A DNA stretch of 64,000 nucleotides from Dehalococcoidia bacterium (GTDB taxonomy: Bacteria > Chloroflexota > Dehalococcoidia > Bin125): assembly GCA_965243125.1 (NCBI GenBank), contig OZ251529.1, positions 2,452,312 through 2,516,311 of the forward strand. Reading direction: 5' to 3'. This document shows positions 1 through 64,000 of the stretch, one piece after another. How positions within the stretch are numbered: the first letter of the stretch is position 1; every line of letters starts with the position of its first letter. Below the pieces are notes generated by a model. That model did not search any database. It was not told where the DNA came from and was given only the letters and a program-made list of their open reading frames with translations. The translations under genes and the position numbers were made by a program.

Positions 1-1107
1 GTAGCGCCCGAAGTAGTCGGGGAACGAAATCCGGTTGAGCGGCAGCTGGGCGCCGAAGCTCAGGCCGTGCCAGACCGCGAAGACCAGCGCCATCCAGACC
101 GAGTCGGCCATCACAAACCAGACCAGCGAGGCGGCGGTGACGCAGATGATCGCGGGCAGCGCGAATCGCACCGAGAGCCGCTGGCGCAGCTCGCCGCCGA
201 GCACGCCGCCGATGATGCCCATCCCCGCCCAGAGCGAGAGCGCGAACACGGCGGTGCTGTCGTCGACGCCGCTGGAGGCGAGATGCGAGACGAAGGTGAA
301 GTTCACCGAGCCGCCCACGATCATCAGGATCGAGGTGCCGAGCAACAGCAGCCAGAAGGCGCGGGTGCGCAGCGCCTGGCGGACGGTCCAGACCGGGTCG
401 GCGTCGGACGGCTCGTCGGCGCTCACTGCGCTTGCTGTGCTTGCTGCGGCGCGGTCGACGCGCAGCCCCACATCCTCAGGGCGGCGGCGGATGATTAGCG
501 GCGGCAGCAGCGCGAGCACGGCGACCAGCACGGCGAGGCCGAGGAAGCCCGCGCGCAGCCCGCCGAAGCCGAGCGTCCAGGCCAGCATCAGCGGCATCAG
601 CGACATGCCGGCGCGGGTGCCGATCATCGTCAGCCCCATCGCCCGCCCGCGCGCCCGCACGAACCAGTTGGCGATGGCGACGACCACGGCGAGGTCGACG
701 ATGCCGACGCCGACGGCGCGCCCCAGTCCGTAGAGCAGCCAGAGTTGCCAGAGTTCGTTGATGAACGCGAGCGCGGCGAGCAGGGCGATCATCACCGCGA
801 CCGAGCCGAACAGCATCCAGCGCGCGCCGTAGCGGTCGGCCAGCGGGCCGACGACGGGCGCGATCAGCGCGGCGGCGACGGTGCCGATCGTCATCGCGGC
901 GGCGATCGAGGCGACGCTCCAGCCGAACTCGTCCTGCAGCGCCGGCACCAGCGCGCCCAGCACGGGATTGAAAAACGCCACCCCCGCAAACGACACCAGC
1001 GAGGCCGCCACCGCCATCCACCAGCCCGCATAGAGCCGCGAAAACGGCCGCGCCCGCAAAATCGCAGGCAGCGCAGACGGAGGACCTGGCGGCAAAGAAG
1101 GCGTCAT
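1..1107 (-). CDS. MFS transporter, partial (C-terminus runs off the window start)
   Basis: Reverse-strand translation from the ATG at 1107 is open to position 1 and gives multi-TM MFS-like sequence (MTPSLPP...GxxxDRxGxR-like motif, many hydrophobic helices). Absent from the ORF track because no stop lies inside the window. Confidence 0.55.
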   Translation of the reverse strand, partial: MTPSLPPGPPSALPAILRARPFSRLYAGWWMAVAASLVSFAGVAFFNPVLGALVPALQDEFGWSVASIAAAMTIGTVAAALIAPVVGPLADRYGARWMLFGSVAVMIALLAALAFINELWQLWLLYGLGRAVGVGIVDLAVVVAIANWFVRARGRAMGLTMIGTRAGMSLMPLMLAWTLGFGGLRAGFLGLAVLVAVLALLPPLIIRRRPEDVGLRVDRAAASTASAVSADEPSDADPVWTVRQALRTRAFWLLLLGTSILMIVGGSVNFTFVSHLASSGVDDSTAVFALSLWAGMGIIGGVLGGELRQRLSVRFALPAIICVTAASLVWFVMADSVWMALVFAVWHGLSFGAQLPLNRISFPDYFGRY

Positions 1108-1129
1108 CAGCCGCCCCTAACCTACCACT

Positions 1130-1700
1130 GCGTCCCGCTCCACCATCCCCGCCCACCCTCACCTCCGCCATTCCCGCGCCTCTTCCCCCGTCATACCCAC
1201 GCACCGCCTCCGTCATACCGGCCCTCTCCCCCGTCATACCCGCGCTTGCCGCGGGTATCTCGACGTGAACAGCACCAACACCGTTTCACCCACCCCCTCC
1301 GCCTCCGCCGTCCCCGCCTCTCTTTTCCCGTCATACCCGCGCTTGCCGCGGGTATCTCGACGTGAACAGCACCAAGCCCGCACTGCCTCGCCCCCTCCCG
1401 CGCCACCACCCGGCACCCTCTCCTGCGCCATTCCGCGCCCCCAAATTCCGCCATTCCGCGCCCAAAATTCCGTCATTCCCGCCCCCGAGCGGGAATCCAT
1501 GCGACGGTCGCCGGCAGCACAGCGTCCCGAGCCGCCCACCGCGTTGGGTTTGGGTTCCCCCCGTTCGAGCCAGGGCAGGCTCCGCGTGCGCGGTGCAGGT
1601 GCTGGTCACGGCGAGATACCCGCGGCAAGCGCGGGTATGACGGAAGTGAGGGCGCGGGTATGACGGAAATTCGGCGGTTGCCCTAGCATCACGTCACTAG
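1130..1700. repeat. Composite hairpin-rich intergenic repeat, copy 1 (family B)
   Basis: Contains the modules 'gtcatacccgcgcttgccgcgggtatctcgacgtgaacagcacca' (twice), 'ccgtcattcccgcccccgagcgggaatcc' and 'gcgggtatgacgg'. The same modules recur at 6470-6840 and 58080-58490. Confidence 0.6.
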
Positions 1701-1727
1701 CCGCGCGATGGACGCCATGGAGCAACC

Positions 1728-2738
1728 ATGCCACCTGACGAGCACGCCGCCATCCGCCTGGGCGTGACGCGCCTGATCGCCGCCGACTGGCGCGCGCGGC
1801 TGCTTGAGGCCGCGCCGCGCGCCGAGCTCGTCGTGCTCCAGCCCGACGGCTCATGGGAGGGCGACCCCTCGGCGCTCGACGCCTTTTTCCTCTCCGAAGA
1901 CCTTTACGTACAGCCGGAGGCGCTGCGCAGCCTGGCGGCGGTGCTGCGCGAGACGCCGCCGCGCTGGATGCAGACCGCCAGCACGGGCGTCGATCACGTG
2001 ATCTACACCTCAATCGTCGACGCCGGCTGCACGCTGACCAACCTGCCGGGCGTCCACGCCGGGCCGATCGCCGAATACGTCTTCGCGCACATCCTCAATT
2101 TCGCCAAGCGCATCGCCGAGCACGCCGCGCAGTCGCGCGAGCGAACCTGGCGCGGCATTTCGTCAATCGAGTTGGCCGGACAGACCATCGGCATCGTCGG
2201 CTACGGCGGGATCGGCGCGGCGATTGCGCAGCGGGCGCGGGCGTTCGAGATGCGCACGATCGCGACGAAGCGGCGCGCGCCCAACGATCCGAACCTCGAC
2301 CTGCATCTGACGCCGGAGCGCCTGCCCGAACTGCTCGCGGCGAGCGATTATGTCGTGCTCTGCGTCCCGCTGACCGACGAGACGGTGGACCTGATCGGCG
2401 CGGCGGAGTTGGCGCAAATGCAGCCCCACGCACTGTTGGTTAACGTCGCCCGCGGGCGGGTGTTGGATATTGACGCGCTGCGCGAGGCGCTGGAGGCGGA
2501 GCGCATCGCGGGCGCGGTGCTCGATGTCGCGCCCTACGAGCCGCCGGCGGCCGACGCGCCGATCTGGGAGCTGCCGCGCACGCTGGTCACGCCGCACGAC
2601 TCCTGCCACGTGCCTTCGGCGTTCAACCGCACCACCGAACTCTTCCTCAGCAACCTCGCTCGCTTCAGTCTCGGCAAACCGCTGCAATGGGTCGTCGACG
2701 ACACCGAACTCTCCGAAGCCACGCGCGGCCTGGTCTGA
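1728..2738 (+). CDS. D-isomer-specific 2-hydroxyacid dehydrogenase (NAD-binding)
   Basis: 336 aa. GxGxxG-type dinucleotide fold (IGIVGYGGIGAAIA) followed by the catalytic RG/D...H arrangement typical of the D-2-hydroxyacid dehydrogenase family. Confidence 0.75.
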   Translation: MPPDEHAAIRLGVTRLIAADWRARLLEAAPRAELVVLQPDGSWEGDPSALDAFFLSEDLYVQPEALRSLAAVLRETPPRWMQTASTGVDHVIYTSIVDAGCTLTNLPGVHAGPIAEYVFAHILNFAKRIAEHAAQSRERTWRGISSIELAGQTIGIVGYGGIGAAIAQRARAFEMRTIATKRRAPNDPNLDLHLTPERLPELLAASDYVVLCVPLTDETVDLIGAAELAQMQPHALLVNVARGRVLDIDALREALEAERIAGAVLDVAPYEPPAADAPIWELPRTLVTPHDSCHVPSAFNRTTELFLSNLARFSLGKPLQWVVDDTELSEATRGLV

Positions 2739-2757
2739 CCGCCGCCGGCCGCCAAAC

Positions 2758-2764
2758 AGAGGAG
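2758..2764 (+). promoter_or_regulatory. Shine-Dalgarno (agaggag) for the CoA-transferase gene
   Basis: Purine-rich GGAG core 6 nt upstream of the ATG at 2771. Confidence 0.5.
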
Positions 2765-2770
2765 CCCGCC

Positions 2771-4015
2771 ATGCCCCCGCCGCCCGGACCGCTCGACGGC
2801 ATCCGCGTGCTCGACCTGACCTGGGTGCTGGCCGGTCCCTACGCCGCGATGCTGCTCTGCGACCTCGGCGCGGAAGTGGTCAAGGTTGAGCGCCCGCCGT
2901 ACGGCGATGTGGCGCGCACGACGGGGCCGTTCGTCGCCAACGAGAGCATGTACTTCCAGAGCGTCAATCGGGGCAAGCGCAGCATCTCGATCGACCTGCG
3001 CTCCGAGCGCGGGCGCGAGCTCTTCCTGCGGCTGGTCGACCAGGCCGATGTGGTGATGGAGAACTTCACGCCCGGCAAGATGGCGGCGCTGGGGCTGGGC
3101 GCCGACGATCTGCTGGCGCGCAACCCGCGGCTGATCTACGCCTCTACCTCCGGTTTCGGCCAGACGGGGCCGCTGCGCGACCGTCCGGCGCTGGACATCA
3201 TCGTGCAGGGAATGGGCGGCGTGATGAGCATCACGGGCTACGCCGACGGTCCGCCGGCGCGGCCGGGCACCTCGATCGGCGACATCACGGCGGGGCTCTA
3301 CACGGCGGTAGGGATTCTGGCGGCGCTGCGCGAGCGGGAGGTCAGCGGGCGCGGGCAGTCGCTCGATATCTCGATGCTGGACTGTCAGATCGCGATCCTC
3401 GAAAACGCGGTGGCGCGCTGGTACGCGACCGGCAAGGAGCCGGGCCGGCTGGGCACGCGGCATCCCTCGGCTACGCCGTTTCAGGCATTCCCCACAGCCG
3501 ACGGCTGGATGGTGCTGGCGCTGGCCTGGGGCGTGGAATCGCAGTGGGAGCTGTTCTGCGCGGAGCTGGGGCTGACCGAGTTGGTCGGCGACGAGCGCTT
3601 CGACACATCGCTCAAGCGCACGGAGAACCACGCCGCGCTCGAACCCTTGCTGTTCGAAGCGACGCGCCGTCAGACGACCGAGCACTGGGTGGAGACGCTC
3701 AGCGTCTACGGCATCCCGATCGGCCCACTGAACACGATCGGACAAGCCGTCGCGCAGCCGCAGATCGCGCACCGCGAGATGATCATGGAAGTTGAGCACC
3801 CGGTCGCCGGGACGGTGAAGATGGCGGCCTCGCCGCTCAAGCTCTCGCGCACGCCCGGCCGCGTCTACGGTCCCGGCCCGGCCTTCGGCGCGGACACGGC
3901 GGCGGTGCTGGACGAGTGGCTCGATCTGGATCAGGCGGCGGTTGCGGAGCTGGCGGCGGACGGCGTGGTGCTGACCGAGGGCGGGCCGGACATCGCCGCC
4001 TATCTCAATGCCTGA
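2771..4015 (+). CDS. CoA-transferase family III (CaiB/BaiF-like)
   Basis: N-terminal 'LDGIRVLDLTWVLAGPYAAMLLCDLGAEVVKVE' and central 'GxxxxxSITGY' are hallmarks of family III CoA-transferases. The start is chosen at the Met preceded by the SD; the track ORF begins 84 nt earlier. Confidence 0.85.
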   Translation: MPPPPGPLDGIRVLDLTWVLAGPYAAMLLCDLGAEVVKVERPPYGDVARTTGPFVANESMYFQSVNRGKRSISIDLRSERGRELFLRLVDQADVVMENFTPGKMAALGLGADDLLARNPRLIYASTSGFGQTGPLRDRPALDIIVQGMGGVMSITGYADGPPARPGTSIGDITAGLYTAVGILAALREREVSGRGQSLDISMLDCQIAILENAVARWYATGKEPGRLGTRHPSATPFQAFPTADGWMVLALAWGVESQWELFCAELGLTELVGDERFDTSLKRTENHAALEPLLFEATRRQTTEHWVETLSVYGIPIGPLNTIGQAVAQPQIAHREMIMEVEHPVAGTVKMAASPLKLSRTPGRVYGPGPAFGADTAAVLDEWLDLDQAAVAELAADGVVLTEGGPDIAAYLNA

Positions 4016-4031
4016 GCGACGAGGCTGAGCG

Positions 4032-4397
4032 ATGGCCTCCCGAATCGGCGCGACGCTGCGCGACGGCTGGCAGCGGCTCAAGCGGCGCGTCCGTCCGGAG
4101 CCGATCCGGATCGAGCTGGATGTGGTAGAGCAGCTGATTGTGCAGCATCTGCTGCTGGTTGAGCAGGCGTCGTTCGAGGAGTTGGTCGAGGCGGTGCTCG
4201 CCGTGCGCTCCACGGCCAACGCGCAGCAGGTGCGGCTGAGCCTGATCCGCTTCGAGTCGCTGCGCCTGGCGACGCGGCTGCTGCACCCGGAGCTGGAGCG
4301 GGGCAAGCAGATGTCGTTCGTGCTGACCGAGGACGGCAAGCGTCTACGCCGGATAATTCCGGCCCAGCCGCGCTCCAGCCTGCAAACCTACCTCTGA
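4032..4397 (+). CDS. Hypothetical protein (possible winged-helix fold)
   Basis: 121-aa ORF in codon-biased sequence immediately after the CoA-transferase. No recognisable motif. Confidence 0.35.
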   Translation: MASRIGATLRDGWQRLKRRVRPEPIRIELDVVEQLIVQHLLLVEQASFEELVEAVLAVRSTANAQQVRLSLIRFESLRLATRLLHPELERGKQMSFVLTEDGKRLRRIIPAQPRSSLQTYL

Positions 4398-4420
4398 GCG
4401 CGCCGCCGGTAAACGCCCGA

Positions 4421-4837
4421 CTACACCCGCATCATCGGGCGATCGGGCGATTCCGGTCGCGGGTGAAGCGCTTGCTTGGCGCAGTCGGCGATCAGATCCA
4501 GACGCTCCATGACGAGTTGGCCGACAAGCGCCTGAGCGCCCCGAGGCAGGACTATGCATTCTGTGGACATCCAGCGGTCGCCGATTCGCACGATCAGTAG
4601 ACCGGCGATGGGCAGTTGGCCCCGTCGCCCGTCGGCGTACATGGTTGCGATGCTGCCGACCCGCCCAATGCCGAGCTGGTCAACTACATCTTCGGACAGC
4701 ACAAGCATGCTTGCGCCGGTGTCTACGACAGCGGGGATTACGACGCGACGGACATCAGCATCGCCAAGGTGCCCGGCTTGGGCCAAGCTGTAATCGCGAA
4801 CGTTCTCCAGCTCAATGTTGACGACGATCTCACCCAC
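4421..4837 (-). CDS. Retropepsin-like (clan AA) aspartic protease domain protein
   Basis: 138 aa with the 'VVDTGASMLVLSEDVV' D-T-G-A active-site signature. Paralogous to the downstream ORF. Confidence 0.6.
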   Translation of the reverse strand: MGEIVVNIELENVRDYSLAQAGHLGDADVRRVVIPAVVDTGASMLVLSEDVVDQLGIGRVGSIATMYADGRRGQLPIAGLLIVRIGDRWMSTECIVLPRGAQALVGQLVMERLDLIADCAKQALHPRPESPDRPMMRV

Positions 4838-4901
4838 GGATGCACCCCGATCCAGGCGGCGGCTGACCCCAGCATATCCCTTCGGTGAGAGTGCGGCGGC
4901 T

Positions 4902-5330
4902 CTACAGCCGCACCATCGGGCGATCAGGCGATTCGGGGCGCGGACTGAGCGTCTGATTGGCGTAATCGGGGATCAGATCCAGCTGCCGCGTCACGATGTA
5001 GCCGATGCGCGCCTCGGAGCCTTGGGACATCACGACGCAGTCGGCGACCGCTGAGCGGCCGCCAATCCGCACGGTCACCGGACCCGCGACGGGCAATTCT
5101 TCTCGCCGCCCGTCGGCGTACTCGGCGTCAATGCTGCCGGTCTGCCGCACGCCAAGCCGGTCAACCACATCTTCCGGCAGCACGAGCATCATGACGTCGG
5201 TGTCGGCGGCAGCGGGGATCGTGAGGCGGCGCACATCGTCATCACGACGATCGCCATCTTGGGCCCGCATGCGATCGCTTGCGTTCTCCAGCTCGATGTT
5301 AACGATGATCCGGCGCGTTGGCTCGCTCAT
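4902..5330 (-). CDS. Retropepsin-like paralog with a degenerate active site (DTG replaced by DTD)
   Basis: The C-terminal 142 aa of the 553-aa track ORF align with 4421-4837 (IELEN...IPAAADTDVMMLVLPEDVVDRLG...SPRPESPDRPM). The rest of the long ORF is antisense to the dehydrogenase gene and is rejected. Confidence 0.5.
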   Translation of the reverse strand: MSEPTRRIIVNIELENASDRMRAQDGDRRDDDVRRLTIPAAADTDVMMLVLPEDVVDRLGVRQTGSIDAEYADGRREELPVAGPVTVRIGGRSAVADCVVMSQGSEARIGYIVTRQLDLIPDYANQTLSPRPESPDRPMVRL

Positions 5331-5460
5331 CGGCTCGCTCCGCTCCACTCGGCACCTCAGCGCTTTGCCCAGCATATCGCCGTTCGGCGTGGGCGCAGCA
5401 GGCCGATCCGCCCGCGTAACGGCCGCTGCATCTATCTTCGCGCCAGCGTTCCCTACGGCA

Positions 5461-5466
5461 GGAGGA
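5461..5466 (+). promoter_or_regulatory. Shine-Dalgarno (ggagga)
   Basis: 5 nt upstream of the ATG at 5472. Confidence 0.5.
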
Positions 5467-5471
5467 GCCCG

Positions 5472-6470
5472 ATGGCGAAGTTCAAGGTCTATCACGTGGA
5501 TTCGCGCCCCGAGCGCCAGCCGCACACGGCGGAAGCCGAGCAGCTGGCCAGGGCCGACGCGGAGCTGATCCCGCTCACGCTCGAAGAGCAGCAGGACATC
5601 CCCGCGCACGTGGCCGACGCCGACGGGATCATCTGCGGCTACCGGCAGGTGGGCAAACCCGTCTTCGACGCCGCGCCCAACCTCAAGGTCGTCGTGCGCT
5701 ACGGGATCGGCTTCGACAACATCGACTGGCAGACGGCGGTCGACTACGACATCGTGGTCTGCAACATCACCGACTACTGCATCAACGAGGTGGCGACGCA
5801 CGCGATCTCGCTGCTGCTGGCGCTGAACCGCAAGCTGGTCGCGCACAACGACGCCGCGCGCGCCGGCGAGCGTGTGCCGCTCGGTCCCTCCGGCCCGCTC
5901 TACGGCGAGACGCTCGGCCTCGTCGCCTTCGGCCACATCGCGCAGCAGGCGGCGATCCGCGCGCAGGCGTTCGGCCTCAACGTGATCGCCTACGACCCCT
6001 ACCAGGACCCGGCCGCCACGGAGGCCGCCGGCGTGCGCCTCACGACGCTCGAAGAGGTGATGCAGGCCGACTACGTCTCGGTGCATCCGCCACTCAGCCC
6101 GGAGACGCGCGGCCTGGTCGGAGCCGAGCAGCTGGCGCTGATGAAGCCCACGGCCTACCTGATCACCACCTGCCGCGGCGGCGTAGTCGACGAGCAGGCG
6201 CTCTACGACGCGCTCAAGGCGGGGCAACTGGCGGGCGCGGGGGTGGATGTCTGGGACCCCGAGCCGGTCCACAAGGACCATCCGCTGCTGGAGTTCGACA
6301 ACGTGATCGCCACCCCACACTCGGCCTACTACTCCGACGCCTCCGCCCCGCTGCTGCTCCAGCGCGTCGGTGAGGCGGCGGCGGATGTCCTCCAGGGCTA
6401 CCTCCCTCGCTCCGTAGTCAACAAAGCCGTCCTCGATCGCGTCTCCCTCTCCCCCCACCCCGAGCGCTAG
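5472..6470 (+). CDS. D-isomer-specific 2-hydroxyacid dehydrogenase (PGDH/GyaR-like)
   Basis: MAKFKVYHVD... 332 aa; NAD-binding 'GLVAFGHIAQQAA' and catalytic 'TPHSAYYS' region. The track ORF starts 213 nt upstream in non-coding sequence. Confidence 0.8.
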   Translation: MAKFKVYHVDSRPERQPHTAEAEQLARADAELIPLTLEEQQDIPAHVADADGIICGYRQVGKPVFDAAPNLKVVVRYGIGFDNIDWQTAVDYDIVVCNITDYCINEVATHAISLLLALNRKLVAHNDAARAGERVPLGPSGPLYGETLGLVAFGHIAQQAAIRAQAFGLNVIAYDPYQDPAATEAAGVRLTTLEEVMQADYVSVHPPLSPETRGLVGAEQLALMKPTAYLITTCRGGVVDEQALYDALKAGQLAGAGVDVWDPEPVHKDHPLLEFDNVIATPHSAYYSDASAPLLLQRVGEAAADVLQGYLPRSVVNKAVLDRVSLSPHPER

Positions 6471-6840
6471 GCCCTGCCCGCTCCAGCCCGCCGCCGTCAC
6501 GCCCCCACTTCCGTCGTACCCGCGCTTGCCGCGGGTATCTCGACGTGAGCACCACCACCGCATCCCACCACTCTCCTGTGATTCCCGCCCTGGGCGTGCC
6601 CCTCAAACATCGTGCCCACCTCCACCCTGTCGCCGCCCTCCAAATTCCGTCGCCCCAGACTTGATCTGGGGGGCAAACCCAACCCCCTTCGCAGCACCGA
6701 AGCTCCGATCCGTCCCGCCAACGCCGTTCGCAGCACCGCCCGGTGCATTGTGACGCGAACTACCGCCGTATGGATTCCAGCTTTCGCTGGAATGGACGGA
6801 GGGTGGGGCGGAAATGACGGATCAGCGGCACTAAATTAGC
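6470..6840. repeat. Composite hairpin-rich intergenic repeat, copy 2 (family B)
   Basis: Contains 'ccgtcgtacccgcgcttgccgcgggtatctcgacgtgagcacc', 'gattcccgccctggg' and 'ggattccagctttcgctggaatgg' hairpins, all shared with copies 1 and 3. Confidence 0.6.
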
Positions 6841-7553
6841 TCAATATCGGCGTACCAGACGGTGACTGTGGGGCCTGTGCCGTCGTGATTGGCCGGGACC
6901 TCGCGGCCGACAATTTGGCCCGGACGGGCGTTGATCGGGCTGGGGAACATGGGGCCGTCAAGCACGCAGGTGTGGAATTCGCCGTTCTCGCCGAGCGGGT
7001 CGGTTCCTTGTGGCAGGTCGTTGAGGAAGGCGTGATCGAACCAGCGGCCGGCGAAGCTGCGGTCGAGCTTGCTGGTGGGGCTGACGGCGGTGACGACGGC
7101 CTTGAGGCCGGCGGCGAGCATCTGCTCGGCGAGCGCTGCGGTGTCGGCGCCCCAGAGGGGGAAGATCGGGCTGAAGCCGGTCTCGGCGAGGTTGCGCTCG
7201 CGGTATGCGCGGATGTCTTCGAGGAAGAGGTCACCGAAAGCGAATGCGGCGGCGGTGAGATGCGGCGGCAGATTGCGGACTCGCTCCACGAAGTCGGACA
7301 TGGCGGCTTCATAGGCCTCGTTGGGGCAGGGGTAAGGGATGGGGATTTCGTAGAGCGGGAGATTGAGGCGCCGGGCTTGCAGACGCAGCACGGCGCGGGG
7401 CGTGGCCTGGATGGCGACGCGGTCGAAATGCGGGGTGACGGTGGTGAAGATGCCGCGCACATCGTAGCGGTCGGGCTGTTGGCGCAGGGTGTGGAGCGCC
7501 CACGCGGAGTCTTTGCCGGAGGACCAGGAGACCAGGACGGGCTGCGGGGGCAT
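6831..7553 (-). CDS. Dph6/MJ0570-like ATP-binding (PP-loop ATP pyrophosphatase) domain protein
   Basis: Starts MPPQPVLVSWSSGKDSAWAL (SGGKDS PP-loop motif). The remaining ~240 aa resemble diphthine-ammonia ligase-type N-type ATP-PPases. The upstream part of the 490-aa track ORF is rejected. Confidence 0.65.
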   Translation of the reverse strand: MPPQPVLVSWSSGKDSAWALHTLRQQPDRYDVRGIFTTVTPHFDRVAIQATPRAVLRLQARRLNLPLYEIPIPYPCPNEAYEAAMSDFVERVRNLPPHLTAAAFAFGDLFLEDIRAYRERNLAETGFSPIFPLWGADTAALAEQMLAAGLKAVVTAVSPTSKLDRSFAGRWFDHAFLNDLPQGTDPLGENGEFHTCVLDGPMFPSPINARPGQIVGREVPANHDGTGPTVTVWYADIELI

Positions 7554-7560
7554 GGGCGGA

Positions 7561-7610
7561 TTGTCGCACAGGTTGTCGCACAGGTTGTCGCACGCACTGT
7601 CGCAAGCGCG
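7561..7610. repeat. Short tandem repeat (12 bp 'cacaggttgtcg', about 3.5 copies) in a divergent promoter region
   Basis: Read directly in the sequence 'gtcgcacaggttgtcgcacaggttgtcgcacgcactgtcgcaagc'. It lies between the divergent Dph6-like and aldolase genes. Confidence 0.7.
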
Positions 7611-7688
7611 GGACGTAGCGGCTGGTTCGGGTATCCTCTGCGGGACGCCGCGCGGATGGGCGGCGTCGTTGTGAGAGGCAAAGCGCGT

Positions 7689-8456
7689 ATGCGACCGAAT
7701 ACGGTGAAGCGGCTGTGGGCTGAGGGACAGCCCGCGTTCGGGGCGTGGCTGGGCACGGCCAGCCCGATTGCGGCGGAGTCGATGGCCCACTCCGGCTGGG
7801 ACTGGCTGGTGGTGGACGGCGAGCACTCGCCGGTGGACCTGCTCACAATGGTGCAGATGTTCCAGGCGATCTCGACGACCGACACGATTCCCATGGCGCG
7901 CGTCCACTGGAACGATCCGGTGGAGATCAAGCGGATTCTCGACGGCGGCGCCTACGGCGTGGTGATCCCCTGGGTCAACAACCGCGAAGAGGCCGAGCAG
8001 GCTGTCAGCGCCTGCCGCTATCCGCCGGTGGGGATGCGCGGCTTTGGGGCGTACCGCGGGGCGCTCTACGGCGGCTCGGATTACGCGGCGCACGCGAACG
8101 AGGAGATCGTTTGCTCGATCCAGATCGAGACGATCGGCGCGGTCGAGCGGATCGACGAGATCCTGTCGGTGCCCGGCGTCGACTCGACGATGATCGGGCC
8201 GGCAGATTTGGCGATGTCGATGGGCATCCCGGTCAAGCCCGACAATCCGCACCCGGATCACGTGGCGGCCTGCGCGGAGGTGCTGCGCTCGGCGCAGGCG
8301 CACGGCGTCGCGCCGGGCATCTTCACCAGCGGCCCCGAAGAGGCCAAGCGCCGCGCCGAGGAGGGCTGGCGCTTCATCGCCTCCGGCTCCGACGGACAGT
8401 TCATGGCGGCCGGCTCCGCCGCCGGCGTGCGGCTCGTGAAGAGCTGGGGCAGCTAG
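7689..8456 (+). CDS. HpcH/HpaI-family aldolase (2-keto-3-deoxy-sugar-acid aldolase-like)
   Basis: MRPNTVKRLWAEGQPAFGAWL...WLVVDGEHSP...GAYGVVIPWVNNREEAEQAV are typical of the HpcH/HpaI class II aldolase fold. Confidence 0.8.
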   Translation: MRPNTVKRLWAEGQPAFGAWLGTASPIAAESMAHSGWDWLVVDGEHSPVDLLTMVQMFQAISTTDTIPMARVHWNDPVEIKRILDGGAYGVVIPWVNNREEAEQAVSACRYPPVGMRGFGAYRGALYGGSDYAAHANEEIVCSIQIETIGAVERIDEILSVPGVDSTMIGPADLAMSMGIPVKPDNPHPDHVAACAEVLRSAQAHGVAPGIFTSGPEEAKRRAEEGWRFIASGSDGQFMAAGSAAGVRLVKSWGS

Positions 8457-8458
8457 CC

Positions 8459-9565
8459 ATGGCCTGGACGGGCCGCGAAGGCCCCGATACCCGCGACCGC
8501 TTCGGCGACGACGAACTGCGCGGCTTCACGGCCGCCGTGCTCGAGCACTACGGAATGCCGGCCGAGGATGCGGCGCTCGGCGCGGAGGTGCTGGTCGACG
8601 CCGACCTCTGCGGGATCGACTCGCACGGCATCGCGCACCTGCCCTGGCACATCGGCTACGCGCCGGGCTTCGAGTCGGGCGCGGTCAATCCGACGCCTGA
8701 GGTGAAGACGCTGCGCGAGACGCCGGTTTCGGCCGCCTGGGACGCCGACGGCGGCTTCGGCCCGATGGTCTCGCAAAAGGCGATGGCGACGGCGATCCGC
8801 AAAGCGGAGGCGTCGGGCATCGGGATGGTGACGGTCGCCAACGGTCGGCATTTCGGCGCGGCCGGCTACTACGCGGAGATGGCGGTAGAGCGCGATCTGA
8901 TCGGGATGGCGATGTGCAACGCGCCGCCGATCGGCCTCGCCTCGGGCGGGCGCGAGAAGGTCTACGGCACAAATCCGATCGCGATGGCCGCGCCGATCGA
9001 GGACGGCACGCCGTTCCGCCTTGATGTGGCGACGACCGCGGTGGCGGGCGGCAAGCTGGAGATCGCGGGGCGGCAGGGCAAGCCGCTGCCCGAGGGTTGG
9101 GCGCTGAACGCCGACGGCGTACACACGGATGATCCGTTCATCCTGCGCAAGGGCGGCGGGCTGCTGCCGCTCGGCTCCTCGGTCGTGACCAGCTCGCACA
9201 AGGGCTACGGGCTGGGGCTGATGGTCGACATCTTCACCGGCGTGCTCTCCGGCGACGGCTCGGGCATGTTCGTCCCGCGCGGGCAGAATCTGGTGCAGGG
9301 GCAGTGGTTCGCGGCCTGGCGAATCGACCTGTTCTGCGAGCCGTCGCACTTCAAGTCGGAGCTGCGTAAGCTTGCCGAGGCGGTGCGCGCGGTGCCGCCC
9401 GTGGACGAGGTGGCGCGCGTGGTGATCCCCGGCGACCCCGAGGCGATGGCCCGCGCCGACCGCAGCGCCAACGGCGTGCCGCTGGACGACGAAACCATCG
9501 AGCAACTGATCGCCCTGGGCGAAAAGATCGGCGTGCCGTTTCCGGCATCCCTGGGAAGCGGCTGA
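8459..9565 (+). CDS. Malate/L-lactate dehydrogenase family 2 (Ldh_2) oxidoreductase
   Basis: MAWTGREG...LCGIDSHGIAHLPWHIGY...GSSVVTSSHKGYGLGLMVDIFTGVLSG are conserved blocks of the Ldh_2 family. The start is 3 nt after the aldolase stop. Confidence 0.8.
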   Translation: MAWTGREGPDTRDRFGDDELRGFTAAVLEHYGMPAEDAALGAEVLVDADLCGIDSHGIAHLPWHIGYAPGFESGAVNPTPEVKTLRETPVSAAWDADGGFGPMVSQKAMATAIRKAEASGIGMVTVANGRHFGAAGYYAEMAVERDLIGMAMCNAPPIGLASGGREKVYGTNPIAMAAPIEDGTPFRLDVATTAVAGGKLEIAGRQGKPLPEGWALNADGVHTDDPFILRKGGGLLPLGSSVVTSSHKGYGLGLMVDIFTGVLSGDGSGMFVPRGQNLVQGQWFAAWRIDLFCEPSHFKSELRKLAEAVRAVPPVDEVARVVIPGDPEAMARADRSANGVPLDDETIEQLIALGEKIGVPFPASLGSG

Positions 9566-9567
9566 CG

Positions 9568-10074
9568 ATGACCACCGACGTCAAGACGGACATTAAGGCC
9601 GATCGGGACGCGCTGATCGAGACGATCATCAACGGCTACGGCCGCGCGGCGGGCATGTTCGACCCCAACCGCCTGGAGGTTTGGGAAGAGCTGGGGCTGA
9701 CGATGTCGCAGCTGCGGGTGCTGTTCATGCTGATCGCCATTCCCGGCGCGCCCGCCGGACTGGTGGCCGAGACGCTGAAGGTGCGCCCCTCCACGGCAAC
9801 CGGCGTCGTCGATCGGCTGGTCAAACAGGATCTGGTCACGCGGCACCGCGACGAGGACGACCGGCGGCGCGTGCGCGTCTATCTCACCGAGCGCGGGCGG
9901 GCAGTGACGCTCGACATCGAGGCGCGCCGCAACCGGCTGATCATGCGCAAGCTGTTCAGCAGCTTCTCGGAAGAGGAGCTGGAGGGCATCGGCACGGCCT
10001 TCAAGCTGATTGTGCGGGAGGGGGAGCGGCAGGGTCTGCTGGCGCAGTGGCCGCCGGACCCGGAGGTGATGTAG
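9568..10074 (+). CDS. MarR-family transcriptional regulator
   Basis: 168 aa with a winged-helix block (LTMSQLRVLFMLIA...VAETLKVRPSTATGVVDRLVKQDLVTRHRDEDDRRRVRVYLTERG). Confidence 0.8.
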   Translation: MTTDVKTDIKADRDALIETIINGYGRAAGMFDPNRLEVWEELGLTMSQLRVLFMLIAIPGAPAGLVAETLKVRPSTATGVVDRLVKQDLVTRHRDEDDRRRVRVYLTERGRAVTLDIEARRNRLIMRKLFSSFSEEELEGIGTAFKLIVREGERQGLLAQWPPDPEVM

Positions 10075-12009
10075 ATGGAGCGCCGCCCGCCCGCCGCGAA
10101 CGGCGCAGCGCCCCCCACAACGCCTCGAGGCGGTCCGCCGCCGGGCGGGGGACCGGGCGCACCAGGCGGGCCGCCGGGCGGATCGGGCGGCGGACCGCCG
10201 CCGATGATGGAAGTGCCGCCGGGGCTGACCCTGCCCACGCGGCGCAAGATCATCATCATGCTCAGCGTGATGGTGGCGCTCTTTCTGGCGGCGCTCGATC
10301 AAACCATTTGGAGCGTGGCCGCGCCGCAGGCCGTGGGCGACCTGGGGCGGCTCGACCTCTTCGCCTGGCCGCAGACCACCTACCTGCTCGGCTCGACCGT
10401 GCTGGTGCCGATCATCGGCAAGCTCTCGGACCTGTTCGGGCGTAAGCCGTTTCTGATCGCCGGGATTGCGATCTTCATCGCCGCCTCGCTGCTCTGCGGG
10501 CTGGCCGGCAGCATGTGGGAGCTGATCGGCTTCCGTCTGCTCCAGGGCTTCGGCGCGGCCTTCATTCTGGCCAACGCCTTCACCGTGATGGGCGACTACT
10601 TCGCGCCCGCCGAGCGCCCCCGCTGGGCGGGGATCGTGGCCGGCGTCTTCGCCCTCTCCAGCATCATCGGCCCGCTCGTCGGCGGCGTGCTGACCGACGA
10701 GCTGTCCTGGCGCTGGGTCTTCTACATCAATCTGCCGGTCGGCGGCCTGGCGCTGCTGCTCACGATCCTGCTGGTGCCCTGGTACCGCGGACAGCGGCGC
10801 GAGCCGATCGACTGGTCCGGCGCGACGCTGCTGATCGCGGGCGGCACGGCGCTGCTGCTCGCGTTCTCGCTCGGCGGCACGCAGTTCGGCTGGGCCGACT
10901 CACCGGTGATCACCAGCTTCATCGTCGCCTTCGCGGCGACCGCGCTGTTCCTCTGGATCGGGCGGCGCAAGGGCCTGCAGGGCATCATGCCGCTGCCGAT
11001 GTTCCGCAACCGCGTCTACCTGCTCGCCACGATCGTGATGTTCGCCGTCGGCATCGGGATGATGGGCACGATGTTCGCGCTGCCGTTCTTCCTGCAGGGC
11101 GCGCAGGGTATCTCGGCGACCAACTCCGGCCTGGTCACCCTGCCGACCAGCGTCGGGATCGTCTTCGCCTCAATCGTCTGCGGCCAGATCATGGCGCGCA
11201 CGGGCAGCTACAAGCCGCTGGCGGTGATCGGCGGCCTCGGCACCGTTGCCGCGCTCTTCCTGCTCTCGCGGCTCAACGTCGACACCGACCTCAACTGGAC
11301 GCGGCTCTACATGCTGCTGATGGGCGCGTCGATGGGCACGCTGATGCCGCTCTACACGCTGCTGATCCAGAACTCGCTCTCCTTCCAGCTGCTCGGCGCG
11401 GGCACCGCGGCCAACCAGTTCTTCCGCCAGATCGGCGCGGCGGTCGGGACGGCGATTTTCGGCGCGCTGATCTTCAGCGGCTTCAGCGCCAACCTGACGA
11501 ATGCGTTCCCCACGGGCTTCGAGCAGCTCAAGGAGCAACCGGCCTCGCTGCTCGAACCGGAGCACCTGGCGGCGCTGACGCAGGCGATCGAGGCGCAGGC
11601 GCCGGGACAGGCGGCGGCGGTGATCGCCACCGCCCGCGAGTCGCTGGCCGGGCCGGTGACCGACGTCTTCCTCTACGCCAGCATCGTGATGCTCACCGCG
11701 ATCGTCGTAGCCGTGCTGCTGCCCAAAGTGCGCTTCCGCACGCAAGAGGAGATGCTGGCCGATATGCGCCGAATGCGGGAGCGCGCAGGCGGACCGCCGC
11801 CGGGCGGACCGCCGCGCGAGGGGATGGCTCCGCCGGGTGCCGCCCCGGCCGGGGCTCCGATCGGTCCGCCCGTCGGCGCGGGCGCGCCGGCCGTGAGACC
11901 TGGCATAGTGGGCAGCGCGAGCAACGGCGGCGCTGCGCCGGCCGGGGCGACAATGGGGCTGGTCGCGTCGTGGGCGCGACAGGCGTCGGCGCGCGGCGTC
12001 CGGCGATAA
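10075..12009 (+). CDS. MFS transporter (DHA2-like, about 14 TM) with Pro/Gly-rich N- and C-terminal extensions
   Basis: The ATG directly follows the marR stop. The core is typical MFS (GKLSDLFGRKPF motif A). It is flanked by 'GGPPPGGGPGAPGGPPGG' low-complexity tails; the true start may be an internal Met (about 10204). Confidence 0.75.
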   Translation: MERRPPAANGAAPPTTPRGGPPPGGGPGAPGGPPGGSGGGPPPMMEVPPGLTLPTRRKIIIMLSVMVALFLAALDQTIWSVAAPQAVGDLGRLDLFAWPQTTYLLGSTVLVPIIGKLSDLFGRKPFLIAGIAIFIAASLLCGLAGSMWELIGFRLLQGFGAAFILANAFTVMGDYFAPAERPRWAGIVAGVFALSSIIGPLVGGVLTDELSWRWVFYINLPVGGLALLLTILLVPWYRGQRREPIDWSGATLLIAGGTALLLAFSLGGTQFGWADSPVITSFIVAFAATALFLWIGRRKGLQGIMPLPMFRNRVYLLATIVMFAVGIGMMGTMFALPFFLQGAQGISATNSGLVTLPTSVGIVFASIVCGQIMARTGSYKPLAVIGGLGTVAALFLLSRLNVDTDLNWTRLYMLLMGASMGTLMPLYTLLIQNSLSFQLLGAGTAANQFFRQIGAAVGTAIFGALIFSGFSANLTNAFPTGFEQLKEQPASLLEPEHLAALTQAIEAQAPGQAAAVIATARESLAGPVTDVFLYASIVMLTAIVVAVLLPKVRFRTQEEMLADMRRMRERAGGPPPGGPPREGMAPPGAAPAGAPIGPPVGAGAPAVRPGIVGSASNGGAAPAGATMGLVASWARQASARGVRR

Positions 12010-12048
12010 ACGAGTAGGCTACGCACACAACACAGGGCGGGAGCGACG

Positions 12049-12666
12049 ATGGCTGCGCCGATTTCTGGGAGCAACGGGCTGCGCACGATGGGCGAGAGCG
12101 CCGCGTCGCAGGCGGAGGCGGCGGAACGGGCGACCAGCTCGGTGCTGGCGCTGGACGGCTGGGGGCGGCTCGATCCGCCGCCGCCGGTGAACGGCTCGGC
12201 CGCGATTGAGGCGGAGGCGGAAACGCCGGAGGCGGTGGAGGTGTCCGAACCGGCAGCACCGGAGATCGCGCCCGAATTAGAGCCCGAGGCGGAGGTGGAC
12301 GAGCAGGACTGGAGGGCGATTGAGGAAGCTGAGGAGATCACTGCGCCGCAGCAACCTGTGAGCGAGCGCACCACCGCGCCGATGCTGCGGCTGTTCGGGC
12401 CGGCGCTGGTGTTCGGTCTGGCGGTCGGCGCGGCGGTGGGGGCCGGTCTGCGCTGGTGGGAGCTGCGCAACGCGCCGCCCGCTCCGCCGCCGCCCGCCGA
12501 TCCGGTCAGCCGCCTGCGGCGTCGGCTGGATCAGTTACAGCACGAGCGGGCGACGGAGATCGCAGAGGTTCGGCGTCGGTTGGAGAGGTTGGGGGTGGTG
12601 AAGCCTGTACCGGCGCGGCGTTCCAGGGCGGCGGAGCTGCGGGAGTGGTTGGGGCTGGTTGGGTAG
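12049..12666 (+). CDS. Hypothetical membrane-anchored protein (acidic/Pro-rich N-terminus, 1 TM, coiled-coil C-terminus)
   Basis: ORF with a single hydrophobic helix (LFGPALVFGLAVGAAVGAGL). No family recognised. Confidence 0.35.
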   Translation: MAAPISGSNGLRTMGESAASQAEAAERATSSVLALDGWGRLDPPPPVNGSAAIEAEAETPEAVEVSEPAAPEIAPELEPEAEVDEQDWRAIEEAEEITAPQQPVSERTTAPMLRLFGPALVFGLAVGAAVGAGLRWWELRNAPPAPPPPADPVSRLRRRLDQLQHERATEIAEVRRRLERLGVVKPVPARRSRAAELREWLGLVG

Positions 12667-12689
12667 GTCGCTTGCGGCGATGCCCCCCT

Positions 12690-13010
12690 CTCAATCTCCC
12701 CCCGCGACGGGGGGAGAGGCCGGAATTTGCCCCCTACGCGGGGCAGGGCGGTCTCTGTGCTGTGCGCGGTGCGCCGAGCCGACCCCCCAGTCCGCTACGC
12801 GGACAGCCCCCCTGCATAGGGGGGCGACTTTCAGAGCGGACAGCCCCCTGCATAGGGGGGCGACTTTCAGAGCGGACAGCCCCCTGCATAGGGGGGCGAC
12901 TTTCAGAGCGGACAGCCCCCTGCATAGGGGGGCGACTTTCAGAGCGGAAAGCCCCCTGCGTAGGGGCGATTTTCAGAGCGACGGCCCTGTGTGTAGGGGG
13001 TGATTCCGAA
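12690..13010. repeat. REP/MITE-like element cluster (family A) including about 4.5 tandem copies of a ~31-bp unit
   Basis: 'ccgaccccccagtccgctacgcggacagcccccctgcataggggggcgactttcagagc' followed by the repeated 'ggacagccccctgcataggggggcgactttcagagc'. Each unit carries a stem-loop (cccccc-tgcata-gggggg). Confidence 0.8.
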
Positions 13011-13026
13011 GTGGTGGATTGCGGCG

Positions 13027-16000
13027 CTACTCGGTGCCGGCGACGGCGCGGGCTTCGGCTTCGGCGCGCTCGCGGAGGACGCGGCGGTATTCGCGCGGGA
13101 CCACTTTGACGAATTGGGGGAGCACGACATCCCAGCGGCTGAGCAGGTCGGCGGCGCGGGGGCTGGCGGTGCGCTCGTGGTGGGTTTCGACCAGCTCGTG
13201 CAGCTGGGCCTGATCGCGGCGGCTGCCGACGGGTTCGAGATCGACCATTGAGTGGTTGACGCGGGCGGCGAATGAGCCGTCTTCATCAAGCACGAAGGCG
13301 GTGCCGCCGCTCATGCCGGCGGCGAAGTTGCGGCCGGTGGAGCCGAGCACGACGACGGTGCCGCCGGTCATGTATTCGCAGCCGTGGTCGCCGACGCCTT
13401 CAACGACGGCGCGCGCGCCGGAGTTGCGCACGGCGAAGCGCTCGCCGGCGCGTCCCGCCACCCAGAGCGTGCCGCCGGTCGCACCGTAGAGCACGGTATT
13501 GCCGACGAGCACGGCGTCCTTGCCGTCGAAGCCGGCGTGCTCGGCGGGCGAGACGGCGATCATTCCGCCGCCCATGCCCTTGCCCACGTAGTCGTTGGCT
13601 TCGCCGCGCAGGTAGAGGCGCAAGCCGCGCACGAGGAACGCGCCGAACGACTGGCCGGCGGAGCCGTCGAAGTAGAGCTCGATGGTGCCGCGCGGCAGGC
13701 CGGAATCGCCGTAGCGCCCCGCGATCTTGCCGGAGATGCGCGCCCCGACGGTGCGGTGAATGTTGTCGATCGGGTAGCGAGCGGTGAAATACTCGCCCGA
13801 CTCGATGTGCGGCTCGAGCCGTTCCAGGATCTGGTCGTCCAGCCGCACATCCTCAATGCGGTCGTTGCGCTCCTGGGTGCGAATGCGGGGGTAGGCGGGG
13901 TCGGCCTCGATCGGGGCCAGCAGGCGGCTGAGGTCGACGCTGCGGGCGCGCTCGCCGCTGCGCGGCGGGATCTGCTTGAGCAGCTCGGTGCGGCCGACGA
14001 TCTCCTGGAGACTCTCGTAGCCGAGTTCAGCGAGGATGGTGCGGACCTCCTCGCTGACATGGAGCAGGAAGTCGATCAGCATTTCGGGCTTGCCGAAGTA
14101 CTTGGAGCGCAGGTCTTCGCGCTGGGTGGCGACGCCGACGGGGCAGGTGTTGAGGTGGCACTGGCGGGCCATCTTGCAGCCCAGCGCGACCAGCGCGGAA
14201 GTGCCGAAGCCGTAGCCCTCCGCGCCGAGCAGGGCGGCGACAACCACATCGCGCCCGGTGTGGAAGCCGCCGTCGGTGCGCAGCAGGATGCGCCCGCGCA
14301 GGCCGTTGACGACCAGCGCTTCGTGCGCTTCCTTGACGCCCAGCTCCCAGGGCGCGCCGGCGTACTTGACCGACGAAAGCGGCGACGCGCCGGTGCCGCC
14401 GTCGGCTCCGGAGATGTGGACGATATCGGCGTAGGCCTTGGCTACGCCGGTGGCGATCGTACCGACGCCCTCGCAGGCGACCAGCTTCACGCAGACGCGC
14501 GCCTTGGGGTTGGCGATTTTGAGGTCGTAGATCAGCTGCGAGAGGTCTTCGATGGAGTAGATGTCGTGGTGCGGCGGGGGCGAGATCAGCTCGACGCCAG
14601 GCGTGGAGTGGCGCAGCATGGCGATGTAGTTGGTCACTTTGTGGCCGGGCAGCTGGCCGCCCTCGCCGGGCTTGGAGCCCTGGGCGATCTTGATCTCGAT
14701 CTCGCCGGCGCTGTTGAGGTAGCCGGGCGTGACGCCGAAGCGGCCGGAGGCGATCTGCTTGATCTGCGAGTTGGCCTCGTGGCGGTCGCCGTCGGCCAGG
14801 AAACGGCGCGGGTCTTCACCGCCCTCGCCGGTGTTGGAGCGTCCGCCGAGCCGGTTCATGGCGACGGCGATGTCCTCGTGCGCTTCGGGGCTGAGCGCAC
14901 CGAGCGACATTGCGCCGGTGCTGAAGCGGTTGATGATCTCCTCGTTGGACTCGACCTGGTCAACCGGAATGGCGGCGCGGTCGGAGCGGAAGTCGAGCAG
15001 GTCGCGGAGCGCGGTGGGCCGGCGGTCGTTGACCATCTGCGAGAACTGGTTGTAGGACTCCGCGCCTTCCTCCTTGGTGCTCTGAACGGCGCGGTGGAGC
15101 AAGCGCCAGATCGGCGGTTCGTTGGCGTGGTAGTCGCCGTCGCGCCGGTAGCGGTACCAGCCGCCGGCGTCGAGGTGGTCGGTGGGGAAGGCGTGGGAGT
15201 GCCGTTCGAGCGCGTCGGCGGCGATTTCGGCGTAGCCGATGCCGCCGATCCGCGAAGTGGTGCCGTGGAAGGAGCGCTCGACGAGTTCCTCATCGATGCC
15301 GAGCGCCTCATAAATCTGCCCGCCGAGGTAGGAGGAGACGGAGGCGATGCCCATCTTGGACATGATCTTGAGCACACCGGCGTCGAGCGCGCTGAGGTAG
15401 CGGTCGATGACCTCGTTGAGGCTCATCTCCTCGAGCTCGCCCTCGGCGTGCAGGCCGGCGAGGCTCTGGAATGCCAGCCAGGGGTGGACGGCGTTCGCGC
15501 CGAAGCCGATCAGGCAAGAGACCTGATGCACGTCGCGGGCGTCGCCGCAGCTGGCGATGATGCTCGCGTCGAGCCGGCGGCCGTTCTGGATCAGGTGGTG
15601 GTGGACGGTGGCGACGGCGAGCAGCATCGGGATCGGCGCGCGCGCGGCGCTGACCGCTTCGTCGGACAGAATCAGCACGCTGTAGCCGTCCCCGATGGCG
15701 TTATCGACGTGGTCGCAGAGCGCGTTGAGCGCGGGTTCGAGGCCGGCCTCGCCGTCGGCGGCGGCGAACGTGGCGTCGAGCGTGGTGGCGGAGAAACCGG
15801 GCAGGCGGAATTCGCGGATCGCGGCGAGGTCGTCTTCGAGCAGGATCGGCGAGGAGAGATGGACGAGTTGGGCGGCTTCGGGCGCTTCTTCGAGCAGCGA
15901 GTGGCGGCGTCCGAGCCAGGTGTCGAGCGACATCACGTTGCGCTCGCGGATCGAGTCGATCGGCGGGTTGGTGACCTGGGCGAACTTCTGGCGGAAGTAG

Positions 16001-17571
16001 GTGTAGAGCAGGCGCGGGGCGTCGTTGAGCACCGAGAGCGGGGTGTCGTCGCCCATCGAGCCGACGGGCTCCTTGCCGAAGCGGGCCATCGGCTTGAGCA
16101 CGTACTCGAGCTCTTCCTTGCTGTAGCCGTGCAGGATTTCGCGTTCGAGCAGTTCGCCTTCGCCGAGTTGGGGCTGGCGCGCGCCTTCGAGCTGGACGCT
16201 GCGCTGGATGCGCCCCATGCGCTGCCGCACCCAGCGCGCGTAGGGCTGCTGGTTGGCCACGCGCCGCTTGATTTCGTCGTTGTGGATCAGCTCGTGGCGC
16301 TCCACATCAACGGCGACCATCTGGCCGGGGCCGAGCCGCCCGGATTCGATGATCGAGGCGGGATCGAGGTCGATCAGGCCGACTTCGGAGCCCATCACGA
16401 CCAGGCCGTCGCGGGTGACCTGGTAGCGGGCAGGGCGGAGGCCGTTGCGGTCCATGGCCGCGCCGATGAAGCGTCCGTCGGTGAAGGCGATCGCGGCGGG
16501 GCCGTCCCAGGGTTCGGTCAGGCAGGCGTGGTACTCGTAGAAGCCGCGCAGACGGGGGTCGATGTCCTCCATTTGCTCCCAGGCTTCGGGCACGAGCATC
16601 ATCATCGCGTGCAGCGCGCTGCGCCCGGAGGCGATCAGCAGGTCGAGCGCTTCGTCAAAGGCGAGCGAGTCGGAGCCGCCTTCGCTGATCACCGGGTGGA
16701 GTTCGGAGACGGCTTCGCCCCAGACGTCGGACTGGAGCGAGGGGCCGCGCGCGAACATCCAGTTGCGGTTGCCGAGCAGGGTGTTGATCTCGCCGTTATG
16801 CGCGATGGCGCGGAAGGGCTGGGCGATGCGCCAGTTGGGCAGCGTGTTGGTGGCGTAGCGCTGGTGGAAGAGCGCCAGCGAGGAGGTGGTGCGGGGGTTG
16901 GTCAGGTCGGGGTAGAAGTGCTCGAGCTGGGTGGCGACCATCAGCCCCTTGTAGACGACGGTGCGGGAGGAGAGCGAGACGATATAGGTCTCGGCCACGG
17001 GATCGGCGGGGTCGCGCTCGGCGAGGGCGCGGATTTCGGTCTCGGCGCGGCGGCGGGCGAGGTAAAGCAGGCGCTCGAAATCGGCGTCGTCGAGCTGGCG
17101 TGGGTGGTGGATCAGGATCTGCTCGATGCGGGGCAGCCCGCGCAGGGCGGCTTCGCCGAGCACCTCGGGGTTGGTGTCGACTTCGCGCCAGCCGGCGACG
17201 GGCAGGTTGGTGCGCTGCATGGCGGCGTCGATGATCGCGCGGGCGCGGGCGGCGTCCTCAGTGGGCAGGAAGACCATGCCGAGCGCGAGCCGGCCGGCCT
17301 CCGCGTCGGCCAGGGTGCAGCCGAGTCGATCGAGGTCGTCGAGGTAGGCGTCCCAGGGGATTTCGATGGTCACGCCCGCGCCGTCGCCGGTGTGAGGGTC
17401 GGCGTTGACGGCGCCGCGATGGGTGAGGCTGACCACGCCCATGACGGCCTGCCGGACGAGCTCGTGGGTGCGGACGCCGTCGATCCGAGCGATAAAGCCG
17501 GTGCCGCAGGCGTCGCGGAAGCTCTGCGGGTCGTAGAGGCCGGGCTGAGAGGGTTGCGGGGAAGTGGTCAT
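13027..17571 (-). CDS. gltB: Glutamate synthase large subunit
   Basis: 1514 aa. N-terminal amidotransferase 'CGTGFIA', central FMN/Fe-S domain and C-terminal GXGXG domain, all colinear with GltB. Confidence 0.95.
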   Translation of the reverse strand: MTTSPQPSQPGLYDPQSFRDACGTGFIARIDGVRTHELVRQAVMGVVSLTHRGAVNADPHTGDGAGVTIEIPWDAYLDDLDRLGCTLADAEAGRLALGMVFLPTEDAARARAIIDAAMQRTNLPVAGWREVDTNPEVLGEAALRGLPRIEQILIHHPRQLDDADFERLLYLARRRAETEIRALAERDPADPVAETYIVSLSSRTVVYKGLMVATQLEHFYPDLTNPRTTSSLALFHQRYATNTLPNWRIAQPFRAIAHNGEINTLLGNRNWMFARGPSLQSDVWGEAVSELHPVISEGGSDSLAFDEALDLLIASGRSALHAMMMLVPEAWEQMEDIDPRLRGFYEYHACLTEPWDGPAAIAFTDGRFIGAAMDRNGLRPARYQVTRDGLVVMGSEVGLIDLDPASIIESGRLGPGQMVAVDVERHELIHNDEIKRRVANQQPYARWVRQRMGRIQRSVQLEGARQPQLGEGELLEREILHGYSKEELEYVLKPMARFGKEPVGSMGDDTPLSVLNDAPRLLYTYFRQKFAQVTNPPIDSIRERNVMSLDTWLGRRHSLLEEAPEAAQLVHLSSPILLEDDLAAIREFRLPGFSATTLDATFAAADGEAGLEPALNALCDHVDNAIGDGYSVLILSDEAVSAARAPIPMLLAVATVHHHLIQNGRRLDASIIASCGDARDVHQVSCLIGFGANAVHPWLAFQSLAGLHAEGELEEMSLNEVIDRYLSALDAGVLKIMSKMGIASVSSYLGGQIYEALGIDEELVERSFHGTTSRIGGIGYAEIAADALERHSHAFPTDHLDAGGWYRYRRDGDYHANEPPIWRLLHRAVQSTKEEGAESYNQFSQMVNDRRPTALRDLLDFRSDRAAIPVDQVESNEEIINRFSTGAMSLGALSPEAHEDIAVAMNRLGGRSNTGEGGEDPRRFLADGDRHEANSQIKQIASGRFGVTPGYLNSAGEIEIKIAQGSKPGEGGQLPGHKVTNYIAMLRHSTPGVELISPPPHHDIYSIEDLSQLIYDLKIANPKARVCVKLVACEGVGTIATGVAKAYADIVHISGADGGTGASPLSSVKYAGAPWELGVKEAHEALVVNGLRGRILLRTDGGFHTGRDVVVAALLGAEGYGFGTSALVALGCKMARQCHLNTCPVGVATQREDLRSKYFGKPEMLIDFLLHVSEEVRTILAELGYESLQEIVGRTELLKQIPPRSGERARSVDLSRLLAPIEADPAYPRIRTQERNDRIEDVRLDDQILERLEPHIESGEYFTARYPIDNIHRTVGARISGKIAGRYGDSGLPRGTIELYFDGSAGQSFGAFLVRGLRLYLRGEANDYVGKGMGGGMIAVSPAEHAGFDGKDAVLVGNTVLYGATGGTLWVAGRAGERFAVRNSGARAVVEGVGDHGCEYMTGGTVVVLGSTGRNFAAGMSGGTAFVLDEDGSFAARVNHSMVDLEPVGSRRDQAQLHELVETHHERTASPRAADLLSRWDVVLPQFVKVVPREYRRVLRERAEAEARAVAGTE

Positions 17572-17779
17572 ACGCTGTCGCAGCGGCGTGTCGGCTTAGC
17601 TGTTGGGGTCCGCTGGGGAGGCTGTGGCCTCAAGGCGGTCAATGACCGCCGATGCTCCAGACGGAGTGGGCGTGAACGGCGGCGCGGCCGAGATGCGATG
17701 CGCCGCAGGCGCGCATCGCGCGCCGGCACTTTGTGAAAGTTGGCACGCGCTGTCGCCACAGAGTAGCACCTGCGCTGCG

Positions 17780-18000
17780 GGCGGGGAATCTTCCCTCTAC
17801 GCAGGAGCTGTCAGCGTTTCCAATCGCCCCCCTACGCAGGGGGCTGTCGCGTAGCGACTGGGGGTCGGCGCGGCGTACCGAGCACAGCACAGGCCCCGTC
17901 CCGACCCCCCCGCCGCTAGAAGCGGCGGCCCCCCTGCGTAGGGGGGCGATTCCGGAGGGGACGATTCCGGAGGGGGCGATTCGGAGGGGGTGATTGGGGA
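17780..18000. repeat. REP/MITE-like element (family A)
   Basis: Inverse orientation: 'ctgtcgcgtagcgactgggggtcggc...cccctgcgtaggggggcgattccggag' with direct 'ggcgattcc' sub-repeats. Confidence 0.8.
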
Positions 18001-18004
18001 GGGG

Positions 18005-19354
18005 CTAGAGCAGTTCTTCGCGGCGGAGGTCGGCGAGGGAGGCGGCGAAGGCGTTGATGGTGGCGTCGATCTCGGCGTCGCTGTGGACGCAGGAGACGAT
18101 TGCGCCCATGCCTATCAGGTCGACGCCGTGATTGGCCATGGCGCGGCGGAAGGGCCAGGCGACGGCCGGCGGCGTGGGTGCGAGCTCGGGCTGCGGGCCG
18201 CCGAGCGGCTCCCAGCTCCAGGTGACGCCGTCGTCGGGGCGGGGGAGGTCGGTACCCAGCGCGATATGCACCATCGACATGTCGGCGAAGGCCGCGCCGG
18301 GAATTTCGGCGCTGCGCAGGGCGTCGTTGAAGCCGCGGGTGAGGCGTTTGGCCTGCTCGGCGGCGACGCCGACGGGGTTTTCCTCGGCCACGGCGGCGAG
18401 GGCGCGCGCGCCGGCGGCGGCGCTGAGCGGGTTGGCGTTGAAGGTGCCGGGATGAGCGACGCGCTCCGCGCCCGCCTCAAAGGCGATCTGGTCGATCAGG
18501 TCGGCGCGTCCGACGACCGCGCCGCCGGGCAGGCCGCCGGCGGCGATTTTGGCGAGCGTGGTGAGGTCGGGGCGGACGCCGAGGCGCTGCTGCGCGCCGC
18601 CCTCGCTCGCGCGGAAGCCGGTCACCACCTCGTCGAAGATCAGGATAGTGTCGGACTGCTCGGTGAGGGCGCGCAGCTGCTGGGGGATTTCGGGCGGCAG
18701 CGGGCAGGTTCCCCACGAGTAGCCGGTCGGCTCGAGGATCACGGCGGCGAACTCGCGGGCAGCGAGCACGTCGGCGATGCCGGGGAGGTCGGTCTGGTCG
18801 AAGACGGCGATGGTTTCGCCGATCGCGCGGGAAAGTCCGCTGTCGCCGATTCGGCCGGCGGAGGTGCGGCCGCCGACCATCACGCTGTCGTTCCAGCCGT
18901 GGAAGTGGTTGCGCAGGCGGAGCAGGCGGTCGCGTCCGGTGGCTGCGCGGGCGAGGCGGACGGCCATCATCGTGGCTTCGGTGCCGGAGGAGGTGAAGCG
19001 GACTTTTTCGGCGCTGGGCATGAGGCGTTGGATGGCGCGCGCCCACTGCGCCTCGTAGTCGTTGGAGCCGCCCAGATGGGTACCCCGCGCGACCTGCTGC
19101 TGCACCGCCTCGACCAGATAGGGGTGGCTGTGGCCGAAGAGCAGCGCGCCGTGGCCCATCACGTAGTCGATCAGCTCGTTGCCGTCGACGTCCCACTTGC
19201 GCGGCCCGACGGCGCGGTCGATGAACAGCCCGAAGGGGTCGAAAAAGCGCACATCGTGGGTGACGCCGCTGGGAAACAGCTCGCGCGCCTCGGCGGCGCG
19301 CTCCGCCGAGGTCCGGTGCCGCTCGAAGAACTCGCGGTCGATGCTGGTGGTCAT
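18005..19354 (-). CDS. Class III (acetylornithine/GSA-type) PLP-dependent aminotransferase
   Basis: 449 aa with blocks 'DVDGNELIDYVMGHGALLFGH' and 'ILIFDEVVTGFR' typical of glutamate-1-semialdehyde aminomutase-like class III aminotransferases. Confidence 0.8.
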   Translation of the reverse strand: MTTSIDREFFERHRTSAERAAEARELFPSGVTHDVRFFDPFGLFIDRAVGPRKWDVDGNELIDYVMGHGALLFGHSHPYLVEAVQQQVARGTHLGGSNDYEAQWARAIQRLMPSAEKVRFTSSGTEATMMAVRLARAATGRDRLLRLRNHFHGWNDSVMVGGRTSAGRIGDSGLSRAIGETIAVFDQTDLPGIADVLAAREFAAVILEPTGYSWGTCPLPPEIPQQLRALTEQSDTILIFDEVVTGFRASEGGAQQRLGVRPDLTTLAKIAAGGLPGGAVVGRADLIDQIAFEAGAERVAHPGTFNANPLSAAAGARALAAVAEENPVGVAAEQAKRLTRGFNDALRSAEIPGAAFADMSMVHIALGTDLPRPDDGVTWSWEPLGGPQPELAPTPPAVAWPFRRAMANHGVDLIGMGAIVSCVHSDAEIDATINAFAASLADLRREELL

Positions 19355-19404
19355 GGTTCGCTCCGCCCGTTTGACATTAGCGTACGGCGCGTACCATCGG
19401 CTGC

Positions 19405-20091
19405 GTGGAGCTCACCCGCAACCGGATCATCCTGCTGGTCGTCGCCGCGCTGATCGTGGGCGCGGCGCTGATCACGCCCTACATCCTCTTCCGCGACGAG
19501 CTGCAGGAGTGGATCGAGACGGATGTCGCGGACTGGATCGAGCAGTTGGGCCCGTGGGGGCCGATCGCCTACATCGCGTTCTTCGCGGGCTCGATGCTGT
19601 TCGCGCCGGTGCCGACGGCGCCCGCGCCGATCATCGCGGCGACGGTCTTCGGCGGGGCGCTGGGCTTCCTTTACACGCTGACGGGCACGGCGATCGGTTC
19701 GGCGGTCTGCTTCTGGCTGGCGCGCAAGCTGGGGCGTCCGATGCTGCGGCGGCTGATGTCGCAGGGGGCGGTGGACAAGGTGGACGAGTTGGGCGAGCGG
19801 CTGGGGCTGCGGCTGCTGATCGTGCTGCGGCTGTTCCCGATTGCGGGGGTGGATTATGTCTCCTATGCGGCGGGGCTGACGCAGATGCGGTTCGGCATCT
19901 ACATCGTGGTCTCGGTGCTGGCGAGCGCGCCGATTTTGGGGATCGCGGCGGTGCTGGGGGAGGGCGTGGTGGGGGACTGGCGGCTGTTGGCGGGCGCGGC
20001 GGGCGGTCTGCTGCTGTTCTTCGCCGTCCCGCTGGGCTGGGTCTGGTGGCGTCGGCGGCGCGAGCGGCGCGATAGCCTGCGCGAGCCATGA
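19405..20091 (+). CDS. DedA/TVP38/SNARE-associated family membrane protein
   Basis: 228 aa, GTG start; hydrophobic profile and the 'RLFPIAGVDYVSYAAGLT' motif of DedA-family proteins. Confidence 0.7.
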   Translation: MELTRNRIILLVVAALIVGAALITPYILFRDELQEWIETDVADWIEQLGPWGPIAYIAFFAGSMLFAPVPTAPAPIIAATVFGGALGFLYTLTGTAIGSAVCFWLARKLGRPMLRRLMSQGAVDKVDELGERLGLRLLIVLRLFPIAGVDYVSYAAGLTQMRFGIYIVVSVLASAPILGIAAVLGEGVVGDWRLLAGAAGGLLLFFAVPLGWVWWRRRRERRDSLREP

Positions 20092-20672
20092 CGATCCAGG
20101 AGGCACCCTCGCTGCTGACGCTGCTGTGGTCGCCGCTGACGGTGGTGACGGCTAATGATGGCGAGCGTCGCGGCGGGCAGATCGCGGTTGGGGCGTTCGC
20201 CGCCTCGATCGTGCCGGCGCAGCCGCGGCTGCTGGTGCAGATTCAGAAGCGCAATCACACCAACGGGTTGATTGAGGCGTCGGGTCGGTTCGCGGTGCAT
20301 GTGATCAGCCGCGCGCAGTGGGAGTGGGTGCGGCACTGGGGCTTCCGCTCGCAAACCGAGGTGGACAAGTTTGCGGATGTGGGCTGGCGCGAGGGACCGG
20401 AGGGGCTGCCGATTCTCGATGGCGTGGTGGGCTGGCTGGCGTGCCGGGTGGTGAACCTGATGGACGGCGGGGATATGGCGATCTGGCTGGCGGATGTGTT
20501 CGAGGCGGAGCGTTGCAGCGGCGAGCAGCCGATTCGCTGGCACGAGGTACAGCAAATGCTGCCGCCGTCGTGGGCGGAGGAATACGGGCGAAAGCTGGGG
20601 CATGATGTGCCCGACTCGGCGCAGCTGATGCGGGAGTTGTCGGGGGATCCCGGCTGGCGGGTTGGGGGGTGA
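20088..20672 (+). CDS. Flavin reductase-like (FMN-binding split-barrel) protein
   Basis: 194 aa; 'LWSPLTVVTANDGERRGGQIAVGAFAASIVP' matches the flavin reductase-like domain. Overlaps the DedA stop by 4 nt. Confidence 0.7.
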   Translation: MTIQEAPSLLTLLWSPLTVVTANDGERRGGQIAVGAFAASIVPAQPRLLVQIQKRNHTNGLIEASGRFAVHVISRAQWEWVRHWGFRSQTEVDKFADVGWREGPEGLPILDGVVGWLACRVVNLMDGGDMAIWLADVFEAERCSGEQPIRWHEVQQMLPPSWAEEYGRKLGHDVPDSAQLMRELSGDPGWRVGG

Positions 20673-20679
20673 GGGGGCG

Positions 20680-20860
20680 TTGGTCCGGAGCTGGGGCGGC
20701 CGACCCCCCAGTCCGCTGCGCGGACAGCCCCCCTGCGTAGGGGGCGATTGGGAAAGGCGGACAGCCCCCCTCTCAATCTCCCCCCGCGACGGGGGGAGAG
20801 GCCGGAAGGGTCTCGCCGCGGCGGGGGAGAGGCCGGAAGGGTCTCGCCGCGATGGGGGGA
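20680..20860. repeat. REP/MITE-like element (family A) with a second hairpin module
   Basis: 'gccgaccccccagtccgctgcgcggacagcccccctgcgtaggggg' plus 'cccctctcaatctccccccgcgacggggggagaggccggaagggtctcgccgcg', the latter twice. Confidence 0.8.
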
Positions 20861-20941
20861 GGATTGGCGGCGGCGGCTTCTGTTTCGCGGCTTGTATCAT
20901 TGGGGCGGCTGCGGCTGATTGGCTGCGGTGCGCGAAGAGAG

Positions 20942-22162
20942 ATGAGGGTTGCGATGCCGAAGCTGCGGCAGATGGTCACGATGTTGCTGGTGTTCGTGCT
21001 GGGCGGAGTCGCGGTGGGCGGAGTGTTCGCGGCGACGCACGGCGGCGAGCAGGTGCGGATCGCGGCGCAGCGGCTCGCCGACGGGCGGGTCGAGGTGGCG
21101 CTGCAAGAGCTGTTGGCGGACGGGTCGTGGAGCGAGCGGGATTTGCCGGAGCGGCGCTTCGTGCCGGCCGACGCGCCGACCGGGCGCTGGCTGACCAGCT
21201 CGACGCTGGAGACAGTGGCTGTGATCGAAACCACAGCAGCGGTGGAGCCTCTGGTCTGCGTGGTGCATCACGGCAGCCTCGCGGACGAGTTCTGGGAGAA
21301 TTTGACGAGCAACGCGATCCTCTCGGGCGCCAACTTCGGGTTGTTCGTGACGGTCTACGGCAGCCCGGACCGGGCGGAGCAGGCGGAGATCATTCGGGAG
21401 TGCGTGGACGACGGCGTGGCGGGGATTGCGACCAGCGTGCCGAACGCCGACGCGCTGCGCGAGGCGATCCGCTACGCGCAGGACGCCGGCGTGTTCGTGC
21501 TGACCTTCAACTCGGGCCGCGCCGACGCGGAGAGCTTGGGCGTGGTGGTGCATGTGTCGCTGGACGAGGAGGCGGTGGGCCGCCACGCAGGCAACGCCTT
21601 CAACGAGGCGGGCGTGGAGGGGATCGTGCTCTGCGTCCTGCACGAACGCGACAACAGCGGCCTTGAGGAGCGCTGCGACGCGCTGGAGGCGGCCTACACC
21701 GGCGGCGCAATGGAGCGGCTCTACGTGGCCGGCGTCGAGGACATTCCGCGCTCGCAGGCGCAGATCACGGAGCGGCTGGAGGCGGGCGGCGTGGGCGCAA
21801 CGATGACGCTCAACAGCGCGCTGATGCTGCCGTCGGCGGAGGCCGCGCAGTCGGTCGGCGGCGATGTGAAAGTCGGGTCGATCGGCGTGCTGGAAGCGGC
21901 CCAGGCGGTGGCCTCGGGGCAGGTGCTGTTCGCGATCACCGATCAGCCGTGGTTCCAGATCGACTACACGCTGGCGAGCATGAAGTTCTACCTGAGCGCG
22001 ATTGCGCTGGGCCTGCCGCCGGAGGGGATCGCGCTTGCGCCGACCACGCAGATCGACGTGGAGCCGTTCGTGATCGACCTGGAGCTGGCGCGTGAAATGC
22101 TGGCGGCGATCGCGGCGTTCATGGCCGAGCAGTTCCCGGACGGCGTGCCCGGACGACAGTAA
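20942..22162 (+). CDS. Periplasmic-binding-protein-like (PBP1/LacI-type fold) substrate-binding protein with N-terminal membrane anchor
   Basis: TM helix (MVTMLLVFVLGGVAVGGVFA) followed by about 370 aa with an alternating alpha/beta PBP type-I-like pattern. The start is chosen at the Met after the repeat. Confidence 0.55.
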   Translation: MRVAMPKLRQMVTMLLVFVLGGVAVGGVFAATHGGEQVRIAAQRLADGRVEVALQELLADGSWSERDLPERRFVPADAPTGRWLTSSTLETVAVIETTAAVEPLVCVVHHGSLADEFWENLTSNAILSGANFGLFVTVYGSPDRAEQAEIIRECVDDGVAGIATSVPNADALREAIRYAQDAGVFVLTFNSGRADAESLGVVVHVSLDEEAVGRHAGNAFNEAGVEGIVLCVLHERDNSGLEERCDALEAAYTGGAMERLYVAGVEDIPRSQAQITERLEAGGVGATMTLNSALMLPSAEAAQSVGGDVKVGSIGVLEAAQAVASGQVLFAITDQPWFQIDYTLASMKFYLSAIALGLPPEGIALAPTTQIDVEPFVIDLELAREMLAAIAAFMAEQFPDGVPGRQ

Positions 22163-22169
22163 GGGCTGT

Positions 22170-22360
22170 CCGCGATCGGGAATCGCCCCCCTATGCAGGG
22201 GGGCGCCGCTTCCAGCGGCGGGGGGTCGGAACGGGCGCTGTGCTGTGCTCGGTGCGCCGAGCCGACCCCCCAGTCCGCTACGCGGACAGCCCCCCTGCAT
22301 AGGGGGGCGATTGGGAAGCCGCCCCCTCTCAATCTCCCCCCACGATGGGGGGAGAGGGGG
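22170..22360. repeat. REP/MITE-like element (family A)
   Basis: 'gtgctgtgctcggtgcgccgagccgaccccccagtccgctacgcggacagcccccctgcataggggggcgattgggaag...ctctcaatctccccccacgatggggggagagg'. Confidence 0.8.
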
Positions 22361-22485
22361 GAAGAGCGACGTAAGGAATCGGTAAGGGGTTGGGAATGAG
22401 TTTGCGCGGCGGCGGGCGGGGGTGCGCCCTCGCGGCGCGGGGGCGTTAGCCTTGCGGGAGAGCGCAGCGGCGCTGAGAGAGGAAG

Positions 22486-23610
22486 TTGACGATGCGAACG
22501 TTCCTGATCTCATTGGCCGGCGGCGGAGTGATGTCGGCGATCACCGCAGCCGCGATTCTGCTGACGACGGGAAGCAGCGCCGAGCCCGCGCGCCCCGCCG
22601 CGGAAGCGGCGGCGACGGCGCAGCCGGTGCTGGCGACGGCAACGGAAACGCGGGCGCTGCAGGACGCGCGGCCGCCGACGCCGGAGGTCGACGCGGCGGC
22701 GGCGGCGTTCGACCCGGCGGCGATCTACGAGCGGGTCGCGCCGGCGGTGGTGACAATCGGCGACGAGTTCAACAACGGCGGCTCGGGCTTCTTCGTCGAT
22801 CGGCGGGGGCACATTCTGACCAACTATCACGTGGTTGAGGCGGCAGGATCGATCTGGGTGCGGACCTGGGAGGGCGAACGAGTCAACGCCCAGCTGATTG
22901 GCAGCGATCCGGCGAACGACCTGGCCGTTATTCGGGTGGACGCGGACGAGGTAACGATCGCGCTGCTGGACTACGCGGATGTGGAGACGATGAGGGTGGG
23001 CGATTCGGTGGCGGCGATCGGCGCGCCGCGCGGGTACAGCCACTCGCTCACGACGGGCATCGTGTCGGGGTTGAACCGGCGGGTGGAAGCGATCATCAGC
23101 GGCGCGCGCAGCCACTATGGGATCATCCAGACCGACGCGGCGCTGAATCCGGGCAACTCGGGCGGGGTGCTGGTCGACGCGGCCGGCGCGCTGCTGGGCG
23201 TGCCGTTCCGGATTGAGAGCCCGATTCGGGCGTTCACGGGCGTGGCGTTCGCGGTGCCGGTGGACACGATTCAGCGGGTGCTGCCGCGCATGATCGCGGG
23301 TGAGGAGATTCGGCATCCGCGGCTGGGCGTGAGCCTGACGGAGGGAATGGAGCTGGCGGGCGTTGCAGACGAGAGCGCGGCGGACCGGGCGGGGCTGCGC
23401 GAAGGCGACAGGCTGTTGCGGATCGGCGGGATCGCGCTGGAGGACTTCGGCGACTTGATCGCGGCGCTGGAGACGCTGCGCTCGGGCGAAACGGTGAAGG
23501 TGGAGATCAACCGGGGCGGCGTGCTGCGCTGGCGCGATATCGAGCTGGAGCCGTGGCCGGAGCCGGTCGCCCGCAACGACGACGCGCAGTGGTGGTGGGA
23601 GCAGCGGTAG
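22486..23610 (+). CDS. HtrA/DegP-family trypsin-like serine protease with C-terminal PDZ domain
   Basis: Signal/TM N-terminus; His 'ILTNYHVV', 'GNSGG' serine motif (LNPGNSGGVLVD), then a PDZ-like region (GLREGDRLLRIGGIALED). Confidence 0.9.
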   Translation: MTMRTFLISLAGGGVMSAITAAAILLTTGSSAEPARPAAEAAATAQPVLATATETRALQDARPPTPEVDAAAAAFDPAAIYERVAPAVVTIGDEFNNGGSGFFVDRRGHILTNYHVVEAAGSIWVRTWEGERVNAQLIGSDPANDLAVIRVDADEVTIALLDYADVETMRVGDSVAAIGAPRGYSHSLTTGIVSGLNRRVEAIISGARSHYGIIQTDAALNPGNSGGVLVDAAGALLGVPFRIESPIRAFTGVAFAVPVDTIQRVLPRMIAGEEIRHPRLGVSLTEGMELAGVADESAADRAGLREGDRLLRIGGIALEDFGDLIAALETLRSGETVKVEINRGGVLRWRDIELEPWPEPVARNDDAQWWWEQR

Positions 23611-23621
23611 GGTTCCTAAGG

Positions 23622-24767
23622 TCAGGGGCGGGACTGATCGGGCGCGCCTTCGGCGGGCGCGTCGGAGGCCTGGCCGGCGATGGGGGAGAGCAGGACGACG
23701 AGGCTGACGGCGGTTGCGGCCAGGCCGATCGTGAGTAGTCCGTCTCGGGGGCCGAGCGCGTCGGCCAGCGCGCCGGCGATTAAGGCGCCGACGGGGATCA
23801 TGCCGCGGGCGAAGTTCATGAGGCTGACGGCGCGCCCGGCCATCGCGTCGCGCCCGAGCCGCAGCAGGGCGAGGTTGGCGAGCGACATCACATTGGTCGT
23901 GCAGGCCGCGGCGGCGAAGACGGCGAGCGCGACGAGCGGCAGGCCGGGAGCGAACGAGAGCAGCGCCAGGACGATGCCGGCGGCGACGAGCAGCGCGGCC
24001 ATGAGGCGTCCGGTGGCGGGCAGCTGGCGGACGACGGCGAGGATCAGGGAGCCGGCGACCGCGCCCGCGCCGCCCGCGGCCATCATGTAGCCGACCCAGG
24101 AGGCGTGCTCGCCCAGCTCGTCGATCACGAGCAGCGGCAGGAAAACGCCCTGGTAGGGAACGATGAAGATGAAGAGCAGGACGGAGACGCCGAGCACGGC
24201 GAGCGGTCGGCGGGTGCGAAAGGCCCAGCGGAAGCCTTCGCGGGTTTGGGCGAGCAGGGACGGTTCGGCTGAAGGCTGTTCGGCCGGGGGCTGTTCAGCC
24301 TGTTCCGAGGCGGCGCGGTCGCGGGCTGCAACATCGGCGTCGGCGCGGATCAGCAGGGCGGAGAGGGCGGCGGCGGCGTAGACGGCGGCCATCACGCCGT
24401 AGATCGCGGTGAAGCCGGCGAACTCGAGCAGCAGGCCGGCCAGCAGCGCGCCGCCGATGCGGGTGACGGTGTTGGCGGTCTGGGAGAGGGCGACCGCGCT
24501 GCGCATCGTGTCGGGCGGGGTGATGGCGGGCAGGATGGCCTGGCGCGCGGGCTGGAAGAAGGCGATGTTCGCGCCCGAGACGGCGGCCAGCGCGATCACA
24601 TGCCAGGCCTCGACCCAGCCGGCGGCGAGCAGGATGCAGAGCAGGGCGGCGGCCAGCACGTTGCCGAGCTGGGAGAGGATCAGGATGCGCCGCCGCGGGT
24701 AGCGGTCGACGATCGCGCCGGCGAAGACGCCGAGGACGAGATTGGGCGCCATGCGGGCGGCGAGCAC
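23622..24767 (-). CDS. MFS transporter. The ORF as called lacks TM1, which is encoded in-frame upstream without a canonical start codon
   Basis: The called ORF begins at a GTG 13 aa before motif A (GAIVDRYPRRR). My in-frame translation upstream (to about 24974) gives 'FRDFRILWAVIFLRSSALWLDQVARPVLIAELTGSALLLGA', which is TM1-TM2, up to a TGA. No ATG/GTG/TTG occurs in that stretch. Confidence 0.6.
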   Translation of the reverse strand: MLAARMAPNLVLGVFAGAIVDRYPRRRILILSQLGNVLAAALLCILLAAGWVEAWHVIALAAVSGANIAFFQPARQAILPAITPPDTMRSAVALSQTANTVTRIGGALLAGLLLEFAGFTAIYGVMAAVYAAAALSALLIRADADVAARDRAASEQAEQPPAEQPSAEPSLLAQTREGFRWAFRTRRPLAVLGVSVLLFIFIVPYQGVFLPLLVIDELGEHASWVGYMMAAGGAGAVAGSLILAVVRQLPATGRLMAALLVAAGIVLALLSFAPGLPLVALAVFAAAACTTNVMSLANLALLRLGRDAMAGRAVSLMNFARGMIPVGALIAGALADALGPRDGLLTIGLAATAVSLVVLLSPIAGQASDAPAEGAPDQSRP

Positions 24768-25001
24768 GGCGCCGAGCAGCAGGGCGGAGCCGGTCAGCTC
24801 GGCGATCAGGACAGGGCGCGCGACCTGGTCGAGCCAGAGCGCGGAGGAGCGGAGGAAGATGACCGCCCAGAGAATGCGGAAGTCGCGGAAAGCGAAGGGC
24901 GCGAATGCGCCGCGCGGGCTACCTGAACGGGGCGAACGCCGTTGAATGCGCGCCTCCCGGATCGCTCGGCCGGCTCAGCCGCTCTCTGGGCGCGAGCGCG
25001 G

Positions 25002-25712
25002 CTAGGGTGTTTCCTCTTCGGCGCTGGGCGAGGGGCGCATGACCTGGAGCAGCCCCTCGCGGCTGAAATCGGGCGACTTGGCGTAGTTGATGATCACGCG
25101 CTCGCGGTCTTCAACTGCCTGGGCGGCGTCGGCGACCTGGGGCGCGATTTCGTGCGGAATTTGGATCACGCCGTGTTTGTCGCCGTGCAGCAGGTCGCCG
25201 GGGGAGACGGTGAGGCCGCCGACGGTGACGGGCTGGCCGATTTCGACGATGTGGACGTAGGCGTGGGAGACGAGGATTTCGCGGGAGAAGAACTGGAAGC
25301 CGAGCTCCTCAACCTCGTCGAGGTCGCGGACGCCGCCGTCGGTGATCAGCCCGATGCCGCCGAGCGCCTTGTGGATGTTGCCGTTGACCTCGCCCCAGAA
25401 GGAACCGATCGGCGGCTGGTCGAGGTCCTGAATGACGATGATGCGGGGCTCGGGGATCGACTCGATGTGGGCCCACCAGTCGGGCGCGGCTTGGGTTTCG
25501 GGGTCGTCGCCGGGCGGGATGCCGGCGCGGATTTTGCAGGTGGCGGCGTAGCCGACGATCGGTTCCATGTCGGGGAAGCGGCAGAGGATGTCGGGGGTCA
25601 TGAAGCCGTAGGCGCGGCTGCGGATGTCGAAGGTTTCGATGGCGTTGGCGACGGCCGGGGAGGGCCAGGCGCGGAGCGCGGTGAGCTGGTCGGGGTTGAG
25701 GGTGTCGGGCAA
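25002..25712 (-). CDS. RraA-family protein (RNase E regulator / 4-hydroxy-4-methyl-2-oxoglutarate aldolase-like)
   Basis: 236 aa; 'GDLLHGDKHGVIQIP' and 'GGIGLITDGGVRD' blocks typical of the RraA/MenG-like swivelling beta/beta/alpha fold. Confidence 0.7.
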   Translation of the reverse strand: MPDTLNPDQLTALRAWPSPAVANAIETFDIRSRAYGFMTPDILCRFPDMEPIVGYAATCKIRAGIPPGDDPETQAAPDWWAHIESIPEPRIIVIQDLDQPPIGSFWGEVNGNIHKALGGIGLITDGGVRDLDEVEELGFQFFSREILVSHAYVHIVEIGQPVTVGGLTVSPGDLLHGDKHGVIQIPHEIAPQVADAAQAVEDRERVIINYAKSPDFSREGLLQVMRPSPSAEEETP

Positions 25713-25798
25713 GGCTCGTCCTGTTCGCTGTTCGGCTGTGTTCGGTGTTGTTCGGTTCTGTCCAGCTTTGTCCAGCTCTGTTCGGCGCTGTTGGGCGG

Positions 25799-26509
25799 CT
25801 AGGGGGAGAGGGTGATTTCGCGTTCGAGCGCGGCGGGTTCGAGAATCACGACGCGCTGACGGGCGACATCGAGGATGCCGCGCTGCCGCCAGGCCTGCAG
25901 TTGCTTGTTCACGGCGACGCGGCTGGCGCCGATCATGTTGGCGAGCTCCTGCTGGCTGGCGCGGAGGCCGATGTCGCGGCCCTGTTCGGTATCGCGCCCG
26001 TGCTCGGCGGCGATCAGCAGCAGGCGGCGGGCGAGCCGGCCGGGCACGTCGAGCAGGTAGGCGTCCTGGATGGACTGGTTGGTGGCGCGGAGGCGCTCAA
26101 CGAGCACAGCGATGATGGCGCGCTGGGCCTCGGGGTAGGAGTCGAGCACGGCGAGGAAGTCGCGGCGGCTGAGCGTGACCATCTCGGTCGGTTCCATCGT
26201 GCTGGCGGAAGCCGAGCGGGGTCCGGCGTCGAGCAGGGCCATTTCGCCGAAGATGTCGCCGGCCTGGTGGACGGCGAGGACGACTTCGCGCCCGTCGATG
26301 GCGGGGACGAAGATTTTGACGGCGCCGCTGACGATCACGTACATCGTGGCGCCGTCGTCGCCGGCGTGGAAGATGTCGGTTTGGGCGCTGTACTTGACCG
26401 GGCGCAGCAGGCGGCTGAGGTCCCGCCGCATCTCGGCGGGCACATCGCGGAAGAGTCCCACGCTCTTCAGCAGTCGATTGACGTCGGCGGGGTCGGCGGA
26501 TGCGGCCAT
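25799..26509 (-). CDS. Crp/Fnr-family transcriptional regulator (cNMP-binding domain plus HTH)
   Basis: cNMP-binding beta-roll (IFHAGDDGATMYVIVSGAVKI...GEMALLD) and C-terminal HTH (SQQELANMIGASRVAVNKQLQ). The start is chosen at MAASADP; the track ORF begins 138 nt upstream. Confidence 0.85.
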   Translation of the reverse strand: MAASADPADVNRLLKSVGLFRDVPAEMRRDLSRLLRPVKYSAQTDIFHAGDDGATMYVIVSGAVKIFVPAIDGREVVLAVHQAGDIFGEMALLDAGPRSASASTMEPTEMVTLSRRDFLAVLDSYPEAQRAIIAVLVERLRATNQSIQDAYLLDVPGRLARRLLLIAAEHGRDTEQGRDIGLRASQQELANMIGASRVAVNKQLQAWRQRGILDVARQRVVILEPAALEREITLSP

Positions 26510-26867
26510 GTCGTCCTCACAAGCGCGGAAGCGCAGTCTAAGCGCTGCGGGCCTGTTGTGGGCAAGTGCCGCTGGGATCCGTCGCCGGATGTATCGGCGC
26601 GGCTCACGCGGCGCGCCGATCGATGCGCGCGGACGAGGCGGCGTCAAGCTCGTGCCGGCGCTCGAGCGAGAGGGGCGCGGCGCGGCGTTCGGGCGGATCG
26701 AGTTCGGCGCGCCACCACTGGCGAAGCAGCCAGGCGGTGGCGAGTGCGGTAATCAGGATCAGGGCGATGGTCATGAGGGCTTCCTTTCGGGTGGGGGGCG
26801 GCGCTCGTTCGTGAACTTGCGTTCCGAACAATAATGTAGAACGGATAATCGTGGTCGGCAAGAGGGT

Positions 26868-26960
26868 GTGGACCGGCTGGTGGGGGGCGTCTGGTGCGCA
26901 GTGGGCGCCCCCCTCTCAATCTCCCCCCGCGACGGGGGGAGAGGTCGGAAGGGGAGTTTC
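26868..26960. repeat. REP/MITE-like element fragment (hairpin module 2)
   Basis: 'gcgcccccctctcaatctccccccgcgacggggggagaggtcggaagggg'. Confidence 0.75.
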
Positions 26961-26971
26961 GCAATGGCCCT

Positions 26972-27469
26972 CTACGTGGAGGCGCGGGCGCGGGTGATGG
27001 TTTCGGCGTGGTCCCGGAGGTGGGCGGCGGCGTTTCGCAGCCAGTCGACGGCGGTGAAGGTGCGGGCGTCGGGAAGGGGGCGGGGGATTGTCCACTCCGC
27101 CGCGGGAAGACGCTGGAGGATGGCGGCGTTGGACTCGGCGGCGGCGGCGATCAGGTTGAGCGAAGAGGCGACAGGGCGCTCGTAGCGGTTGGCCTGCTGG
27201 AACGCGGCCTGGTCGTATCGCCAGTATTCAAGTGCGACGTCGGCCAGCATCAGGCGCAGGCGGAGCGCGCCCATGACGGAGACATCGGCGGCGTGGTGGA
27301 TGTGCGCGCGGACGGTCCAGACGCCGTCTTCGCCGTCCTCCGTGGGCGCGTCGAGTTGCCGCTCGGAAGCTCCCTCAGCCGCAGCGATCAGCTGTTGGGC
27401 GGCGCGGCGATAGTCGGCGAGCAGATCGGCGTAGAGGCCGGGCTGTTCGGCGGACTGCTCTGCCGGCAT
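26972..27469 (-). CDS. DinB/YfiT-like four-helix-bundle metal-binding protein (DinB_2 superfamily)
   Basis: About 165 aa with 'VRAHIHHAADVSVM' (His triad context) and C-terminal 'AAHLRDHAETI'. The start is chosen at MPAEQS; the upstream part of the track ORF is Arg-rich noise. Confidence 0.55.
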   Translation of the reverse strand: MPAEQSAEQPGLYADLLADYRRAAQQLIAAAEGASERQLDAPTEDGEDGVWTVRAHIHHAADVSVMGALRLRLMLADVALEYWRYDQAAFQQANRYERPVASSLNLIAAAAESNAAILQRLPAAEWTIPRPLPDARTFTAVDWLRNAAAHLRDHAETITRARAST

Positions 27470-27471
27470 CG

Positions 27472-28146
27472 TTATGTCTTGAGACGGCTGCGGACGGCCT
27501 GGGCGACGCTCTTGAGCAGGTCGTCGTCGAGCGCGTCGGGCGGCTCGGAATCGCCTTCGAGTTCGGCGACGACATCGCCGGCGCGCCAGCGGAGCTGGAG
27601 CATGCGCTGGGTAGTCCGGCCGTCTTCGATGCGGGTCCACTCGCGGGCGCGCAGTTCATCGCCGCTGCGGGTGATGTCCTCAACGCGGACGCCGATGTCC
27701 TGCTCGGCGAGGTCGGGGGTGCGATCGAGCGCCTGCTCGGCCTGCTCGGCGGCCTGATAGCGGCTGAGCGTGAGGCCGATGCGGCGCTGCGGTGCGCTGC
27801 GGCGGAGGGTGTTGGCGAGCAGCACATCGACGAATTCGCCGAAGCTGCGGGGGTCGCGGTACTGCTGGCGGAAGGAGACGATGTGCCCGGCGTCGTTGAG
27901 TTCGCGCATCGCGTCCGCGGGGTCGCCGGCGTTCCAGGCGATCGACTCGGAGGTGAGCGCGCGGAGTTCGGCGAGGCGGAAGCCGGCCGGCAGATCGCCG
28001 CGCCGGATGGCGGCGGCGACCAGCGTTTCAGCTGCGGGGATGCGCAGCGAGCGTCGGTGCCGCACGCGCTGGATCAGCGCCTGGCCTATAGGCACGCCGA
28101 CGACGAGCAGAATGATGATGATGCCGACGAGCAGGGCGGTAGACAT
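27472..28146 (-). CDS. Hypothetical membrane-anchored protein (N-terminal TM)
   Basis: 224 aa; N-terminal helix 'LLVGIIIILLVVGVPIG'. Its stop is 2 nt before the DinB-like start, suggesting an operon. Confidence 0.45.
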   Translation of the reverse strand: MSTALLVGIIIILLVVGVPIGQALIQRVRHRRSLRIPAAETLVAAAIRRGDLPAGFRLAELRALTSESIAWNAGDPADAMRELNDAGHIVSFRQQYRDPRSFGEFVDVLLANTLRRSAPQRRIGLTLSRYQAAEQAEQALDRTPDLAEQDIGVRVEDITRSGDELRAREWTRIEDGRTTQRMLQLRWRAGDVVAELEGDSEPPDALDDDLLKSVAQAVRSRLKT

Positions 28147-28179
28147 GGCTTGAGGCTAGCGCAGACCGGGTTTGGGCGG

Positions 28180-28390
28180 TGATTCCCAAAATCCTCCCCC
28201 TACGCAGGGGGAGGTGGCGCGCAGCGCCGGAGGGGGTCGGTCCGGGCCCTGTGCTGTACTCGCGGCGCCGGGCCGACCCCCCAGTCCGCTACGCGGACAG
28301 CCCCCCTGCATAGGGGGGCGATTCCGATCCGCGGTCAGCCCCCCTCTCAGTCTCCCCCCAGGATGGGGGGAGAAGCCGGAAGGGGTGATT
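28180..28390. repeat. REP/MITE-like element (family A)
   Basis: 'ctgtgctgtactcgcggcgccgggccgaccccccagtccgctacgcggacagcccccctgcataggggggcgattccgatccgcggtcagcccccctctcagtctccccccaggatggggggagaagccggaagggg'. Confidence 0.8.
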
Positions 28391-28391
28391 T

Positions 28392-29057
28392 TCAGGGGTG
28401 GGGGAGGAGGAGGTTGAGGGCGGCCTGGGTGTTGGACAGGTCGGGGAGCAGGTAATCGGCGGTGATCAGATCGCCGGGGCGGGCGAAACCGGTTTGGACG
28501 GCCAGCACGCGGGCGCCGATACCGCGCGCCGCCTCAATATCGTGGCGCGTGTCGCCGATCACGATCACCTCGGCGTCCGGTGCTGCCAGTGGTCGCAGGC
28601 GCGGGAGCGCGGCGGCGAGCAGCGCGGTGCGGTTGGCCGCGTCGTCGCCGAAACCGCCGTCGGCGAAGCGCTCCCAGATGCCGAGATGGGCGAGCTTGGC
28701 CTCAGCGGCGCGGCGGAAGTTGCCCGTGCCGAGGCCGAGCACAACGGGTTGCTCGGCGAGCGCGTCGAGCAGCTCGACAACGCCGGGCAGGAGTCGCGAG
28801 CCGACCTCCAGCTCTTCGCTGAGCGCGGGGATGTAGGCGTCCTGGAACCGGACGACGGTTTGCGGTGTTGGTTCGCGTCCGGCGTTGCGGAAGGCGGTTG
28901 CTGCGATCCAGCTGTCGCTGCGCCCGGCGAAATCGACGCCGGCGAGGGCGTCCTCGATGCCGAAGACCTCGCGGAAGACGCGCCCCATCGCGCGCGTGCC
29001 CGCGCCCTGCGTCAGGGCCAGCGTGCCGTCGATGTCAAAGAGCAGGATCGTCTTCAT
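28392..29057 (-). CDS. HAD-superfamily hydrolase (phosphoglycolate phosphatase-like, subfamily IA)
   Basis: MKTILLFDIDGTLA (DxDGT motif I), ...GDTRHDIEAA (motif IV). The start is chosen at the Met; the track ORF extends through the repeat. Confidence 0.85.
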   Translation of the reverse strand: MKTILLFDIDGTLALTQGAGTRAMGRVFREVFGIEDALAGVDFAGRSDSWIAATAFRNAGREPTPQTVVRFQDAYIPALSEELEVGSRLLPGVVELLDALAEQPVVLGLGTGNFRRAAEAKLAHLGIWERFADGGFGDDAANRTALLAAALPRLRPLAAPDAEVIVIGDTRHDIEAARGIGARVLAVQTGFARPGDLITADYLLPDLSNTQAALNLLLPHP

Positions 29058-29124
29058 CGGATTCGATTTGTGCTTGGCGAGTGGAGAGTGGGCAGTTCGG
29101 CGTTGGGGGTGGTGATTTGCGGAG

Positions 29125-29165
29125 GCCCCGAAATCGCCCCCCTGCACAGGGGGGCGATTTCGGAA
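29125..29165. repeat. Perfect 17-bp-stem hairpin (solo REP-like unit)
   Basis: 'ccgaaatcgcccccctg-ca-caggggggcgatttcgg' read in the sequence. No adjacent T/A tract, so not called as a terminator. Confidence 0.7.
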
Positions 29166-29190
29166 CGGAGAGTCCGGAGAGGGGCGTACA

Positions 29191-29775
29191 TCAGCGTTCC
29201 TCGGCGAGGGCGAAATCGACGTAGTGGCCGTGGATGCGGAGGGCCAGGCCGCCGGCATCGTTGGGCAAACGGAAGACGAGCAGCAAGGCGACGGGGAGGT
29301 CGGGCTGGAAGGTGGCGGGCAGGGCGAGCGTGGGGTTGTCCTCGTAGACGGCCGCGCCGGCGGCGAGTGGAGCATCGAGCGCGTAGCTGCGCCCGCCGGC
29401 CGCGGTCATTTCAACCTGATCGGAGTTGAGGCGGTACGGGGCGAAGCCGCGGTTGACGACGTTGAGGCGGACGACGGCGAAGCGCTGGGCGGCCTGGCGG
29501 GTGCGCCCGTCGGAAAGCAATTCGGTCGTCCACTCGACGCGCTCAATGGCGATGTCGAGCGGGCCGACGCGGGCCGACTGCTCGAAGACCACCGCGCCCG
29601 GCGCATCGGCTGCGCCGACCACGACGGGCGTCGGCACAGCCGCCTCCTCCGGCTCGTCGTCGCCGCTCTCGAAGAAGCCGGAGAGAAAGAGGTAGACCAG
29701 CACGACGACCACGACGAGGGCAACGAAGAGCGCGTAGCCCGTCGTGCCGGAGATGCGGAAGCCCCGGATGGTCAT
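29191..29775 (-). CDS. Hypothetical membrane-anchored extracytoplasmic protein (DUF4352-like beta domain?)
   Basis: 194 aa. N-terminal TM (ALFVALVVVVVLVYLFLSGFF), then an acidic linker and a beta-rich domain. Confidence 0.4.
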   Translation of the reverse strand: MTIRGFRISGTTGYALFVALVVVVVLVYLFLSGFFESGDDEPEEAAVPTPVVVGAADAPGAVVFEQSARVGPLDIAIERVEWTTELLSDGRTRQAAQRFAVVRLNVVNRGFAPYRLNSDQVEMTAAGGRSYALDAPLAAGAAVYEDNPTLALPATFQPDLPVALLLVFRLPNDAGGLALRIHGHYVDFALAEER

Positions 29776-29805
29776 CGCGCGGCCGCTGCGGCGCTGCCCG
29801 GGCCG

Positions 29806-30156
29806 CTACTCAGTCGGCAGCCCGGCGGCGACCCAGGCATCCGTGCCGCCCTCGATGTTGTAGAGGTCCGTGAAGCCCAGCGCCGCCGCGAACTCGCAGG
29901 CCACCGCGCTGCGCTGCCCCTTCGCGCAGATGAACATCAGCGGCGCATCCTTCGCCCCCGCAATCCGCTCCAGCTCCTCGCCCCGCGTCATCAGGCTCAT
30001 GTAGGGCATCAGTGGCGCGTCGACCACATGCCCGTCCTGGTACTCGTCCAGCTCGCGCACATCAACGATCGGCACATCGGCGCGGCGCTTCGCGTCGGCG
30101 TCCTCCACGGAGATGCGCTGAAAGGGTTCGGCGTCGTTGGCTGTGCTGTCTGGCAT
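29806..30156 (-). CDS. Rhodanese-like sulfurtransferase domain protein
   Basis: 116 aa; active-site loop 'FICAKGQRS' (Cys-x5-R/S) within a rhodanese fold pattern. Confidence 0.8.
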   Translation of the reverse strand: MPDSTANDAEPFQRISVEDADAKRRADVPIVDVRELDEYQDGHVVDAPLMPYMSLMTRGEELERIAGAKDAPLMFICAKGQRSAVACEFAAALGFTDLYNIEGGTDAWVAAGLPTE

Positions 30157-30254
30157 CGCGGCGCGCTCCTCGAATCGGTTGCGGCGTGTCGGGCGGATGC
30201 GTGGATCGTATCATTCCGCCAGCGGACCGCTGAGCAGCGACAGGAACGTGATCC

Positions 30255-32222
<1,968 letters not shown>

Positions 32223-32297
32223 CGCCGCCGCGACAAACGATAACGTCGGTCTCTATGGTCGCGCGACATCGCCGTGCCAGAGTTTAGTCCGTGCAGG

Positions 32298-33860
32298 CTA
32301 CTCACCGACCGGGTGGCCCAATCTGCAGTAGTCCAGCAGCTCCGAGTGGTCGTCGGGTATCTGCCCTGTACGTACTGTTCCGAGCTTGCCGTTCTCCGAA
32401 TTGACAAAGTAGCGGTCGAGATACGTCTCGGCGTTGACGGAGTGGGTACGAATGTCCCAGACCGCGCACATGAACGGCACGGTGCTGTAGAGCGGCGGCG
32501 TGCGATTGACGTACAGTCGCACCGTCCACTGTGACCGCACTCTACGGATCAGAGCTTCAACGCGGCCGTCGTCCACGCGGCGCGCAGGGGACCACCACGC
32601 GGAGCGGCGCTGAAACGGGCCGCCCGCCTGCGTGGAGACGGACCAATCCAGTCTCGTCCCCGCCGCTTCCTGCTGCCGCCATCGAACCGTTATCTGCTCA
32701 AGTCCTGCTTCGACAGCGATGCCGTTCGGATCCGCCGCGCCGGGAAGCTTGTTTGGCGGCGACGAGAGCGTGCGGACAGAGATGGTCGTGGGGGGCGGCT
32801 GCGTGAAGTCGAGCCAAAACCGCTGCGCAATCTGGACATCGAACTGAGTGTCGGGAGGAAGACCGCTCATCGTCGAGGTGACGATGCCGTAGCTGGTAGC
32901 CCAGCGGTAGGCGTTGCTGACGTCCCACCAGATCACACCTGGCCACTGGGGCGACGTCGCGGTGACGAGCGCGTCGCCTTCGGCTGCCAGCCATCTCATG
33001 TGTATCGTATCGTCGGTCGCCGAGACGGTGGGCCCGAGATCGCCGCTCGACGTGCGAAATCGCTCGATGTCGGACCAACGGATCATCTCCGGCGCGTTCC
33101 AGTCGCGCCACCAGCGATCCGCGCCCTGTTCTTTCCACCAGTCCAGGCCGCTGTACCACCAGTCCAGATTGAGCCAGTCGACGTAGTGAGCGCGTTCTTC
33201 CGGTGTGCCGAGGTGCCACACCCAGGCGATCTGCCATTCGTACTCCATATCGGGTTCAAGATCCGACGCATGAGAGGGCAGGTATCGCCTAGAGCTTTGC
33301 GGTTGCGGTGGAAACGGCATCGCGTAGCTCCAGCCGGCTGAACCGATCGCCCGATAGCGGAAGATCGCCACCGCTGCAACGGAGTCTTCGCTCGTCCGTG
33401 GCTTGACTCCCCGCGGCTCAAGGCGCACGTGAAGATCGGTGTATCCGACGATCAGTTCGGCATTCGGCGGCTCGCTTTGCGGCGCGGACGCCAGCAAGAG
33501 GATGCGGCTGTTGCGGCGAGTCTCCGCGCCGTCGGCATCCAGCACGCGCAGTGGTAGCGTCGCCTGCACGTGATCCAGCAGCACGCCTTCGAGAAACTGT
33601 GAGCGGATGTCGGCGCAGGACAACTCGATCCGCTTGGCATCAGTCGTGACGGTCCCAACCCGACCGACAGTCACGGTGTAGGGCGAAGCGCCTTCGAGCT
33701 CCTCCCAACGGACATCGACCGTGCCGCCGACGCCGCACCACGGAGGGTCGAACGAAGGATCCGGCTCCGGCTGCCCCTCAGCCGTGAGCTGGGGCGCCGC
33801 AACGGCGCAGAGCAGCGCGATCAGGGCGGCGAAGGTCGAGAGGAATGCGATGCGGCGCAT
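32298..33860 (-). CDS. Secreted Trp-rich hypothetical protein (possible FN3-like repeats), encoded in a lower-GC insert
   Basis: Signal peptide [24 protein letters not shown]. About 520 aa, rich in W/D; local GC is visibly lower than the flanks. The start is chosen at the signal-peptide Met; the track ORF extends into the duplicated acs fragment. Confidence 0.55.
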
Positions 33861-33943
33861 TGGACAGGCTCCGTTCGAGGTCTTCATCAAGCTAGACGCT
33901 CGAACGGACGCAGAGGTTCCGACCTGCCTGCCACGCGACTGTC

Positions 33944-34101
33944 TCGTCGGCGGCCTGCCCAAAACCCGCTCCGGCAAAATCATGCGCCGCATCCTCCGCA
34001 AAGTCGCCGAGGGCAACCCCGACGACGTGGGCGATGTCACGACGCTGGCCGAGCCGCAGGTGGTGGAGGCGATCATCGAGGGCGCATCGGACGCGCACTG
34101 A
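33944..34101 (+). pseudogene. Displaced/duplicated 3' fragment of acs (encodes the last 51 aa plus stop), direct repeat copy 2
   Basis: Encodes the identical peptide [50 protein letters not shown] with 10 synonymous substitutions relative to 32065-32222. Confidence 0.8.
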
Positions 34102-34159
34102 GGGCCGGCCCCGGCGCGCTACACTGAACGGGAAAGGCTGAGCGAGACAGGCGGACGCG

Positions 34160-34504
34160 ATGGCGATCATCAACACCCTGCGAATGCGCAACATCCTCGT
34201 GCGCGGCGAAATCGCCCGCGAGGAACCCGCCGACGAATTCGTCGAGGCGATGGACGACGAGTTCGCCGCGCTGAAGGAAGGCACCGTTAGCACGGACAGC
34301 CAGGAGGCGTCCGAAAATCGCGTCCTCGCCGCGATCTCCGACCTCGGCCGCCGCATCGCCGAGCGCGACGCCGAACAAGCCCGCGAAGCCGCCGAGCGCG
34401 ACCGCCAAATCCACAACCACATCACCATCGGCATCGGCCTGATCATCGGCGCCGTCACCATCGCCACCGCCGTCATCAGCATCGTGATCGTCGTGATCGA
34501 CTGA
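34160..34504 (+). CDS. Small tail-anchored protein (C-terminal TM), paralog 1
   Basis: 114 aa, MAIINTLRMRNILVRGEIAREEPADEFVEAMDDEF... C-terminal 'ITIGIGLIIGAVTIATAVISIVIVVID'. Near-identical N- and C-termini to the next ORF. Confidence 0.55.
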   Translation: MAIINTLRMRNILVRGEIAREEPADEFVEAMDDEFAALKEGTVSTDSQEASENRVLAAISDLGRRIAERDAEQAREAAERDRQIHNHITIGIGLIIGAVTIATAVISIVIVVID

Positions 34505-34546
34505 GCCAGCGGCGCCGCGCTACCCTGATCCCGAGAGGCGGACGCG

Positions 34547-34945
34547 ATGGCGATCATCAACACCTTGCGAATGCGCAACATCCTCGTGCGCAGCGAAATC
34601 GCCCGCGAGGAGCCCGCCGACGAATTCGTCGAGGCGATGGACGACGAGTTCGCCAATGTCAAAGACGAGTTGGCCGGCGCCTCAGACAACTTCGTGACCC
34701 ACAACGCCCACGAGGCGTCGGAGAATCGAGTCCTCGCTGCGATCTCCGACCTCGGCCGCCGCATCGCCGAGCGCGACGCAGAACGAGCCCGCGAGAGCGA
34801 GCAACGCGCCCGTGAAGACGCCGAGCGGGCCGCCGAACGCGACCGCCAGATCCACAACCACATCACGATCGGCATCGGCCTGATCATCGGCGCCATTACC
34901 ATCGCCACCGCCGTGATCAGCATCGTCATCGTCGTGATCGACTGA
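34547..34945 (+). CDS. Small tail-anchored protein (C-terminal TM), paralog 2 with an expanded central region
   Basis: 132 aa with the same N-terminus (first 35 aa almost identical) and the same C-terminal TM. The middle segment is longer and diverged. Confidence 0.55.
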   Translation: MAIINTLRMRNILVRSEIAREEPADEFVEAMDDEFANVKDELAGASDNFVTHNAHEASENRVLAAISDLGRRIAERDAERARESEQRAREDAERAAERDRQIHNHITIGIGLIIGAITIATAVISIVIVVID

Positions 34946-34969
34946 GCTGCGCGCGACCGGAGCCGCCCC

Positions 34970-35200
34970 ATGCCCCAGGAAGAAGAAGCACTGCGCGCCG
35001 ACTGGTTCACCTGGGAGTGGGTCCGCGATATCTGGGTCAGGCGCGGCCTCTGCGACATCGAGCGCGGCAACGAAATCATCGCCTACCTCGAACAGGAAAT
35101 CGGCGACCCCCACAACATCCTCACACGCTTCGGCCAGGAACTCATCAACCGCATGGTCCGCGACGGCCACAGACCCGGCGAACCGAGCACTCCCGCTTGA
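34970..35200 (+). CDS. Hypothetical small protein
   Basis: 76-aa ORF directly after the tandem pair. No motif recognised; retained only because of position and codon pattern. Confidence 0.3.
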   Translation: MPQEEEALRADWFTWEWVRDIWVRRGLCDIERGNEIIAYLEQEIGDPHNILTRFGQELINRMVRDGHRPGEPSTPA

Positions 35201-35561
35201 ATCGGCTGACGGACCGACTAGACAGCGATTAGTACGTGTTTACACAAGTCGCCTGCCAACTGGCGCGCATCAGATTTCGTCGTTCTCGCCTTGCGCGGGA
35301 ACTCATACGGGCGTCGTCGACTGCGCAGCGTCTCGTGCTCCGCACTCTTGCACGAGCACGCATCCGACACCTCCTCGCCATCCAAGCTGTGACAGTAAGA
35401 CGCCGCAGGCAGCGCAAAGGTTCCCCTGCCGCGTGGACGCCGTCATCTCTCCTCACGTCGCCTCCGCCAGATCAGATCGTCTGTTAGACAGACCACCAGG
35501 ATAGGCGCTTAACGGGACGCGGCGGTTCCGATCTGTCTGTCGCGGCGGCAATCCTGTGCGA

Positions 35562-36503
35562 TCAGCGGTGTCGCCCGCGCACCGTCCTCGTCTTGGGCAA
35601 GTCGAGAAACTGGTCGGCCGGCGAACCGGGTTGCCAGATCGTCCAGCGGTCGCTGGCGCGCATGAGCGCGTTGTTGATGGCTCGGATCTGTGGGACAGGA
35701 AGACCAATCTGTGTAGGTGTGGCCTGTGGCAAGCGGCTGATCATGAGCGCGCGACGAGGTGCAAGTGGAAACCAGAGCACACCTGCATGAGCCAGTCCGA
35801 TGTCCATGATTGGGCCCCATTCAGGGAACCCCATCCGCTGCGCGACTATGGGGTTGTCGGATGTGACGAACGCCTCGTTGATCAAGACGACCAGAACGAA
35901 GCTGCAAAACAGGTCTAGTTCATCGAGGAACGTCGGATCTACGCCGAACTGCAACGCAAGCAGGTCGTCTTCGCCGCGGGGCGATTCCCATCCTCCAGCT
36001 TTTAGCTCCTCGACAGATCGCCGATAGTCCATCTGGTCCTCGGCCGACCAGTTCGATGGTGGACCGTCTGCCATTAGTTCCACAGCCAATTGACGCTGCT
36101 CCTCTCGATAGGCAGTTCGCAACCACTCGCGGAGCGACCTCGTCCTGAAGTGCTGGAATGCGAGAAGTTGTCTGACTGCGGGGACATCACTGATGGTCAC
36201 CTTTCCTTGGTCAAGAATTCGACCCGTCAACTCGGCGTCGAACTCATCACGGCGAGCGAGGCGCTCTTCAATCCTGTACGCCTCGGCAGCATCCACAGAT
36301 GTCATCGTGTAGATGTCCGCCTCGACTGCGACATTCGTGACTGCGATTCGCTGGTGCTGCGTGTTGCTCCTGCGGTCGTACGCCACGACGTAGTCCTGCC
36401 CAGCTTTGGCCGATGGGTCGCGGAAGCGGCGCAGGTGCCACTGCGGGACGTAGTGCTGGCGCTTCGGCTTCGGCTGGCTCATTCCCCAACAGTAACTCGA
36501 CAA
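35562..36503 (-). CDS. DUF4238-family protein (putative single-gene anti-phage/abortive-infection factor)
   Basis: 313 aa. The N-terminal 'QHYVPQWHLRRF' matches the signature HY(V/I)PQ(F/W)xLxxF opening of DUF4238. The gene has visibly lower GC than the surrounding chromosome. Confidence 0.6.
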   Translation of the reverse strand: MSSYCWGMSQPKPKRQHYVPQWHLRRFRDPSAKAGQDYVVAYDRRSNTQHQRIAVTNVAVEADIYTMTSVDAAEAYRIEERLARRDEFDAELTGRILDQGKVTISDVPAVRQLLAFQHFRTRSLREWLRTAYREEQRQLAVELMADGPPSNWSAEDQMDYRRSVEELKAGGWESPRGEDDLLALQFGVDPTFLDELDLFCSFVLVVLINEAFVTSDNPIVAQRMGFPEWGPIMDIGLAHAGVLWFPLAPRRALMISRLPQATPTQIGLPVPQIRAINNALMRASDRWTIWQPGSPADQFLDLPKTRTVRGRHR

Positions 36504-36534
36504 TCGTGGATCGATCGATGGCGAGCTAACATCC

Positions 36535-37002
36535 CTACAGCAGGCGGCCGGAGCGCTTGCGGCCGGGGCGCGGGTCGTAGTTGGTCTTGAACATCTCCAG
36601 TTGCTCGCGGGCGATCAGATACTTGCCGCCGAAGAAGCGGGCGCTGATCCGGCCCTGCTTGATCAGCCGGCGCAGGCTCTGCGGGTGGATGCCGAGCTCG
36701 TGGGCGGCTTCGACGATGTCGAACCACTCGCCGAAGCTGGGGCGGGCGGGCGGGGTCGGCGCGGCGGGCGCGGAGTCGGCGTTGAGCAGCCGGGCGGAGC
36801 GCTTGCGCCCGGGGCGCGGGTCGTAGTTCGTCTTGAACATTTCGAGCTTGTCGTGGGCGATCATGTACTTGCCGCCGAACATGCTCGCGGGCACCCGCCC
36901 CTGCTTGATCAGCCGGCGCAGGCTCTGGGGGTGGATGCCGAGCTCGCGCGCGGCTTCGACCAGGTCGGACCAGCCGTTGAAGGGATCGTTGGGTGTGGTC
37001 AT
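36535..37002 (-). CDS. Tandem double excisionase-family HTH (HTH_17/Xis-AlpA-like) DNA-binding protein
   Basis: Two internal copies of 'W(S/F)D(L/I)VEAA(R/H)ELGIHPQSLRRLIKQGR(V/I)xAxxFGGKY(M/L)IA(H/R)(D/E)xLEMFKTNYDPRPGRKRS(A/G)RLL'. Co-directional with, and 31 nt upstream of, the DUF4238 gene. Confidence 0.7.
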   Translation of the reverse strand: MTTPNDPFNGWSDLVEAARELGIHPQSLRRLIKQGRVPASMFGGKYMIAHDKLEMFKTNYDPRPGRKRSARLLNADSAPAAPTPPARPSFGEWFDIVEAAHELGIHPQSLRRLIKQGRISARFFGGKYLIAREQLEMFKTNYDPRPGRKRSGRLL

Positions 37003-37110
37003 GGGGCGGCATTCCGTCTGCGGGCGCGGATTGGGGCGCCCGGCTGCGGCGGTTGGTGAACTGCGTAGGTGATTATACAGAATAAGGGGCGCTTTCGGAG
37101 CGGCGCCCGC

Positions 37111-38271
37111 TCACCGCCGGGTTGCCAGCACCTCGTCTACGTCTTGGGCCAGCTCGGCTTCCGTGACGGCGCCCTCATAGGACGAATAGATCCGCCCCTG
37201 CGCGTCGATCACGAATACCCACGGCTCGCTGGGCAGGTCCCAGGCGCGAAAGGCCGCGGCCTCGCGCAGCGACTGCGGCTCGTGCGGATTCTCGAACACC
37301 TCGACATGCACCGCGAGCAGCTGCGCGGCGCGGGCGCGCCAGACCGACTTGACGACCTCCAGCACCGGCGCGCAGGTCCGCGAGTGGCAGAAGGCCGGCG
37401 TCGCAAACGCGACCATCAGCGGGCGGCCCTGCTCCAGCGCCTCTGCGATGCTCAGCTGATAGAGCGCCGGCTCCGGGTTCGGATCCGAGCTCAACTCCCT
37501 CAGCGATCCGACATCCGCGAGCGTGCGGCTCTCGACCGAGGGCGCGGCCTCGCCCTTTTGCGGAGCGGCGGAGCGCCCGCGCACACTGAAGCGGAAGCGC
37601 GCCTGCTCGCGCCGCGCGCCGTCGGCGCTGCTGATCTCGAACGCGATCCCCCACTCGCCGGCGCGGGTCAGGCGCACCGGCACGATGTACAGCCCGCGCT
37701 CCACCGCGGGCAGCCCCTCGGAGACGCTGAAGCCGCCCTCGTGCGCGTGGGGCGCGAACGCGGCGCGCCCGTCGCTCTCCGTGAACGCCACGAAGCGCGC
37801 ATATTGCGACGCGACCGGACGCTCCGCGTCGGCCTCCAGGTCGTACAGCGCCGCCCGCACCTGCGGGGCGGGCGCGTCGGACTCGCCGCCCTCGAGCGTG
37901 AAGGCCAGCCGGGCCACGCCCACCGCCAGATCGCGGGTGGCCAGCACCGGCAGCCAAACCGCGTCGGCGCTTATCCCGGCCAGCCACGGATCGCCCGACG
38001 GCGGGCTTGCCGCGCCGCCCGCCGATCTGCCTGGTCCACCGTTTCCACACGCCGCGAGCAGGGCCGTTGCAAACAGAACGAGCAGGCATAAAGTGACGGT
38101 GAGGCCGGCCGAAAAGCCGCTCGCGACGACCCGCGCGCGCAGCGCGTTCGGGGCGCCCGGCGGCCCGTTTGACAGCCTCGGCGGCGCGGCGCTACCATTA
38201 CCGCATAATCGTGTAGGCGACTGATCAGTTTCAGCGCCGAGGAGAGTGCTCATGGCGTACTCACGGGTCAA
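37111..38271 (-). CDS. Thioredoxin-fold (TlpA/ResA-like) lipoprotein; start uncertain
   Basis: Lipobox-like 'LLAACGNG', then a C-terminal thioredoxin-like 'FATPAFCHSRTCAP' (CxxxC) region. The track ORF uses a TTG start and overlaps the divergent small ORF at 38252; the real start is probably downstream. Confidence 0.5.
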   Translation of the reverse strand: MTREYAMSTLLGAETDQSPTRLCGNGSAAPPRLSNGPPGAPNALRARVVASGFSAGLTVTLCLLVLFATALLAACGNGGPGRSAGGAASPPSGDPWLAGISADAVWLPVLATRDLAVGVARLAFTLEGGESDAPAPQVRAALYDLEADAERPVASQYARFVAFTESDGRAAFAPHAHEGGFSVSEGLPAVERGLYIVPVRLTRAGEWGIAFEISSADGARREQARFRFSVRGRSAAPQKGEAAPSVESRTLADVGSLRELSSDPNPEPALYQLSIAEALEQGRPLMVAFATPAFCHSRTCAPVLEVVKSVWRARAAQLLAVHVEVFENPHEPQSLREAAAFRAWDLPSEPWVFVIDAQGRIYSSYEGAVTEAELAQDVDEVLATRR

Positions 38272-38482
38272 CGCACGCGGCCAGACGTACTACCTGCACA
38301 GCCGCGAAGTCGCGCTGCGGAACAACCGCATCCAGCGCATCTTCTTCTTCGCGAAGACGATCAAGGACGGCGCGCTCGACGCGCTGCCGGCCGGCTACGA
38401 GGTCGTCGAGAACGAGCGCACCGGGTTGCCCGTGCTGCGCAAGGCCTCGAGGGCGACGGCGCTGGCCGCCAACGGCGCATAG
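38252..38482 (+). CDS. Hypothetical small protein
   Basis: ATG preceded by 'gaggagag'; 76 aa (MAYSRVNARGQTYYLHSREV...). No family recognised. Confidence 0.3.
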   Translation: MAYSRVNARGQTYYLHSREVALRNNRIQRIFFFAKTIKDGALDALPAGYEVVENERTGLPVLRKASRATALAANGA

Positions 38483-38567
38483 CCCCGGCCGGCCCCGGCG
38501 CGCGCGGGGGGGCCGCCTGCCGGCCCCGGCGCGAAGCCCCCGCCGCACCTGTTCGATCACCGGATTC

Positions 38568-39392
38568 TCATCTGGTAGGCGGCTCCGCGAGCGCCTGCAT
38601 CGCCGCGCCGTGCAGCTCCCGCGTGGCCGCGGCCAGCACGCGGTCGGCGCACTCCAGCGAGAGCGGCTCGCCCGCCCAGCTCGTCATCACGCCGCCCGCG
38701 CCGCTCACGATCGGTACCAGCGGCAGACAGTCCCAAGGCTTCAGCGAGGCCTCGGCCACGAGGTCGATGCAGCCGGCGGCGAGCAGCCCGTAGGCGTAGC
38801 AGTCGACGCCGTAGCGCACCCGCCCGAGCGCGCCGCGCAGCCGCTCCCAGCCGGCCTGCGCCGCGCCGCTGAACTGATCGGGCGAGGTCGCGAATCCTAC
38901 GGCGTCGCTCAACGAGGCTGTGGATAACGTGTGGATGCGGTGGGTAACTGAGGCTGAGCGGAGCGTCGCGCGGTGGATCCCGCCCGGCCAGGTCAGCCCG
39001 ATCCAGCGCTCCTGCGAGACCGGCTGATCGAGCACGCCGAGCACCGGCGAGCCGCGGTGCAGCAGCCCGATCAGCGTCCCGAAGGTCGGCAGCCCCGAGA
39101 TGAACGCGCCGGTGCCGTCGATCGGATCCAGCACCCAGACCCACTCCGCGCCGTTGCGCTCCGACCCGAACTCCTCGCCGACGATTCCGTGCTTCGGAAA
39201 GCGCGCCTCGATCTGCTCGCGGATCGCCGCCTCCGCTTCCCGATCGGCCTGCGTCACCGGCGTCCCGTCGTCTTTCGCGTCCACCGTCGGGCGGCGCCGA
39301 AAGTGTGGCAGAATCGCCTCGGCGGCGGCGTCCGCCAGCTGGTTGGCGAACTCCGTGTAGACATTCGCGACGACATCGCGCGGATCGGGCAT
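38568..39392 (-). CDS. Inositol monophosphatase family protein (IMPase/SuhB-like)
   Basis: 274 aa with 'WVWVLDPIDGTGAFISGLPTFGTLIGL' (the DPIDGT metal-binding motif) and C-terminal 'WDCLPLVPIVSGAGG'. Confidence 0.9.
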   Translation of the reverse strand: MPDPRDVVANVYTEFANQLADAAAEAILPHFRRRPTVDAKDDGTPVTQADREAEAAIREQIEARFPKHGIVGEEFGSERNGAEWVWVLDPIDGTGAFISGLPTFGTLIGLLHRGSPVLGVLDQPVSQERWIGLTWPGGIHRATLRSASVTHRIHTLSTASLSDAVGFATSPDQFSGAAQAGWERLRGALGRVRYGVDCYAYGLLAAGCIDLVAEASLKPWDCLPLVPIVSGAGGVMTSWAGEPLSLECADRVLAAATRELHGAAMQALAEPPTR

Positions 39393-39546
39393 GCCCCAAG
39401 CCTAGCCGCTGCTATCCTCTAATACTCGCAGGGAAGCCTGCTCGGCATCGCCCGACGCGAGCTTCCCGCGCACGCGAACACGACCATCGGCGACCGGCGC
39501 GCGCGGCGACAGCGCACCGCCGAGCGCCCGCGAGAGGACAGGTGGG

Positions 39547-40617
<1,071 letters not shown>

Positions 40618-40619
40618 CT

Positions 40620-40830
40620 CCCCCCCCTCTAAATCTCCCCCCACGATGGGGGGAGACTTCCGGAATCGCCCCCTACCAGGTGGCGGCACGCGATCGGAAT
40701 CGCCCCCCTATGCAGGGAGGCTGTCCGCGTAGCGGACTGGGGGGTCGGTCGGCGCCCCGAGCACAGCACACACCCCCTGCGCAGGGGCGATTCGAACCGG
40801 CGAACGCCCGCCTGCAAGCCCGCCTCCGAG
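40620..40830. repeat. REP/MITE-like element (family A, inverse orientation)
   Basis: 'cccctctaaatctccccccacgatggggggagacttccgg...cccctatgcagggaggctgtccgcgtagcggactggggggtcggtcggcgccccgagcacagcac'. Confidence 0.8.
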
Positions 40831-40846
40831 ACTGGTGGCGCAAGCC

Positions 40847-41719
40847 ATGCCCACGCCCGCCGCAGCCCTCTACCCCGCCTACCAAACCCTCGCGCCGCTC
40901 GCCCGACGCCTCCCGCGCCGCCGCGCCTACGCCGCCGCGCGCCGCCTGATGGACATCGCCTGGCTCGGTTGGCCGCAGGGGCGGCGCGCCTCAATCGGCA
41001 ACGCCCGGATCATCCTCCCCCACGTCGAGTGGCGCGGGGACGCCGCCTCGCTGGCCCGCGCCCAGTGGCGCGCCTACGGCGAATACCTGGTCGACGCCGT
41101 GCGGCTGCCCGAACTCACGCCCGCCCGATGCTTCGACGCCGTCGAAGGTCCCGCCGCCGACTGGGCCCGCCTGCGCGCCGCGTACGGCGAGCGCCCAACC
41201 CTCTTCGCGGTGATGCACATCGGCAACTGGGATGTGCTCGGCGGGGCCTACACCCACGCCTGCGGACGTTCGCATGTCGTCGTCGATCCGCTCGGCCATC
41301 CGCGCCTCGACCGCGCGATTCAAGCGCCGAGAGACCGTCTGGGCATGACGCCGCAGTCCGGCCCGGCCGGCGTCCGCCGCGCCATCGAAGCGCTGGGCGA
41401 GGGCGGCACGGCCGCGATCCTCTTCGACCGTCCGCCCGCCGGACGCGACAACGGCGTTGACGTCCGACTCTTCGGCCGCACGGCGCGGCTCTCCAGCACG
41501 CTCGCCCGAGTCGCCGCCGCGGCGGATGCGCATGTCGTGCCGCTCGCCGCCGTCCGCACCCGCCCCGGTCAATTTGAGTTCCAGGCGCTGATCGATCTGG
41601 ACGCCCACATCAGCAGCGCGCCCGAAGACATCACCCAAAGCGCCGTCGCCGCCTTCGAGCCGTGGCTGGCGGCCCGCCCCGCGCAGTGGTATCAGTTCGG
41701 CCGCTTCTTCCGCGACTAG
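40847..41719 (+). CDS. Lipid A biosynthesis-type lauroyl/myristoyl acyltransferase family (LpxL/HtrB/PatA-like) protein
   Basis: About 290 aa with the 'HIGNWD' (HX4D-type) acyltransferase motif and overall LPLAT architecture. Confidence 0.7.
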   Translation: MPTPAAALYPAYQTLAPLARRLPRRRAYAAARRLMDIAWLGWPQGRRASIGNARIILPHVEWRGDAASLARAQWRAYGEYLVDAVRLPELTPARCFDAVEGPAADWARLRAAYGERPTLFAVMHIGNWDVLGGAYTHACGRSHVVVDPLGHPRLDRAIQAPRDRLGMTPQSGPAGVRRAIEALGEGGTAAILFDRPPAGRDNGVDVRLFGRTARLSSTLARVAAAADAHVVPLAAVRTRPGQFEFQALIDLDAHISSAPEDITQSAVAAFEPWLAARPAQWYQFGRFFRD

Positions 41720-41724
41720 CGCCT

Positions 41725-41870
41725 GCCCCATTCCCCCTCCGAAATCTCAGAGGAGTCCCCTTTCACCTCTCCCCCCATCCTGGGGGGAGACACAGAGGGG
41801 GTTCCCCTCCGAAATCGTCCCCCTATGCAGGGGGGCTGTCGCGCAGCGACTGGGGGATCGGCCGCCCCGC
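41725..41870. repeat. REP/MITE-like element (family A)
   Basis: 'cacctctccccccatcctggggggagacacag...cgtccccctatgcaggggggctgtcgcgcagcgactgggggatcggcc'. Confidence 0.8.
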
Positions 41871-42278
41871 AGCAACATCGCCTGTCCAAACATCCTGTAC
41901 ACTCACAACAGAACAGGAGTGCGCAACAATGCCCCTCTCCCTACGCCAGCGCCGCCGCGCTCTCCGCACCCCCGCCGACTGGCCCGAAGACCAGCTTCCC
42001 TACCCCCTCGACGAACTCGCCGACGCCGAGCGCCCCACCCCTGACAACTCCTTCCAAAACCTTCCAAACCCAACCGCCCCCAACCAGCTCCAACGGCCCC
42101 GACCAGATAGGGACCCCGACCAACCCGGCCCTGACGACACCCCCAACCCTTCCACCCTTCCACCGCCCGTCAACGACGCCTTCCTCGACCGCCTCTGCGG
42201 TCCAAACCCGCCCCAGCCTCGCCCCGCACACCGCCGTGAGCCGCGCCTGATGCCGGCGGCGGCGATACCCTCCCTACG

Positions 42279-43196
42279 ATGCCCACCGCTGCGCTGCTGC
42301 GCGCTATCGAGCTGCTTGCCCGCGTCCTGCCGGAGGACGCGCTCTATGCGCTGGCGGAGCGGCTTGCGGGGGCTGCGCCGCCGCTGGCCGAGCGCCGGCG
42401 GCTGCGCGTGCGCAACAACCTGCAGCGCATTCACCCCGAGTGGGAACTGCCGCGTCTCAACCGCGCGGTGCGACGCGTCTTCGAGGAGACCGCCCGCTAT
42501 TACGTCGACCTGGCGCTGCTGCCCACGCTCACGCCCGAGCAGATTTATCACGAGCGGCTCGAGCTGCGCGGGATTGAACACCTCCAGGCCGAACTCGACG
42601 CCGGGCGCGGCGTCGTCGCCACCTCCGCGCACTTGGCCAACCCCGAAGCCGTGGTCCGCGCCGTGGGCGCGCTCGGCGTCCGCGCCGCCGCGCTCGTCGA
42701 GCCGCTCGCCGACCGCCGCCACCGCGCGGCCGCCGAAGCCCGCCGCGCCGGGGCCGGCGTCGACTTCCTGCCGGCCGACCGCGCAGGCATCGCCCAATGC
42801 ATCGAGCGCCTGCGCGGCGGCGAACTGGTCGCCGTGCTCTGGGATCGCGATATCCAGGGCGGCGGTCCCTGCGTGCCGTTCTTTCGCCGCCAGGCGCGCT
42901 TCCCCGTCGGCGCGGTCGATCTCGCGATTCGCACCGAATCCGCGCTGCTGCCGATCTGGCAGCGCCGCTCCGCCGGGCTTCACTTCGAGGTCGAGTGCCT
43001 GCCGCCCATGCAGCTGCTGTTGACCGGCAATCGCGCGCTCGATGTCCGCACCGGGCTCGCCGATCTCGCCGCCCTCTTCGAGCCGATTCTGCGCGAACAC
43101 TGCGAGCAGTGGCGCGTCTTCGAGTCGCCCTGGGCGCCCTGCCACGACTCCCCCTGGGACGACCCGCGCGCCAACCGCGAGCGGAGCGTCGTATGA
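42279..43196 (+). CDS. Second LpxL/HtrB/PatA-like acyltransferase
   Basis: 305 aa paralog of 40847-41719 (same fold pattern, 'ATSAHLANPEAV', 'LWDRD'). Confidence 0.65.
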   Translation: MPTAALLRAIELLARVLPEDALYALAERLAGAAPPLAERRRLRVRNNLQRIHPEWELPRLNRAVRRVFEETARYYVDLALLPTLTPEQIYHERLELRGIEHLQAELDAGRGVVATSAHLANPEAVVRAVGALGVRAAALVEPLADRRHRAAAEARRAGAGVDFLPADRAGIAQCIERLRGGELVAVLWDRDIQGGGPCVPFFRRQARFPVGAVDLAIRTESALLPIWQRRSAGLHFEVECLPPMQLLLTGNRALDVRTGLADLAALFEPILREHCEQWRVFESPWAPCHDSPWDDPRANRERSVV

Positions 43197-43999
43197 GTGG
43201 CGCGGCGCAGGACGCTGCACAGGGACCCGCGCCCGACGAGCGGGACAACTGGTCCGCCGCCGACCTACAGGTTCATACCCGCGCCTCCGACGGGATGGAC
43301 GGGCCCGAGCAGGTGCTGGACGCGGCCGTCGCCGCCGGGCTCGACTGCATCGCGATCACCGAGCACGACGACGTAGACGGCGCGCTCCGCGCCCGCGAGC
43401 TCGCGCTGGAGCGCGCGCTGCCGCTTGAGGTGATCATCGGCAGCGAAGTCACCTCGCGGCAGGGGCACATTCTGGCCCTGTGGATCGACGAGCCGATTCC
43501 CGCGTTCCGCTCCGCTGCGGAAACGGTCGAGGCGATCTGGCGGCAGGGCGGCGTCGCGACGATCGCCCATCCCGCCGCGATTATGCCGCCCAGCCTCAAC
43601 CGCGGCGAGATCGATCGCTTGGTCGGCGAACTCGCGCCGGCGAGGCGCGGCGATCCGTCGCTGATCCTCGCGATCGAGCTGGCCAACCCCTCGCTGCTCG
43701 CCCGCCGCCGCGTCGCCCCAATCCGCGCACGCAACGCGGAGCGCTGGCGGCTGCCCGAAACCGGCGGCAGCGACGCGCATTTCGCCGCCCATGTCGGCGC
43801 GGCCGTCACCCGTTACCCCGGCCGCGGCGCGGACGCGCTCCGCGCCGCGCTGGCGAGCGGGCGAAGCGTGGCGGAGGAGCGCGAGCAACCCTCCCTGCTG
43901 CGAGTCGGGCCCCGCCTGCTGCTCCAGCCGGCGCGGGGGATGACCGCCACGCCGCGCGCGCTGACCCGCCGGCTGAGGCGGCGAGCCGCGCGCCGCTAA
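43193..43999 (+). CDS. PHP-domain (polymerase/histidinol-phosphatase-like) metal-dependent phosphoesterase
   Basis: 'ADLQVHTRASDGMDGPEQVLDAAVAAGLDCIAITEHDDVDG' (HxH...D/H PHP motifs). The start ATG overlaps the upstream stop (atga). Confidence 0.8.
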   Translation: MSGAAQDAAQGPAPDERDNWSAADLQVHTRASDGMDGPEQVLDAAVAAGLDCIAITEHDDVDGALRARELALERALPLEVIIGSEVTSRQGHILALWIDEPIPAFRSAAETVEAIWRQGGVATIAHPAAIMPPSLNRGEIDRLVGELAPARRGDPSLILAIELANPSLLARRRVAPIRARNAERWRLPETGGSDAHFAAHVGAAVTRYPGRGADALRAALASGRSVAEEREQPSLLRVGPRLLLQPARGMTATPRALTRRLRRRAARR

Positions 44000-44011
44000 C
44001 GCAGCCCTTCA

Positions 44012-45103
44012 ATGCGACCGATGCGAATCGCCTTCGTGATGCCCTACGACCTCGCCCGCCCGGGCGGCGTGCGCACCCACACGCTGGCGCTGGCCTCGTG
44101 GCTGCGCGGCCGGGGCTGCGACGCGCACGTGATCGCCCCCGGCGCCGACACGGCGGCGGAGCAGCCGTGGCTTCACCCGGTCGGCCGGCCGCTTCGCGTG
44201 CCGATCGGCGGCAGCATCGGCAACCTGAGCCTCAGCCCGCGCGCCGTTCCCCGCATCCGCGAGCTGCTCAGCGAGGATTGGGACATTCTGCACATCCAGG
44301 AGCCGCTGATCCCGTCGCTGGGCCTGCTTGCGCTCCAATTCAAGCCCGCCCGCGCCCGCGCCGTGCTGACCTTTCACAGCGCCGAGCGGATCGCGGGACG
44401 CCTCTACACCACCGCCGCGCCGCTGCTGCGCCGCTACACCGCCCGCGCCGACGCCCGCATCGTTGTCTCCAGCGCCGCGCTCGACGCGGCCCGCCCGATC
44501 CTCTGCGGCCCCGCCTCGATCATTCCCCCCTGCATCGAGACCGCTGCGCCGAGCGCACGGGCCGCCGCCGAGCCGGCCGCGATTCTGTTTGTGGGGCGCG
44601 ACGAACCGCGCAAGGGTCTGCTCACGCTGCTCCGCGCCCTGGCCGCACTCGAGGATCCTCGGCCCACCTTGCACATCGCAGGGTCCGTCCGCCCCGCCAC
44701 GCGCCGGCTCGCCCGGCGGCTCGGCGTGGCGGAGCGCGTCGTGTTCCACGGTCCGCAGTCGAGCGAGGGCATCCGCGACCTGCTCGGCCGCGCCGCGCTG
44801 TTCTGCGCCCCGGCGCTGGGCGGCGAGGCGCTCGGGCTGGTGCTGGTTGAGGCCATGGCCGCCGGAGTGCCCGTCGTGGCCTCCGAGATCGACGGCTACC
44901 GCATCCCCGCGCGCGCCGGCCGCGCCGCGCTGCTCGCCCCGCCCGGAGACGCTGCGGCGCTGGCTGCGGGCATCGCCCGCGCCCTCTCGGATCAGCCGCT
45001 GCGCCGCCGTTTAGCCGCCGCCGGCCGCGCCTCCGCACGCCGCTTCAGCGCGCGGACGGTGGGCGCGGAGCATCACCGCGTCTATAACCGCCTGCTGTCG
45101 TAG
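44012..45103 (+). CDS. Family GT-B (GT4-like) glycosyltransferase
   Basis: 363 aa; N-terminal 'MRIAFVMPYDLARPGGV' and C-terminal 'EALGLVLVEAMAAGVPVVAS' (EX7E region) are typical of GT4 retaining glycosyltransferases such as PimA. Confidence 0.85.
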   Translation: MRPMRIAFVMPYDLARPGGVRTHTLALASWLRGRGCDAHVIAPGADTAAEQPWLHPVGRPLRVPIGGSIGNLSLSPRAVPRIRELLSEDWDILHIQEPLIPSLGLLALQFKPARARAVLTFHSAERIAGRLYTTAAPLLRRYTARADARIVVSSAALDAARPILCGPASIIPPCIETAAPSARAAAEPAAILFVGRDEPRKGLLTLLRALAALEDPRPTLHIAGSVRPATRRLARRLGVAERVVFHGPQSSEGIRDLLGRAALFCAPALGGEALGLVLVEAMAAGVPVVASEIDGYRIPARAGRAALLAPPGDAAALAAGIARALSDQPLRRRLAAAGRASARRFSARTVGAEHHRVYNRLLS

Positions 45104-45236
45104 TTATGCGCGGAAACTGTTAGCGCAGCGTGTGTTAGCGCAACGTGATTGACGCTGCGATGACGCGAACGCGCCGCGCCGCCGCCTACTGTGGCATCAC
45201 TGCCGTGGCGGCGGGGCTTCTCTCACACGTACAGCG

Positions 45237-45887
45237 GTGTCGTTACTACCACACACCCTGTCCCAGTCGATTTCCGAGCGGGTCGCCCGCGCGGTTGCGC
45301 GTACCGGTCTGACGCCCAACGCGCTGACGCTGATCGGACTGCTCGGCATGGGCGGCGCTGCGTATCTCGCCTCGATCGGCTGGTTCTGGCAGGCGGGCGT
45401 GGTGATGCTCGCTGCCGGCGCGTTCGACCTCTTCGACGGCGCAGTGGCCCGCTACACGAACACTGCGAGCGACTGGGGCGCGGTGTTCGACGCGGTGAGC
45501 GACCGGTTGGCCGACTTCGCGATTCTCTTCGGGCTGCTCTTCTGGTATCTGGGCGAGGAGCGCTTCAACCGCGACGCGGTGATTCTGATCACGCTCAGCC
45601 TGAGCGGCTCGATGCTCGTCTCCTATACGCGCTCCAAGGCGGCGGAGTTCGGCATTCAGATCCGCTCCGGTCTGGGCACGCGGCTGGAGCGGATTCTGAT
45701 TCTGGTGATCGGACTGCTGTCGGGCCAGGTGGTCGCGGTGCTCTGGCTGCTGGCTGCGCTCTCCAACCTCACCGCGCTCCAGCGCTGGGTGATGACCTGG
45801 CTGGCCGCCCGCCAGCTCGAGCGCGAAGAGGCGGAGCTGGGCGTGGAAGCTGCGGCCCAGGAAAGCCCGTTCGACCGCGAGCTGTGA
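45237..45887 (+). CDS. CDP-alcohol phosphatidyltransferase (PgsA/phosphatidylinositol-phosphate synthase-like)
   Basis: 216 aa, multi-TM, with 'DLFDGAVARYTNTASDWGAVFDAVSDRLAD' (the D-G-x2-A-R...G-x3-D-x3-D signature). Confidence 0.85.
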   Translation: MSLLPHTLSQSISERVARAVARTGLTPNALTLIGLLGMGGAAYLASIGWFWQAGVVMLAAGAFDLFDGAVARYTNTASDWGAVFDAVSDRLADFAILFGLLFWYLGEERFNRDAVILITLSLSGSMLVSYTRSKAAEFGIQIRSGLGTRLERILILVIGLLSGQVVAVLWLLAALSNLTALQRWVMTWLAARQLEREEAELGVEAAAQESPFDREL

Positions 45888-45890
45888 CGA

Positions 45891-46517
45891 TCAGGACGCA
45901 GGCCACCACACATCGCTGAAGTCCACGACGAGCCCCGGCAGCACATCCTCGCCGGAGAGGGTGTCGGGGCGTTCGAGTTGCTCAGGCTCTTGGCCGGGGC
46001 GGTAGATGTAGGCGATGTCGTCGAACGGATCGATCAGCCAGGCGAGGCGCGCGCCGCTGTCGATCCAGAACTGCATCTTGTCGAGCTGGTCGGGCAGTCT
46101 GTCGGAGATCGAGCGGACTTCGATCACGAAATCGGGGCAGAGGCGCAGCATGCCCTCAAGGTCGCGGCGTCCCTGCGGCAACCGCGTGCCGGACACCCAG
46201 GCGATATCGGGCGCTCTGATGGCGCGGTCGTTGATGCGATAGAACCCGTCCGGCGTCGTCACGATGCCGTCCATGACGACGCGCCACCACTCGTACATCT
46301 GCCCCAGGATGATGAACGAGCGGAAGCTGCTGTAGAAACCCGCGCCGCCCATGATGATCAGCCTTCCGTGTTCGTCGACCTCGAAGCGCCATTCGGGGTT
46401 GAGTTCGCAGAGCTGCTCGAAGGCGTCGTCGGTGAACTCCCACGCCGGCGGCGTGCAGAGACGCAGAGGACCGGCTGCAACGGCTGCGGTTGTGACGGGT
46501 TTGGTTGCGGTGACCAT
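45891..46517 (-). CDS. Uma2-family (DUF820, PD-(D/E)xK-like) endonuclease, paralog 1
   Basis: 208 aa; 'FTDDAFEQLCELNPEWRFEVDEHGRL' and C-terminal 'PDFVIEVRSISD...AWLIDP' pattern of Uma2 proteins. Confidence 0.7.
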   Translation of the reverse strand: MVTATKPVTTAAVAAGPLRLCTPPAWEFTDDAFEQLCELNPEWRFEVDEHGRLIIMGGAGFYSSFRSFIILGQMYEWWRVVMDGIVTTPDGFYRINDRAIRAPDIAWVSGTRLPQGRRDLEGMLRLCPDFVIEVRSISDRLPDQLDKMQFWIDSGARLAWLIDPFDDIAYIYRPGQEPEQLERPDTLSGEDVLPGLVVDFSDVWWPAS

Positions 46518-46549
46518 GATGCCGCCAGTCTACCGATTGCCGGCGGCGA

Positions 46550-47176
46550 TCAGGACGAGGGCCACCAGACCTTGCTGAGATCGACCACCAGCCCCGGCAG
46601 CACATCTTCGCCGGAGAGGGTGTCGGGGCGTTCCAGCTGCTCAGGCTCCCGGGCGGGGCGGTAGATGTAGGCGATGTCGTCGAACGGATCGATCAGCCAG
46701 GCGAGACGCGCGCCGCTGTCGATCCAGAACTGCATCTTGTCGAGCTGGTCGGGCAGTCTGTCGGAGATCGAGCGCACCTCGATCACGAAGTCGGGGCAGA
46801 GACGCAGCATGCGCTCAAGGTCGTCTCTGTTCTGCGGCAATCGCTCGCTCGAGACCCAAGCGACGTCGGGCGCGCGCAGCACCCTGCCGCGAATGCGGTA
46901 GAAGCCGTCCGCGCCGCTGACGCCGCCGTGGCCGTCGCTCTCCGTCCAATCATCGACCTGCCTGCCGAGTTTCACAGACCGGCGGCTGCTCTCGAAACCC
47001 GGGCTGCCCATGAACACCAGCCTTCCGTGTTCGTCAACCTCGAAGCGCCACTCGGGGTTCAGCTCGCAGAGTTGCTCGAAGGCGTCGTCGGTGAACTCCC
47101 AGGCCGGCGGCGTGCAGAGACGCAGGGGCTCAAGGCCCGCGACGGCGGGCGCGGAAGGCGTTGTTGCGGTCACCAT
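46550..47176 (-). CDS. Uma2-family endonuclease, paralog 2 (tandem duplicate)
   Basis: 208 aa, about 85-90% identical to paralog 1 apart from an 80-aa central segment. Confidence 0.7.
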   Translation of the reverse strand: MVTATTPSAPAVAGLEPLRLCTPPAWEFTDDAFEQLCELNPEWRFEVDEHGRLVFMGSPGFESSRRSVKLGRQVDDWTESDGHGGVSGADGFYRIRGRVLRAPDVAWVSSERLPQNRDDLERMLRLCPDFVIEVRSISDRLPDQLDKMQFWIDSGARLAWLIDPFDDIAYIYRPAREPEQLERPDTLSGEDVLPGLVVDLSKVWWPSS

Positions 47177-47213
47177 GGCGAGACCAGAGGATCGGGTGGG
47201 GCGGCGGCCGCCG

Positions 47214-47849
47214 CTAGGCGTTGGACTGGACGAGGTCGATCAGCTCGTCGACCGTGGCGTCGCGCCAGGAGGCCCATTCGTCGGAGGACTGGAGGTCGCG
47301 GTAGGCGTTGCGGATGCGGGCGCGCATCTCGTCTTCGGACTCGCCGTCCTGGCGGGAGAAGAGCTTCTGCATGTTGGCCATGTGCTCGTTGGCGACGGCG
47401 GGGCGCTCGATCCAGTGGCCGATGTACTCGTGGTCGAGGGTGTAGAGCACGGCGGTGGGGATGGACTCGTGCTGGCCGTCCTTGAGGAACTCGGCCATGA
47501 TGTCGCTGTGCTCGTCGCGCGGGAAGATGCGCAGTTCCCAGCCGGCGTTGGCCGCGATTTCGGCGAGCACGGGCAGGCCGCGGTAGACATCGGGGCACCA
47601 GTCCTCGCCGAGCACCAGCATCTTCAGACGGGGGAGGGACTGGAGGGTGTCGCGGGCGTCGTCGGAGATTTGCCAGGCGGACATGTTGCGGACGAAGCGC
47701 TCAACGTTGGCGTCGCCGCGGGGCGCGCCGCCGGGGGTGGGGCGCTGCTGGCTCTCCTCGGAGGTGATGTAGGCGAGGTACTGGTTCCAGGTCATGCCGG
47801 ACTTGAAGCGTTCGGGGGTGACGACGGATTCGCGGACGGCGGTGGTCAT
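47214..47849 (-). CDS. Thioredoxin-fold family protein (degenerate WCPDV motif)
   Basis: About 210 aa; 'MLVLGEDWCPDVYRGLPVLAEI' at the position of a CxxC motif, but the second Cys is replaced. The start is chosen at MTTAVRE. Confidence 0.5.
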   Translation of the reverse strand: MTTAVRESVVTPERFKSGMTWNQYLAYITSEESQQRPTPGGAPRGDANVERFVRNMSAWQISDDARDTLQSLPRLKMLVLGEDWCPDVYRGLPVLAEIAANAGWELRIFPRDEHSDIMAEFLKDGQHESIPTAVLYTLDHEYIGHWIERPAVANEHMANMQKLFSRQDGESEDEMRARIRNAYRDLQSSDEWASWRDATVDELIDLVQSNA

Positions 47850-48347
47850 GTGGGGTTCCTTTCGCGGCGTGCGCGTTCGTTGAGACGGCGTCGGCCGTTG
47901 GGCGCAGGGTAGCACCGCGCCTGAGGCTTCGTCCGCGCTTTGCCGTTCGGCTACTGGTGCTCCTGGTGGCAGGGGCACGAGCACTCGTCGAGCGAGTAGC
48001 GCATGACCTCCATGTAGGTCGACTCGGCGAGATGCTCGGCGAGCGCCTCGGGCAGTTTTTGGCCGCTCGCATCGCCCGCCTTGCGGATCGCGTCGTAGGC
48101 GTAGACGGCCATCGCCGCCGACCGATTGATCACGTCCGCGATGTCGCTGCGGATCACTCCCTCTTCGCCGGCGTGTCGTTCGTCCACCACCATGGCGACC
48201 TCCCGCCGGCCTGCATCACGCGGCGTCGTGCGGCGCGCTGGGCCGCTCTGCGCTCGGCCGGCGGTCCTAGAATACACAGGCCGCCGCTCGCTCAACCGCC
48301 CGCGCGCGACGCACCTGCACGACAGATCCGTAGGAGAGGACACCGCC

Positions 48348-49247
48348 ATGCCGCCAATGGAGTTCGGCGCTCAGATTCCCGCCTGGCACTGGCACTGGGA
48401 TGTCTCGGAGGTGCGCGACTGGGCGCAGGGGGTGGAGGCGATCGGCCTCGATCTGATTTCGATGGCGGACCACGTGACCTACGCCTACGAGCTGCCGGAT
48501 CGGCTCAACGACGGGCCGTATCAGGACGATGTGCATCAGCACGAGGTGCTGATCACGCTGGCCTGGCTGGCGGCGCAGACGAGCCGCGTCGCGCTCCAGA
48601 CCAACGTGCTGGTGCTGCCGCAGCGCGAGCCGGTGCTGGTCGCCAAGCAGGCCGCCGAAATCGACATCCTCTCGGGCGGGCGCTTTCGGCTGGGCATCGG
48701 CGTGGGCTGGCAGGTGCCGGAGTTCGAGTCGCTGGGAGCGTCGTTCCGCCAGCGTCCGTCGCGGATGGAGGAGGCCATCCACGTGCTGCGGGCGTGCTGG
48801 ACGGAGGAGCCGATCAACTTTGAGGGGCGCTACACGACGATGCGCGAGATGAGCATGCTGCCCAAGCCGGTGACGCCGGGCGGGCCGCCGATTCTGTTCG
48901 GCGGCTTCTCCGATCCGGCGCTGGACCGCGCGGCGCGGCTGGGCGACGGCTGGATCGCGCCGGTGCAGTCGGACATCGACCACCTGATCGGCTTCACGGA
49001 GAAGATCCGGGCGGCGCTGGAGCGTCACGGGCGGGAGGCGGAGGAGTTTCCGATCCAGTGGCTGCCGCCGCTAGACACGGACATCGCGGCGACACGGCGC
49101 ACGCTGGTCGCGGCGCGGGAGGCGGGAATCACGCGGCTGGGCATCGGGATGCCCAACTACGACCGCGAGGCCGCCGTGCCGGTGGATGAGTATCTGCGGC
49201 ACATCGAGACGGTCTGGCGGGAGATTTGGCCGGAGCTGCGGGGGTGA
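48348..49247 (+). CDS. Luciferase-like monooxygenase (LLM) class F420-dependent oxidoreductase
   Basis: About 300 aa TIM-barrel LLM pattern ('ISMADHV', 'VLVLPQREPVLVAKQAAEIDILSGGRFRLGIGVGW'). Confidence 0.8.
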   Translation: MPPMEFGAQIPAWHWHWDVSEVRDWAQGVEAIGLDLISMADHVTYAYELPDRLNDGPYQDDVHQHEVLITLAWLAAQTSRVALQTNVLVLPQREPVLVAKQAAEIDILSGGRFRLGIGVGWQVPEFESLGASFRQRPSRMEEAIHVLRACWTEEPINFEGRYTTMREMSMLPKPVTPGGPPILFGGFSDPALDRAARLGDGWIAPVQSDIDHLIGFTEKIRAALERHGREAEEFPIQWLPPLDTDIAATRRTLVAAREAGITRLGIGMPNYDREAAVPVDEYLRHIETVWREIWPELRG

Positions 49248-49255
49248 GGGGCGCG

Positions 49256-49450
49256 ATGACGCGATTGCGCCGCTTTCTGTGGCCTTCAGTGCGGAGCGTC
49301 CTGGAAGACGATCAGCTGTCCGGAGATGAGCGTCGGGAGGCAGCGGAGCGCATCCTTGACCAGCGGCACCGACGAATGATCTGCGCGATATTCGTCGGCG
49401 GCGCAGTGATGATCGTGGCAACTGCGCTGCTTTGGATCTTCCTGCGGTGA
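49256..49450 (+). CDS. Tail-anchored mini-protein (64 aa)
   Basis: MTRLRRFLWPSVRSVLEDDQLSGDERREAAERILDQRHRRMICAIFVGGAVMIVATALLWIFLR. The C-terminal TM resembles the tails of 49497-49600 and 49751-50164. Confidence 0.4.
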   Translation: MTRLRRFLWPSVRSVLEDDQLSGDERREAAERILDQRHRRMICAIFVGGAVMIVATALLWIFLR

Positions 49451-49462
49451 TGCGCGGCGGGC

Positions 49463-49600
49463 CTAGATCGCGTCGGGGCCGGGCCAGATCTGGATGGCGA
49501 TGTCGGCCAGTCGCTCGCAGCGCGAAACGCTGCGGGCGATGATCGTGGTGGCGGGCGTCGCAGTGGCTGCGATCGGGCTGCTGATCGCGTTCCTCTAGCC
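49463..49600. other. Decayed duplicate of the convergent gene junction (GmrSD 3' end-like 60 nt plus a tail-anchor-encoding 3' end), with a possible 34-aa tail-anchored ORF (49497-49600)
   Basis: 49463-49525 is about 88% identical to 50169-50230 (the reverse-strand 3' end of the DUF262/DUF1524 gene). 49540-49600 parallels 50100-50164, and the potential peptide MAMSASRSQRETLRAMIVVAGVAVAAIGLLIAFL matches the tail of the coiled-coil protein. Confidence 0.6.
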
Positions 49601-49750
49601 CGGGCCGCCTGACGCCAGATCGCGCCAGGCTGGGCAGGGGATGTGAGGGCTGATCGTCGCCCGGGAGGCGGGATTACGCGGCTGTGGATCGGGATGCCGA
49701 GCTATGGCTGCGCGACGGCGGCGGCGGTTGATCTGCGCTAGAATGGAGCC

Positions 49751-50164
49751 ATGGCAGCCATACCGTCGCTGGACTGGTACGAAAAGCTGATCGCGGCCGG
49801 CTTCACCGAGAAACAGGCGCTGAATCGCCAGCTGCTCGAAAGCGACCACAAGATCGACAACCTCCAGCGCAATGTGGACCAGCTGCGCACAGATATGGAG
49901 AACGGCTTCACGCAGGTGCAGGAGGCGATGGAGCGCGGCTTCGCTCAGCTGCGGGCCGACATGCAGCGCGACATGGAGCAGCTGCGGCTGGAAATGAAAC
50001 GAGATCTCGAACTGGGCCAGGCGGAGCAGCGGCGGCACACGGAGCAGATCGCCAGTGAGGCCAGGCAGCACTCGGACCGGATCGAGCGGAACACGCTGGT
50101 TGCGATGATTGTGGTGGCGGGAGTGATCATCGCGGCGGTGGGGCTGATCGTCGCGCTGCTGTAG
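49751..50164 (+). CDS. Coiled-coil tail-anchored membrane protein (XhlA/DUF1640-like architecture)
   Basis: 137 aa: a heptad-rich region (NLQRNVDQLRTDMENGFTQVQEAMERGFAQLRADMQRDMEQLRLEMKRD) and a C-terminal TM (LVAMIVVAGVIIAAVGLIVALL). Convergent with the GmrSD-like gene, with 4 nt between the stops. Confidence 0.6.
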   Translation: MAAIPSLDWYEKLIAAGFTEKQALNRQLLESDHKIDNLQRNVDQLRTDMENGFTQVQEAMERGFAQLRADMQRDMEQLRLEMKRDLELGQAEQRRHTEQIASEARQHSDRIERNTLVAMIVVAGVIIAAVGLIVALL

Positions 50165-50168
50165 CGGT

Positions 50169-51995
50169 CTAGACCGCGTCTGGGCCGGGCCAGATCTGGA
50201 TGGCGATCTCAGTCAGCCGCTTGCTGCGGGCAAGAATCGTCGCCTCATCCCACACATCGCCCGCGTGCTTGATGAGGTCGTGATTGATCGGCGTGAGGCT
50301 GTGCTTCTGGATCTCCGGGCGTTTTTCAGACCATGGATCGTCGGAGATGGCCGAATTGAGGGATTGTGTGACCAATGTGAGGTTGCCGATCGTGTGGACC
50401 AGACGATCGCGTGCTGCCTCCGCCGTTTCGCTGGCATGCGCGAGTTCCTCTGCCGGCGCATCCCATTTCTCGCCGCGCCACTTTTGCGGCATCACGTGTT
50501 CAATGCTCAGCGACGAGTAGTCGTAGTTGAGCGGCTCGTTTTTCGCCGTGTGGAAGCTGCCGGCAAGTGCTTCGAGGACCATCGCCAGTTTGCGCCGGGC
50601 CAAGCCGCCGTACAGCGGCCGCTCGAGCAGGGCTTTCTCGAGCACGCTGTCGGACGGCCAGGCCCGACGCTCGACTGTTTGACTTCGCAGGTGGTCGATC
50701 ACGACGGCATCGGCGGCGGCGGGAGCGGCCTCATTCAGGCGCTTCAGGATTTCCTGCATCACGCGGTTCAGTCCCATGCTGGTGCGTCCGCACAGCGCGC
50801 GGCGCACGAGATAGCTCTCCAGCGCTCGGACAGCGCTGACAGTCCTTTCGCGGGATTCTGCGGGCACGTTCGCCATGAGCCAGAGCAGCACCGGCGTCAC
50901 AACGCCGACGTCCAGGATGTCGAAACGGGCGAGTTGGGTTGAGATGTCGGATTCTGCCGACGGGTCCGCGAGTTGGACGTAGAAATCCGAGACGGAATTC
51001 ATGTCGCCCACAACATCGCCGATCTTGCCATCATGCCCCTCGGTGTATTCGCGGAATGTGCGGAACACGTCGCCGGCCAGCACTTCGTCGGCAACCCGCA
51101 TAGTGAGCCAGTAGTTCAAGAACTGCTCGACGCGCTGGCGGCGAATGCGCCCCTGCTGGACCTCGGTGGTCCACCAGTCGTCGAGGTAGCGCACCAGCCA
51201 CTTTTCCGCCACGGCCTCGGCGTCAAGCCCATCGCGCTGTGCGGCGTGGATGATGTAGTTCTTGACGAGATCCGACTGCAAGAGGGGCGTACCGCGTGCG
51301 TTCAGGGTCTCGAAGATGACCTGCGGATCGACATCGGGACCAAGGTCGATCACGACCAACAGCAGGTAGCGCCTCAGGACGGAATACAGAGCTTTGGCAC
51401 GCGCTGGATTCACATCACCATCGTCGCGGAGCCACTCACGGACCTTGTTGCGGAAGAAGTTGTGTGCCTCAACGAGCGGCGAGTCTTCGTGCTCTTTCGT
51501 CGGCAGGTCGTTGTGCATCGCATGCCGAAAAGCCTCGCGGTCGGCACGTGTCGGCCAGACTTTGAAGTGATCTTCGTCAACCTCAACGAAGTCGTCATCG
51601 TTCGCGACGAGGACACGTAGGCGCGCCGACAGTTTGTCACCTGCGATTTCGTACTCCTCCTGTGCTGCATCGAGCAGCAACTGGAGAGTCGTCAATCGCT
51701 GTTGTCCATCGATCACCAGCCGGATATCGATGTCGCCTGTCGGCTGCCGTTCCTGTTGCACGACGACAGCACCCAGGAAGTGGCTGGCGCGACTATCCTC
51801 AGAGACTGCGACATCGTTCGGCGTGTCAGCATGCTGCTCTGCGAGGGCGCTCACGTCATTCCACAGCGGATCCCACTGCTCGTCCTCGTTCCACACGTAG
51901 CGGCGCTGGAACGGCGGAATCACATAGCGAATTGGCCCTTGAAAGAGCTTCGCCGAATTCCGCACATTGACTTCGATCGAGGCGTCCTGTGGCAT
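50169..51995 (-). CDS. GmrSD-family type IV (modification-dependent) restriction endonuclease, DUF262 (ParB-like NTPase) plus DUF1524 (His-Me/HNH-like nuclease)
   Basis: N-terminal 'RYVIPPFQRRYVW' and 'LVIDGQQRLTTL' (DGQQR) are DUF262 signatures. C-terminal 'SIEHVMPQKW...HTIGNLTLVTQSLNSA' is the DUF1524 H...N...N core. Confidence 0.85.
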   Translation of the reverse strand: MPQDASIEVNVRNSAKLFQGPIRYVIPPFQRRYVWNEDEQWDPLWNDVSALAEQHADTPNDVAVSEDSRASHFLGAVVVQQERQPTGDIDIRLVIDGQQRLTTLQLLLDAAQEEYEIAGDKLSARLRVLVANDDDFVEVDEDHFKVWPTRADREAFRHAMHNDLPTKEHEDSPLVEAHNFFRNKVREWLRDDGDVNPARAKALYSVLRRYLLLVVIDLGPDVDPQVIFETLNARGTPLLQSDLVKNYIIHAAQRDGLDAEAVAEKWLVRYLDDWWTTEVQQGRIRRQRVEQFLNYWLTMRVADEVLAGDVFRTFREYTEGHDGKIGDVVGDMNSVSDFYVQLADPSAESDISTQLARFDILDVGVVTPVLLWLMANVPAESRERTVSAVRALESYLVRRALCGRTSMGLNRVMQEILKRLNEAAPAAADAVVIDHLRSQTVERRAWPSDSVLEKALLERPLYGGLARRKLAMVLEALAGSFHTAKNEPLNYDYSSLSIEHVMPQKWRGEKWDAPAEELAHASETAEAARDRLVHTIGNLTLVTQSLNSAISDDPWSEKRPEIQKHSLTPINHDLIKHAGDVWDEATILARSKRLTEIAIQIWPGPDAV

Positions 51996-52001
51996 GGGCT
52001 T

Positions 52002-53417
52002 TTACTCCACTGAGCTCAGGGTGGACGACTTGCGGAGGGCGTTGGCGGCGCGCTCGAAGCTGGGGAAGGTAGGGATGCTTTCCGCCTGTAGGCGCTGGCG
52101 CGCCTCCAGCGCTTCCGGCTCTACGTGGCTGGGGTGGAGCGCGGCCAGGAGCGGCTTTTCGGACTTCGCGGTGAAGCGTTGGATGGAGGCGATCAGGCGA
52201 TCGAACTCCTCCGGCTTGTCGCGCCAGCGGCGGGCCATGAACGTCGCCGACAGCTCCATCGCCACCGCGTCGATGTTTGGGTCGGCGTCGAGGATGTCGA
52301 AGATGGTATCGAGGTGTTCGGGGGCCTGGCCGATGGTGCCGGCGGCGTCGAGCGGGTTTCGGTAGGAACCGCCGATGATGTTGAAGAACTCGGCGAGTTG
52401 CGTGTATGAGTCGTCGGAGAGCGTGGGCACTTTCCAGCCGGCCTTTTCGAAGGCGTCGGTCAGTACGACCGACTGACCGCCGGTCATCGCGATCAGGCCG
52501 AGCCGATTGCCGCTGGGGCGGCGGGTGAGCAGCGTCGCCTTGACAACGTCGATCATCTCGTCGAGGTTATGCACGGCAACGGCGCCGACCTGGCGGATCA
52601 CGGCTTCCCAGACGGCCTGGTCGCTGGCGAGCGAGGCAGTGTGCGAACGGATGGCGCGTCCGCCGCCCTCGGTCTGGCCGCCCTTCCAGATGATGACGGG
52701 CTTGCGGGCGGCGGCGGCCTTGAGCGATTCGAAGAGGCGGCGTCCGTCGCGCGCGCCCTCGATGTACATCCCGATCACGCGGGTGCGGTCGTCGTCGGCG
52801 AGGTAATCGAGGTAGTCGGCGGCTTCGAGGATGATGCCGTTGCCGAACGAGACGAGCGATGAGCAGTACAGCCCGTTGGCCGCGCCGGTCAGGGAGAAGT
52901 TCATCCCGTGCGTGCCGCTCTGGGAGATGAAGCCGATCTCGCCTTCGACGTCGTGGGGCTGGTCGCGGTTGAAGCGGACGCCGAGGCGGGGGATGTGGAC
53001 GCCCATGCAGTTGGGGCCGATCAGGGCGAGGCCGGAGGGGGCGGCGATTTCGTGGATTTTGTCCTGGAGCTCGACGCCGATCTCTTCGCCGGTCTCGGCA
53101 AAGCCGCTGGTGAAGAGGGTGACGCCGCCGACCTCGGCGTCGACGCAGCCCTGCACGATGAACGGCGCGACCTGGCGGGGCACGGCGCAGACGGCGAAGT
53201 CGACGCGCTCGGGGATGTCGGCGAGGCTCTGGTAGTTTTCGACGCCGAGCTCCTCGATACCGGGGATCTCGTTGGGATCGACCTGTACCGAATAGAGCTT
53301 GCCGGTGAAGGTTTGCAGCGAGCGGAGCCAGGTGTAGCCGCTGGCTTTTTTGTCGCCGATCACGGCGACGACTTCGGGGTTGAGGGTGCGGTGCAGGCGT
53401 TCGCGGGTGACGGGCAT
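52002..53417 (-). CDS. Acetyl-CoA synthetase (ADP-forming), alpha subunit (CoA-binding plus succinyl-CoA-synthetase-like ligase domains)
   Basis: 471 aa; 'VAVIGDKKASGYTWL' CoA-binding opening, 'FISQSGTHG', phosphohistidine-loop region 'GGRAIRSHTASLASD'. Confidence 0.8.
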   Translation of the reverse strand: MPVTRERLHRTLNPEVVAVIGDKKASGYTWLRSLQTFTGKLYSVQVDPNEIPGIEELGVENYQSLADIPERVDFAVCAVPRQVAPFIVQGCVDAEVGGVTLFTSGFAETGEEIGVELQDKIHEIAAPSGLALIGPNCMGVHIPRLGVRFNRDQPHDVEGEIGFISQSGTHGMNFSLTGAANGLYCSSLVSFGNGIILEAADYLDYLADDDRTRVIGMYIEGARDGRRLFESLKAAAARKPVIIWKGGQTEGGGRAIRSHTASLASDQAVWEAVIRQVGAVAVHNLDEMIDVVKATLLTRRPSGNRLGLIAMTGGQSVVLTDAFEKAGWKVPTLSDDSYTQLAEFFNIIGGSYRNPLDAAGTIGQAPEHLDTIFDILDADPNIDAVAMELSATFMARRWRDKPEEFDRLIASIQRFTAKSEKPLLAALHPSHVEPEALEARQRLQAESIPTFPSFERAANALRKSSTLSSVE

Positions 53418-53472
53418 GGGATTCGCCGTTCGCTGTGTGGCTGTGTGTGGCTGGCTGTCGGGCGGTGATCGG

Positions 53473-54183
53473 TCAGGCGCTCGCGGGGGCGAGCACGATG
53501 CGGGCGTCGACGGCGATTGCGCCGTCGGGCCGGGCGAAGACGGGGTTGAGGTCGAGCTCGGCGACGTCGGGGTGGGTCTGGGCGAAGTCGGAGAGTTGGA
53601 GCAGCATCGCCTCGATGGCGGAGAGGTTGGCGGGTTCGGCGCCGCGGAAGCCTTCGAGCACGGCGAAGCCCTGGATTTCGCGGATCATTTCGGCGGCGTC
53701 GCGCGGTTCGAGCGGCACGACGCGGAAGGCGACGTCCTTGAGCACCTCGACGAAGACGCCGCCGAGGCCGAACATGAGAACCGGGCCGAATTGTTGGTCC
53801 TGGGTGATGCCGAGAATGACCTCGGTGCCGGGCGCGGCCATGGGCTGGACGGAGAGGCTGGCGGCGGCGCCCGGCGCAGCCGCGGAGACGGCGTTGTGGA
53901 TGCGCTGCGCGGCGGCGCGCAGCTGGTCGGCGTCGGCGATGCCGAGCTCGACGCCGCCGACATCGGTCTTGTGGGTGATTTCGTCGGCCACGACCTTGAG
54001 CGCGACGGGGTAGCCGAGCTGGTCGGCGATGGCGACGGCGTCGTCGACGGAGGCGGCGAGGCGGGTGTCGGTGACGGGGACTCCGTGCTGAGCGAGCATC
54101 GCCTTGGCTTCAACCTCGCTGAGCAGGGTGCGCCCTTCGGCGCGCGCCTGCTCGATGATTCCGGTCGCTTCCGCTGTGGTCAT
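53473..54183 (-). CDS. Acetyl-CoA synthetase (ADP-forming), beta subunit (ATP-grasp domain)
   Basis: 236 aa; 'LSEVEAKAMLAQHGVPV...YPVALKVVADEITHKTDVGGVEL' ATP-grasp pattern. Upstream and co-directional with the alpha subunit. Confidence 0.8.
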   Translation of the reverse strand: MTTAEATGIIEQARAEGRTLLSEVEAKAMLAQHGVPVTDTRLAASVDDAVAIADQLGYPVALKVVADEITHKTDVGGVELGIADADQLRAAAQRIHNAVSAAAPGAAASLSVQPMAAPGTEVILGITQDQQFGPVLMFGLGGVFVEVLKDVAFRVVPLEPRDAAEMIREIQGFAVLEGFRGAEPANLSAIEAMLLQLSDFAQTHPDVAELDLNPVFARPDGAIAVDARIVLAPASA

Positions 54184-54249
54184 CGCGCTCCTCCGTCCGA
54201 TCCGGCCGAATCCAGGTTGCCGCAGCGAGGATATAGGACGAGGGGTTCG

Positions 54250-54350
54250 GCGGAATCGCCACGCGCCGAGCCCGCCCTCCGCCGCTACGCGGCACCTCCC
54301 CCACGATGGGGGAGGATTCCGATCCGGCGATTGCGGCGCGGGAGGGGGTA
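54250..54350. repeat. REP/MITE-like element fragment
   Basis: 'ccgccgctacgcggcacctcccccacgatgggggaggattccgatccgg'. Confidence 0.6.
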
Positions 54351-54377
54351 GGATTTGTGGGGAGACGGGGGTGCGCT

Positions 54378-55259
54378 ATGGCGCTTGGACGGGCGGAACG
54401 GGCGCAGGTGCGGCAGCAGCTGGAGGCGGTCGCGGGGCCGATCAAGATCGACTATTTCCACCAGAGCAAGCGGCAGGTGGTGGTGCCGGGGCGGCCGGAG
54501 CGCCCGAGCTGCGAGCTGGCGATCGAGCTGTACACGGAGCTGACGTCGCTGTCGGAGCAGGTGACGCTGAATGTGTATGAGTTCGAGGACGAGCCGGCGC
54601 AGGCGAAGCGGCGGGACGCGCAGGATGTGCCGTGCGCTGTGGTGCGCGGGGAGCTGAACCGTCCGCTGCGGATGTACGGCGTGCCGAACGGGCATCTGTT
54701 CGTGGCGTTCGTGCGGGCGCTGGTGCTGGCCTCGGCGCGGGACGGCAAGCCGTCGGCGCAGATGAAGCAGGCGCTGGGCAAGCTGCGGCGTCCGACGCGG
54801 CTGCGGCTGTTCGGCGCGTACGCCGATCAGAACAGCGGGCAGGCGGCGCTGATGTACTGGGCGACGGCGCTGCTCTCGCCGAAGCTGGAGACGGATGTGT
54901 ACGCGATTGAGGAGTTCGCGCCGCTGGCGCAGCGTCTGGGCGTGAACGCCTTGCCCACGGCGTTGGTCGACGATGAGTTTGCGGTGGCGGGGATCGTCGA
55001 TCCGATCGAGTTGGCGCGCTATGTGGGGCTGGCGCAGGCGCGTCCGAATCGGGCGCGGCTGAACCCGCCGCAGGCGCAGGCGGGCTCGCTGACGGGCTGG
55101 CGTCCGCCGCCCCCGCCGCCGGGCCCGCGACGCGCGCCGGCCGGCGAGCCTGCGGCCCCGGATCCGATTGCGCAGGCGGCGGGGCGGGCGCGTGAGGCGG
55201 CGGCCACGCCTGAGGGGATGCGGCGGACGGCGGGCGGGTTGATTGTGCCGGATCGGTAG
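54378..55259 (+). CDS. Hypothetical protein, possibly glutaredoxin/thioredoxin-like two-domain fold
   Basis: About 290 aa (MALGRAERAQVRQQLEAVAGPIKIDYF...). The alternating beta-alpha pattern and the C-terminal Ala/Pro-rich tail give weak similarity only. Confidence 0.35.
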   Translation: MALGRAERAQVRQQLEAVAGPIKIDYFHQSKRQVVVPGRPERPSCELAIELYTELTSLSEQVTLNVYEFEDEPAQAKRRDAQDVPCAVVRGELNRPLRMYGVPNGHLFVAFVRALVLASARDGKPSAQMKQALGKLRRPTRLRLFGAYADQNSGQAALMYWATALLSPKLETDVYAIEEFAPLAQRLGVNALPTALVDDEFAVAGIVDPIELARYVGLAQARPNRARLNPPQAQAGSLTGWRPPPPPPGPRRAPAGEPAAPDPIAQAAGRAREAAATPEGMRRTAGGLIVPDR

Positions 55260-55460
55260 GGGCGGGGTCGGTGCGCTGGGGCGGCCGACCCCCCAGTCCG
55301 CTGCGCGGACAGCCCCCCTGCATAGGGGGGCGATTCCAGAGCGGACTGCTCCCTGCATAGGGGGGCGATTCCGGAGTGGGCAGCCTCCCTGCATAGGGGG
55401 GCGATTCCGGAGTGGCAGCCTCCCTGCATAGGGGGGCGATTCCAGAGCGGACCGCCCCCG
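55260..55460. repeat. REP/MITE-like element (family A) with a 4-copy ~31-bp tandem array
   Basis: 'gccgaccccccagtccgctgcgcggacagcccccctgcataggggggcgattccagagcggactgctccctgcataggggggcgattccggagtgggcagcctccctgcataggggggcgattccggagtggcagcctccctgcataggggggcgattccagagcgg'. Confidence 0.85.
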
Positions 55461-55517
55461 TACTTGCGTTCTAGGAGACGGGGCAGTTAGGATTGGGGCG
55501 ACGGAAGGAGCGATCCG

Positions 55518-56039
55518 ATGAGGGTTGAGCACGGGTGGGTCGAGACGCCGCTGGGGACGATGTTCTTCGAGACGGTGGACGGGGCGCTGCGGGAGGCGGG
55601 CTTCGTGGAAACCTGGGCGCGGGAGACGGCTGCTCGGTCGGCGGGCGGCTGCGCGGAGGACGCGCCCTCGCTGTCGGCGGCGGCCTGTGCGGTGCGCGAC
55701 GCGCTGAGCGGCTACTTTGCGGGCGATGTGGCGGCGCTGGATGCGATTGAGCTTGATCTGGAGGGGACGCCGTTCCAGCGGGCGGTGTGGCAGGCGATCC
55801 GCGAGATTCCGGCGGGGCGCACGGCCTCCTACAGCGCGATCGCGCGGGCGGTGGGGCGCCCGGCCGCAATGCGGGCGGTGGGAACGGCGACGGGGCGCAA
55901 CCCGGCGGGGATTGCGGTGCCCTGCCACCGGGTAGTGCGCTCGGACGGCTCGCTGGGCGGCTACGGCGGGGGATTGGATCGCAAGCAGTGGTTTCTCGAT
56001 CACGAGCAGCGGCACACGGCAACGGAGGCATCGGCATGA
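55518..56039 (+). CDS. ogt: Methylated-DNA-protein-cysteine methyltransferase
   Basis: 173 aa; 'GTPFQRAVWQAIREIPAGRTASYSAIA' HTH and the 'PCHRVV' active-site motif. Confidence 0.9.
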   Translation: MRVEHGWVETPLGTMFFETVDGALREAGFVETWARETAARSAGGCAEDAPSLSAAACAVRDALSGYFAGDVAALDAIELDLEGTPFQRAVWQAIREIPAGRTASYSAIARAVGRPAAMRAVGTATGRNPAGIAVPCHRVVRSDGSLGGYGGGLDRKQWFLDHEQRHTATEASA

Positions 56040-56410
56040 GCAGCGTTACGGACCCGGAGATCGCGGCGGCGTTGGCCCAGGATCTGGTGATCGACATCAC
56101 GACGACGGGGCGACGGAGCGGCGCGCCGCAACGGATCGAGATTTGGTACCATGTGGTGGACGGTCGGTACTACATCACGGGGCGTCCAGGGCCGCGCTCG
56201 TGGTACGCGAATGTGCTGGCCGAGCCGCGCATCATCTTCCACCTGAAGGAGTCAGCGGAGGCGGACCTGGCGGCGACGGCGCGGGCGGTGACGGATGCGG
56301 CGGAGAAGCGGGCGGTGTTCCTGGGCGCGCCGAAGCTGGGGGAGTACATCACGGAGGAGAACGTGCAGGAGTGGGTGGATGGGAGCCCGCTGATCGAGGT
56401 GGTGTTCTGA
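56036..56410 (+). CDS. DUF385/PPOX-class (deazaflavin F420-dependent nitroreductase-like) protein
   Basis: 124 aa; 'LVIDITTTGRRSGAPQRIEIWYHVVDGRYYITG' is the typical split-barrel opening of DUF385 Ddn-like proteins. The start overlaps the ogt stop (atga). Confidence 0.75.
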   Translation: MSSVTDPEIAAALAQDLVIDITTTGRRSGAPQRIEIWYHVVDGRYYITGRPGPRSWYANVLAEPRIIFHLKESAEADLAATARAVTDAAEKRAVFLGAPKLGEYITEENVQEWVDGSPLIEVVF

Positions 56411-56439
56411 GCGGGTTGGGGGTGGTGCGGCGTCTGTCT

Positions 56440-56560
56440 TGTGCTCGCGGCTCCGCGCCGATCCCCCAGTCCGCTTACGCGGACAGCCCCCCTGCATAGG
56501 GGGGCGATTCCGGAGAGCCCCCTCCGCCTCCCCCCCACGATGGGGGGAGAGGATGGTCAC
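56440..56560. repeat. REP/MITE-like element (family A)
   Basis: 'gccgatcccccagtccgcttacgcggacagcccccctgcataggggggcgattccggag...cccccccacgatggggggagagg'. Confidence 0.8.
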
Positions 56561-57363
56561 TTGGCGGCGATGAGGGCGATTTGGATGAATTCGAAGAGGG
56601 CTTCGGGGTGCTGGGACCAGGTTTGCCAGGCGATGGAGAGGGCATTGAGGTCGGTTTGGGTTGCGAGGTTGTATTCGAGCGCTTGCGTAGCGACGGCGGA
56701 GTGGAGAATGCGTTGGGACCAAGCTTCGCCCCAAATGCGGGCTTCCTCGTCTTCGAGCAGGACGACGTTGGGGTGGGTTTCGATCTCGGTGAAGCCGGCG
56801 GCGCGGGCCCAGGACGGGAGTTTGCGGCCGGCGTCGGGTTCGGCGTTGTTGGCGTAGGCGACCTGGTGGTAGAGCGTGTTCCAGCGCTCGAACTCGGGGA
56901 ACTTGGGGTGGGGCTGCATGGTGGCGTAATCGGCGTCGCGGACGGCGAGCAGCCCGCCGGGGCGGAGGACGCGGCGCATTTCGCGCAGGGCGGCGACGGG
57001 ATCGGAGAGGTGCTGGAGCAGCTGGTTGGCGTAAACGATGTCGAACGTGTCGTCGGGGTAGTTGAGCGCGTAGACATTGCCCTCGACGAATTCGAGGTTG
57101 TCCGGTCCCGTCTCGGCGGCGTGTTCGCGGGCGGTGGCGAGCACGTCGGGGGCGGCGTCGAGGCCGGTGACGAGGCCGGGCGCGACGGCGCGGGCGAGTC
57201 CGCTCGTGACCGTGCCGGGGCCGCAGCCGATATCAAGCAGGCGTTGGCCAGGCCGGAGGCGGGGTAGCAGGAACCAGGCCTCGATCTCGGCTCGGCGCCG
57301 CGCGTGCTGGGCGACGACAGAGGGGTGGTGTCCGTGGGTGTAGCGCTCGCGGGGTTCAGGCAT
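56557..57363 (-). CDS. Class I SAM-dependent methyltransferase
   Basis: 'RLLDIGCGPGTVTSGLA' (motif I GxGxG) and 'LRPGGLLAV' (post-II). The start is chosen at MPEPRERY. Confidence 0.85.
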   Translation of the reverse strand: MPEPRERYTHGHHPSVVAQHARRRAEIEAWFLLPRLRPGQRLLDIGCGPGTVTSGLARAVAPGLVTGLDAAPDVLATAREHAAETGPDNLEFVEGNVYALNYPDDTFDIVYANQLLQHLSDPVAALREMRRVLRPGGLLAVRDADYATMQPHPKFPEFERWNTLYHQVAYANNAEPDAGRKLPSWARAAGFTEIETHPNVVLLEDEEARIWGEAWSQRILHSAVATQALEYNLATQTDLNALSIAWQTWSQHPEALFEFIQIALIAAK

Positions 57364-58012
57364 CGGCGTCAGCCTGCGCGCACGCTTGCTCGCTTTCGGG
57401 CGCACTTTCTTGCACGAAGTCGGGGAGGATGCCGGCGAGGGCTCGGCGGGCGTCGCCGCTCAACTCCATTTCGCGCAGCGCCTGTTGGGCGGCGGGGCTC
57501 ATTTTGCGCCAGGTGCGCCCGACGACGCGGCGCTGCTGGCGCGCGTCGAGGTCGGGCATGGTGGACTCGAGCTGAGTCTGGAAGAAGACGAGCGAGAGCG
57601 CGTCTTCGAGGGTTTGGGCTTCCTCATCGCCCTGCTGGAGCAGCGGTTCTTTGGCGATCAGGGCGTGGACGCGCTCGACTTCGGCGCGTCGGTAGCCGTG
57701 CCGTTCGAGGATGGCGGCGGCGAGTTCGGCGTGGACATGGTGCAGCGCGCGCCGCCAGCGGAGGTAGGCGCTGCGCCCGGCGGGGAAGGCGTCGCGGGGG
57801 ATCATCCAGCGGCGCAGGTGGTGGGCGCGGGCGGCGAGCAGCAGCGTTTCGGAGGCGTCGGGGCGGAGTCGGAGCACCCAAGCGGTCATCATTTCGGCGT
57901 GGGTTTGTTCTTTGGGGCGCTGTGCGCCGTCGACGAGCAGGGTGGCAGGGTCGGCGGCGTTGGCGGCGTCGATCGCTGCGATTGCAGCGGCGTAGCGGTT
58001 GGAGTGGGGCAC
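57356..58012 (-). CDS. Hypothetical protein (DUF4202-like)
   Basis: 218 aa, helical; the N-terminus overlaps the methyltransferase start by 8 nt, suggesting an operon. Family call is tentative. Confidence 0.35.
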   Translation of the reverse strand: MPHSNRYAAAIAAIDAANAADPATLLVDGAQRPKEQTHAEMMTAWVLRLRPDASETLLLAARAHHLRRWMIPRDAFPAGRSAYLRWRRALHHVHAELAAAILERHGYRRAEVERVHALIAKEPLLQQGDEEAQTLEDALSLVFFQTQLESTMPDLDARQQRRVVGRTWRKMSPAAQQALREMELSGDARRALAGILPDFVQESAPESEQACAQADADA

Positions 58013-58079
58013 TGTGGCACTTTCGGGTTTGTGGGCAGCATACGGGGCGTCGGCGGTTGTTCCCGGCGGGGGTGAGTTT

Positions 58080-58490
58080 TGGCGCGTTGGGGAGGTCGTG
58101 GCTTAGGCGTGTTTACGCAAACCCAACTCCGTTCGCAGCGCCGAAGGCCCAGATCTGCTCGCCAACGCCTGTTCGCAGGTCAGCTCGATGCGCTGTGCTG
58201 CCGAGAACCGCCTTGTGGATTCCCGCTCGGGGGCGGGAATGACGGAATTTTGGGGCGGGAATGGCGGGAGTGGGGGTGGGAATGGCGGGAGTGGGTCGTA
58301 TGGGGTGTTGGTGCTGGTGGCGGCGAGATACCCCCGTTCGGGCCGGGGGCAGGCTCCGCGGCAAGCGCGGGTATGACGGAGGAGAGAGAGGCGGGTATGA
58401 CGGAGGAGGGGAGGCGGGTATGGCGGAGGAGGGGAGGCGGGTATGGCGGAGGAGGGGAGGCGGGAATAATGGGAGTGGGGGTGGGTGCTA
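58080..58490. repeat. Composite hairpin-rich intergenic repeat, copy 3 (family B, inverse orientation) with a tandem 'gaggcgggtatg(a/g)cggagga' array
   Basis: 'ggattcccgctcgggggcgggaatgacggaattttggggcgggaatggcgg...gcggcaagcgcgggtatgacggaggag...' These are modules shared with 1130-1700 and 6470-6840. Confidence 0.65.
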
Positions 58491-59351
58491 GGGGTGTTGG
58501 GCGGCGAAGGTTTGGATGAGGTGGTCGGCGCGGTGGAAGGCGGTGTTGGGGTGGCGCTGGATGTGGTCGAGCAGGCGGTCGAGCATTTTGAGGCGGCCGG
58601 GGCGTCCGATGATGTAGGGGTGCATGGTGAGGGTGAAGACGCCGCCGCGGGCGTAGAGCTCGTCGAAGGCGTCGCGCCAGGCGGCGTAGACGTGTTCGGG
58701 GGCGGCCATCAGGCGGCGTCCGTCGGTGGGGGCGAAGACGAAGTAGGGGTAGTCGTCGAGCGCCCAGTGGATGGGGAGTTCGGCGAGGCCGGGCGCGGCC
58801 CAGTAGGGGGCGTCGCCGCCCATCAGGCTGGAGTCGTAGCGGAAGCTGCGCTCACGCAGGAGATCGAGCGAGTGGTCGCTCAGTTCCCAGGACGGGGAGC
58901 GGTAGCCGACGGGGGCTTCGCCGGTGATGCCTTGCAGGATTTCGGAGCCGCGGTCAAGCACCTCGGCTTCCTGTTCGGCGGAGAGGGTGGCGGGCGGCTC
59001 GTGGAGGTAGCCGTGATGGCCGATTTCGTGTCCGGCGGCGGCGATTTGTTCGACGGTGTGCGGGTTGCGCTCGGCGATCCAGCCGGGCACGTAGAACGAG
59101 GCGGGGATGGCGCGCTCTTCGAGCAGGGCGAGGATGTGGGGCACGGCGACGGCGGGGCCGTAATCGCCGAATGAGCGGGCCGAGGGGCGCTGCTCGATGG
59201 CGGGGTCGCGGTTGATCATCCCTGATGCGCCGTCGACATCAAAGGAGATGACGACGGCGCAGCGGTTGGCGTCGCGCGCGGGCTGCAACGCCGCGCCGCA
59301 GCCCGCGCAGTAGCGCTCCTCGCTTGTCCGGCCGCAATGCGGGCAGGGCAT
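58488..59351 (-). CDS. Polysaccharide deacetylase (NodB-homology, CE4) with N-terminal zinc-ribbon
   Basis: N-terminal CPHCG...CAGCG, then 'VISFDVDG' (motif 1, D-D), 'HEIGHHGYLH' (motif 2) and 'LTMHPY' regions of CE4 enzymes. Confidence 0.8.
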   Translation of the reverse strand: MPCPHCGRTSEERYCAGCGAALQPARDANRCAVVISFDVDGASGMINRDPAIEQRPSARSFGDYGPAVAVPHILALLEERAIPASFYVPGWIAERNPHTVEQIAAAGHEIGHHGYLHEPPATLSAEQEAEVLDRGSEILQGITGEAPVGYRSPSWELSDHSLDLLRERSFRYDSSLMGGDAPYWAAPGLAELPIHWALDDYPYFVFAPTDGRRLMAAPEHVYAAWRDAFDELYARGGVFTLTMHPYIIGRPGRLKMLDRLLDHIQRHPNTAFHRADHLIQTFAAQHP

Positions 59352-59355
59352 CTCC

Positions 59356-60399
59356 TTAGGAGAAGTCCGTGATCGTCGTGAAGCCCATCGTCTGGAAAGT
59401 GGTCATGGAGTCGACTACCGCCGGGACGTCGTTGATGCTGATGCGCTCGCCGATGATCGTCTCCGGATGGAGCTTGCCCGACGCGACCATGTTGAGCATG
59501 GCGGGGTAGTTCTGGTTGGGCAGGCCGAGCGAGCCGCGGAACTCGATTTCGCTCATCGTGATCAAGTCGATGGGGAGACCGACCTCGCCGGCTTCGGCGG
59601 CGGAGGTGATGCCGATCTGCACGTGAACGCCGCCTTTGCGGAGGGAGTTGACGGAGTTGAGCATCGTGGCTTCGATGCCGAGCGCGTCGACGGAGACCTG
59701 CGCGCCGCCGCCGGTGATTTCCTTGACCTGCTCGGGCACATCGCCGTCGGTGGCGTTGATCGTCTCCAGCGCGCCCTCGCTGCGGGCTTTGGAGAGCTTG
59801 GTCTCGTCGAGGTCGACGGCGACGACCTGCGCGCCGAGGGCGGCGGCGACCTGGATGGCGGAGAGGCCGATGCCGCCGCAGCCGTTGACGACGACCCAAT
59901 CGCCGCCGCGCACGCCGCCGCGGTCGGCGACGCCGTGGTAGCTGGTCATGAAGCGGCAGCCCATCGCGGCGCCGGCCTCGAAGGAGATGCTGTCGGGCAG
60001 GGGGATGGCGTTGAAGTCGGCGTTGGAGATGACGGCTTTCTGGGCGAAGCCGCCGGCGAAGGCGGCATTGTTGTCGCAGATGTTGGGGAAGCCGCGGCGG
60101 CAGAGGTCGCAGTTGCCGCAGCCGTTGTGGAAGGGGGTGAGCACGCGCATGCCGGGGCGGATGTGCTGGACTTCGGCGCCGACCTGCTCGACGGTGCCGG
60201 CCCATTCGTGTCCGAGCACGGCGGGCATGGGGATCTGGAAGCCGACCCAGGAGAGGTCGCCCTGCCAGAGGTGCCAGTCGCTGCGGCAGACGCCGCAGGC
60301 TTCGACGCGCACGAGCGCGTCGCGGGGACCGCATTGGGGTTCGTCGAATTCGCGCACCACCAGCGGTTCGCGGAGGGCTTCCATCACTACGGCTTTCAC
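59356..60399 (-). CDS. Zinc-dependent medium-chain alcohol dehydrogenase
   Basis: 347 aa; 'GVCRSDWHLWQGD' (the catalytic Zn Cys-His region), structural-Zn 'CGNCDLCRRG', and 'VVNGCGGIGLSAIQVAAALGA' Rossmann motif. Confidence 0.9.
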   Translation of the reverse strand: MKAVVMEALREPLVVREFDEPQCGPRDALVRVEACGVCRSDWHLWQGDLSWVGFQIPMPAVLGHEWAGTVEQVGAEVQHIRPGMRVLTPFHNGCGNCDLCRRGFPNICDNNAAFAGGFAQKAVISNADFNAIPLPDSISFEAGAAMGCRFMTSYHGVADRGGVRGGDWVVVNGCGGIGLSAIQVAAALGAQVVAVDLDETKLSKARSEGALETINATDGDVPEQVKEITGGGAQVSVDALGIEATMLNSVNSLRKGGVHVQIGITSAAEAGEVGLPIDLITMSEIEFRGSLGLPNQNYPAMLNMVASGKLHPETIIGERISINDVPAVVDSMTTFQTMGFTTITDFS

Positions 60400-60522
60400 G
60401 GCGTCGTCCTTTCCAGCGCCCCCTGACTGAATGGGGGGCGTGCGTGGTTTGGTGGGAGTGTAGCGATTTCAGCGCGGCGCCGTCGCGGCGGGGTAGTATG
60501 GCAGTCGAAGGCGAGGCTGCGC

Positions 60523-61317
60523 ATGGAACGTGAGCTGCTGATCGGGATGGCCGGGCCGGGCGTTGAAGCGTCGCGGTTTCCCCTCGGCGATCTGTTCGGC
60601 ATTTTCAAGCCGATCGAGGCGGCTGTGCGGGCGATCATTGCCGACGAAGCGGACGATTGCGATGCCGGCATCAATTGGATCATCGGCGGGGGCGGCAGTG
60701 AGCGGCGCGAGGCGCGAATGACGCTCTTCCCGCCGGGCTGGCCGCAGCACGATGGTCTCGCGGGCGTGCCCGATCCGCTGCAACACCTGGTCGACGGGGT
60801 GGGCAGCGATCCGACCGATCTGCCGCCGGCGGCGATCGCTGCGCTCGGCGAGGTCGCCGCCGCAATCCCGACGGACGACGATGTGGTGCGGATGCGCTAC
60901 GACTGGACGATCGCGTCGTTCGGGCGTCAACTGGCGCGGACGCCAGATGAGGGACCGCGGAGCGAGCTGCACGGCTGGCTTTGGAGGGTGGATTGCGAGC
61001 GGCGGACAGCGCGGCTGCAAGTGCCGAAGAAGAACGGACAAGCGCCGTTCGCCGCGATTCTCGAATTCGACGGCGCGCTGTCGGAGGTCGCGGAGCGTCT
61101 GGAGCGGAGCAGCGTTTGCGCGTCCGTCTTTGAGTGCGACGAGCCGCTGGGGACGCTGCCTCGCTTTCAGGTGCGCGAGCTTGAGCCGCATCCGTGCCGA
61201 CACATCCCGCCGGGCACGAAGCTGTTCCGCTGGCCAACGAAGGACGAGGCGCTCGCCGCCGACGGGGTTGACGAATTTCTCGACGAGACGTACGCGGCGC
61301 GAAGAGGCGAGGACTAA
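60523..61317 (+). CDS. Hypothetical protein (264 aa) immediately upstream of a PIN-domain gene
   Basis: ORF with no recognisable motif; its stop lies 3 nt before the PIN gene start. Confidence 0.4.
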   Translation: MERELLIGMAGPGVEASRFPLGDLFGIFKPIEAAVRAIIADEADDCDAGINWIIGGGGSERREARMTLFPPGWPQHDGLAGVPDPLQHLVDGVGSDPTDLPPAAIAALGEVAAAIPTDDDVVRMRYDWTIASFGRQLARTPDEGPRSELHGWLWRVDCERRTARLQVPKKNGQAPFAAILEFDGALSEVAERLERSSVCASVFECDEPLGTLPRFQVRELEPHPCRHIPPGTKLFRWPTKDEALAADGVDEFLDETYAARRGED

Positions 61318-61319
61318 CG

Positions 61320-61754
61320 TTGCCGCCGGATGTCAGCTACACGGCCGACACAAACGCCGTTTCGTACATCATCACGAGACACCCGCTGGCGGCTCGTTAC
61401 GCGCATCTGTTTGAGGGTGACGCGACGATCGAGATTTCGTTTCAGGCGCTGGCGGAGCTGCGGGTCGGGCTGCGAATGCTGAACTGGGATCGACGACGTT
61501 TCGATGCGGTGATGTCGCACTTTGTGGAGGTACCGCTCAGCTCCTTGGCGGAGCAGATCTGGGTGGATGTGCGCGCCGACTCGATCGCCCGGCATCGCAA
61601 CAGGGGCGGCCGCGCGATATCGGCTGCCGACGCCTGGATCGCAGCGACGGCGATGGCGATCCCATGCCCGCTGATCACGCACAACATGCGCGATTTCCGC
61701 GGGATTCGCGGACTCGCACTCGCGCCCGGGACGGACGCGAGCGGGCGGGTATGA
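61320..61754 (+). CDS. PIN-domain (VapC-like) ribonuclease
   Basis: 144 aa; 'YTADTNAVSYI' (N-terminal Asp), 'SFQALAELRVG', 'SAADAWIAATAMAIPCPLITHNMRDF' (C-terminal acidic residues) match the PIN/VapC layout. Confidence 0.75.
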   Translation: MPPDVSYTADTNAVSYIITRHPLAARYAHLFEGDATIEISFQALAELRVGLRMLNWDRRRFDAVMSHFVEVPLSSLAEQIWVDVRADSIARHRNRGGRAISAADAWIAATAMAIPCPLITHNMRDFRGIRGLALAPGTDASGRV

Positions 61755-61761
61755 CGCGGGC

Positions 61762-62550
61762 CTAGCCGTGGAAGTTGGGGTCGCGCTTTTCGAGGAAGGC
61801 GGCGAGGCCCTCGACAGCTTCGGGGCGGCGGGCGGCGTCGGTGATGGCGCGGGTTTCCTGCTCCATCTGGGATTCGAGGGTGTCGTTGAAGGAGGCGTGG
61901 TAGAGGCGCTTGGCCGCGCCGATGGTGTCGGTGGGGCCGGCGGCGAGTTGGGCGCCCAGCGCCGCCGCGGCGCTTTGCAGCTCGTCGTCGGGGACGACGC
62001 GGTTGAGCATGCCCCAGTCGAGCGCTTCCTGGGCGGAGAGCATGCGGTTGGTCATCGAGAGTTCGAGCGAGCGACGCAGGCCGACCATGCGGGGCAGGAA
62101 GTAGGTGGAGGAGCCGTCGGGCGTGAGGGCGATGCGGGAGTAGGCCATCGTGAAGCGGGCGGACTCGGCGGCGATGGCGAGGTCGCCGATCAGGGCGAGG
62201 CTGAAGCCCGCGCCGGCTGCGGTGCCGTTGATCGCGCAGACCAGCGGCGCGTTCATCCGCGCGAAGCGGGAGACGGCGGCGTGCAGGTAGGTGGTGAGCA
62301 GCTTGATCTCGGTGGCCATCTCCGGGCCGGCTGGCGGGAAGGCCTTGAGGTCGGCGCCGGCGCAGAACATGCGGCCCGTGCCGGTCAGCACGACGGCGCG
62401 CACATCGGGGTCGTCATCGCAGCGGATCGAGGCGTCCATCAGCTCTTCGCCCATCCGCATGGTGAGGGCGTTGGCGGCTTCAGGGCGGTTGAAGGCGATC
62501 GTGGCGACGCCGTCGGTCAGGTCCCAGGCGAGCGTTTCGTATGCGGGCAT
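61762..62550 (-). CDS. Enoyl-CoA hydratase/isomerase (crotonase family)
   Basis: 262 aa; 'AANALTMRMGEEL', 'VVLTGTGRMFCAGADLK' and 'CAINGTAAGAGFSLALIGDLAIAAE' oxyanion-hole regions. Confidence 0.9.
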   Translation of the reverse strand: MPAYETLAWDLTDGVATIAFNRPEAANALTMRMGEELMDASIRCDDDPDVRAVVLTGTGRMFCAGADLKAFPPAGPEMATEIKLLTTYLHAAVSRFARMNAPLVCAINGTAAGAGFSLALIGDLAIAAESARFTMAYSRIALTPDGSSTYFLPRMVGLRRSLELSMTNRMLSAQEALDWGMLNRVVPDDELQSAAAALGAQLAAGPTDTIGAAKRLYHASFNDTLESQMEQETRAITDAARRPEAVEGLAAFLEKRDPNFHG

Positions 62551-62644
62551 TCGTCGTTCCTCCGTTGCGTGCTGCGCGCGCGGTTGGTGGGCGGGAACAG
62601 TCTATCGCGCGCCCGTATGATCGCTGCGAGGGGAGGCGATTCCA

Positions 62645-63406
62645 ATGCCGCAGATCAGAGATGTGGACGTGCCGGTTTCGGACGGCGAGATGCGGGCGGC
62701 GCTGGCGCTGCCCGACGCTCGCGGCGCGGCAGCCGCGGGGCTGCTGGTGCTGCACGAGTTGGGCGGGCTGAACGAGGACATCCGTCGGATCGCGCTGCGC
62801 TTTGCGGAGCACGGCTACACGGCGCTCGCGCCGGACCTCTACTCGGTGGGTCCGCCGAAGCCGATCTGCATCAGGCGCACGATGCGCTCGCTGGACAGCG
62901 GCACGGGGCGGGTGTTCGCGGATCTTGAGGCGGCGCAGCGCTATCTGGCCGGGCTGGAGGGCGTGGATGCGGCTCGGCTGGGCGTGGCGGGCTTCTGTAT
63001 GGGCGGCTCGTTCGCGATCTTGCACGCGGTGCGCGCGCCGGTCGGCGCGGCTGCGGTCTTCTACGGGCGGGTGCCGCGTAGGGCGGAGGAGATTGACGGG
63101 ATCTGCCCCGTCGTGGCCGGCTACGGCGGGCGCGATCGGATGTTTGCGGAGCAGCCCGGGCGCCTGCGCGAGCACCTTGAGGCGCTCAATGTGCCGCACG
63201 ACATCGAGGTCTATCCCGACGCCGGGCACTCCTACATGAACCAGTTGGGCGGGCCGCGCCCGCTGCGGGCGCTGATGCGTCGCGGACGGCTGGCGTTGGG
63301 CTACCACCGCGAGTCGGCGGAAGACAGCTGGCGTCGGATGCTGGCGTTTTTCGCGGAGCACCTCGACGCAGCTGCGGCGGAACATCCAGCGGACAGCGGA
63401 CGTTAG
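62645..63406 (+). CDS. Dienelactone hydrolase family protein
   Basis: 253 aa; 'GVAGFCMGGSFA' nucleophile elbow (G-x-C-x-G), and Asp/His regions later. Confidence 0.8.
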   Translation: MPQIRDVDVPVSDGEMRAALALPDARGAAAAGLLVLHELGGLNEDIRRIALRFAEHGYTALAPDLYSVGPPKPICIRRTMRSLDSGTGRVFADLEAAQRYLAGLEGVDAARLGVAGFCMGGSFAILHAVRAPVGAAAVFYGRVPRRAEEIDGICPVVAGYGGRDRMFAEQPGRLREHLEALNVPHDIEVYPDAGHSYMNQLGGPRPLRALMRRGRLALGYHRESAEDSWRRMLAFFAEHLDAAAAEHPADSGR

Positions 63407-63463
63407 TACATTGCAGGCAGCGCGGCGCGAGGAGCGCCGCGGCCGGCGATGGGCAATCGGCGC

Positions 63464-63470
63464 AAGGAGG
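63464..63470 (+). promoter_or_regulatory. Shine-Dalgarno (aaggagg)
   Basis: 7 nt upstream of the ATG at 63477. Confidence 0.55.
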
Positions 63471-63476
63471 CGAACG

Positions 63477-64000
63477 ATGGCAACGAGCAAACGGATGCGA
63501 GTGATCGGCGGGCCGGCGCTGGCGGGGCTGGCGCTGCTCGCGATCGTGGTCTGGACGCTAACGGGCGCGCAGGCGCAGACGCCTGAGACCGTGAGCGAGA
63601 CGGCGGCGGATACGGAGACGACGACGATCACGGTGCAGGGCGCGGCGTCGCGCTCGCTGACGACGGATCAGACGACGATCGCGTTCACGGTCAGCGCGCT
63701 GGCGGAGCGGGCGCAGAGCGCGGTGCAGCAGGCGGAGACGGCGCTGGCGGCGGTGACCGCGCGGCTGCGCTGGCTGAGCGGCGTGGACCACGAGCAGCTG
63801 TTCACGCGCAACGTGTCGCTGTTCGAGGAGTTCGACTGGACCGACAGCGGGCGGGTGTCGCGCGGCTACCGCTACAACCACGCGCTGAGCCTTCAGGTTG
63901 AGGGCACCGACAAGGCGGGCGCGGTGATCGATGCGATCGTCAGCGCCGGCGAGGGGTCGGTGGCGATCAACAACGTGTCGTTCTCGGCGTCGAACCGGGC
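63477..64000 (+). CDS. SIMPL/DUF541-family periplasmic protein, partial (runs off the window end)
   Basis: Signal peptide, then 'ITVQGAASRSLTTDQTTIAFTVSA...AIDAIVSAGEGS', typical of SIMPL (BP26-like) proteins. Confidence 0.6.
   Translation, partial: MATSKRMRVIGGPALAGLALLAIVVWTLTGAQAQTPETVSETAADTETTTITVQGAASRSLTTDQTTIAFTVSALAERAQSAVQQAETALAAVTARLRWLSGVDHEQLFTRNVSLFEEFDWTDSGRVSRGYRYNHALSLQVEGTDKAGAVIDAIVSAGEGSVAINNVSFSASNR

Follow-up and report, generated by a model that had tools for sequence, protein, structure and literature searches.

REP-like hairpin repeats in the intergenic gaps of an uncultured Chloroflexota chromosome

Hairpin modules at gene 3' ends

Profile searches of the window, the 64-kb stretch of DNA analyzed here, revealed a modular hairpin repeat family at 11 intergenic loci between positions 12684 and 56558, about 1.8 kb in sum (Table 1). 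The 36 module matches lie on both strands and comprise 21 matches to the core, 9 to the module A hairpin and 6 to a linker hairpin. None of the 36 falls inside an open reading frame with codon-position GC support or a Pfam match, and open reading frame coordinates place one cluster edge 0 to 40 bp from a stop codon at every locus. By curated annotation, nine loci separate tandem genes and two separate convergent genes, with none between divergent genes. In crude automatic gene calls, 14 of 35 clusters had a convergent context, 16 a tandem one and 5 a divergent one (P = 0.25 for depletion of divergent gaps), so the gene-orientation bias is a trend only. An extragenic position, chiefly in tandem and convergent gaps, is typical of repetitive extragenic palindromes (REPs). 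Some copies run with the direction of transcription and others against it, and no bias between the two was found.

The core motif is CCCCCC-TGCATA-GGGGGG-CGATT. With up to two mismatches CCCCCCTGCATAGGGGGG matched 18 times, and with up to three the module A 32-mer CTCTCAATCTCCCCCCGCGACGGGGGGAGAGG matched four times, each against 0.00 expected. The linker GCTCGGTGCGCCGAGC has one exact copy, at 22247, and one copy with a single mismatch, at 12764; a profile built on it recovered six degenerate copies. The motifs quoted in an earlier, sequence-only reading of this DNA were all recovered in place, in both orientations and far beyond chance, and the recurring spurious peptide RGQPPCIGGRF that it noticed is an in-frame reading of CGCGGACAGCCCCCCTGCATAGGGGGGCGATTC. 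Its count of at least 12 copies holds for modules, which exceed 30, but not for separate loci, of which there are 11. Both of the tandem arrays that it reported were confirmed by Tandem Repeats Finder, with units of 36 and 35 bp rather than ~31 bp.

Table 1. Repeat features of the window, with their support, composition and neighboring genes
Feature	Position	Strand	Support	Composition and context
Module A hairpin (CCCCCTCTCAATCTCCCCCC-GCGA-CGGGGGGAGAGGCCGGAA)	12684..12725	+	Profile E=1.4e-10; exact 32-mer	Begins 17 bp past stop of + gene 12049-12666
Linker hairpin (CTGTGCTGTGCGCGGTGCGCCGAG), then alpha-REP	12755..12830	+	Linker E=9.4e-10, core E=8.3e-9	Alpha-REP: CCGACCCCCC, hairpin 1 GTCCGC-TAC-GCGGAC, hairpin 2 CCCCCC-TGCATA-GGGGGG-CGA
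Tandem array 1, head-to-tail	12799..12987	+	Tandem Repeats Finder: period 36, 5.3 copies, 94% matches, score 320	36-bp unit GCGGACAGCCCCCTGCATAGGGGGGCGACTTTCAGA, final copies degenerate; between convergent genes, gltB stop at 13027
Alpha-REP (hairpin 1 GTCGC-TAC-GCGAC) and linker, inverted; left arm of doublet	17807..17892	-	Core E=1.3e-7, linker E=1.1e-8	
Beta-REP, right arm of doublet	17901..17952	+	Core E=3.2e-7	Hairpin 1 GCCGC-TAGAA-GCGGC, then CCCCCC-TGCGTA-GGGGGG-CGATT
Half-site stutter (3' arm and tail, GGGGGCGATTCCGGA, 15 bp x 4.3)	17942..18004	+	Tandem Repeats Finder: period 15, score 91	Runs exactly to aminotransferase stop (gene 18005-19354, - strand)
Solo alpha-REP (hairpin 1 loop TGC; core CCCCCC-TGCGTA-GGGGG)	20692..20749	+	Core E=2.2e-7	20 bp past flavin reductase stop
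Module A, partial 31-bp tandem duplication (2.5 copies)	20766..20861	+	E=8e-11; Tandem Repeats Finder: period 31, score 135	Extends to solute-binding protein gene start (20852)
Complete inverted doublet (BIME/REPIN-like)	22163..22313	+	Profile searches, folding	Reversed beta-REP 22182-22229, linker hairpin GCTCGGTGCGCCGAGC 22238-22273, forward alpha-REP 22262-22313; directly 3' of stop codon 22160-22162
Module A, loop variant ACGAT	22322..22364	+	E=1.1e-12	
Solo module A	26909..26952	+	E=1.5e-11; exact 32-mer	19 bp past stop of DinB-family gene (26972-27640, - strand)
Doublet and module A	28183..28385	+	Profile searches	Degenerate reversed REP arm (hairpin 1 GGCGC-GCA-GCGCC), linker, one-unit alpha-REP, module A; 6 bp off HAD hydrolase stop (28392, - strand)
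Solo core, near-perfect palindrome (GAAATCGCCCCCCTGCACAGGGGGGCGATTTC)	29128..29163	.	Core E: + 1.1e-5, - 1.2e-3	Conserved in contig L016
Cluster 2 bp past Ino1 stop codon	40620..40800	-	Profile searches	Module A (+, 40623-40665), degenerate unit, alpha-REP and linker (-, 40697-40770), degenerate forward core (CCCCCTGCGCAGGGGCGATT)
Module A and solo alpha-REP (GTCGC-TGC-GCGAC)	41760..41868	-	E=6.1e-11, 2.6e-9	40 bp past acyltransferase stop; conserved in contig L016
Alpha-REP, then head-to-tail tandem array 2	55259..55459	+	Tandem Repeats Finder score 234; four core matches	Array 55305-55456, period 35 (35-36-bp unit), 4.3 copies, 88% matches (Tandem Repeats Finder); directly after stop at 55257-55259
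Linker, alpha-REP (hairpin 1 loop TTAC), module A	56420..56558	+	Profile searches	Fills gap of convergent genes, stops 56410 and 56557

The basic unit, about 50 bp long, consists of CCGACCCCCC, a variable and always paired hairpin 1, an invariant hairpin 2 (CCCCCC-TGCRTA-GGGGGG) and the tail CGATT. Five versions of hairpin 1 were found, GTCCGC/GCGGAC, GTCGC/GCGAC, GCCGC/GCGGC, GGCGC/GCGCC and GTCTGC/GCAGAC; where one arm has lost a base, so has the other, in 11 of 11 cases. Across 32 copies, pairing is retained in 98.5% of cells of the two hairpins, with double changes at three pairs, and none of 500 shuffles reached the observed covariation score. Hairpin 2, together with hairpin 1 and its 5- to 6-bp stem, corresponds to the short imperfect palindrome of ~20 to 40 bp, capable of forming a stem-loop, that characterizes REPs. 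The motif RTAG spans the boundary between the loop of hairpin 2 and its 3' stem, where about three quarters of the copies read ATAG and roughly one quarter GTAG; members of the GTAG superfamily carry a GTAG tail at the stem end (PMC3733652), whereas no GTAG was found outside the stem here.

Four forms were observed: the solo unit, the inverted doublet, the head-to-tail array with a 35- to 38-bp unit, and the unit beside module A. In inverted doublets, a conserved linker hairpin joins the arms, and the whole can fold into a single long hairpin; the doublet at 22163-22313 does so with a three-way junction (-158.1 kcal/mol and z = -10.3 for RNA, z = -10.8 for DNA). REPs alternating about a conserved linker (CTGTGCTGTGCTCGGTGCGCCGAG), the layout of BIMEs, are present at 17807-17952, 22163-22313, 28183-28324 and 40697-40800. 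Unlike that layout, the long arrays run head-to-tail. The commonest form is the single unit, which has no terminal inverted repeats; doublets are a minority (3 to 4 of the 11 loci), outnumbered by solo units and direct arrays.

The palindromic units of 35 to 36 bp resemble many CRISPR repeats, and the sole match found in a large metagenome collection, L015, proved to be a CRISPR array that carries a similar C5/G6 hairpin. The probability that the elements are degenerate or orphan CRISPR arrays, or assembly or collapse artifacts of a low-complexity G/C motif, is nevertheless close to nil. The arrays have no spacers, their period of 35 to 36 bp being the unit length; no cas genes or domains occur within the window; and copies are mainly solo or in inverted doublets. 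The same loci appear in independent assemblies with unit-exact differences. This reading is therefore ruled out by the absence of spacers and by the independent assemblies.

Turnover at orthologous sites

The sequence-only reading had named two things that would tell against its own proposal, confinement of the elements to this window, which it thought unlikely, and assembly artifacts. The family was also found in same-species contigs and in the metagenome-assembled genome (MAG) OZ251457.1, and the same structures recur when other samples are assembled independently (L016, L023 and L001-L014), which excludes an assembly artifact. At ~96% nucleotide identity, the same-species contigs carry four loci in 13 kb (L016) and two loci in 7.4 kb (L023), next to the 11 loci in the 64-kb window; remoter relatives, 85 to 87% and ~70 to 77% identical, have orthologous sites that are short and free of the repeat. 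The MAG contains just 16 exact 20-mer matches across 3.26 Mb, and no matches to the family were found in L018, L019, L022, L024 and L025 (~110 kb summed). The repeat consensus is identical in the window and the MAG, with a median copy-to-copy identity of 90%, while syntenic genes are mostly 67 to 77% identical. The sequence is kept across diverged genomes, and the positions are not.

Array lengths were compared between strains. Array 1 has five units here versus two in L023, an exact, in-phase difference of 3 x 36 = 108 bp. At the 28.3-kb locus, one unit here corresponds to three tandem 38-bp units in L016 (a difference of 2 x 38 = 76 bp), and at the 40.7-kb locus, one unit here corresponds to two in L016, which has one extra 36-bp unit. 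In L016, hairpin 1 at the former locus also shows a compensatory change from G-C to U-A, and at the latter it takes the form GTCGC/GCGAC, a paired deletion. These differences by whole units at array 1 and two more loci bear out the prediction that the arrays are VNTRs.

Entire elements also differ between genomes. At the site of the half-site stutter (17942-18004), L023 lacks the beta arm and has a linker and an alpha-REP that point the opposite way. The site 3' of Ino1 measures 231 bp here but 8 bp, with no repeat, in the sister species L020; that 3' of gltB measures 360 bp here and 20 bp in L025. The intergenic sites orthologous to array 2 in L018, L019 and L022 are 82 to 93 bp long and have zero repeat matches. 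Conversely, L020 carries a 129-bp REP insertion, made of a solo alpha-REP and a degenerate unit, that is absent here and from L016. Filled and empty orthologous sites thus occur in both directions among related genomes, and a filled state across all outgroups, expected if the empty sites were deletions, was not observed. These data establish that elements are gained and lost at orthologous sites and that arrays grow and shrink by whole units between strains, and the two-way occurrence of filled and empty sites supports the suggestion that the family is active or recently active.

Presence/absence polymorphism of this kind would also be expected of MITEs, non-autonomous cut-down derivatives of DDE-type insertion sequences, which are mobilized by a transposase that recognizes their terminal inverted repeats and which leave target-site duplications. 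The doublets at 17807-17952, 22163-22313 and 28183-28324, ~150 bp long with 23-bp inverted ends (GGAATCGCCCCCCTATGCAGGGGGG ... CCCCCCTGCATAGGGGGGCGATTCC), fit such a description. An origin as MITEs is still very improbable: doublets are outnumbered by forms that lack terminal inverted repeats, namely solo units and head-to-tail arrays, and the L020 insertion is no doublet. No target-site duplication was seen at two filled/empty pairs, where right boundaries are fuzzy at 85% identity, and a transposase gene is absent from the window and related loci. The second half of the label REP/MITE-like is therefore not supported. The first half is, the elements being short GC-rich palindromes that lie strictly outside genes, are dispersed, occur in either orientation and in part form inverted doublets with a conserved linker.

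Each cluster adjoins the 3' end of a gene, and the stable hairpins with compensatory changes in hairpin 1 would suit an independently selected cis-regulatory or structural RNA (a terminator, attenuator or small RNA family) instead of mobile DNA. We consider this hardly credible. No Rfam family matched at gathering thresholds; none of eight terminator-like matches in the 12- to 30-kb interval fell in a repeat locus, and their number did not exceed that in shuffles; and a T/U tract is absent. The copies lie both ways round relative to transcription, and near-identical 50-mers stand behind unrelated genes. In relatives, the orthologous sites carry no element and measure only 8 to 20 bp, so the genes work without the elements. 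The earlier proposal of a regulatory or structural RNA motif finds no support as an independently evolved RNA, there being no Rfam match, orientation bias or positional conservation. We conclude that the elements are, with high probability, a lineage-specific family of REP/BIME/REPIN-type repetitive extragenic palindromes in an uncultured, high-GC (69%) Chloroflexota chromosome. This is a known kind of bacterial repeat, and what is new is one more example of it.

Possible mobilization and significance

REP and BIME properties have been described, together with models of amplification by TnpA-REP in which BIMEs multiply through HUH cleavage and re-priming (PMC3333891). In REP-RAYT systems, REPs flank the gene for a Y1 HUH transposase (Pfam Y1_Tnp). 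We searched 330,482 bp (the window and 25 loci, ~5 to 10% of a genome) with phmmer, using E. coli TnpA-REP and ISHp608 TnpA as queries and checking these against PDB 4ER8 and 2A6M, and found no RAYT/Y1 transposase. Pfam annotations of related loci likewise contain no Y1/RAYT domain. Because the RAYT search covered only ~5 to 10% of a genome, this absence is weak negative evidence; because no RAYT transposase was found in these 330 kb, the mobilizing enzyme is one that we infer. New copies of the REP-type family would be made by a trans-acting enzyme that recognizes the invariant hairpin and that, by analogy, may be a Y1 HUH transposase of the RAYT/TnpA-REP type acting on single-stranded DNA. 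Shifts in array length could reflect replication slippage or unequal exchange, or HUH nick-and-prime amplification.

Half-site stutters, in which the 3' arm and tail are repeated three to four times beside a full hairpin, recur in both repeat families of the genome. According to a more adventurous and rather doubtful reading, the elements either belong to a REPIN-RAYT-type system outside the Proteobacteria or spread without any RAYT, and in either case the arrays and stutters would be footprints of HUH nick-and-prime amplification, not of simple slippage. Under the first option, uncultured Chloroflexota would have inherited a hairpin/enzyme partnership vertically, with the repeat family as its cargo and an unusual recognition unit of two hairpins.

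REPs have been described as 3'-UTR terminators and stabilizers (bioRxiv 10.64898/2026.03.23.713779). By analogy with E. coli REPs, an effect of transcribed copies at the RNA level is likely: as 3'-UTR or intercistronic hairpins, they may protect upstream mRNA and attenuate read-through, as E. coli REPs have been shown to do.

For annotation, the repeats matter in that they generate spurious open reading frames and break assemblies. Several related contigs terminate at or near repeats. For typing, array 1 and the 28.3-kb and 40.7-kb loci are demonstrated length-polymorphic markers in an uncultured soil/sediment Chloroflexota population. The family is a clean, compact case of conserved sequence without conserved position, from a phylum that has seen little work on repeats of this type. 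The current view of REP-type repeats is unchanged by these results; if a partner enzyme were found, REP-transposase partnerships would extend past the well-studied Gammaproteobacteria, and the two-hairpin unit would offer a substrate for studies of HUH target recognition.

Comparison with known repeat systems

The MIRU-VNTR loci of mycobacteria are likewise intergenic head-to-tail arrays with units of tens of base pairs and a strain-variable copy number that can serve for typing. MIRUs are 40 to 100 bp long, however, have no strong hairpin basis and are not also dispersed as inverted doublets.

The elements share more with the REPs and BIMEs of E. coli (PMC3333891), which are short, GC-rich, imperfect palindromes located extragenically at gene 3' ends, with inverted clusters joined by conserved linkers and with locations and cluster sizes that vary by strain. 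They differ in showing no sequence similarity to the E. coli elements, in having units of two hairpins with conserved flanks, and in forming long head-to-tail arrays where those of E. coli alternate Y and Z. RTAG lies within hairpin 2 instead of flanking the stem, and no RAYT gene was found in 330 kb. In the REPIN-RAYT systems of Pseudomonas (PMC3116915, PMC3337134), an inverted REP pair also folds up as one long hairpin, species share the repeat sequence but not the positions of its copies, and abundance varies widely among related genomes. The doublet is the predominant replicating unit of a REPIN, whereas doublets are a minority form here, and their arms are of different subtypes, alpha and beta, which results in a three-way junction.

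REP superfamilies have been cataloged with Chloroflexi included (PMC3733652). The GTAG-23 REPs of Thermomicrobium roseum, Roseiflexus castenholzii and Chloroflexus aggregans (PMC3733652) come from the same phylum, have a high GC content, are largely clustered or grouped and have small flanking palindromes. Their stem is apparently different: intragenic copies encode GAAQPRTY-type peptides (PMC3733652, supplement) and thus cannot be a C6/G6 hairpin. T. roseum copies lie in a few large blocks, whereas those described here are spread out, with roughly one locus every 6 kb. Head-to-tail arrays, common here, have been described as rare or absent in most REP families (PMC3733652).

A second repeat family, separate from the hairpin family described here, occurs in the window at 1145-1667, 6488-6557 and 58117-58467. 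With CGTC, a 9-bp stem (ATACCCGCG) and a 5-nt loop, it has exactly the layout of the CGTC-tagged REP superfamily (PMC3733652), whose tag the hairpin family lacks. The presence of this second, CGTC-type family shows that REPs of more than one type coexist in the genome, a situation also reported in other bacteria.

Repeat loci and their genomic setting

Small profiles were built for the three recurring modules of the family (core, module A and linker) and run on the window. They gave 21 core, 9 module A and 6 linker matches, all confined to 11 loci that add up to about 1.8 kb (2.8% of the window). The core CCCCCCTGCATAGGGGGG was found 18 times with up to two mismatches and the 32-mer CTCTCAATCTCCCCCCGCGACGGGGGGAGAGG 4 times with up to three, whereas shuffles gave an expectation of 0.00 for each; GCTCGGTGCGCCGAGC occurred as one exact copy and one copy with a single mismatch. 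These counts show that the motifs singled out by the sequence-only reading are present far beyond chance. That reading had put the tandem unit at about 31 bp. The unit is instead 35 to 36 bp long, since Tandem Repeats Finder returned periods of 36 and 35 bp for the two long arrays.

Repeat loci, tandem arrays and stutters (window positions)
Feature	Position	Tandem Repeats Finder result	Units in the window and in a same-species contig
Locus 1	12684-12987		
Locus 2	17807-18004		
Locus 3	20692-20861		
Locus 4	22163-22364		
Locus 5	26909-26952		
Locus 6	28183-28385		
Locus 7	29128-29163		
Locus 8	40620-40800		
Locus 9	41760-41868		
Locus 10	55259-55459		
Locus 11	56420-56558		
Array 1	12799-12987	period 36, 5.3 copies, 94% matches	5 vs 2 in L023; 108 bp = 3 x 36
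Array 2	55305-55456	period 35, 4.3 copies, 88% matches	
28.3 kb locus	28.3 kb		1 vs 3 in L016; 76 bp = 2 x 38
40.7 kb locus	40.7 kb		1 vs 2 in L016; 36 bp
Stutter	17942-18004	GGGGGCGATTCCGGA x 4.3	
Stutter	20784-20861	module A x 2.5	
Further stutters	1426-1486, 58229-58295, 58367-58464	detected	

The window has a GC content of 69% and carries ordinary chromosomal genes, namely, gltB, an aminotransferase, MFS transporters, acetyl-CoA synthetase, an inositol/PIM-type cluster, OGT, F420-related enzymes and a GmrSD nuclease. The best named protein relatives were MAG proteins labelled 'Chloroflexota/Chloroflexi/Dehalococcoidia bacterium.' No tRNA or tmRNA gene was found in the window. None of the module matches lay inside a supported ORF, and in each of the 11 clusters a stop codon lies 0 to 40 bp from one edge. 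Curated annotation puts 9 loci in tandem gene contexts, 2 in convergent contexts and 0 in divergent contexts. When genes around 35 clusters, taken from all sequences, were called automatically by GC3, 16 contexts were tandem, 14 convergent and 5 divergent. The trend is the same but not significant, and the caller was crude, as it overlooked the HAD gene and gave locus 6 a wrong label.

The repeat units face either way relative to transcription. Intrinsic terminators were rejected as an explanation, since none of the 8 terminator-like sites detected in a scan of 12-30 kb lies in a repeat locus and no T tract lies 3' of the units. A known RNA family was likewise rejected, as an Rfam scan of the whole window returned 0 matches. 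In Escherichia coli, REPs in 3' UTRs stabilise mRNA and partly terminate transcription, depending on context (bioRxiv 10.64898/2026.03.23.713779). Because the repeats described here sit directly after stop codons, the same 3'-UTR effect on mRNA is plausible by analogy.

A second, unrelated family with a 'CGTC-tagged' REP layout was observed at 1145-1667, 6488-6557, 6673-6820 and 58117-58467. Its unit is CGTC-ATACCCGCG-CTTGC-CGCGGGTAT, with the variant CGTC-ATTCCCGC-CCCCGA-GCGGGAAT. It fills the divergent gap at 1117-1727 and other gaps that are free of the first family, and it is also present in the MAG OZ251457.1 (L006, L007, L010, L011, L014 and L018).

Structure of the repeat unit

The alpha-REP subtype of the unit consists of four parts, in the following order: a left flank (CCGACCCCCC-AG), hairpin 1 (GTCCGC-TAC-GCGGAC), hairpin 2 preceded by AG (CCCCCC-TGCATA-GGGGGG) and a tail, CGATT(CCGGAG). 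In the beta subtype, hairpin 1 is GCCGC-TRGAA-GCGGC. Reversed and forward units surround a conserved linker, CTGTGCTGTGCTCGGTGCGCCGAG, which has a small hairpin of its own, at 22163-22313, 17807-17952 and 28183-28324 and, in degenerate form, at 40697-40800. The doublet at 22163-22365 was predicted to fold into one long hairpin with a three-way junction, at -158.1 kcal/mol as RNA versus -107 +/- 5 in shuffles (z = -10.3); the z score as DNA was -10.8. Module A (CCCCCTCTCAATCTCCCCCC-GCGA-CGGGGGGAGAGGCCGGAAGGG) is a separate hairpin located mostly 3' of an alpha unit, although it occurs alone at 26909-26952 and inverted at 40623-40665.

Pairing was examined in a structure alignment of 32 distinct copies from the window and related genomes. 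Almost no variation was seen in hairpin 2 or its loop. In hairpin 1, pairing was kept despite varying sequence and loop (GTCCGC/GCGGAC, GTCGC/GCGAC, GCCGC/GCGGC, GGCGC/GCGCC and GTCTGC/GCAGAC), and a one-base deletion was matched on the opposite arm in 11 of 11 cases. Overall, 98.5% of cells were paired, three pairs showed changes on both sides, and the covariation score was reached by 0 of 500 shuffles. Because hairpin 2 is invariant and hairpin 1 is variable yet always paired, these data suggest that hairpin 2 is recognised by its sequence and that the need for hairpin 1 is purely structural. Compensated changes in hairpin 1 also separate the window from a 96%-identical contig at two orthologous copies, a difference for which conversion from another family copy is the simplest explanation.

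Besides the long arrays, there are short tandem stutters of the 3' arm and tail only. In both this family and the CGTC-tagged one, the 3' arm and tail of a hairpin are repeated 2.5 to 4.3 times with periods of 15 to 31 bp, directly beside a full hairpin. Slippage could account for these recurring half-site stutters, as could nick-and-prime amplification.

Distribution and turnover between genomes

The core 20-mer matched 1 of 185,579 species-representative genomes, the 3.26-Mb MAG 'Dehalococcoidia bacterium' OZ251457.1, in which there were 16 matches; its loci have repeats, but not genes, in common with the window. A scan of 241 million metagenome records with the 20-mer gave one match, L015. 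Positions 1-240 of this human-gut contig are a CRISPR array with the repeat ACTCACGCCCCC-GCGT-GGGGGGCGAC and spacers of about 40 nt. The array was rejected as a family member, since it is unrelated, with a hairpin that resembles hairpin 2 by chance, and is uninformative on distribution. By these searches the family is restricted to a narrow clade, because a single species-representative genome was matched and the lone metagenome match was unrelated. The window and OZ251457.1 have the same 55-nt unit consensus. Median copy identity between the two was 90%, much like the identity within either genome (means of 84 to 91%), with similarity over the 20-mer inflated because the OZ251457.1 copies were chosen by exact match to it. 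Syntenic protein-coding genes are mostly 67 to 77% identical in DNA.

Orthologous regions were fetched via the Ino1 and gltB proteins. Three contigs of the same species (L016, L017 and L023; ~96% nucleotide identity) carry repeats at the same sites, with differences of whole units. An assembly artefact was rejected because these loci recur, with unit-exact differences, in independent assemblies of other samples. Array length varies between strains, as the VNTR proposal of the sequence-only reading had predicted, and three such differences are listed in the table. At 17.8 kb in L023, the linker and alpha segment are inverted relative to the window and the beta arm is missing. The site after Ino1 is empty in the sister species (~85%; L020 and L021), where the intergenic distance is 8 bp versus 231 bp in the window, and the sister species has a 129-bp alpha-REP insertion beside an HTH_17 gene that is absent from the window and L016. 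Insertions have occurred in both directions between lineages.

In L025, from a 3.0-Mb relative (~87% in gltB), gene order is kept over 24 kb; no repeat match was found in this collinear region, and the site after gltB measures 20 bp versus 360 bp in the window. The more distant L018 (OZ251457.1), L019, L022 and L024 had no repeat match in ~86 kb, and the counterpart of the array 2 site is 82 to 93 bp long in the first three. Locus density is about 1 per 4 to 6 kb in the species of the window, whereas loci are rare or absent in other lineages.

Within 32065-34101, direct repeats of 158 bp (94% identical), which duplicate the 3' end of the acetyl-CoA synthetase gene, flank a 1.7-kb segment (32223-33943) with a 592-aa minus-strand ORF that has no Pfam match. 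L016 has a single repeat copy and lacks the insert, and the ORF has a homologue in L020 at 78% identity. Gene content at 32300-37100 and 49100-52000 differs among the window, L016 and L020. The strain-variable genes encode a DUF4238 protein (35562-36503), a double HTH_17 protein (36535-37002) and small tandem paralogues (34142-34945). A GmrSD-type restriction enzyme gene (50169-51995) is flanked by small repeats (49103-49187/49649-49732 and 49460-49522/50166-50228). A 409-bp direct repeat (4421-4829 and 4902-5310; 72% identity) lies immediately upstream of a 2-hydroxyacid dehydrogenase gene (5259-6470), whose start it overlaps, and is probably a partial gene duplication.

The segment 46547-49254 (Uma2-family, thioredoxin-like and luciferase-like monooxygenase genes) is 95% identical to L018 16747-19454 of OZ251457.1, whereas flanking syntenic genes are 67 to 77% identical; L019 is 96% identical to the window over 47194-47794. 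This pattern suggests that the tract was recently recombined or transferred between lineages that have otherwise diverged. The phosphatidylinositol-mannoside-type cluster at 38568-45919 (inositol monophosphatase, inositol-1-phosphate synthase, two lipid-A-type acyltransferases, a PHP protein, a GT4 glycosyltransferase and a CDP-alcohol phosphatidyltransferase) is kept in all relatives fetched, and its Ino1 gene, at 89 to 90% DNA identity, stands far above its neighbours.

Identity of the family and comparison with known elements

The family shows the defining behaviour of REP/BIME/REPIN elements (PMC3333891, PMC3116915, PMC3733652), because it consists of short GC-rich palindromes that are extragenic at gene 3' ends, dispersed in both orientations and arranged in inverted doublets with a conserved linker, and because its sequence is conserved without its position, with rapid gain, loss and change in unit number. 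The sequence-only reading, which called the elements REP/MITE-like, was essentially right in observation and interpretation. The REP half of that name is upheld by palindromic, extragenic and dispersed copies, and the MITE half was rejected, because solo units, the commonest form, lack terminal inverted repeats and no target-site duplication was visible at two pairs of filled and empty sites, whose right boundaries are fuzzy. CRISPR was also rejected for the family, since the array period equals the unit length and leaves no spacers; the window contains no cas gene and no transposase or phage gene.

Where such systems have been studied, the hairpin is recognised in single-stranded DNA by a Y1 HUH transposase (RAYT/TnpA-REP), and the mobilising step here would likewise be recognition of the hairpin by an enzyme of this type. 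Nick-and-prime routes that add BIME units have been proposed by Ton-Hoang et al. (PMC3333891). A route of this kind would be compatible with three features of the family, namely, its head-to-tail arrays, its half-site stutters and the invariance of hairpin 2. For the arrays, simple replication slippage at a strong hairpin would also suffice. As for the candidate transposase, phmmer searches of all six-frame ORFs of 330,482 bp (the window and 25 fetched loci), with E. coli TnpA-REP and ISHp608 TnpA as queries (sequences checked against PDB), gave no match with an E value under 0.68 in a sample too small to mean absence. A Pfam scan of 95 ORFs from loci L001-L014 gave the best 25 of 104 families and thereby does not exclude Y1_Tnp.

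The family has practical uses in annotation and strain typing, and its biological interest is modest unless the partner enzyme proves unusual. REPs are not new to the phylum Chloroflexota, since GTAG-23 has been described in Thermomicrobium, Roseiflexus and Chloroflexus (PMC3733652). The sequence family itself appears new. It agrees with REPs in the broad sense in being palindromic and extragenic, and resembles BIMEs in that REPs alternate with a linker at three to four loci. It departs from the canonical rule for GTAG-tail REPs, as an RTAG lies inside hairpin 2 and reads ATAG in most copies. Its inverted doublets may be REPINs, but solo units predominate over them. Head-to-tail arrays, which are rare in most described REP families (PMC3733652), are frequent in this one.

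Follow-up and report, generated by a model that had tools for sequence, protein, structure and literature searches.

MCUR1 and CCDC90B form a debated scaffold of the mitochondrial inner membrane, and to our knowledge, no bacterial DUF1640 protein has a known function. The DUF1640 membrane proteins of prokaryotes and mitochondria carry a β-layer at the start of their C-terminal stalk; the β-layer motif, [aliphatic]-A-T-K-[polar]-[DE], was defined by Hartmann et al. (2016, eLife, PMC4786415), who also tabulated the sequence NFVTKTEF of MPN010 as a solved β-layer. MCUR1 consists of a head, a β-layer neck, a stalk and a transmembrane (TM) domain, with its soluble parts in the matrix (PMC6801532). 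The eukaryotic paralogues MCUR1/CCDC90B and Put6/Put7 form hetero-oligomers and are inner-membrane scaffolds that affect amino-acid metabolism (bioRxiv 10.1101/2025.10.14.682030; PMC7519068).

We analyzed a tandem pair of small genes, copies A and B, in a 64,000-nucleotide stretch of a Dehalococcoidia genome (the window). Their products resemble the DUF1640/CCDC90-like proteins in several respects: the latter are ~100-160 aa long in bacteria and have a two-helix N-terminal head that opens with the pattern hydrophobic-D/N-T-L-R/K (FDTLKF.. as against IINTLRM.. here), and they likewise combine a neck at the start of the stalk, stalk lengths that vary by repeat units, a conserved C-terminal TM helix and an occurrence in paralogue pairs. 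However, the necks in the window, FVTHNA and TVSTDS, are degenerate relative to L-A-T-K-x-D, the stalk is built on an 18-residue (7+11) E/R/Ala repeat with a periodicity of 3.6, the TM sequence bears no relation to the LKWxFGTIGFQT consensus, and the family is confined to Chloroflexota. We suggest that both copies are probably tail-anchored inner-membrane proteins with a head-neck-stalk-anchor layout, belonging to a divergent, Chloroflexota-specific branch of the DUF1640/CCDC90-like group (MCUR1/CCDC90B, Put6/Put7).

The gene pair and its domain layout

Copy A (34160-34504, + strand) encodes a tail-anchored protein of 114 aa and is followed, after a gap of 42 nt, by copy B (34547-34945, also on the + strand), which encodes a paralogue of 132 aa; both assignments come from the open reading frames (ORFs) and their translations. 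The first-pass annotation had described tandem paralogous small genes with an almost identical 35-residue N-terminus, and this description holds. In a pairwise alignment, 34 of the 35 N-terminal residues are identical, the sole change being G16 in copy A to S16 in copy B, and identity over all aligned columns is 89%. The C-terminal TM helix, which had been called identical, is nearly so: the segment reads RDRQIHNHITIGIGLIIGA(V/I)TIATAVISIVIVVID, with a single difference (V99 in copy A, I117 in copy B). The middle of the proteins had been called hypervariable, and its center is indeed divergent, but the divergence is confined to one linker/neck segment of 13-20 residues that includes a 7-aa indel and to an 11-aa indel in the helix. 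In the first of these places, a block of 13 codons (residues 36-48 of copy A) has ~12 substitutions, with seven extra amino acids in copy B; in the second, the E/R/A-rich helix of copy B carries the 11-aa insertion SEQRAREDAER relative to copy A. A long block, EASENRVLAAISDLGRRIAERDAE, lies between the differing segments and is identical in the two copies. Apart from the linker block, the indels, G16/S16 and V99/I117, the only remaining difference is one Q/R change.

The order head, neck, stalk and anchor, with a single C-terminal TM helix, is present in both copies, as judged from alignments, hydropathy and AF2 models. In copy A, the head comprises residues 1-35 (34160-34264), the linker residues 36-41 (34265-34282), the neck TVSTDS residues 42-47 (34283-34300), the stalk residues 48-87 (34301-34420) and the TM helix residues 88-113 (34421-34498). 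The corresponding parts of copy B are a head at residues 1-35 (34547-34651), a linker at 36-48 that includes the 7-aa insertion (34652-34690), the neck FVTHNA at 49-54 (34691-34708), a stalk at 55-105 that includes the 11-aa insertion (34709-34861) and a TM helix at 106-131 (34862-34939); all of these features are on the + strand.

GC3 is 0.89 in copy A and 0.86 in copy B, with a GC2 of 0.40 and 69% GC for the window and the genome. Outside the linker, dN between the copies is 0.012-0.014 and dS is 0.10-0.32, giving a dN/dS of ~0.04-0.12, and a word-indexed search retrieved 64 clusters of close homologues, none with a name or a Pfam domain, on contigs that reach ~3.2-3.5 Mb. Therefore, both ORFs are coding, and strong purifying selection acts on them outside the linker. 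The duplicated unit also takes in a leader of ~22 nt, with AGGCGGACGCG directly 5′ of the ATG; the leader of copy A (34138-34159, + strand) is repeated before copy B at 34525-34546, and a direct repeat, D15, pairs 34138-34267 with 34525-34654 at 95% identity. Promoter and terminator scans of the locus were uninformative.

Each protein has one hydrophobic segment, at its extreme C-terminus (2.9 in a 19-residue Kyte-Doolittle window); no N-terminal hydrophobic segment was found in either copy, the 19-residue maximum there being 0.64, so the tail-anchored character first proposed for them stands. Neither copy has a signal peptide; R, R, H and H lie ahead of the TM helix, and a single Asp is all that comes after it. 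On these grounds we predict an N-in/C-out topology that would leave the bulk of the protein in the cytoplasm. The variable segment, which had been taken to be surface-exposed, is accordingly predicted to be cytoplasmic. The predicted orientation agrees with the matrix-facing orientation reported for MCUR1 (PMC6801532). Core family members have almost the same TM helix, which is rich in Gly, Ala and Thr and has many small-xxx-small spacings; this conservation and spacing would fit helix-helix packing.

The AF2 models are monomeric and of moderate confidence. In the model of copy A (pLDDT 74.6), helices at residues 6-15, 21-41 and 45-113 were seen, with a break at T42-V43-S44. That of copy B, which was built from a shallow alignment (pLDDT 62), has helices at residues 2-18, 25-49 and 52-131 and a break at V50-T51 of FVTHNA. 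The copy B model was left out of the fold search, and a Foldseek search of the PDB with the copy A model gave no match at E≤0.001.

Probable relationship to DUF1640/CCDC90-like proteins

The family is rare and restricted to Chloroflexota. An exhaustive HMM search of 1.84 billion protein representatives with the family profile returned 27 proteins at E≤1e-3, none of them annotated, and a wider profile gathered 153 clusters. Source names were given for few of these, and where given they read 'hypothetical protein' from Chloroflexi/Chloroflexota metagenome-assembled genomes (MAGs); the genome loci of family members are in Dehalococcoidia MAGs. Copy A is identical to a database protein (P0030), and the closest database protein to copy B is P0001, at 94%; looking up P0030 and P0076 by exact sequence retrieved no contigs. 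Many contigs carry two family clusters. Two very divergent members lie in tandem in another Chloroflexota genome, where the neighborhood is unrelated, and one more member stands alone amid metabolic genes. Single-sequence scans against Pfam, NCBIfam, PHROG and PADLOC gave sub-threshold coiled-coil/TM noise only (DUF4337, RIFIN, SCO2400, LeoC, PDC-M32B and phrog_594), with nothing significant for copies A and B, and searches of PDB sequences with the Chloroflexota family profiles found nothing relevant.

The first-pass annotation did not recognize the family; profile-profile comparison makes it recognizable as a divergent relative of the DUF1640/CCDC90-like proteins (PF07798), with hhalign probabilities of 94-96%. 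As a reference we used a consensus-like DUF1640 probe with 2,728 matches, nearly all of the 120 listed carrying a precomputed PF07798 domain, and an alignment of 32 genuine bacterial PF07798 proteins, the profile of which matches CCDC90B (6h9m) and 6h9l in the PDB. When window, core and remote members were combined, the comparison with DUF1640 gave 94.3% (E 9.7e-8) over 47 head and neck columns. The remote members alone gave 95.8% (E 7.4e-9), with stalk and TM positions among the 88 aligned columns, and the core and remote members matched each other at 99.3% (E 8e-21). Coiled-coil and TM proteins are prone to spurious profile matches; with reversed-sequence controls the probability was at most 2.5%. 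The comparison of the core alone (Neff 1.5) with DUF1640 was not significant. The similarity to genuine DUF1640 members is thus significant and collinear over the head and neck by way of the remote members, and the putative DUF1640 link of the core depends on these intermediate Chloroflexota sequences.

The remote relatives have a head of the form MAII(D/N)TLR(F/L/M)RN(I/A)LV.G.IAEE.PA.E(L/F)V.ALDE, after which a short linker leads to a hexamer, in many cases L/V-A-T-K-x-D, and then to a variable-length coiled-coil stalk and a C-terminal TM helix. Of 60 remote members, 11 matched PF07798 collinearly but below threshold (15-18 bits, E 5e-4 to 0.02); in one example, residues 4-70 align with profile positions 1-70. 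The PF07798 gathering score of 33.5 bits was reached in none of the matches listed for window, core or remote proteins. PF07798 is absent from the Pfam matches listed for copies A and B at E≤10, and for 30 core members at E≤10 it is absent from the 25 most frequent of 49 families.

The neck deserves separate comparison. Of 72 remote members, 19 carry the canonical [aliphatic]-A-T-K-[polar]-[DE] hexamer; none of 64 core members does, and these have FVT[KRH][DE][SA] or [TV][VI]S[TA][DE][SA] at the aligned position. This junction hexamer is similar to those of β-layer coiled coils such as Tcar0761 (MATKDD) and MPN010, and the FVTK form occurs in the solved β-layer of the latter. The copies have a helix break of 2-3 residues at the hexamer site in the AF2 models, and hhalign places T42-V43-S44 of copy A on the L-A-T of the DUF1640 neck and residues 3-53 on the head and neck. 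However, the last position in the core family is S/A rather than D/E, and T-V-S-T-D-S of copy A is a poor match to the β-layer consensus. From these sequence comparisons we hold, with moderate-to-good confidence, that the family represents a divergent DUF1640/CCDC90-like branch beyond the reach of the Pfam model.

Stalk length, linker history and recombination

Proteins of the family are 114, 121, 125, 128, 132, 139, 150, 157, 164 or 175 aa long, in steps of 7, 11 and 18 residues, and proteins with identical heads span 132-164 aa or 139-175 aa. Tandem repeats of 21, 33 and 54 nt are seen in the stalk at the DNA level, and the difference in length between copies A and B corresponds to helical repeat units of 7 and 11 residues. 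The apolar positions of the stalk, mainly Ala, recur every 3.60-3.63 residues, or 18/5, and therefore indels of 7, 11 or 18 residues keep the helical face in register. The Ala/Ile/Leu stripe runs regularly along the helix, and the stalk helix continues straight into the membrane helix. A remote subfamily is built on (V/I)DARF(D/E)R heptads, with lengths of 103, 110, 117 and 124 aa, and genuine DUF1640 proteins show the same repeat-driven variation in stalk length.

The divergent linker had been attributed to diversifying selection, which our results do not bear out. Between copies A and B, the linker has a dN of 0.90 and a dS of 0.74 over 13 codons; both values are saturated, so that the omega of ~1 is uninformative and gives no support for positive selection. 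In the flanks, dS is 0.10 (head), 0.32 (stalk) and 0.24 (TM helix). Between orthologues in the window and a related genome, L001, the linkers are conserved, with a dN of 0.034 and 0.044. The linker is therefore an old, paralogue-specific segment. Divergence between the two species, as measured by a dS of 0.137 in the neighboring acs gene, exceeds that between the two heads in the window (dS 0.10), and the two paralogue heads of L001 differ by a dS of 0.67 with the same protein sequence. From these values we conclude that the head and proximal stalk were homogenized by gene conversion in the window lineage and that the linker was spared. The linker types and the proximal-stalk types (AAISDLGRRIAERD and ASIEGLRREMAQE) are mixed in varying combinations across the family, which indicates a recombination mosaic. 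We propose that gene conversion would have evened out the anchor, head and proximal stalk between the copies, with the old linker/neck block being kept, and that the lengths of linker and stalk would have changed through repeat-unit indels of 21 and 33 nt. The low dS of the TM-coding segment also led us to consider constraint on its synonymous sites, an idea that was dropped after calibration with the acs dS and in view of an extreme codon bias (ATC 29:2).

The locus follows acs, a putative acetyl-CoA synthetase gene (30255-32222, + strand) recognized by its AMP-forming acetyl-CoA synthetase-like translation. In four related genomes (L001-L004), acs orthologues that are 94-99% identical lie directly upstream of family copies, the first of which begins 43-58 nt after acs. 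The conserved order in these genomes is rhodanese, DUF4352, HAD, acs, 1-3 family copies and a 76-aa ORF, and beyond the latter lie a variable stretch, a DUF4238 gene and a duplicated HTH_17 protein gene, both on the - strand. Surveyed across these genomes and the window, as the first-pass annotation had proposed, the number of copies at the acs site varies from one (L004) through two (L002, L003 and the window) to three (L001, where one copy is head-less and 91 aa long). A paralogue of 38-42% identity lies a few kb upstream in three of the four related genomes and is absent from the window. A functional link between the family and acs was considered and set aside: the adjacency is found only in a narrow clade, is absent at four other loci (L005-L008), and may simply be inherited. 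The 76-aa soluble protein encoded directly after the last family copy (orf76, 34970-35200, + strand) is a candidate partner of the family proteins. It is 59-95% identical in L001-L004, always directly downstream of the last copy; searches of Pfam, PHROG, NCBIfam and PADLOC gave no match for it, and the PDB none that was credible.

Several rearrangements were seen at this site. An insertion of 1.9 kb (32223-33943), specific to this genome and absent from L001-L004, lies between acs and copy A and encodes a secreted-looking protein of 529 aa with no family match. The insertion lies between 158-nt direct repeats of the acs 3′ end: a displaced duplicate at 33944-34101 (+ strand) is 94% identical to 32065-32222 (repeat D14) and, in a three-way alignment with L001, runs into the native intergenic leader between acs and copy A. 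The join between the right repeat and this leader is of the kind that a Campbell-type insertion would produce. In L002, a fragment of acs sits between the two family copies, and the GC content of the window at 32.2-36.5 kb (57-66%) is lower than in the flanks. The site is therefore recombination-prone, which fits the variation in copy number and the mosaic variation. An integrated mobile element was rejected as an explanation: no integrase was found, and four other genomes keep the acs-to-HTH_17 block in synteny.

Alternative readings and a putative scaffold role

ElaB, YqjD and YgaM of E. coli (DUF883) are stress-induced and ribosome-associated; they too are small, with a soluble, helical, cytoplasmic N-terminal part and a C-terminal anchor. 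The copies could belong to an unrelated but analogous tail-anchored coiled-coil family of this sort, sharing the gross layout in which a soluble N-terminal part leads through a helical middle to a TM helix at the C-terminus, in which case the similarity to DUF1640 would be convergence. Such a view is in keeping with the failure of copies A and B to reach the Pfam threshold, the lack of significance when the core and DUF1640 profiles are compared, and structure searches that do not discriminate. However, it does not sit well with the gap between the profile-profile probabilities and the reversed controls, with an alignment that spans the non-coiled head and superimposes the neck motifs, or with the canonical ATK-x-D motif of remote members; moreover, the DUF883 proteins are without a head/neck motif of the window type, and DUF883 is absent from the Pfam matches listed for copies A and B (E≤1 and E≤10). 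We consider convergence unlikely. Another reading concerns the stalk, which might be a monomeric single α-helix (ER/K-type SAH) that serves as a spacer, or tether of tunable length. The stalk has a very high E/R content and could form many i/i+4 salt bridges, its 3.6-residue periodicity is that of an unsupercoiled helix, and AF2 predicts one continuous helix. The regular Ala/Ile/Leu stripe, the near-invariant TM helix with small-xxx-small motifs that fit helix packing, and the homology to trimeric CCDC90B all argue against a monomer, and we find this reading quite improbable.

The first-pass annotation had instead pointed to small membrane effectors, such as holin, lysis, toxin or immunity proteins, with a surface segment under diversifying selection. 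In favor of that reading are the small size of the proteins, their lone TM helix and a tandem arrangement whose copy number varies; the locus is lower in GC than its flanks, an excisionase-like HTH_17 gene and a DUF4238 gene are nearby, and there are signs of recombination. Proteins of the XhlA type (PF10779) are small as well and combine an N-terminal coiled coil with a TM helix at the C-terminus, and weak matches to XhlA, to PHROG 594 and in PADLOC were obtained. However, all of these matches are far below significance (E = 0.45-2.8 for XhlA, in a few members), and PHROG, PADLOC and the Pfam holin families gave nothing significant. IMG/VR contigs and 50,697 phage genomes contained no relative, and there is no phage context; the neighbors are acs, orf76, DUF4238 and HTH_17, with no endolysin, integrase or phage structural gene nearby. 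The chromosomal locus is syntenic in the four other species-level genomes, the linker is conserved between orthologues with an omega of ~1 on saturated sites only, and the variable part is cytoplasmic by the predicted topology. A holin-like or immunity-like role therefore seems to us highly improbable.

We return to the DUF1640/CCDC90-like reading. Coding status, architecture, distribution, remote-homology statistics, repeat-unit length variation and the dN/dS pattern come directly from the tools used, and the steps proposed here are ordered by how directly they are supported. Each protein is made up of a two-helix N-terminal head (residues 1-35), a short linker with a helix break of three residues where DUF1640 proteins have their β-layer neck, an E/R/Ala-rich helical stalk whose 3.6-residue apolar stripe continues into the membrane helix, and a highly conserved Gly/Ala/Thr-rich C-terminal TM helix. 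The protein would insert into the membrane N-in/C-out and may then oligomerize through the stalk and TM helix, probably as a trimer like CCDC90B. The cytoplasmic heads would be held at a distance set by the length of the stalk, as a scaffold or spacer for some partner, and the tandem paralogues may co-assemble in the way of MCUR1/CCDC90B and Put6/Put7. By this analogy, the copies are most likely oligomeric membrane-anchored scaffold or spacer proteins, the scaffold role being extrapolated from the mitochondrial proteins. Hetero-oligomers of the tandem paralogues are plausible because tandem pairs recur and the eukaryotic paralogues hetero-oligomerize.

A bolder version of the scaffold reading, to which we give only a slender chance, is that the proteins are hetero-oligomeric membrane 'rulers', in which fast gain and loss of 7-, 11- and 18-residue repeats sets the distance of a cytoplasmic partner, perhaps Acs or orf76. 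If this were true, the metabolic scaffold of MCUR1-CCDC90B would have a counterpart in bacteria, and the pair would offer a tractable route to the ancestral function of the family. More generally, the locus adds what is probably a Chloroflexota-specific, DUF1640-related branch that is missed by current Pfam models and that has the hallmarks of the family in compact form: paralogue pairs, a conserved anchor and repeat-unit evolution of the stalk. Should the homology fail, this would be an ordinary uncharacterized family of small membrane proteins; should it be confirmed, the known distribution of DUF1640 would be wider, and the family would provide natural stalk-length variants with which to test whether length matters.

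An acs-flanked insertion upstream of the family copies

A 1.9-kb insertion (insert 32223-33943) lies between acs, the acetyl-CoA synthetase gene, and the first family copy in the window, and it is framed by 158-nt direct repeats of the acs 3' end (32065-32222 and 33944-34101), which are 94% identical. The insertion is absent from the four related genomes (loci L001-L004). The native leader from downstream of acs is joined to the right repeat (33944-34101), the arrangement that a Campbell-type insertion would leave. The insertion has no integrase nearby and carries a secreted-looking ORF of 529 aa on the minus strand (32298-33887) with no family match. GC content is 57-66% across 32200-36500, versus about 68-76% in the flanks, and this low-GC stretch spans the insertion, both family copies, orf76 and the DUF4238 gene.

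Downstream genes and other repeats of the window

The DUF4238 gene (35562-36503, minus strand) adjoins a minus-strand gene (36535-37002) for a 155-aa protein with two excisionase-like HTH_17 domains, which derive from an internal 246-nt duplication (36539-36736 versus 36785-36982, 84%). The two genes are kept side by side in all related genomes. Synteny with those genomes stops at the next ORF, of 386 aa (37111-38271, minus strand), which has good coding statistics (GC3 0.86) and no match in Pfam, PHROG or PADLOC.

A second tandem paralogue pair encodes 208-aa Uma2-family proteins (45891-46517 and 46550-47176, both minus strand; PF05685, E 6e-26 and 9e-29), both putative restriction endonucleases; their genes are 83-89% identical in DNA. 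REP-like palindromes rich in G+C (CCCCCCTGCATAGGGGGG and flanking sequence) also occur in the window, at 12804-12956, 55310-55459 and at least nine other intergenic sites (e.g., 17926, 22287, 28298, 29134, 40696 and 56484), in both orientations and in some cases as 36-nt tandem arrays. Different intergenic sites hold a second family of palindromes, TCTCCCCCCGCGACGGGGGGAGA.

Family copies in related genomes and the companion orf76

L001 has a third, head-less family copy of 91 aa (9683-9958), which starts at MNDEF, lacks the first ~30 residues and sits between two full copies. Because the head-less form recurs as separate clusters of family proteins (P0057, P0063 and P0064), it may be functional rather than a pseudogene. 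Between the two L002 copies lies an acs fragment (aa 583-608; 9855-9932), which suggests that the duplication unit once took in part of acs. L001 (1764-2117), L003 (4081-4440) and L004 (4559-4909) also encode, on the minus strand and upstream of acs by a few kb, a more distant paralogue with 38-42% identity and the same architecture; the window lacks it at the corresponding place.

Directly 3' of the last family copy is orf76 (34970-35200, plus strand), a soluble 76-aa ORF for which Pfam, PHROGs, NCBIfam and PADLOC gave no match and the PDB none that was credible. This ORF directly follows the last copy in every one of L001-L004 as well, at 59-95% identity, and is a candidate functional partner.

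What the first reader, a model, noticed from the sequence alone, without database searches (positions are those of the whole stretch)
49256..51995. GmrSD-type (DUF262-DUF1524) type IV restriction enzyme convergent with a family of coiled-coil/tail-anchored proteins, plus a decayed duplicate of the junction
The 608-aa ORF has clear DUF262 (FQRRYVW, DGQQR) and DUF1524 (IEHVMPQ...N...N) signatures. This is the architecture of the GmrSD/BrxU family, which cleaves modified DNA. Its stop is 4 nt from the stop of a convergent 137-aa coiled-coil protein ending in a TM tail (XhlA/DUF1640-like architecture). Upstream lie two more mini-ORFs with similar tail anchors (49256-49450; a 34-aa ORF at 49497-49600). 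49463-49600 is a degenerate copy of both gene 3' ends joined together, which shows the nuclease/tail-anchored junction has been duplicated and has decayed. Stand-alone GmrSD is a known family. A conserved tail-anchored coiled-coil partner family would be new, for example a membrane-associated abortive-infection or anti-restriction/immunity component.
Basis: partly seen in the sequence, partly recalled or inferred. Interest (0 to 1): 0.7.

Follow-up and report, generated by a model that had tools for sequence, protein, structure and literature searches.

The report
Swappable GmrSD restriction gene with recombination scars
An intact GmrSD-type restriction nuclease sits in a chromosomal slot where related Dehalococcoidia genomes carry very different versions of the gene, and the small "partner" genes beside it are a rearranged DUF1640-type membrane-protein array with recombination scars, not a demonstrated new partner family.

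Summary
The sequence observations are real. 50169-51995(-) is an intact 608-aa DUF262-DUF1524 (GmrSD-family) nuclease. Its stop lies 4 nt from the stop of a convergent 137-aa coiled-coil, tail-anchored ORF. 49460-49599 does copy both 3' ends.

- ORF137 is a chimera. A 233-nt deletion fused a conserved 60-aa gene (orf60) to a divergent DUF1640/CCDC90-like gene. Both genes are intact in relatives.
- In related Dehalococcoidia genomes, 1-3 orf60+DUF1640 cassettes form a variable tandem array between the same LLM-oxidoreductase gene and GmrSD.
- The "decayed duplicate" is a recombination scar. About 59 nt of a GmrSD 3' end are joined, through the 7-nt microhomology CGCTCGC, to the tail of a lost array member. 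The order is the reverse of the real junction. An independent scar of the same type exists in another strain.
- GmrSD itself is swapped. Flanks are 93-98% identical at nucleotide level, but GmrSD alleles are only 40-85% identical to the window's.
- Cassette type does not track GmrSD type.
- None of 81 GmrSD loci outside this synteny block has a related or analogous neighbour.

Verdict: a known enzyme in a defence-gene replacement hot spot. The partner hypothesis is unsupported but not excluded.

The parts
50169..51995 (-). Intact single-chain GmrSD-family (DUF262 + DUF1524) nuclease, 608 aa, allele group A
   Evidence: Pfam PF03235 E 5e-36 and PF07510 E 4e-24. PADLOC Orf5 2e-99, HEC-06, mREase_IV. 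DGQQR and E-H-N-N residues sit in invariant columns of 18 homologues. AlphaFold model pLDDT 83.8; Foldseek hits DndI 9jfl E 4e-15, SspE, BrxU 7p9m E 2.7e-4.
50206..52023 (.). Segment replaced between near-identical genomes: the GmrSD ORF minus its last ~37 nt, plus the intergenic region and the last ~7 codons of the CoA-binding gene
   Evidence: blastn of the window against L004 and L006 gives 93-98% identity up to 50205 and again from 52024. In between there is only a 67-nt island at the DGQQR motif. GmrSD is 43-44% aa identical while LLM, Trx9 and CoA are 98-100%.
49751..50164 (+). ORF137: in-frame chimera of orf60 (codons 1-24) and a type-a DUF1640-like tail-anchored coiled-coil gene (stalk + TM tail). 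It lacks the DUF1640 head and beta-layer motif.
   Evidence: 100% identical to L006 orf60 over residues 1-24, and 89% identical to L006 CC155 residues 36-155. A 233-nt deletion relative to L006 6569-6801, with GCTG microhomology. The same fusion occurs in L005 (P0002, 90% identity; dN/dS 0.32).
49751..49822 (+). orf60-derived 5' part of ORF137
   Evidence: The orf60 family is under strong purifying selection (dN/dS 0.05-0.08).
49649..49732 (+). L': decayed non-coding copy of the 3' coding end of the LLM gene (49103-49187)
   Evidence: the repeat finder D3/D11, 75-84% identity. blastn E 3e-9. tblastn of LLM residues 327-350 gives 79% against the equivalent segment in L005.
49599..49648 (.). Spacer of unassigned origin between the tail remnant and L'
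   Evidence: Not significantly similar to any GmrSD 3' end (shuffle p 0.05-0.4).
49512..49598 (+). T': last ~29 codons plus stop of a lost type-b DUF1640-like gene (array copy 1)
   Evidence: Collinear with L005 from position 660 onward, at 90% over 828 nt. 85% aa identical to L005 CC162 residues 130-162. L005 carries the intact gene.
49460..49518 (-). N': copy of the last ~19 codons (with stop complement at 49463-49465) of a GmrSD gene. It is joined to T' at the microhomology CGCTCGC (49512-49518).
   Evidence: 58/60 identical to the GmrSD 3' ends of L005 and L007, 57/62 to L004's, and 86% to the window's own. The junction is shown base by base.
49494..49598 (+). 34-aa ORF: chimeric scar ORF (antisense of N' read into T'), probably not a gene
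   Evidence: L090 has an analogous but independent 40-aa scar ORF.
49256..49450 (+). ORF64: orphan small protein with a C-terminal TM segment, placed 12 nt from the N' stop complement
   Evidence: One homologue cluster (P0016) among 5.8 billion proteins, carried in L006; L009 has a copy with no amino-acid difference from the window. No relation to the CC or orf60 profiles. GC3 is 0.71, against 0.90-0.95 in core flanks and 0.76 in GmrSD.
48348..49247 (+). Left conserved flank: F420-dependent LLM-class oxidoreductase
   Evidence: PF00296 and TIGR03619. 98-100% aa identical in L004, L006 and L007.
52002..53417 (-). Right conserved flank: CoA-binding / succinyl-CoA-ligase-like gene. Its stop is 6 nt from the GmrSD start.
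   Evidence: Pfam. 98-99% aa identical in L004, L006 and L007. The last 5-6 codons differ with GmrSD allele type.

Best explanation
The 608-aa gene is a functional, stand-alone GmrSD-family nuclease. It has an N-terminal ParB-like DUF262 NTPase domain with DGQQR and a C-terminal DUF1524 His-Me/HNH nuclease domain with E-H-N-N. It most likely acts as a type IV, modification-dependent restriction enzyme against foreign DNA.

It occupies a fixed slot between an LLM oxidoreductase gene and a CoA-ligase-like gene in a Dehalococcoidia lineage. That slot is a replacement hot spot. Recombination in the conserved flanks, with breakpoints in the last ~12 codons of GmrSD and the last few codons of the CoA gene, swaps in very divergent GmrSD alleles.

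Between the LLM gene and GmrSD lies a separate, recombination-prone array of 1-3 bicistronic cassettes. Each cassette is a 60-aa protein plus a divergent DUF1640/CCDC90-like tail-anchored coiled-coil protein. The window holds a decayed array with these parts:
- an orphan ORF64;
- a scar in which ~59 nt of a former GmrSD 3' end are joined by 7-nt microhomology to the tail of a lost cassette;
- a decayed fragment of the LLM 3' end;
- a surviving cassette whose two genes were fused by a 233-nt microhomology deletion into ORF137.

Shown here: domain and fold membership, the synteny, the allele replacement, and the array and scar anatomy. Inferred: the type IV activity, the recombination route (illegitimate joins anchored by flank homology, or unequal crossing-over), and that the cassettes act independently of GmrSD.
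For: GmrSD identity.

Synteny and array variation:
- One cassette: L001, L003, L004 and L007.
- Two cassettes: L005, L092 and L093.
- Three cassettes plus a scar: L090.
- The window's scar haplotype with an intact second cassette: L006 and L009.

Fusion and scar junctions at base level. An independent N'-to-CC scar in L090 has the microhomology GCTGCGGGCG.

Allele replacement:
- Flanks are 93-98% identical at nucleotide level with no similarity across the GmrSD body.
- The identity matrix shows four groups. Group A (85% identical to the window) comprises the window and L007; group B (42-44%) comprises L001, L004 and L006; group C (51-56%) comprises L003, L009 and L092; group D (40%) is L090.
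- A non-syntenic gene (L008) is closer to group A (63-66%) than groups B, C or D are.
- Each allele type carries its own upstream intergenic region.
- GmrSD has lower GC3 than the core genes.

No linkage of cassette type to GmrSD type: the type-a cassette is found with GmrSD groups A, B, C and D.

No co-occurrence elsewhere.

DUF1640 relationship.
Against: - All 12 loci carrying the cassettes (11 relatives plus the window) also carry GmrSD next to them. Both are unusually divergent compared with the flanks. A population-level functional link therefore cannot be excluded.
- No expression or activity data exist. Substrate specificity is unknown.
- The closest solved fold is the phosphorothioate-sensing DndI, not a classic type IV enzyme. 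No dnd or ssp genes lie within about 6 genes on either side, but the rest of the genome was not examined.
- The origin of ORF64 and of the 49599-49648 spacer is unexplained.
- The order of events needs inter-strain recombination or recurrence: L005 has an intact copy 1 with a fused copy 2, while L006 has a scarred copy 1 with an intact copy 2.
Confidence: 0.72

Rival explanations
1. The orf60 + DUF1640-like cassette is a genuine accessory module of GmrSD in this lineage. It could be a membrane-anchored regulator, sensor or localisation factor that works with any resident GmrSD allele. The convergent 4-nt spacing would then provide transcriptional or antisense coupling.
For: - Adjacency is kept in 12 of 12 syntenic loci (11 relatives plus the window) despite heavy rearrangement on both sides.
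- Both modules are far more divergent than the flanks.
- The genes are real and constrained: orf60 dN/dS 0.05-0.08, ORF137 0.32.
- ORF64, an unrelated tail-anchored ORF, also abuts a GmrSD 3' end fragment.
Against: - The adjacency is vertical synteny within one lineage.
- 0 of 81 non-syntenic GmrSD loci have a CC or orf60 relative, including the closest outside homologue at 63% identity.
- Only 3 of the 58 evaluable loci outside the synteny block (2 distinct) have any convergent hydrophobic-tail ORF, and none is related.
- Cassette type and GmrSD type are unlinked.
- The window's copy has lost the head and beta-layer of the family.
- Bona fide DUF1640 proteins are widespread without a known nuclease link.
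Confidence: 0.12
2. The cassette array is its own conflict-related or otherwise diversifying system, for example a membrane-associated exclusion or abortive-infection module. It would be independent of GmrSD and simply share a variable island with it and with the Uma2 array.
For: - Tandem arrays of 1-3 divergent cassettes (37-65% aa identity between types) with variable 11-residue repeat number.
- Neighbouring Uma2 genes also vary from 1 to 3 copies.
- There are weak PADLOC coiled-coil hits to LeoC and ZorA.
Against: - The PADLOC hits are weak (E 6e-5 to 1e-2) and of the kind coiled coils give.
- Tail-anchor topology puts the variable stalk in the cytoplasm, not on the surface (inference).
- No relatives on viral contigs.
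- No functional data for any bacterial DUF1640.
Confidence: 0.12
3. ORF137, ORF64 and the 34-aa ORF are all non-functional debris, and only GmrSD matters at this locus in this genome.
For: - ORF137 is a deletion chimera lacking defining parts of its family.
- The 34-aa ORF is a junction artefact.
- ORF64 is an orphan.
Against: - ORF137 is intact in two strains, with dN/dS 0.32 and dS 0.16.
- ORF64 shows a coding-type GC1/2/3 pattern and a Shine-Dalgarno-like GAGGGG upstream (sequence).
Confidence: 0.3

Closest known systems
GmrSD / BrxU type IV restriction enzymes (DUF262-DUF1524; Eco94GmrSD, BrxU 7p9m)
   Same: Same two-domain architecture, DGQQR and E-H-N-N motifs, single-chain form and stand-alone gene. 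Foldseek match to BrxU at E 2.7e-4.
   Different: Sequence relation to the characterised enzymes is remote: no BrxU or Eco94GmrSD hit by phmmer against PDB at E<=1e-3. Substrate is unknown. The host is an uncultured Dehalococcoidia.
Phosphorothioate-sensing DUF262-DUF1524 effectors DndI (9jfl) and SspE (6jiv, 7drs)
   Same: These are the best structural matches: E 4e-15, TM 0.53-0.55 for DndI, and E 1e-12 to 8e-10 for SspE. PADLOC SspE models also hit.
   Different: Those enzymes are encoded with dndBCDE or sspABCD modification genes (PMC11662687, PMC9646914). No such genes lie within about 6 genes on either side here. Identity is only 14-17%.
Chromosomal 'immigration control regions' / defence hot spots (E. 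coli ICR; Listeria lmo0301-lmo0305 ICR)
   Same: Conserved core flanks hold strain-variable restriction genes that are exchanged by recombination (PMC10059834 and PMC4437046). Here flanks are 93-98% identical while the GmrSD alleles are only 40-85% identical to the window's.
   Different: The slot always holds the same family (GmrSD), as gene-for-gene replacements with breakpoints inside the ORF ends. It does not hold different system types. No integrase, tRNA or transposase is nearby.
DUF1640 / CCDC90-like (PF07798; MCUR1/CCDC90B family) tail-anchored coiled-coil membrane proteins
   Same: Intact relatives have a small N-terminal head, an L-[AV]-T-K-x-D beta-layer motif, a coiled-coil stalk and a C-terminal TM. 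8 of 13 hit PF07798 at E<0.01. A family profile retrieves bona fide PF07798 proteins.
   Different: Scores are below Pfam's gathering cut-off (best 29.3 against 33.5 bits). The genes are paired with a 60-aa upstream gene and arranged in tandem arrays. The window's copy is a chimera missing the head and beta-layer.

Membership tests
GmrSD family (DUF262-DUF1524 type IV restriction enzymes) | N-terminal GmrS/DUF262 domain (PF03235) above the curated cut-off | tested here: met
   125.2 bits against a cut-off of 33.2, residues 16-248
GmrSD family (DUF262-DUF1524 type IV restriction enzymes) | C-terminal GmrD/DUF1524 domain (PF07510) above the curated cut-off | tested here: met
   85.6 bits against a cut-off of 23, residues 446-596
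GmrSD family (DUF262-DUF1524 type IV restriction enzymes) | (I/V)(I/V)DGQQRLTT motif in GmrS and the E/D-H-N-N motif in GmrD (defined in PMC4619093) | tested here: met
   LVIDGQQRLTTLQLL at 92-106. E499, H500, N538 and N547 are invariant in 18 homologues.
GmrSD family (DUF262-DUF1524 type IV restriction enzymes) | Fold shared with solved family members | tested here: met
   Model pLDDT 83.8. Foldseek: DndI E 4e-15, SspE about 1e-12, BrxU 2.7e-4. No other fold at E<0.5.
GmrSD family (DUF262-DUF1524 type IV restriction enzymes) | NTP-stimulated cleavage of modified (hmC, glc-hmC or other) DNA | not testable with these tools
   Needs purified protein or phage challenge.
PT-sensing Dnd/Ssp effectors (DndI, SspE) | Encoded next to dndBCDE or sspABCD modification genes | tested here: not met
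   Neighbours are PHP, GT4, CDP-OH_P_transf, Uma2, Trx9, LLM, CoA-binding, ATP-grasp, HTH_17 and fn3. The rest of the genome was not examined.
DUF1640 / CCDC90-like (PF07798) | Pfam model at or above the gathering score (33.5 bits) | tested here: not met
   ORF137 scores 13.9 bits, E 0.051. The best intact relative scores 29.3 bits, and 8 of 13 hit at E<0.01. By transitivity, 8 of 10 distant profile hits are PF07798 and 6 of them are above the cut-off.
DUF1640 / CCDC90-like (PF07798) | Beta-layer motif [aliphatic]-A-T-K-[polar]-[DE] at the start of the stalk (PMC4786415) | tested here: not met
   Present in intact type-b and type-c relatives (LATKED, LVTKAD) and degenerate in type a (LVKQEE). 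It is deleted from the window's ORF137.
DUF1640 / CCDC90-like (PF07798) | C-terminal transmembrane anchor after a coiled-coil stalk | tested here: met
   LVAMIVVAGVIIAAVGLIVALL at the C-terminus. Maximum Kyte-Doolittle 18-residue mean is 3.16 for the identical C-terminal segment in L005 and L009.
XhlA (PF10779) | Match to the Pfam model | tested here: not met
   No hit at E<=0.1 for ORF137, ORF64 or the 34-aa ORF.
Dedicated two-gene system 'GmrSD + tail-anchored partner' | Co-occurrence in lineages or contexts other than one synteny block | tested here: not met
   L008 (63% identity) and 80 metagenome loci (34-46% identity) give no CC or orf60 hit with hmmsearch --max at E<=1. Only 3 of the 58 evaluable loci have any convergent hydrophobic-tail ORF, none related.
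Dedicated two-gene system 'GmrSD + tail-anchored partner' | Partner alleles co-inherited with nuclease alleles | tested here: not met
   The type-a cassette is found with GmrSD groups A, B, C and D. Type b is found with groups A, B, C and D. Breakpoints fall at the convergent junction.
Chromosomal defence-gene hot spot (immigration control region type) | Highly conserved flanks with strain-variable restriction gene content | tested here: met
   LLM, Trx9 and CoA are 98-100% aa identical, while GmrSD is 40-85% identical to the window's, among 9 distinct loci.

The most novel reading that the evidence does not exclude
The orf60 + DUF1640-like cassette array is a hypervariable, membrane-anchored companion of the GmrSD slot. 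It might be a sensor, a tether or a decoy against phage-encoded GmrSD inhibitors. It would be kept next to the nuclease by selection, although alleles reassort freely. This would be the first function assigned to a bacterial DUF1640 protein and a new accessory layer for type IV restriction.
Probability: 0.1. Interest if true: 0.6.

Novelty: new member of a known kind. Interest (0 to 1): 0.33.

Why it matters
The finding does not reveal a new defence partner. It does give a clean, base-resolved example of how a defence gene is exchanged in an uncultured Chloroflexota lineage. The replacement is gene-for-gene, by alleles as low as 36-44% identical, between flanks that are 93-98% identical, with no mobile-element genes involved. 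Microhomology scars record past events. It also flags an unexplained tandem array of divergent DUF1640-type membrane proteins, a family with no known bacterial function, as a candidate for population-genomic or experimental follow-up.

Tried and rejected
- Exact look-ups of the window's own GmrSD and ORF137 found no contig record. P0021 was also not on record.
It could not serve as a broad co-occurrence test.
- I first read 49601-49648 as a second decayed GmrSD 3' fragment. Shuffle tests gave p 0.05-0.4, so I dropped the idea.
- ORF64 as a diverged CC family member: profile E 0.89, and hhalign 23% over the TM segment only. Rejected as unsupported.
- XhlA: no Pfam hit.
- Viral contigs: no CC relative.
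- Rfam and tRNA scans of the locus: nothing.
- The promoter and terminator scan gave nothing above shuffle expectation.
- NCBIfam has no model for GmrSD, CC, orf60 or ORF64, only coiled-coil noise.
- PADLOC hits of the CC proteins to LeoC, ZorA and LmuB are weak and are treated as coiled-coil noise.
- A simple 'tandem duplication of one unit' model was rejected. The two cassette copies in L005 and L092 are only 47-51% identical (CC) and about 70% identical (orf60), so they are different alleles placed side by side, not recent duplicates.


Full report
**1. Observation**

- The 608-aa ORF at 50169-51995(-) matches PF03235 (GmrSD_N, 125 bits) and PF07510 (GmrSD_C, 85.6 bits), both far above their curated cut-offs.
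- It carries the family's defining motifs as set out in PMC4619093. LVIDGQQRLTT lies at 92-102. E499, H500, N538 and N547 fall in invariant columns of an 18-member alignment.
- An AlphaFold model (pLDDT 83.8) matches only DUF262-DUF1524 nucleases in the PDB: DndI 9jfl at E 4e-15, SspE at about 1e-12, and BrxU 7p9m at 2.7e-4.
- PADLOC's best models are Orf5 (2e-99), HEC-06 and mREase_IV.
- The convergent 137-aa ORF (49751-50164) stops 4 nt from the GmrSD stop.
- Three repeats are significant:
  - 49460-49527 matches 50166-50233 at 84% (GmrSD 3' end).
  - 49519-49599 matches 50085-50165 at 72% (TM tail).
- 49649-49732 matches 49103-49187. It is a decayed copy of the 3' end of the upstream LLM oxidoreductase gene.

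**2. What the small ORFs are**

- ORF137's homologues (13 among 5.8 billion proteins) start MSLDTLKT..CEFTxEQA. They carry an L-[AV]-T-K-x-D motif, a coiled-coil stalk with a variable number of repeats, and an invariant C-terminal TM.
- That motif is the beta-layer signature described for DUF1640 (PMC4786415).
- 8 of 13 homologues hit PF07798 (CCDC90-like/DUF1640) at E<0.01, but all fall below the gathering score (best 29.3 against 33.5 bits).
- A family profile searched against 1.84 billion representatives finds about 7 close relatives and then roughly 300 distant ones. Of 10 sampled distant hits, 8 are PF07798 and 6 of these pass the cut-off.
- The family is therefore a divergent DUF1640 subfamily. 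It is not XhlA (no hit) and not a new fold class.
- In every relative the DUF1640-like gene is preceded by a 58-60-aa gene, orf60. The two overlap by 4 nt (1 nt in the type-c cassette of L090). orf60 is under strong purifying selection, with dN/dS 0.05-0.08.
- The window's ORF137 is a chimera. Residues 1-24 are 100% identical to orf60 of L006. Residues from about 18 onward match L006 CC155 residues 36-155 at 89%.
- A 233-nt deletion (L006 6569-6801) with GCTG microhomology made the in-frame fusion. It removed the DUF1640 head and the beta-layer.
- The same chimera exists in L005 (90% identity; dN/dS 0.32).

**3. The 'decayed duplicate'**

- Base-by-base comparison shows that 49460-49518 copies the last ~19 codons of a GmrSD gene. 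It is 58/60 identical to the 3' ends in L005 and L007, closer than to the window's own.
- That copy is joined at the 7-nt microhomology CGCTCGC (49512-49518) to the last ~29 codons of a type-b DUF1640-like gene.
- The type-b gene is intact in L005, as orf59 + CC162 followed by the same L' fragment and the fused ORF137.
- The 34-aa ORF (49494-49598) is therefore a chimeric scar ORF.
- The two pieces lie in the order nuclease end, then tail. The real junction has the opposite order, so the junction itself was not duplicated.
- L006 and L009 share the scar haplotype at 96-97% nucleotide identity but have an intact orf60+CC155 after it.
- L090 carries an independent scar of the same kind. There, 63 nt of a GmrSD 3' end are fused to a CC repeat at the microhomology GCTGCGGGCG, giving a 40-aa scar ORF.
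- ORF64 (49256-49450) lies 12 nt from the N' stop complement. Its only homologues are in L006 and L009 and it shows no relation to the CC or orf60 profiles. Its GC3 (0.71) resembles GmrSD (0.76) rather than the core genes (0.90-0.95).
- I infer that ORF64 + N' arrived together from a haplotype in which ORF64 faced a GmrSD gene. Such a haplotype was not found.

**4. The locus in relatives**

L007 identifies the lineage as a Dehalococcoidia bacterium (OZ251457.1). I examined 11 syntenic loci. All keep the order Uma2(1-3 copies)-Trx9-80aa-LLM -> [array] -> <- GmrSD <- CoA-binding <- ATP-grasp.

| Array state | Loci |
|---|---|
| One cassette | L001/L002, L003, L004, L007 |
| Two cassettes | L005, L092/L093 |
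| Three cassettes plus a scar | L090 |
| Scar plus one cassette | L006, L009, window |

Cassette types a, b and c are 37-65% identical in the CC protein.

**5. GmrSD allele replacement**

- Between the window and L004, L006 or L007, the LLM, Trx9 and CoA proteins are 98-100% identical. GmrSD is only 44%, 43% and 85% identical respectively.
- Nucleotide similarity to L004 and L006 runs at 93-98% up to 50205, which is 37 nt into the GmrSD 3' end. It resumes at 52024, inside the last codons of the CoA gene. In between there is only a 67-nt island at the DGQQR motif.
- The pairwise matrix gives four groups:

| Group | Members | Identity |
|---|---|---|
| A | window, L007 | 85% to each other |
| B | L001, L004, L006 | 95-98% to each other, although L001's flanks are only about 88% identical to the window; 42-44% to the window |
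| C | L003, L009, L092 | 59-65% to each other; 51-56% to the window |
| D | L090 | 36-40% to all others |

- The only partial gene, in L005, is 83% identical to the window's over residues 345-608 and so also belongs with group A.
- A gene in an unrelated context (L008) is 63-66% identical to group A, closer than B, C or D are. The alleles in this slot are therefore not a single clade.
- Each type brings its own upstream intergenic region (5-6, 27-28, 139 or 487 nt) and its own last CoA codons.
- No tRNA, integrase or Rfam element is nearby.
- This is the behaviour of a chromosomal restriction-gene hot spot, the 'immigration control region' (PMC10059834, PMC4437046). Here it is restricted to gene-for-gene swaps within one family.

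**6. Partner hypothesis**

- Cassette type and GmrSD group assort independently. Type a occurs with groups A, B, C and D. Type b occurs with groups A, B, C and D.
- Outside the synteny block, L008 (63% identity) and 80 metagenome loci with GmrSD homologues at 34-46% identity contain no CC or orf60 relative (hmmsearch --max, E<=1).
- Only 3 of the 58 evaluable loci outside the synteny block (2 distinct) have any convergent ORF with a hydrophobic tail near the GmrSD stop, and none is related.
- What remains in favour is invariant adjacency within the lineage, and the fact that both modules are much more divergent than their flanks.

**7. Mechanism, with status of each step**

- Shown: family and fold membership of GmrSD, intact catalytic motifs, synteny, allele replacement, array variation, and microhomology junctions.
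- Inferred: the enzyme acts as a stand-alone, NTP-dependent, modification-dependent nuclease. No dnd or ssp genes lie within about 6 genes on either side, but the best structural match is the PT-sensing DndI, so the trigger is open.
- Inferred: the allelic diversity reflects selection for different specificities or for escape from phage inhibitors.
- Inferred: the scars arose by unequal or illegitimate recombination anchored by flank homology.
- Inferred: the DUF1640-like proteins are cytoplasm-facing, tail-anchored coiled coils whose function is unknown and probably independent of GmrSD.

**8. Verdict**

This is a known enzyme family in a known kind of variable locus. The partner idea is not supported. 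The scar anatomy and the DUF1640 cassette array are modestly interesting side results.

Noticed in passing
window 45891-46517 and 46550-47176 (-): Two tandem Uma2 (PF05685, putative restriction endonuclease) genes, 77% aa identical. Copy number varies from 1 to 3 among relatives: L001 and L006 have 1, L004 and L092 have 2, and L090 has 3. This is a second variable array about 2 kb from the GmrSD slot.
   Followed up: partly
L001 5527-7329 vs L004 6422-8224 and L006 7148-8950: GmrSD group B is 95-98% identical between genomes whose flanking LLM gene is only about 88% identical. This suggests recent transfer of the allele across species-level lineages.
   Followed up: partly
L090 6636-6795: An independent scar: 63 nt of a GmrSD 3' end fused at the microhomology GCTGCGGGCG to a coiled-coil repeat plus TM tail, giving a 40-aa ORF. 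It shows that GmrSD-end to CC-gene joins recur in this lineage.
   Followed up: yes
window 51996-52001; L004 8225-8363; L090 9423-9909: The GmrSD start is 6 nt from the stop of the upstream CoA-binding gene in allele group A, so co-transcription is likely. Other allele groups bring 27-, 139- or 487-nt upstream regions of their own.
   Followed up: partly
window 49751-49822; L006 6497-6679 vs 6676-6750: The first 25 residues of orf60 weakly resemble the first 25 residues of the DUF1640-like head (xxLxxLxxxxxLxxxxFTxEQA; hhalign probability 58%, E 1e-4). The two genes of the cassette may be ancient partial duplicates.
   Followed up: partly
window 49738-49750; L005 68-80; L092 6519-6531: A conserved GCTAGAATGG element (TAGAAT, -10-like) lies 7-9 nt upstream of every orf60 start codon. 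It is possibly a promoter for a leaderless or short-leader transcript. The consensus promoter scan did not call it.
   Followed up: no
window 47951-48193 (-) region; L004 4506-4748: A conserved 80-aa ORF without any Pfam hit lies between the Thioredoxin_9 and LLM genes in all relatives.
   Followed up: no
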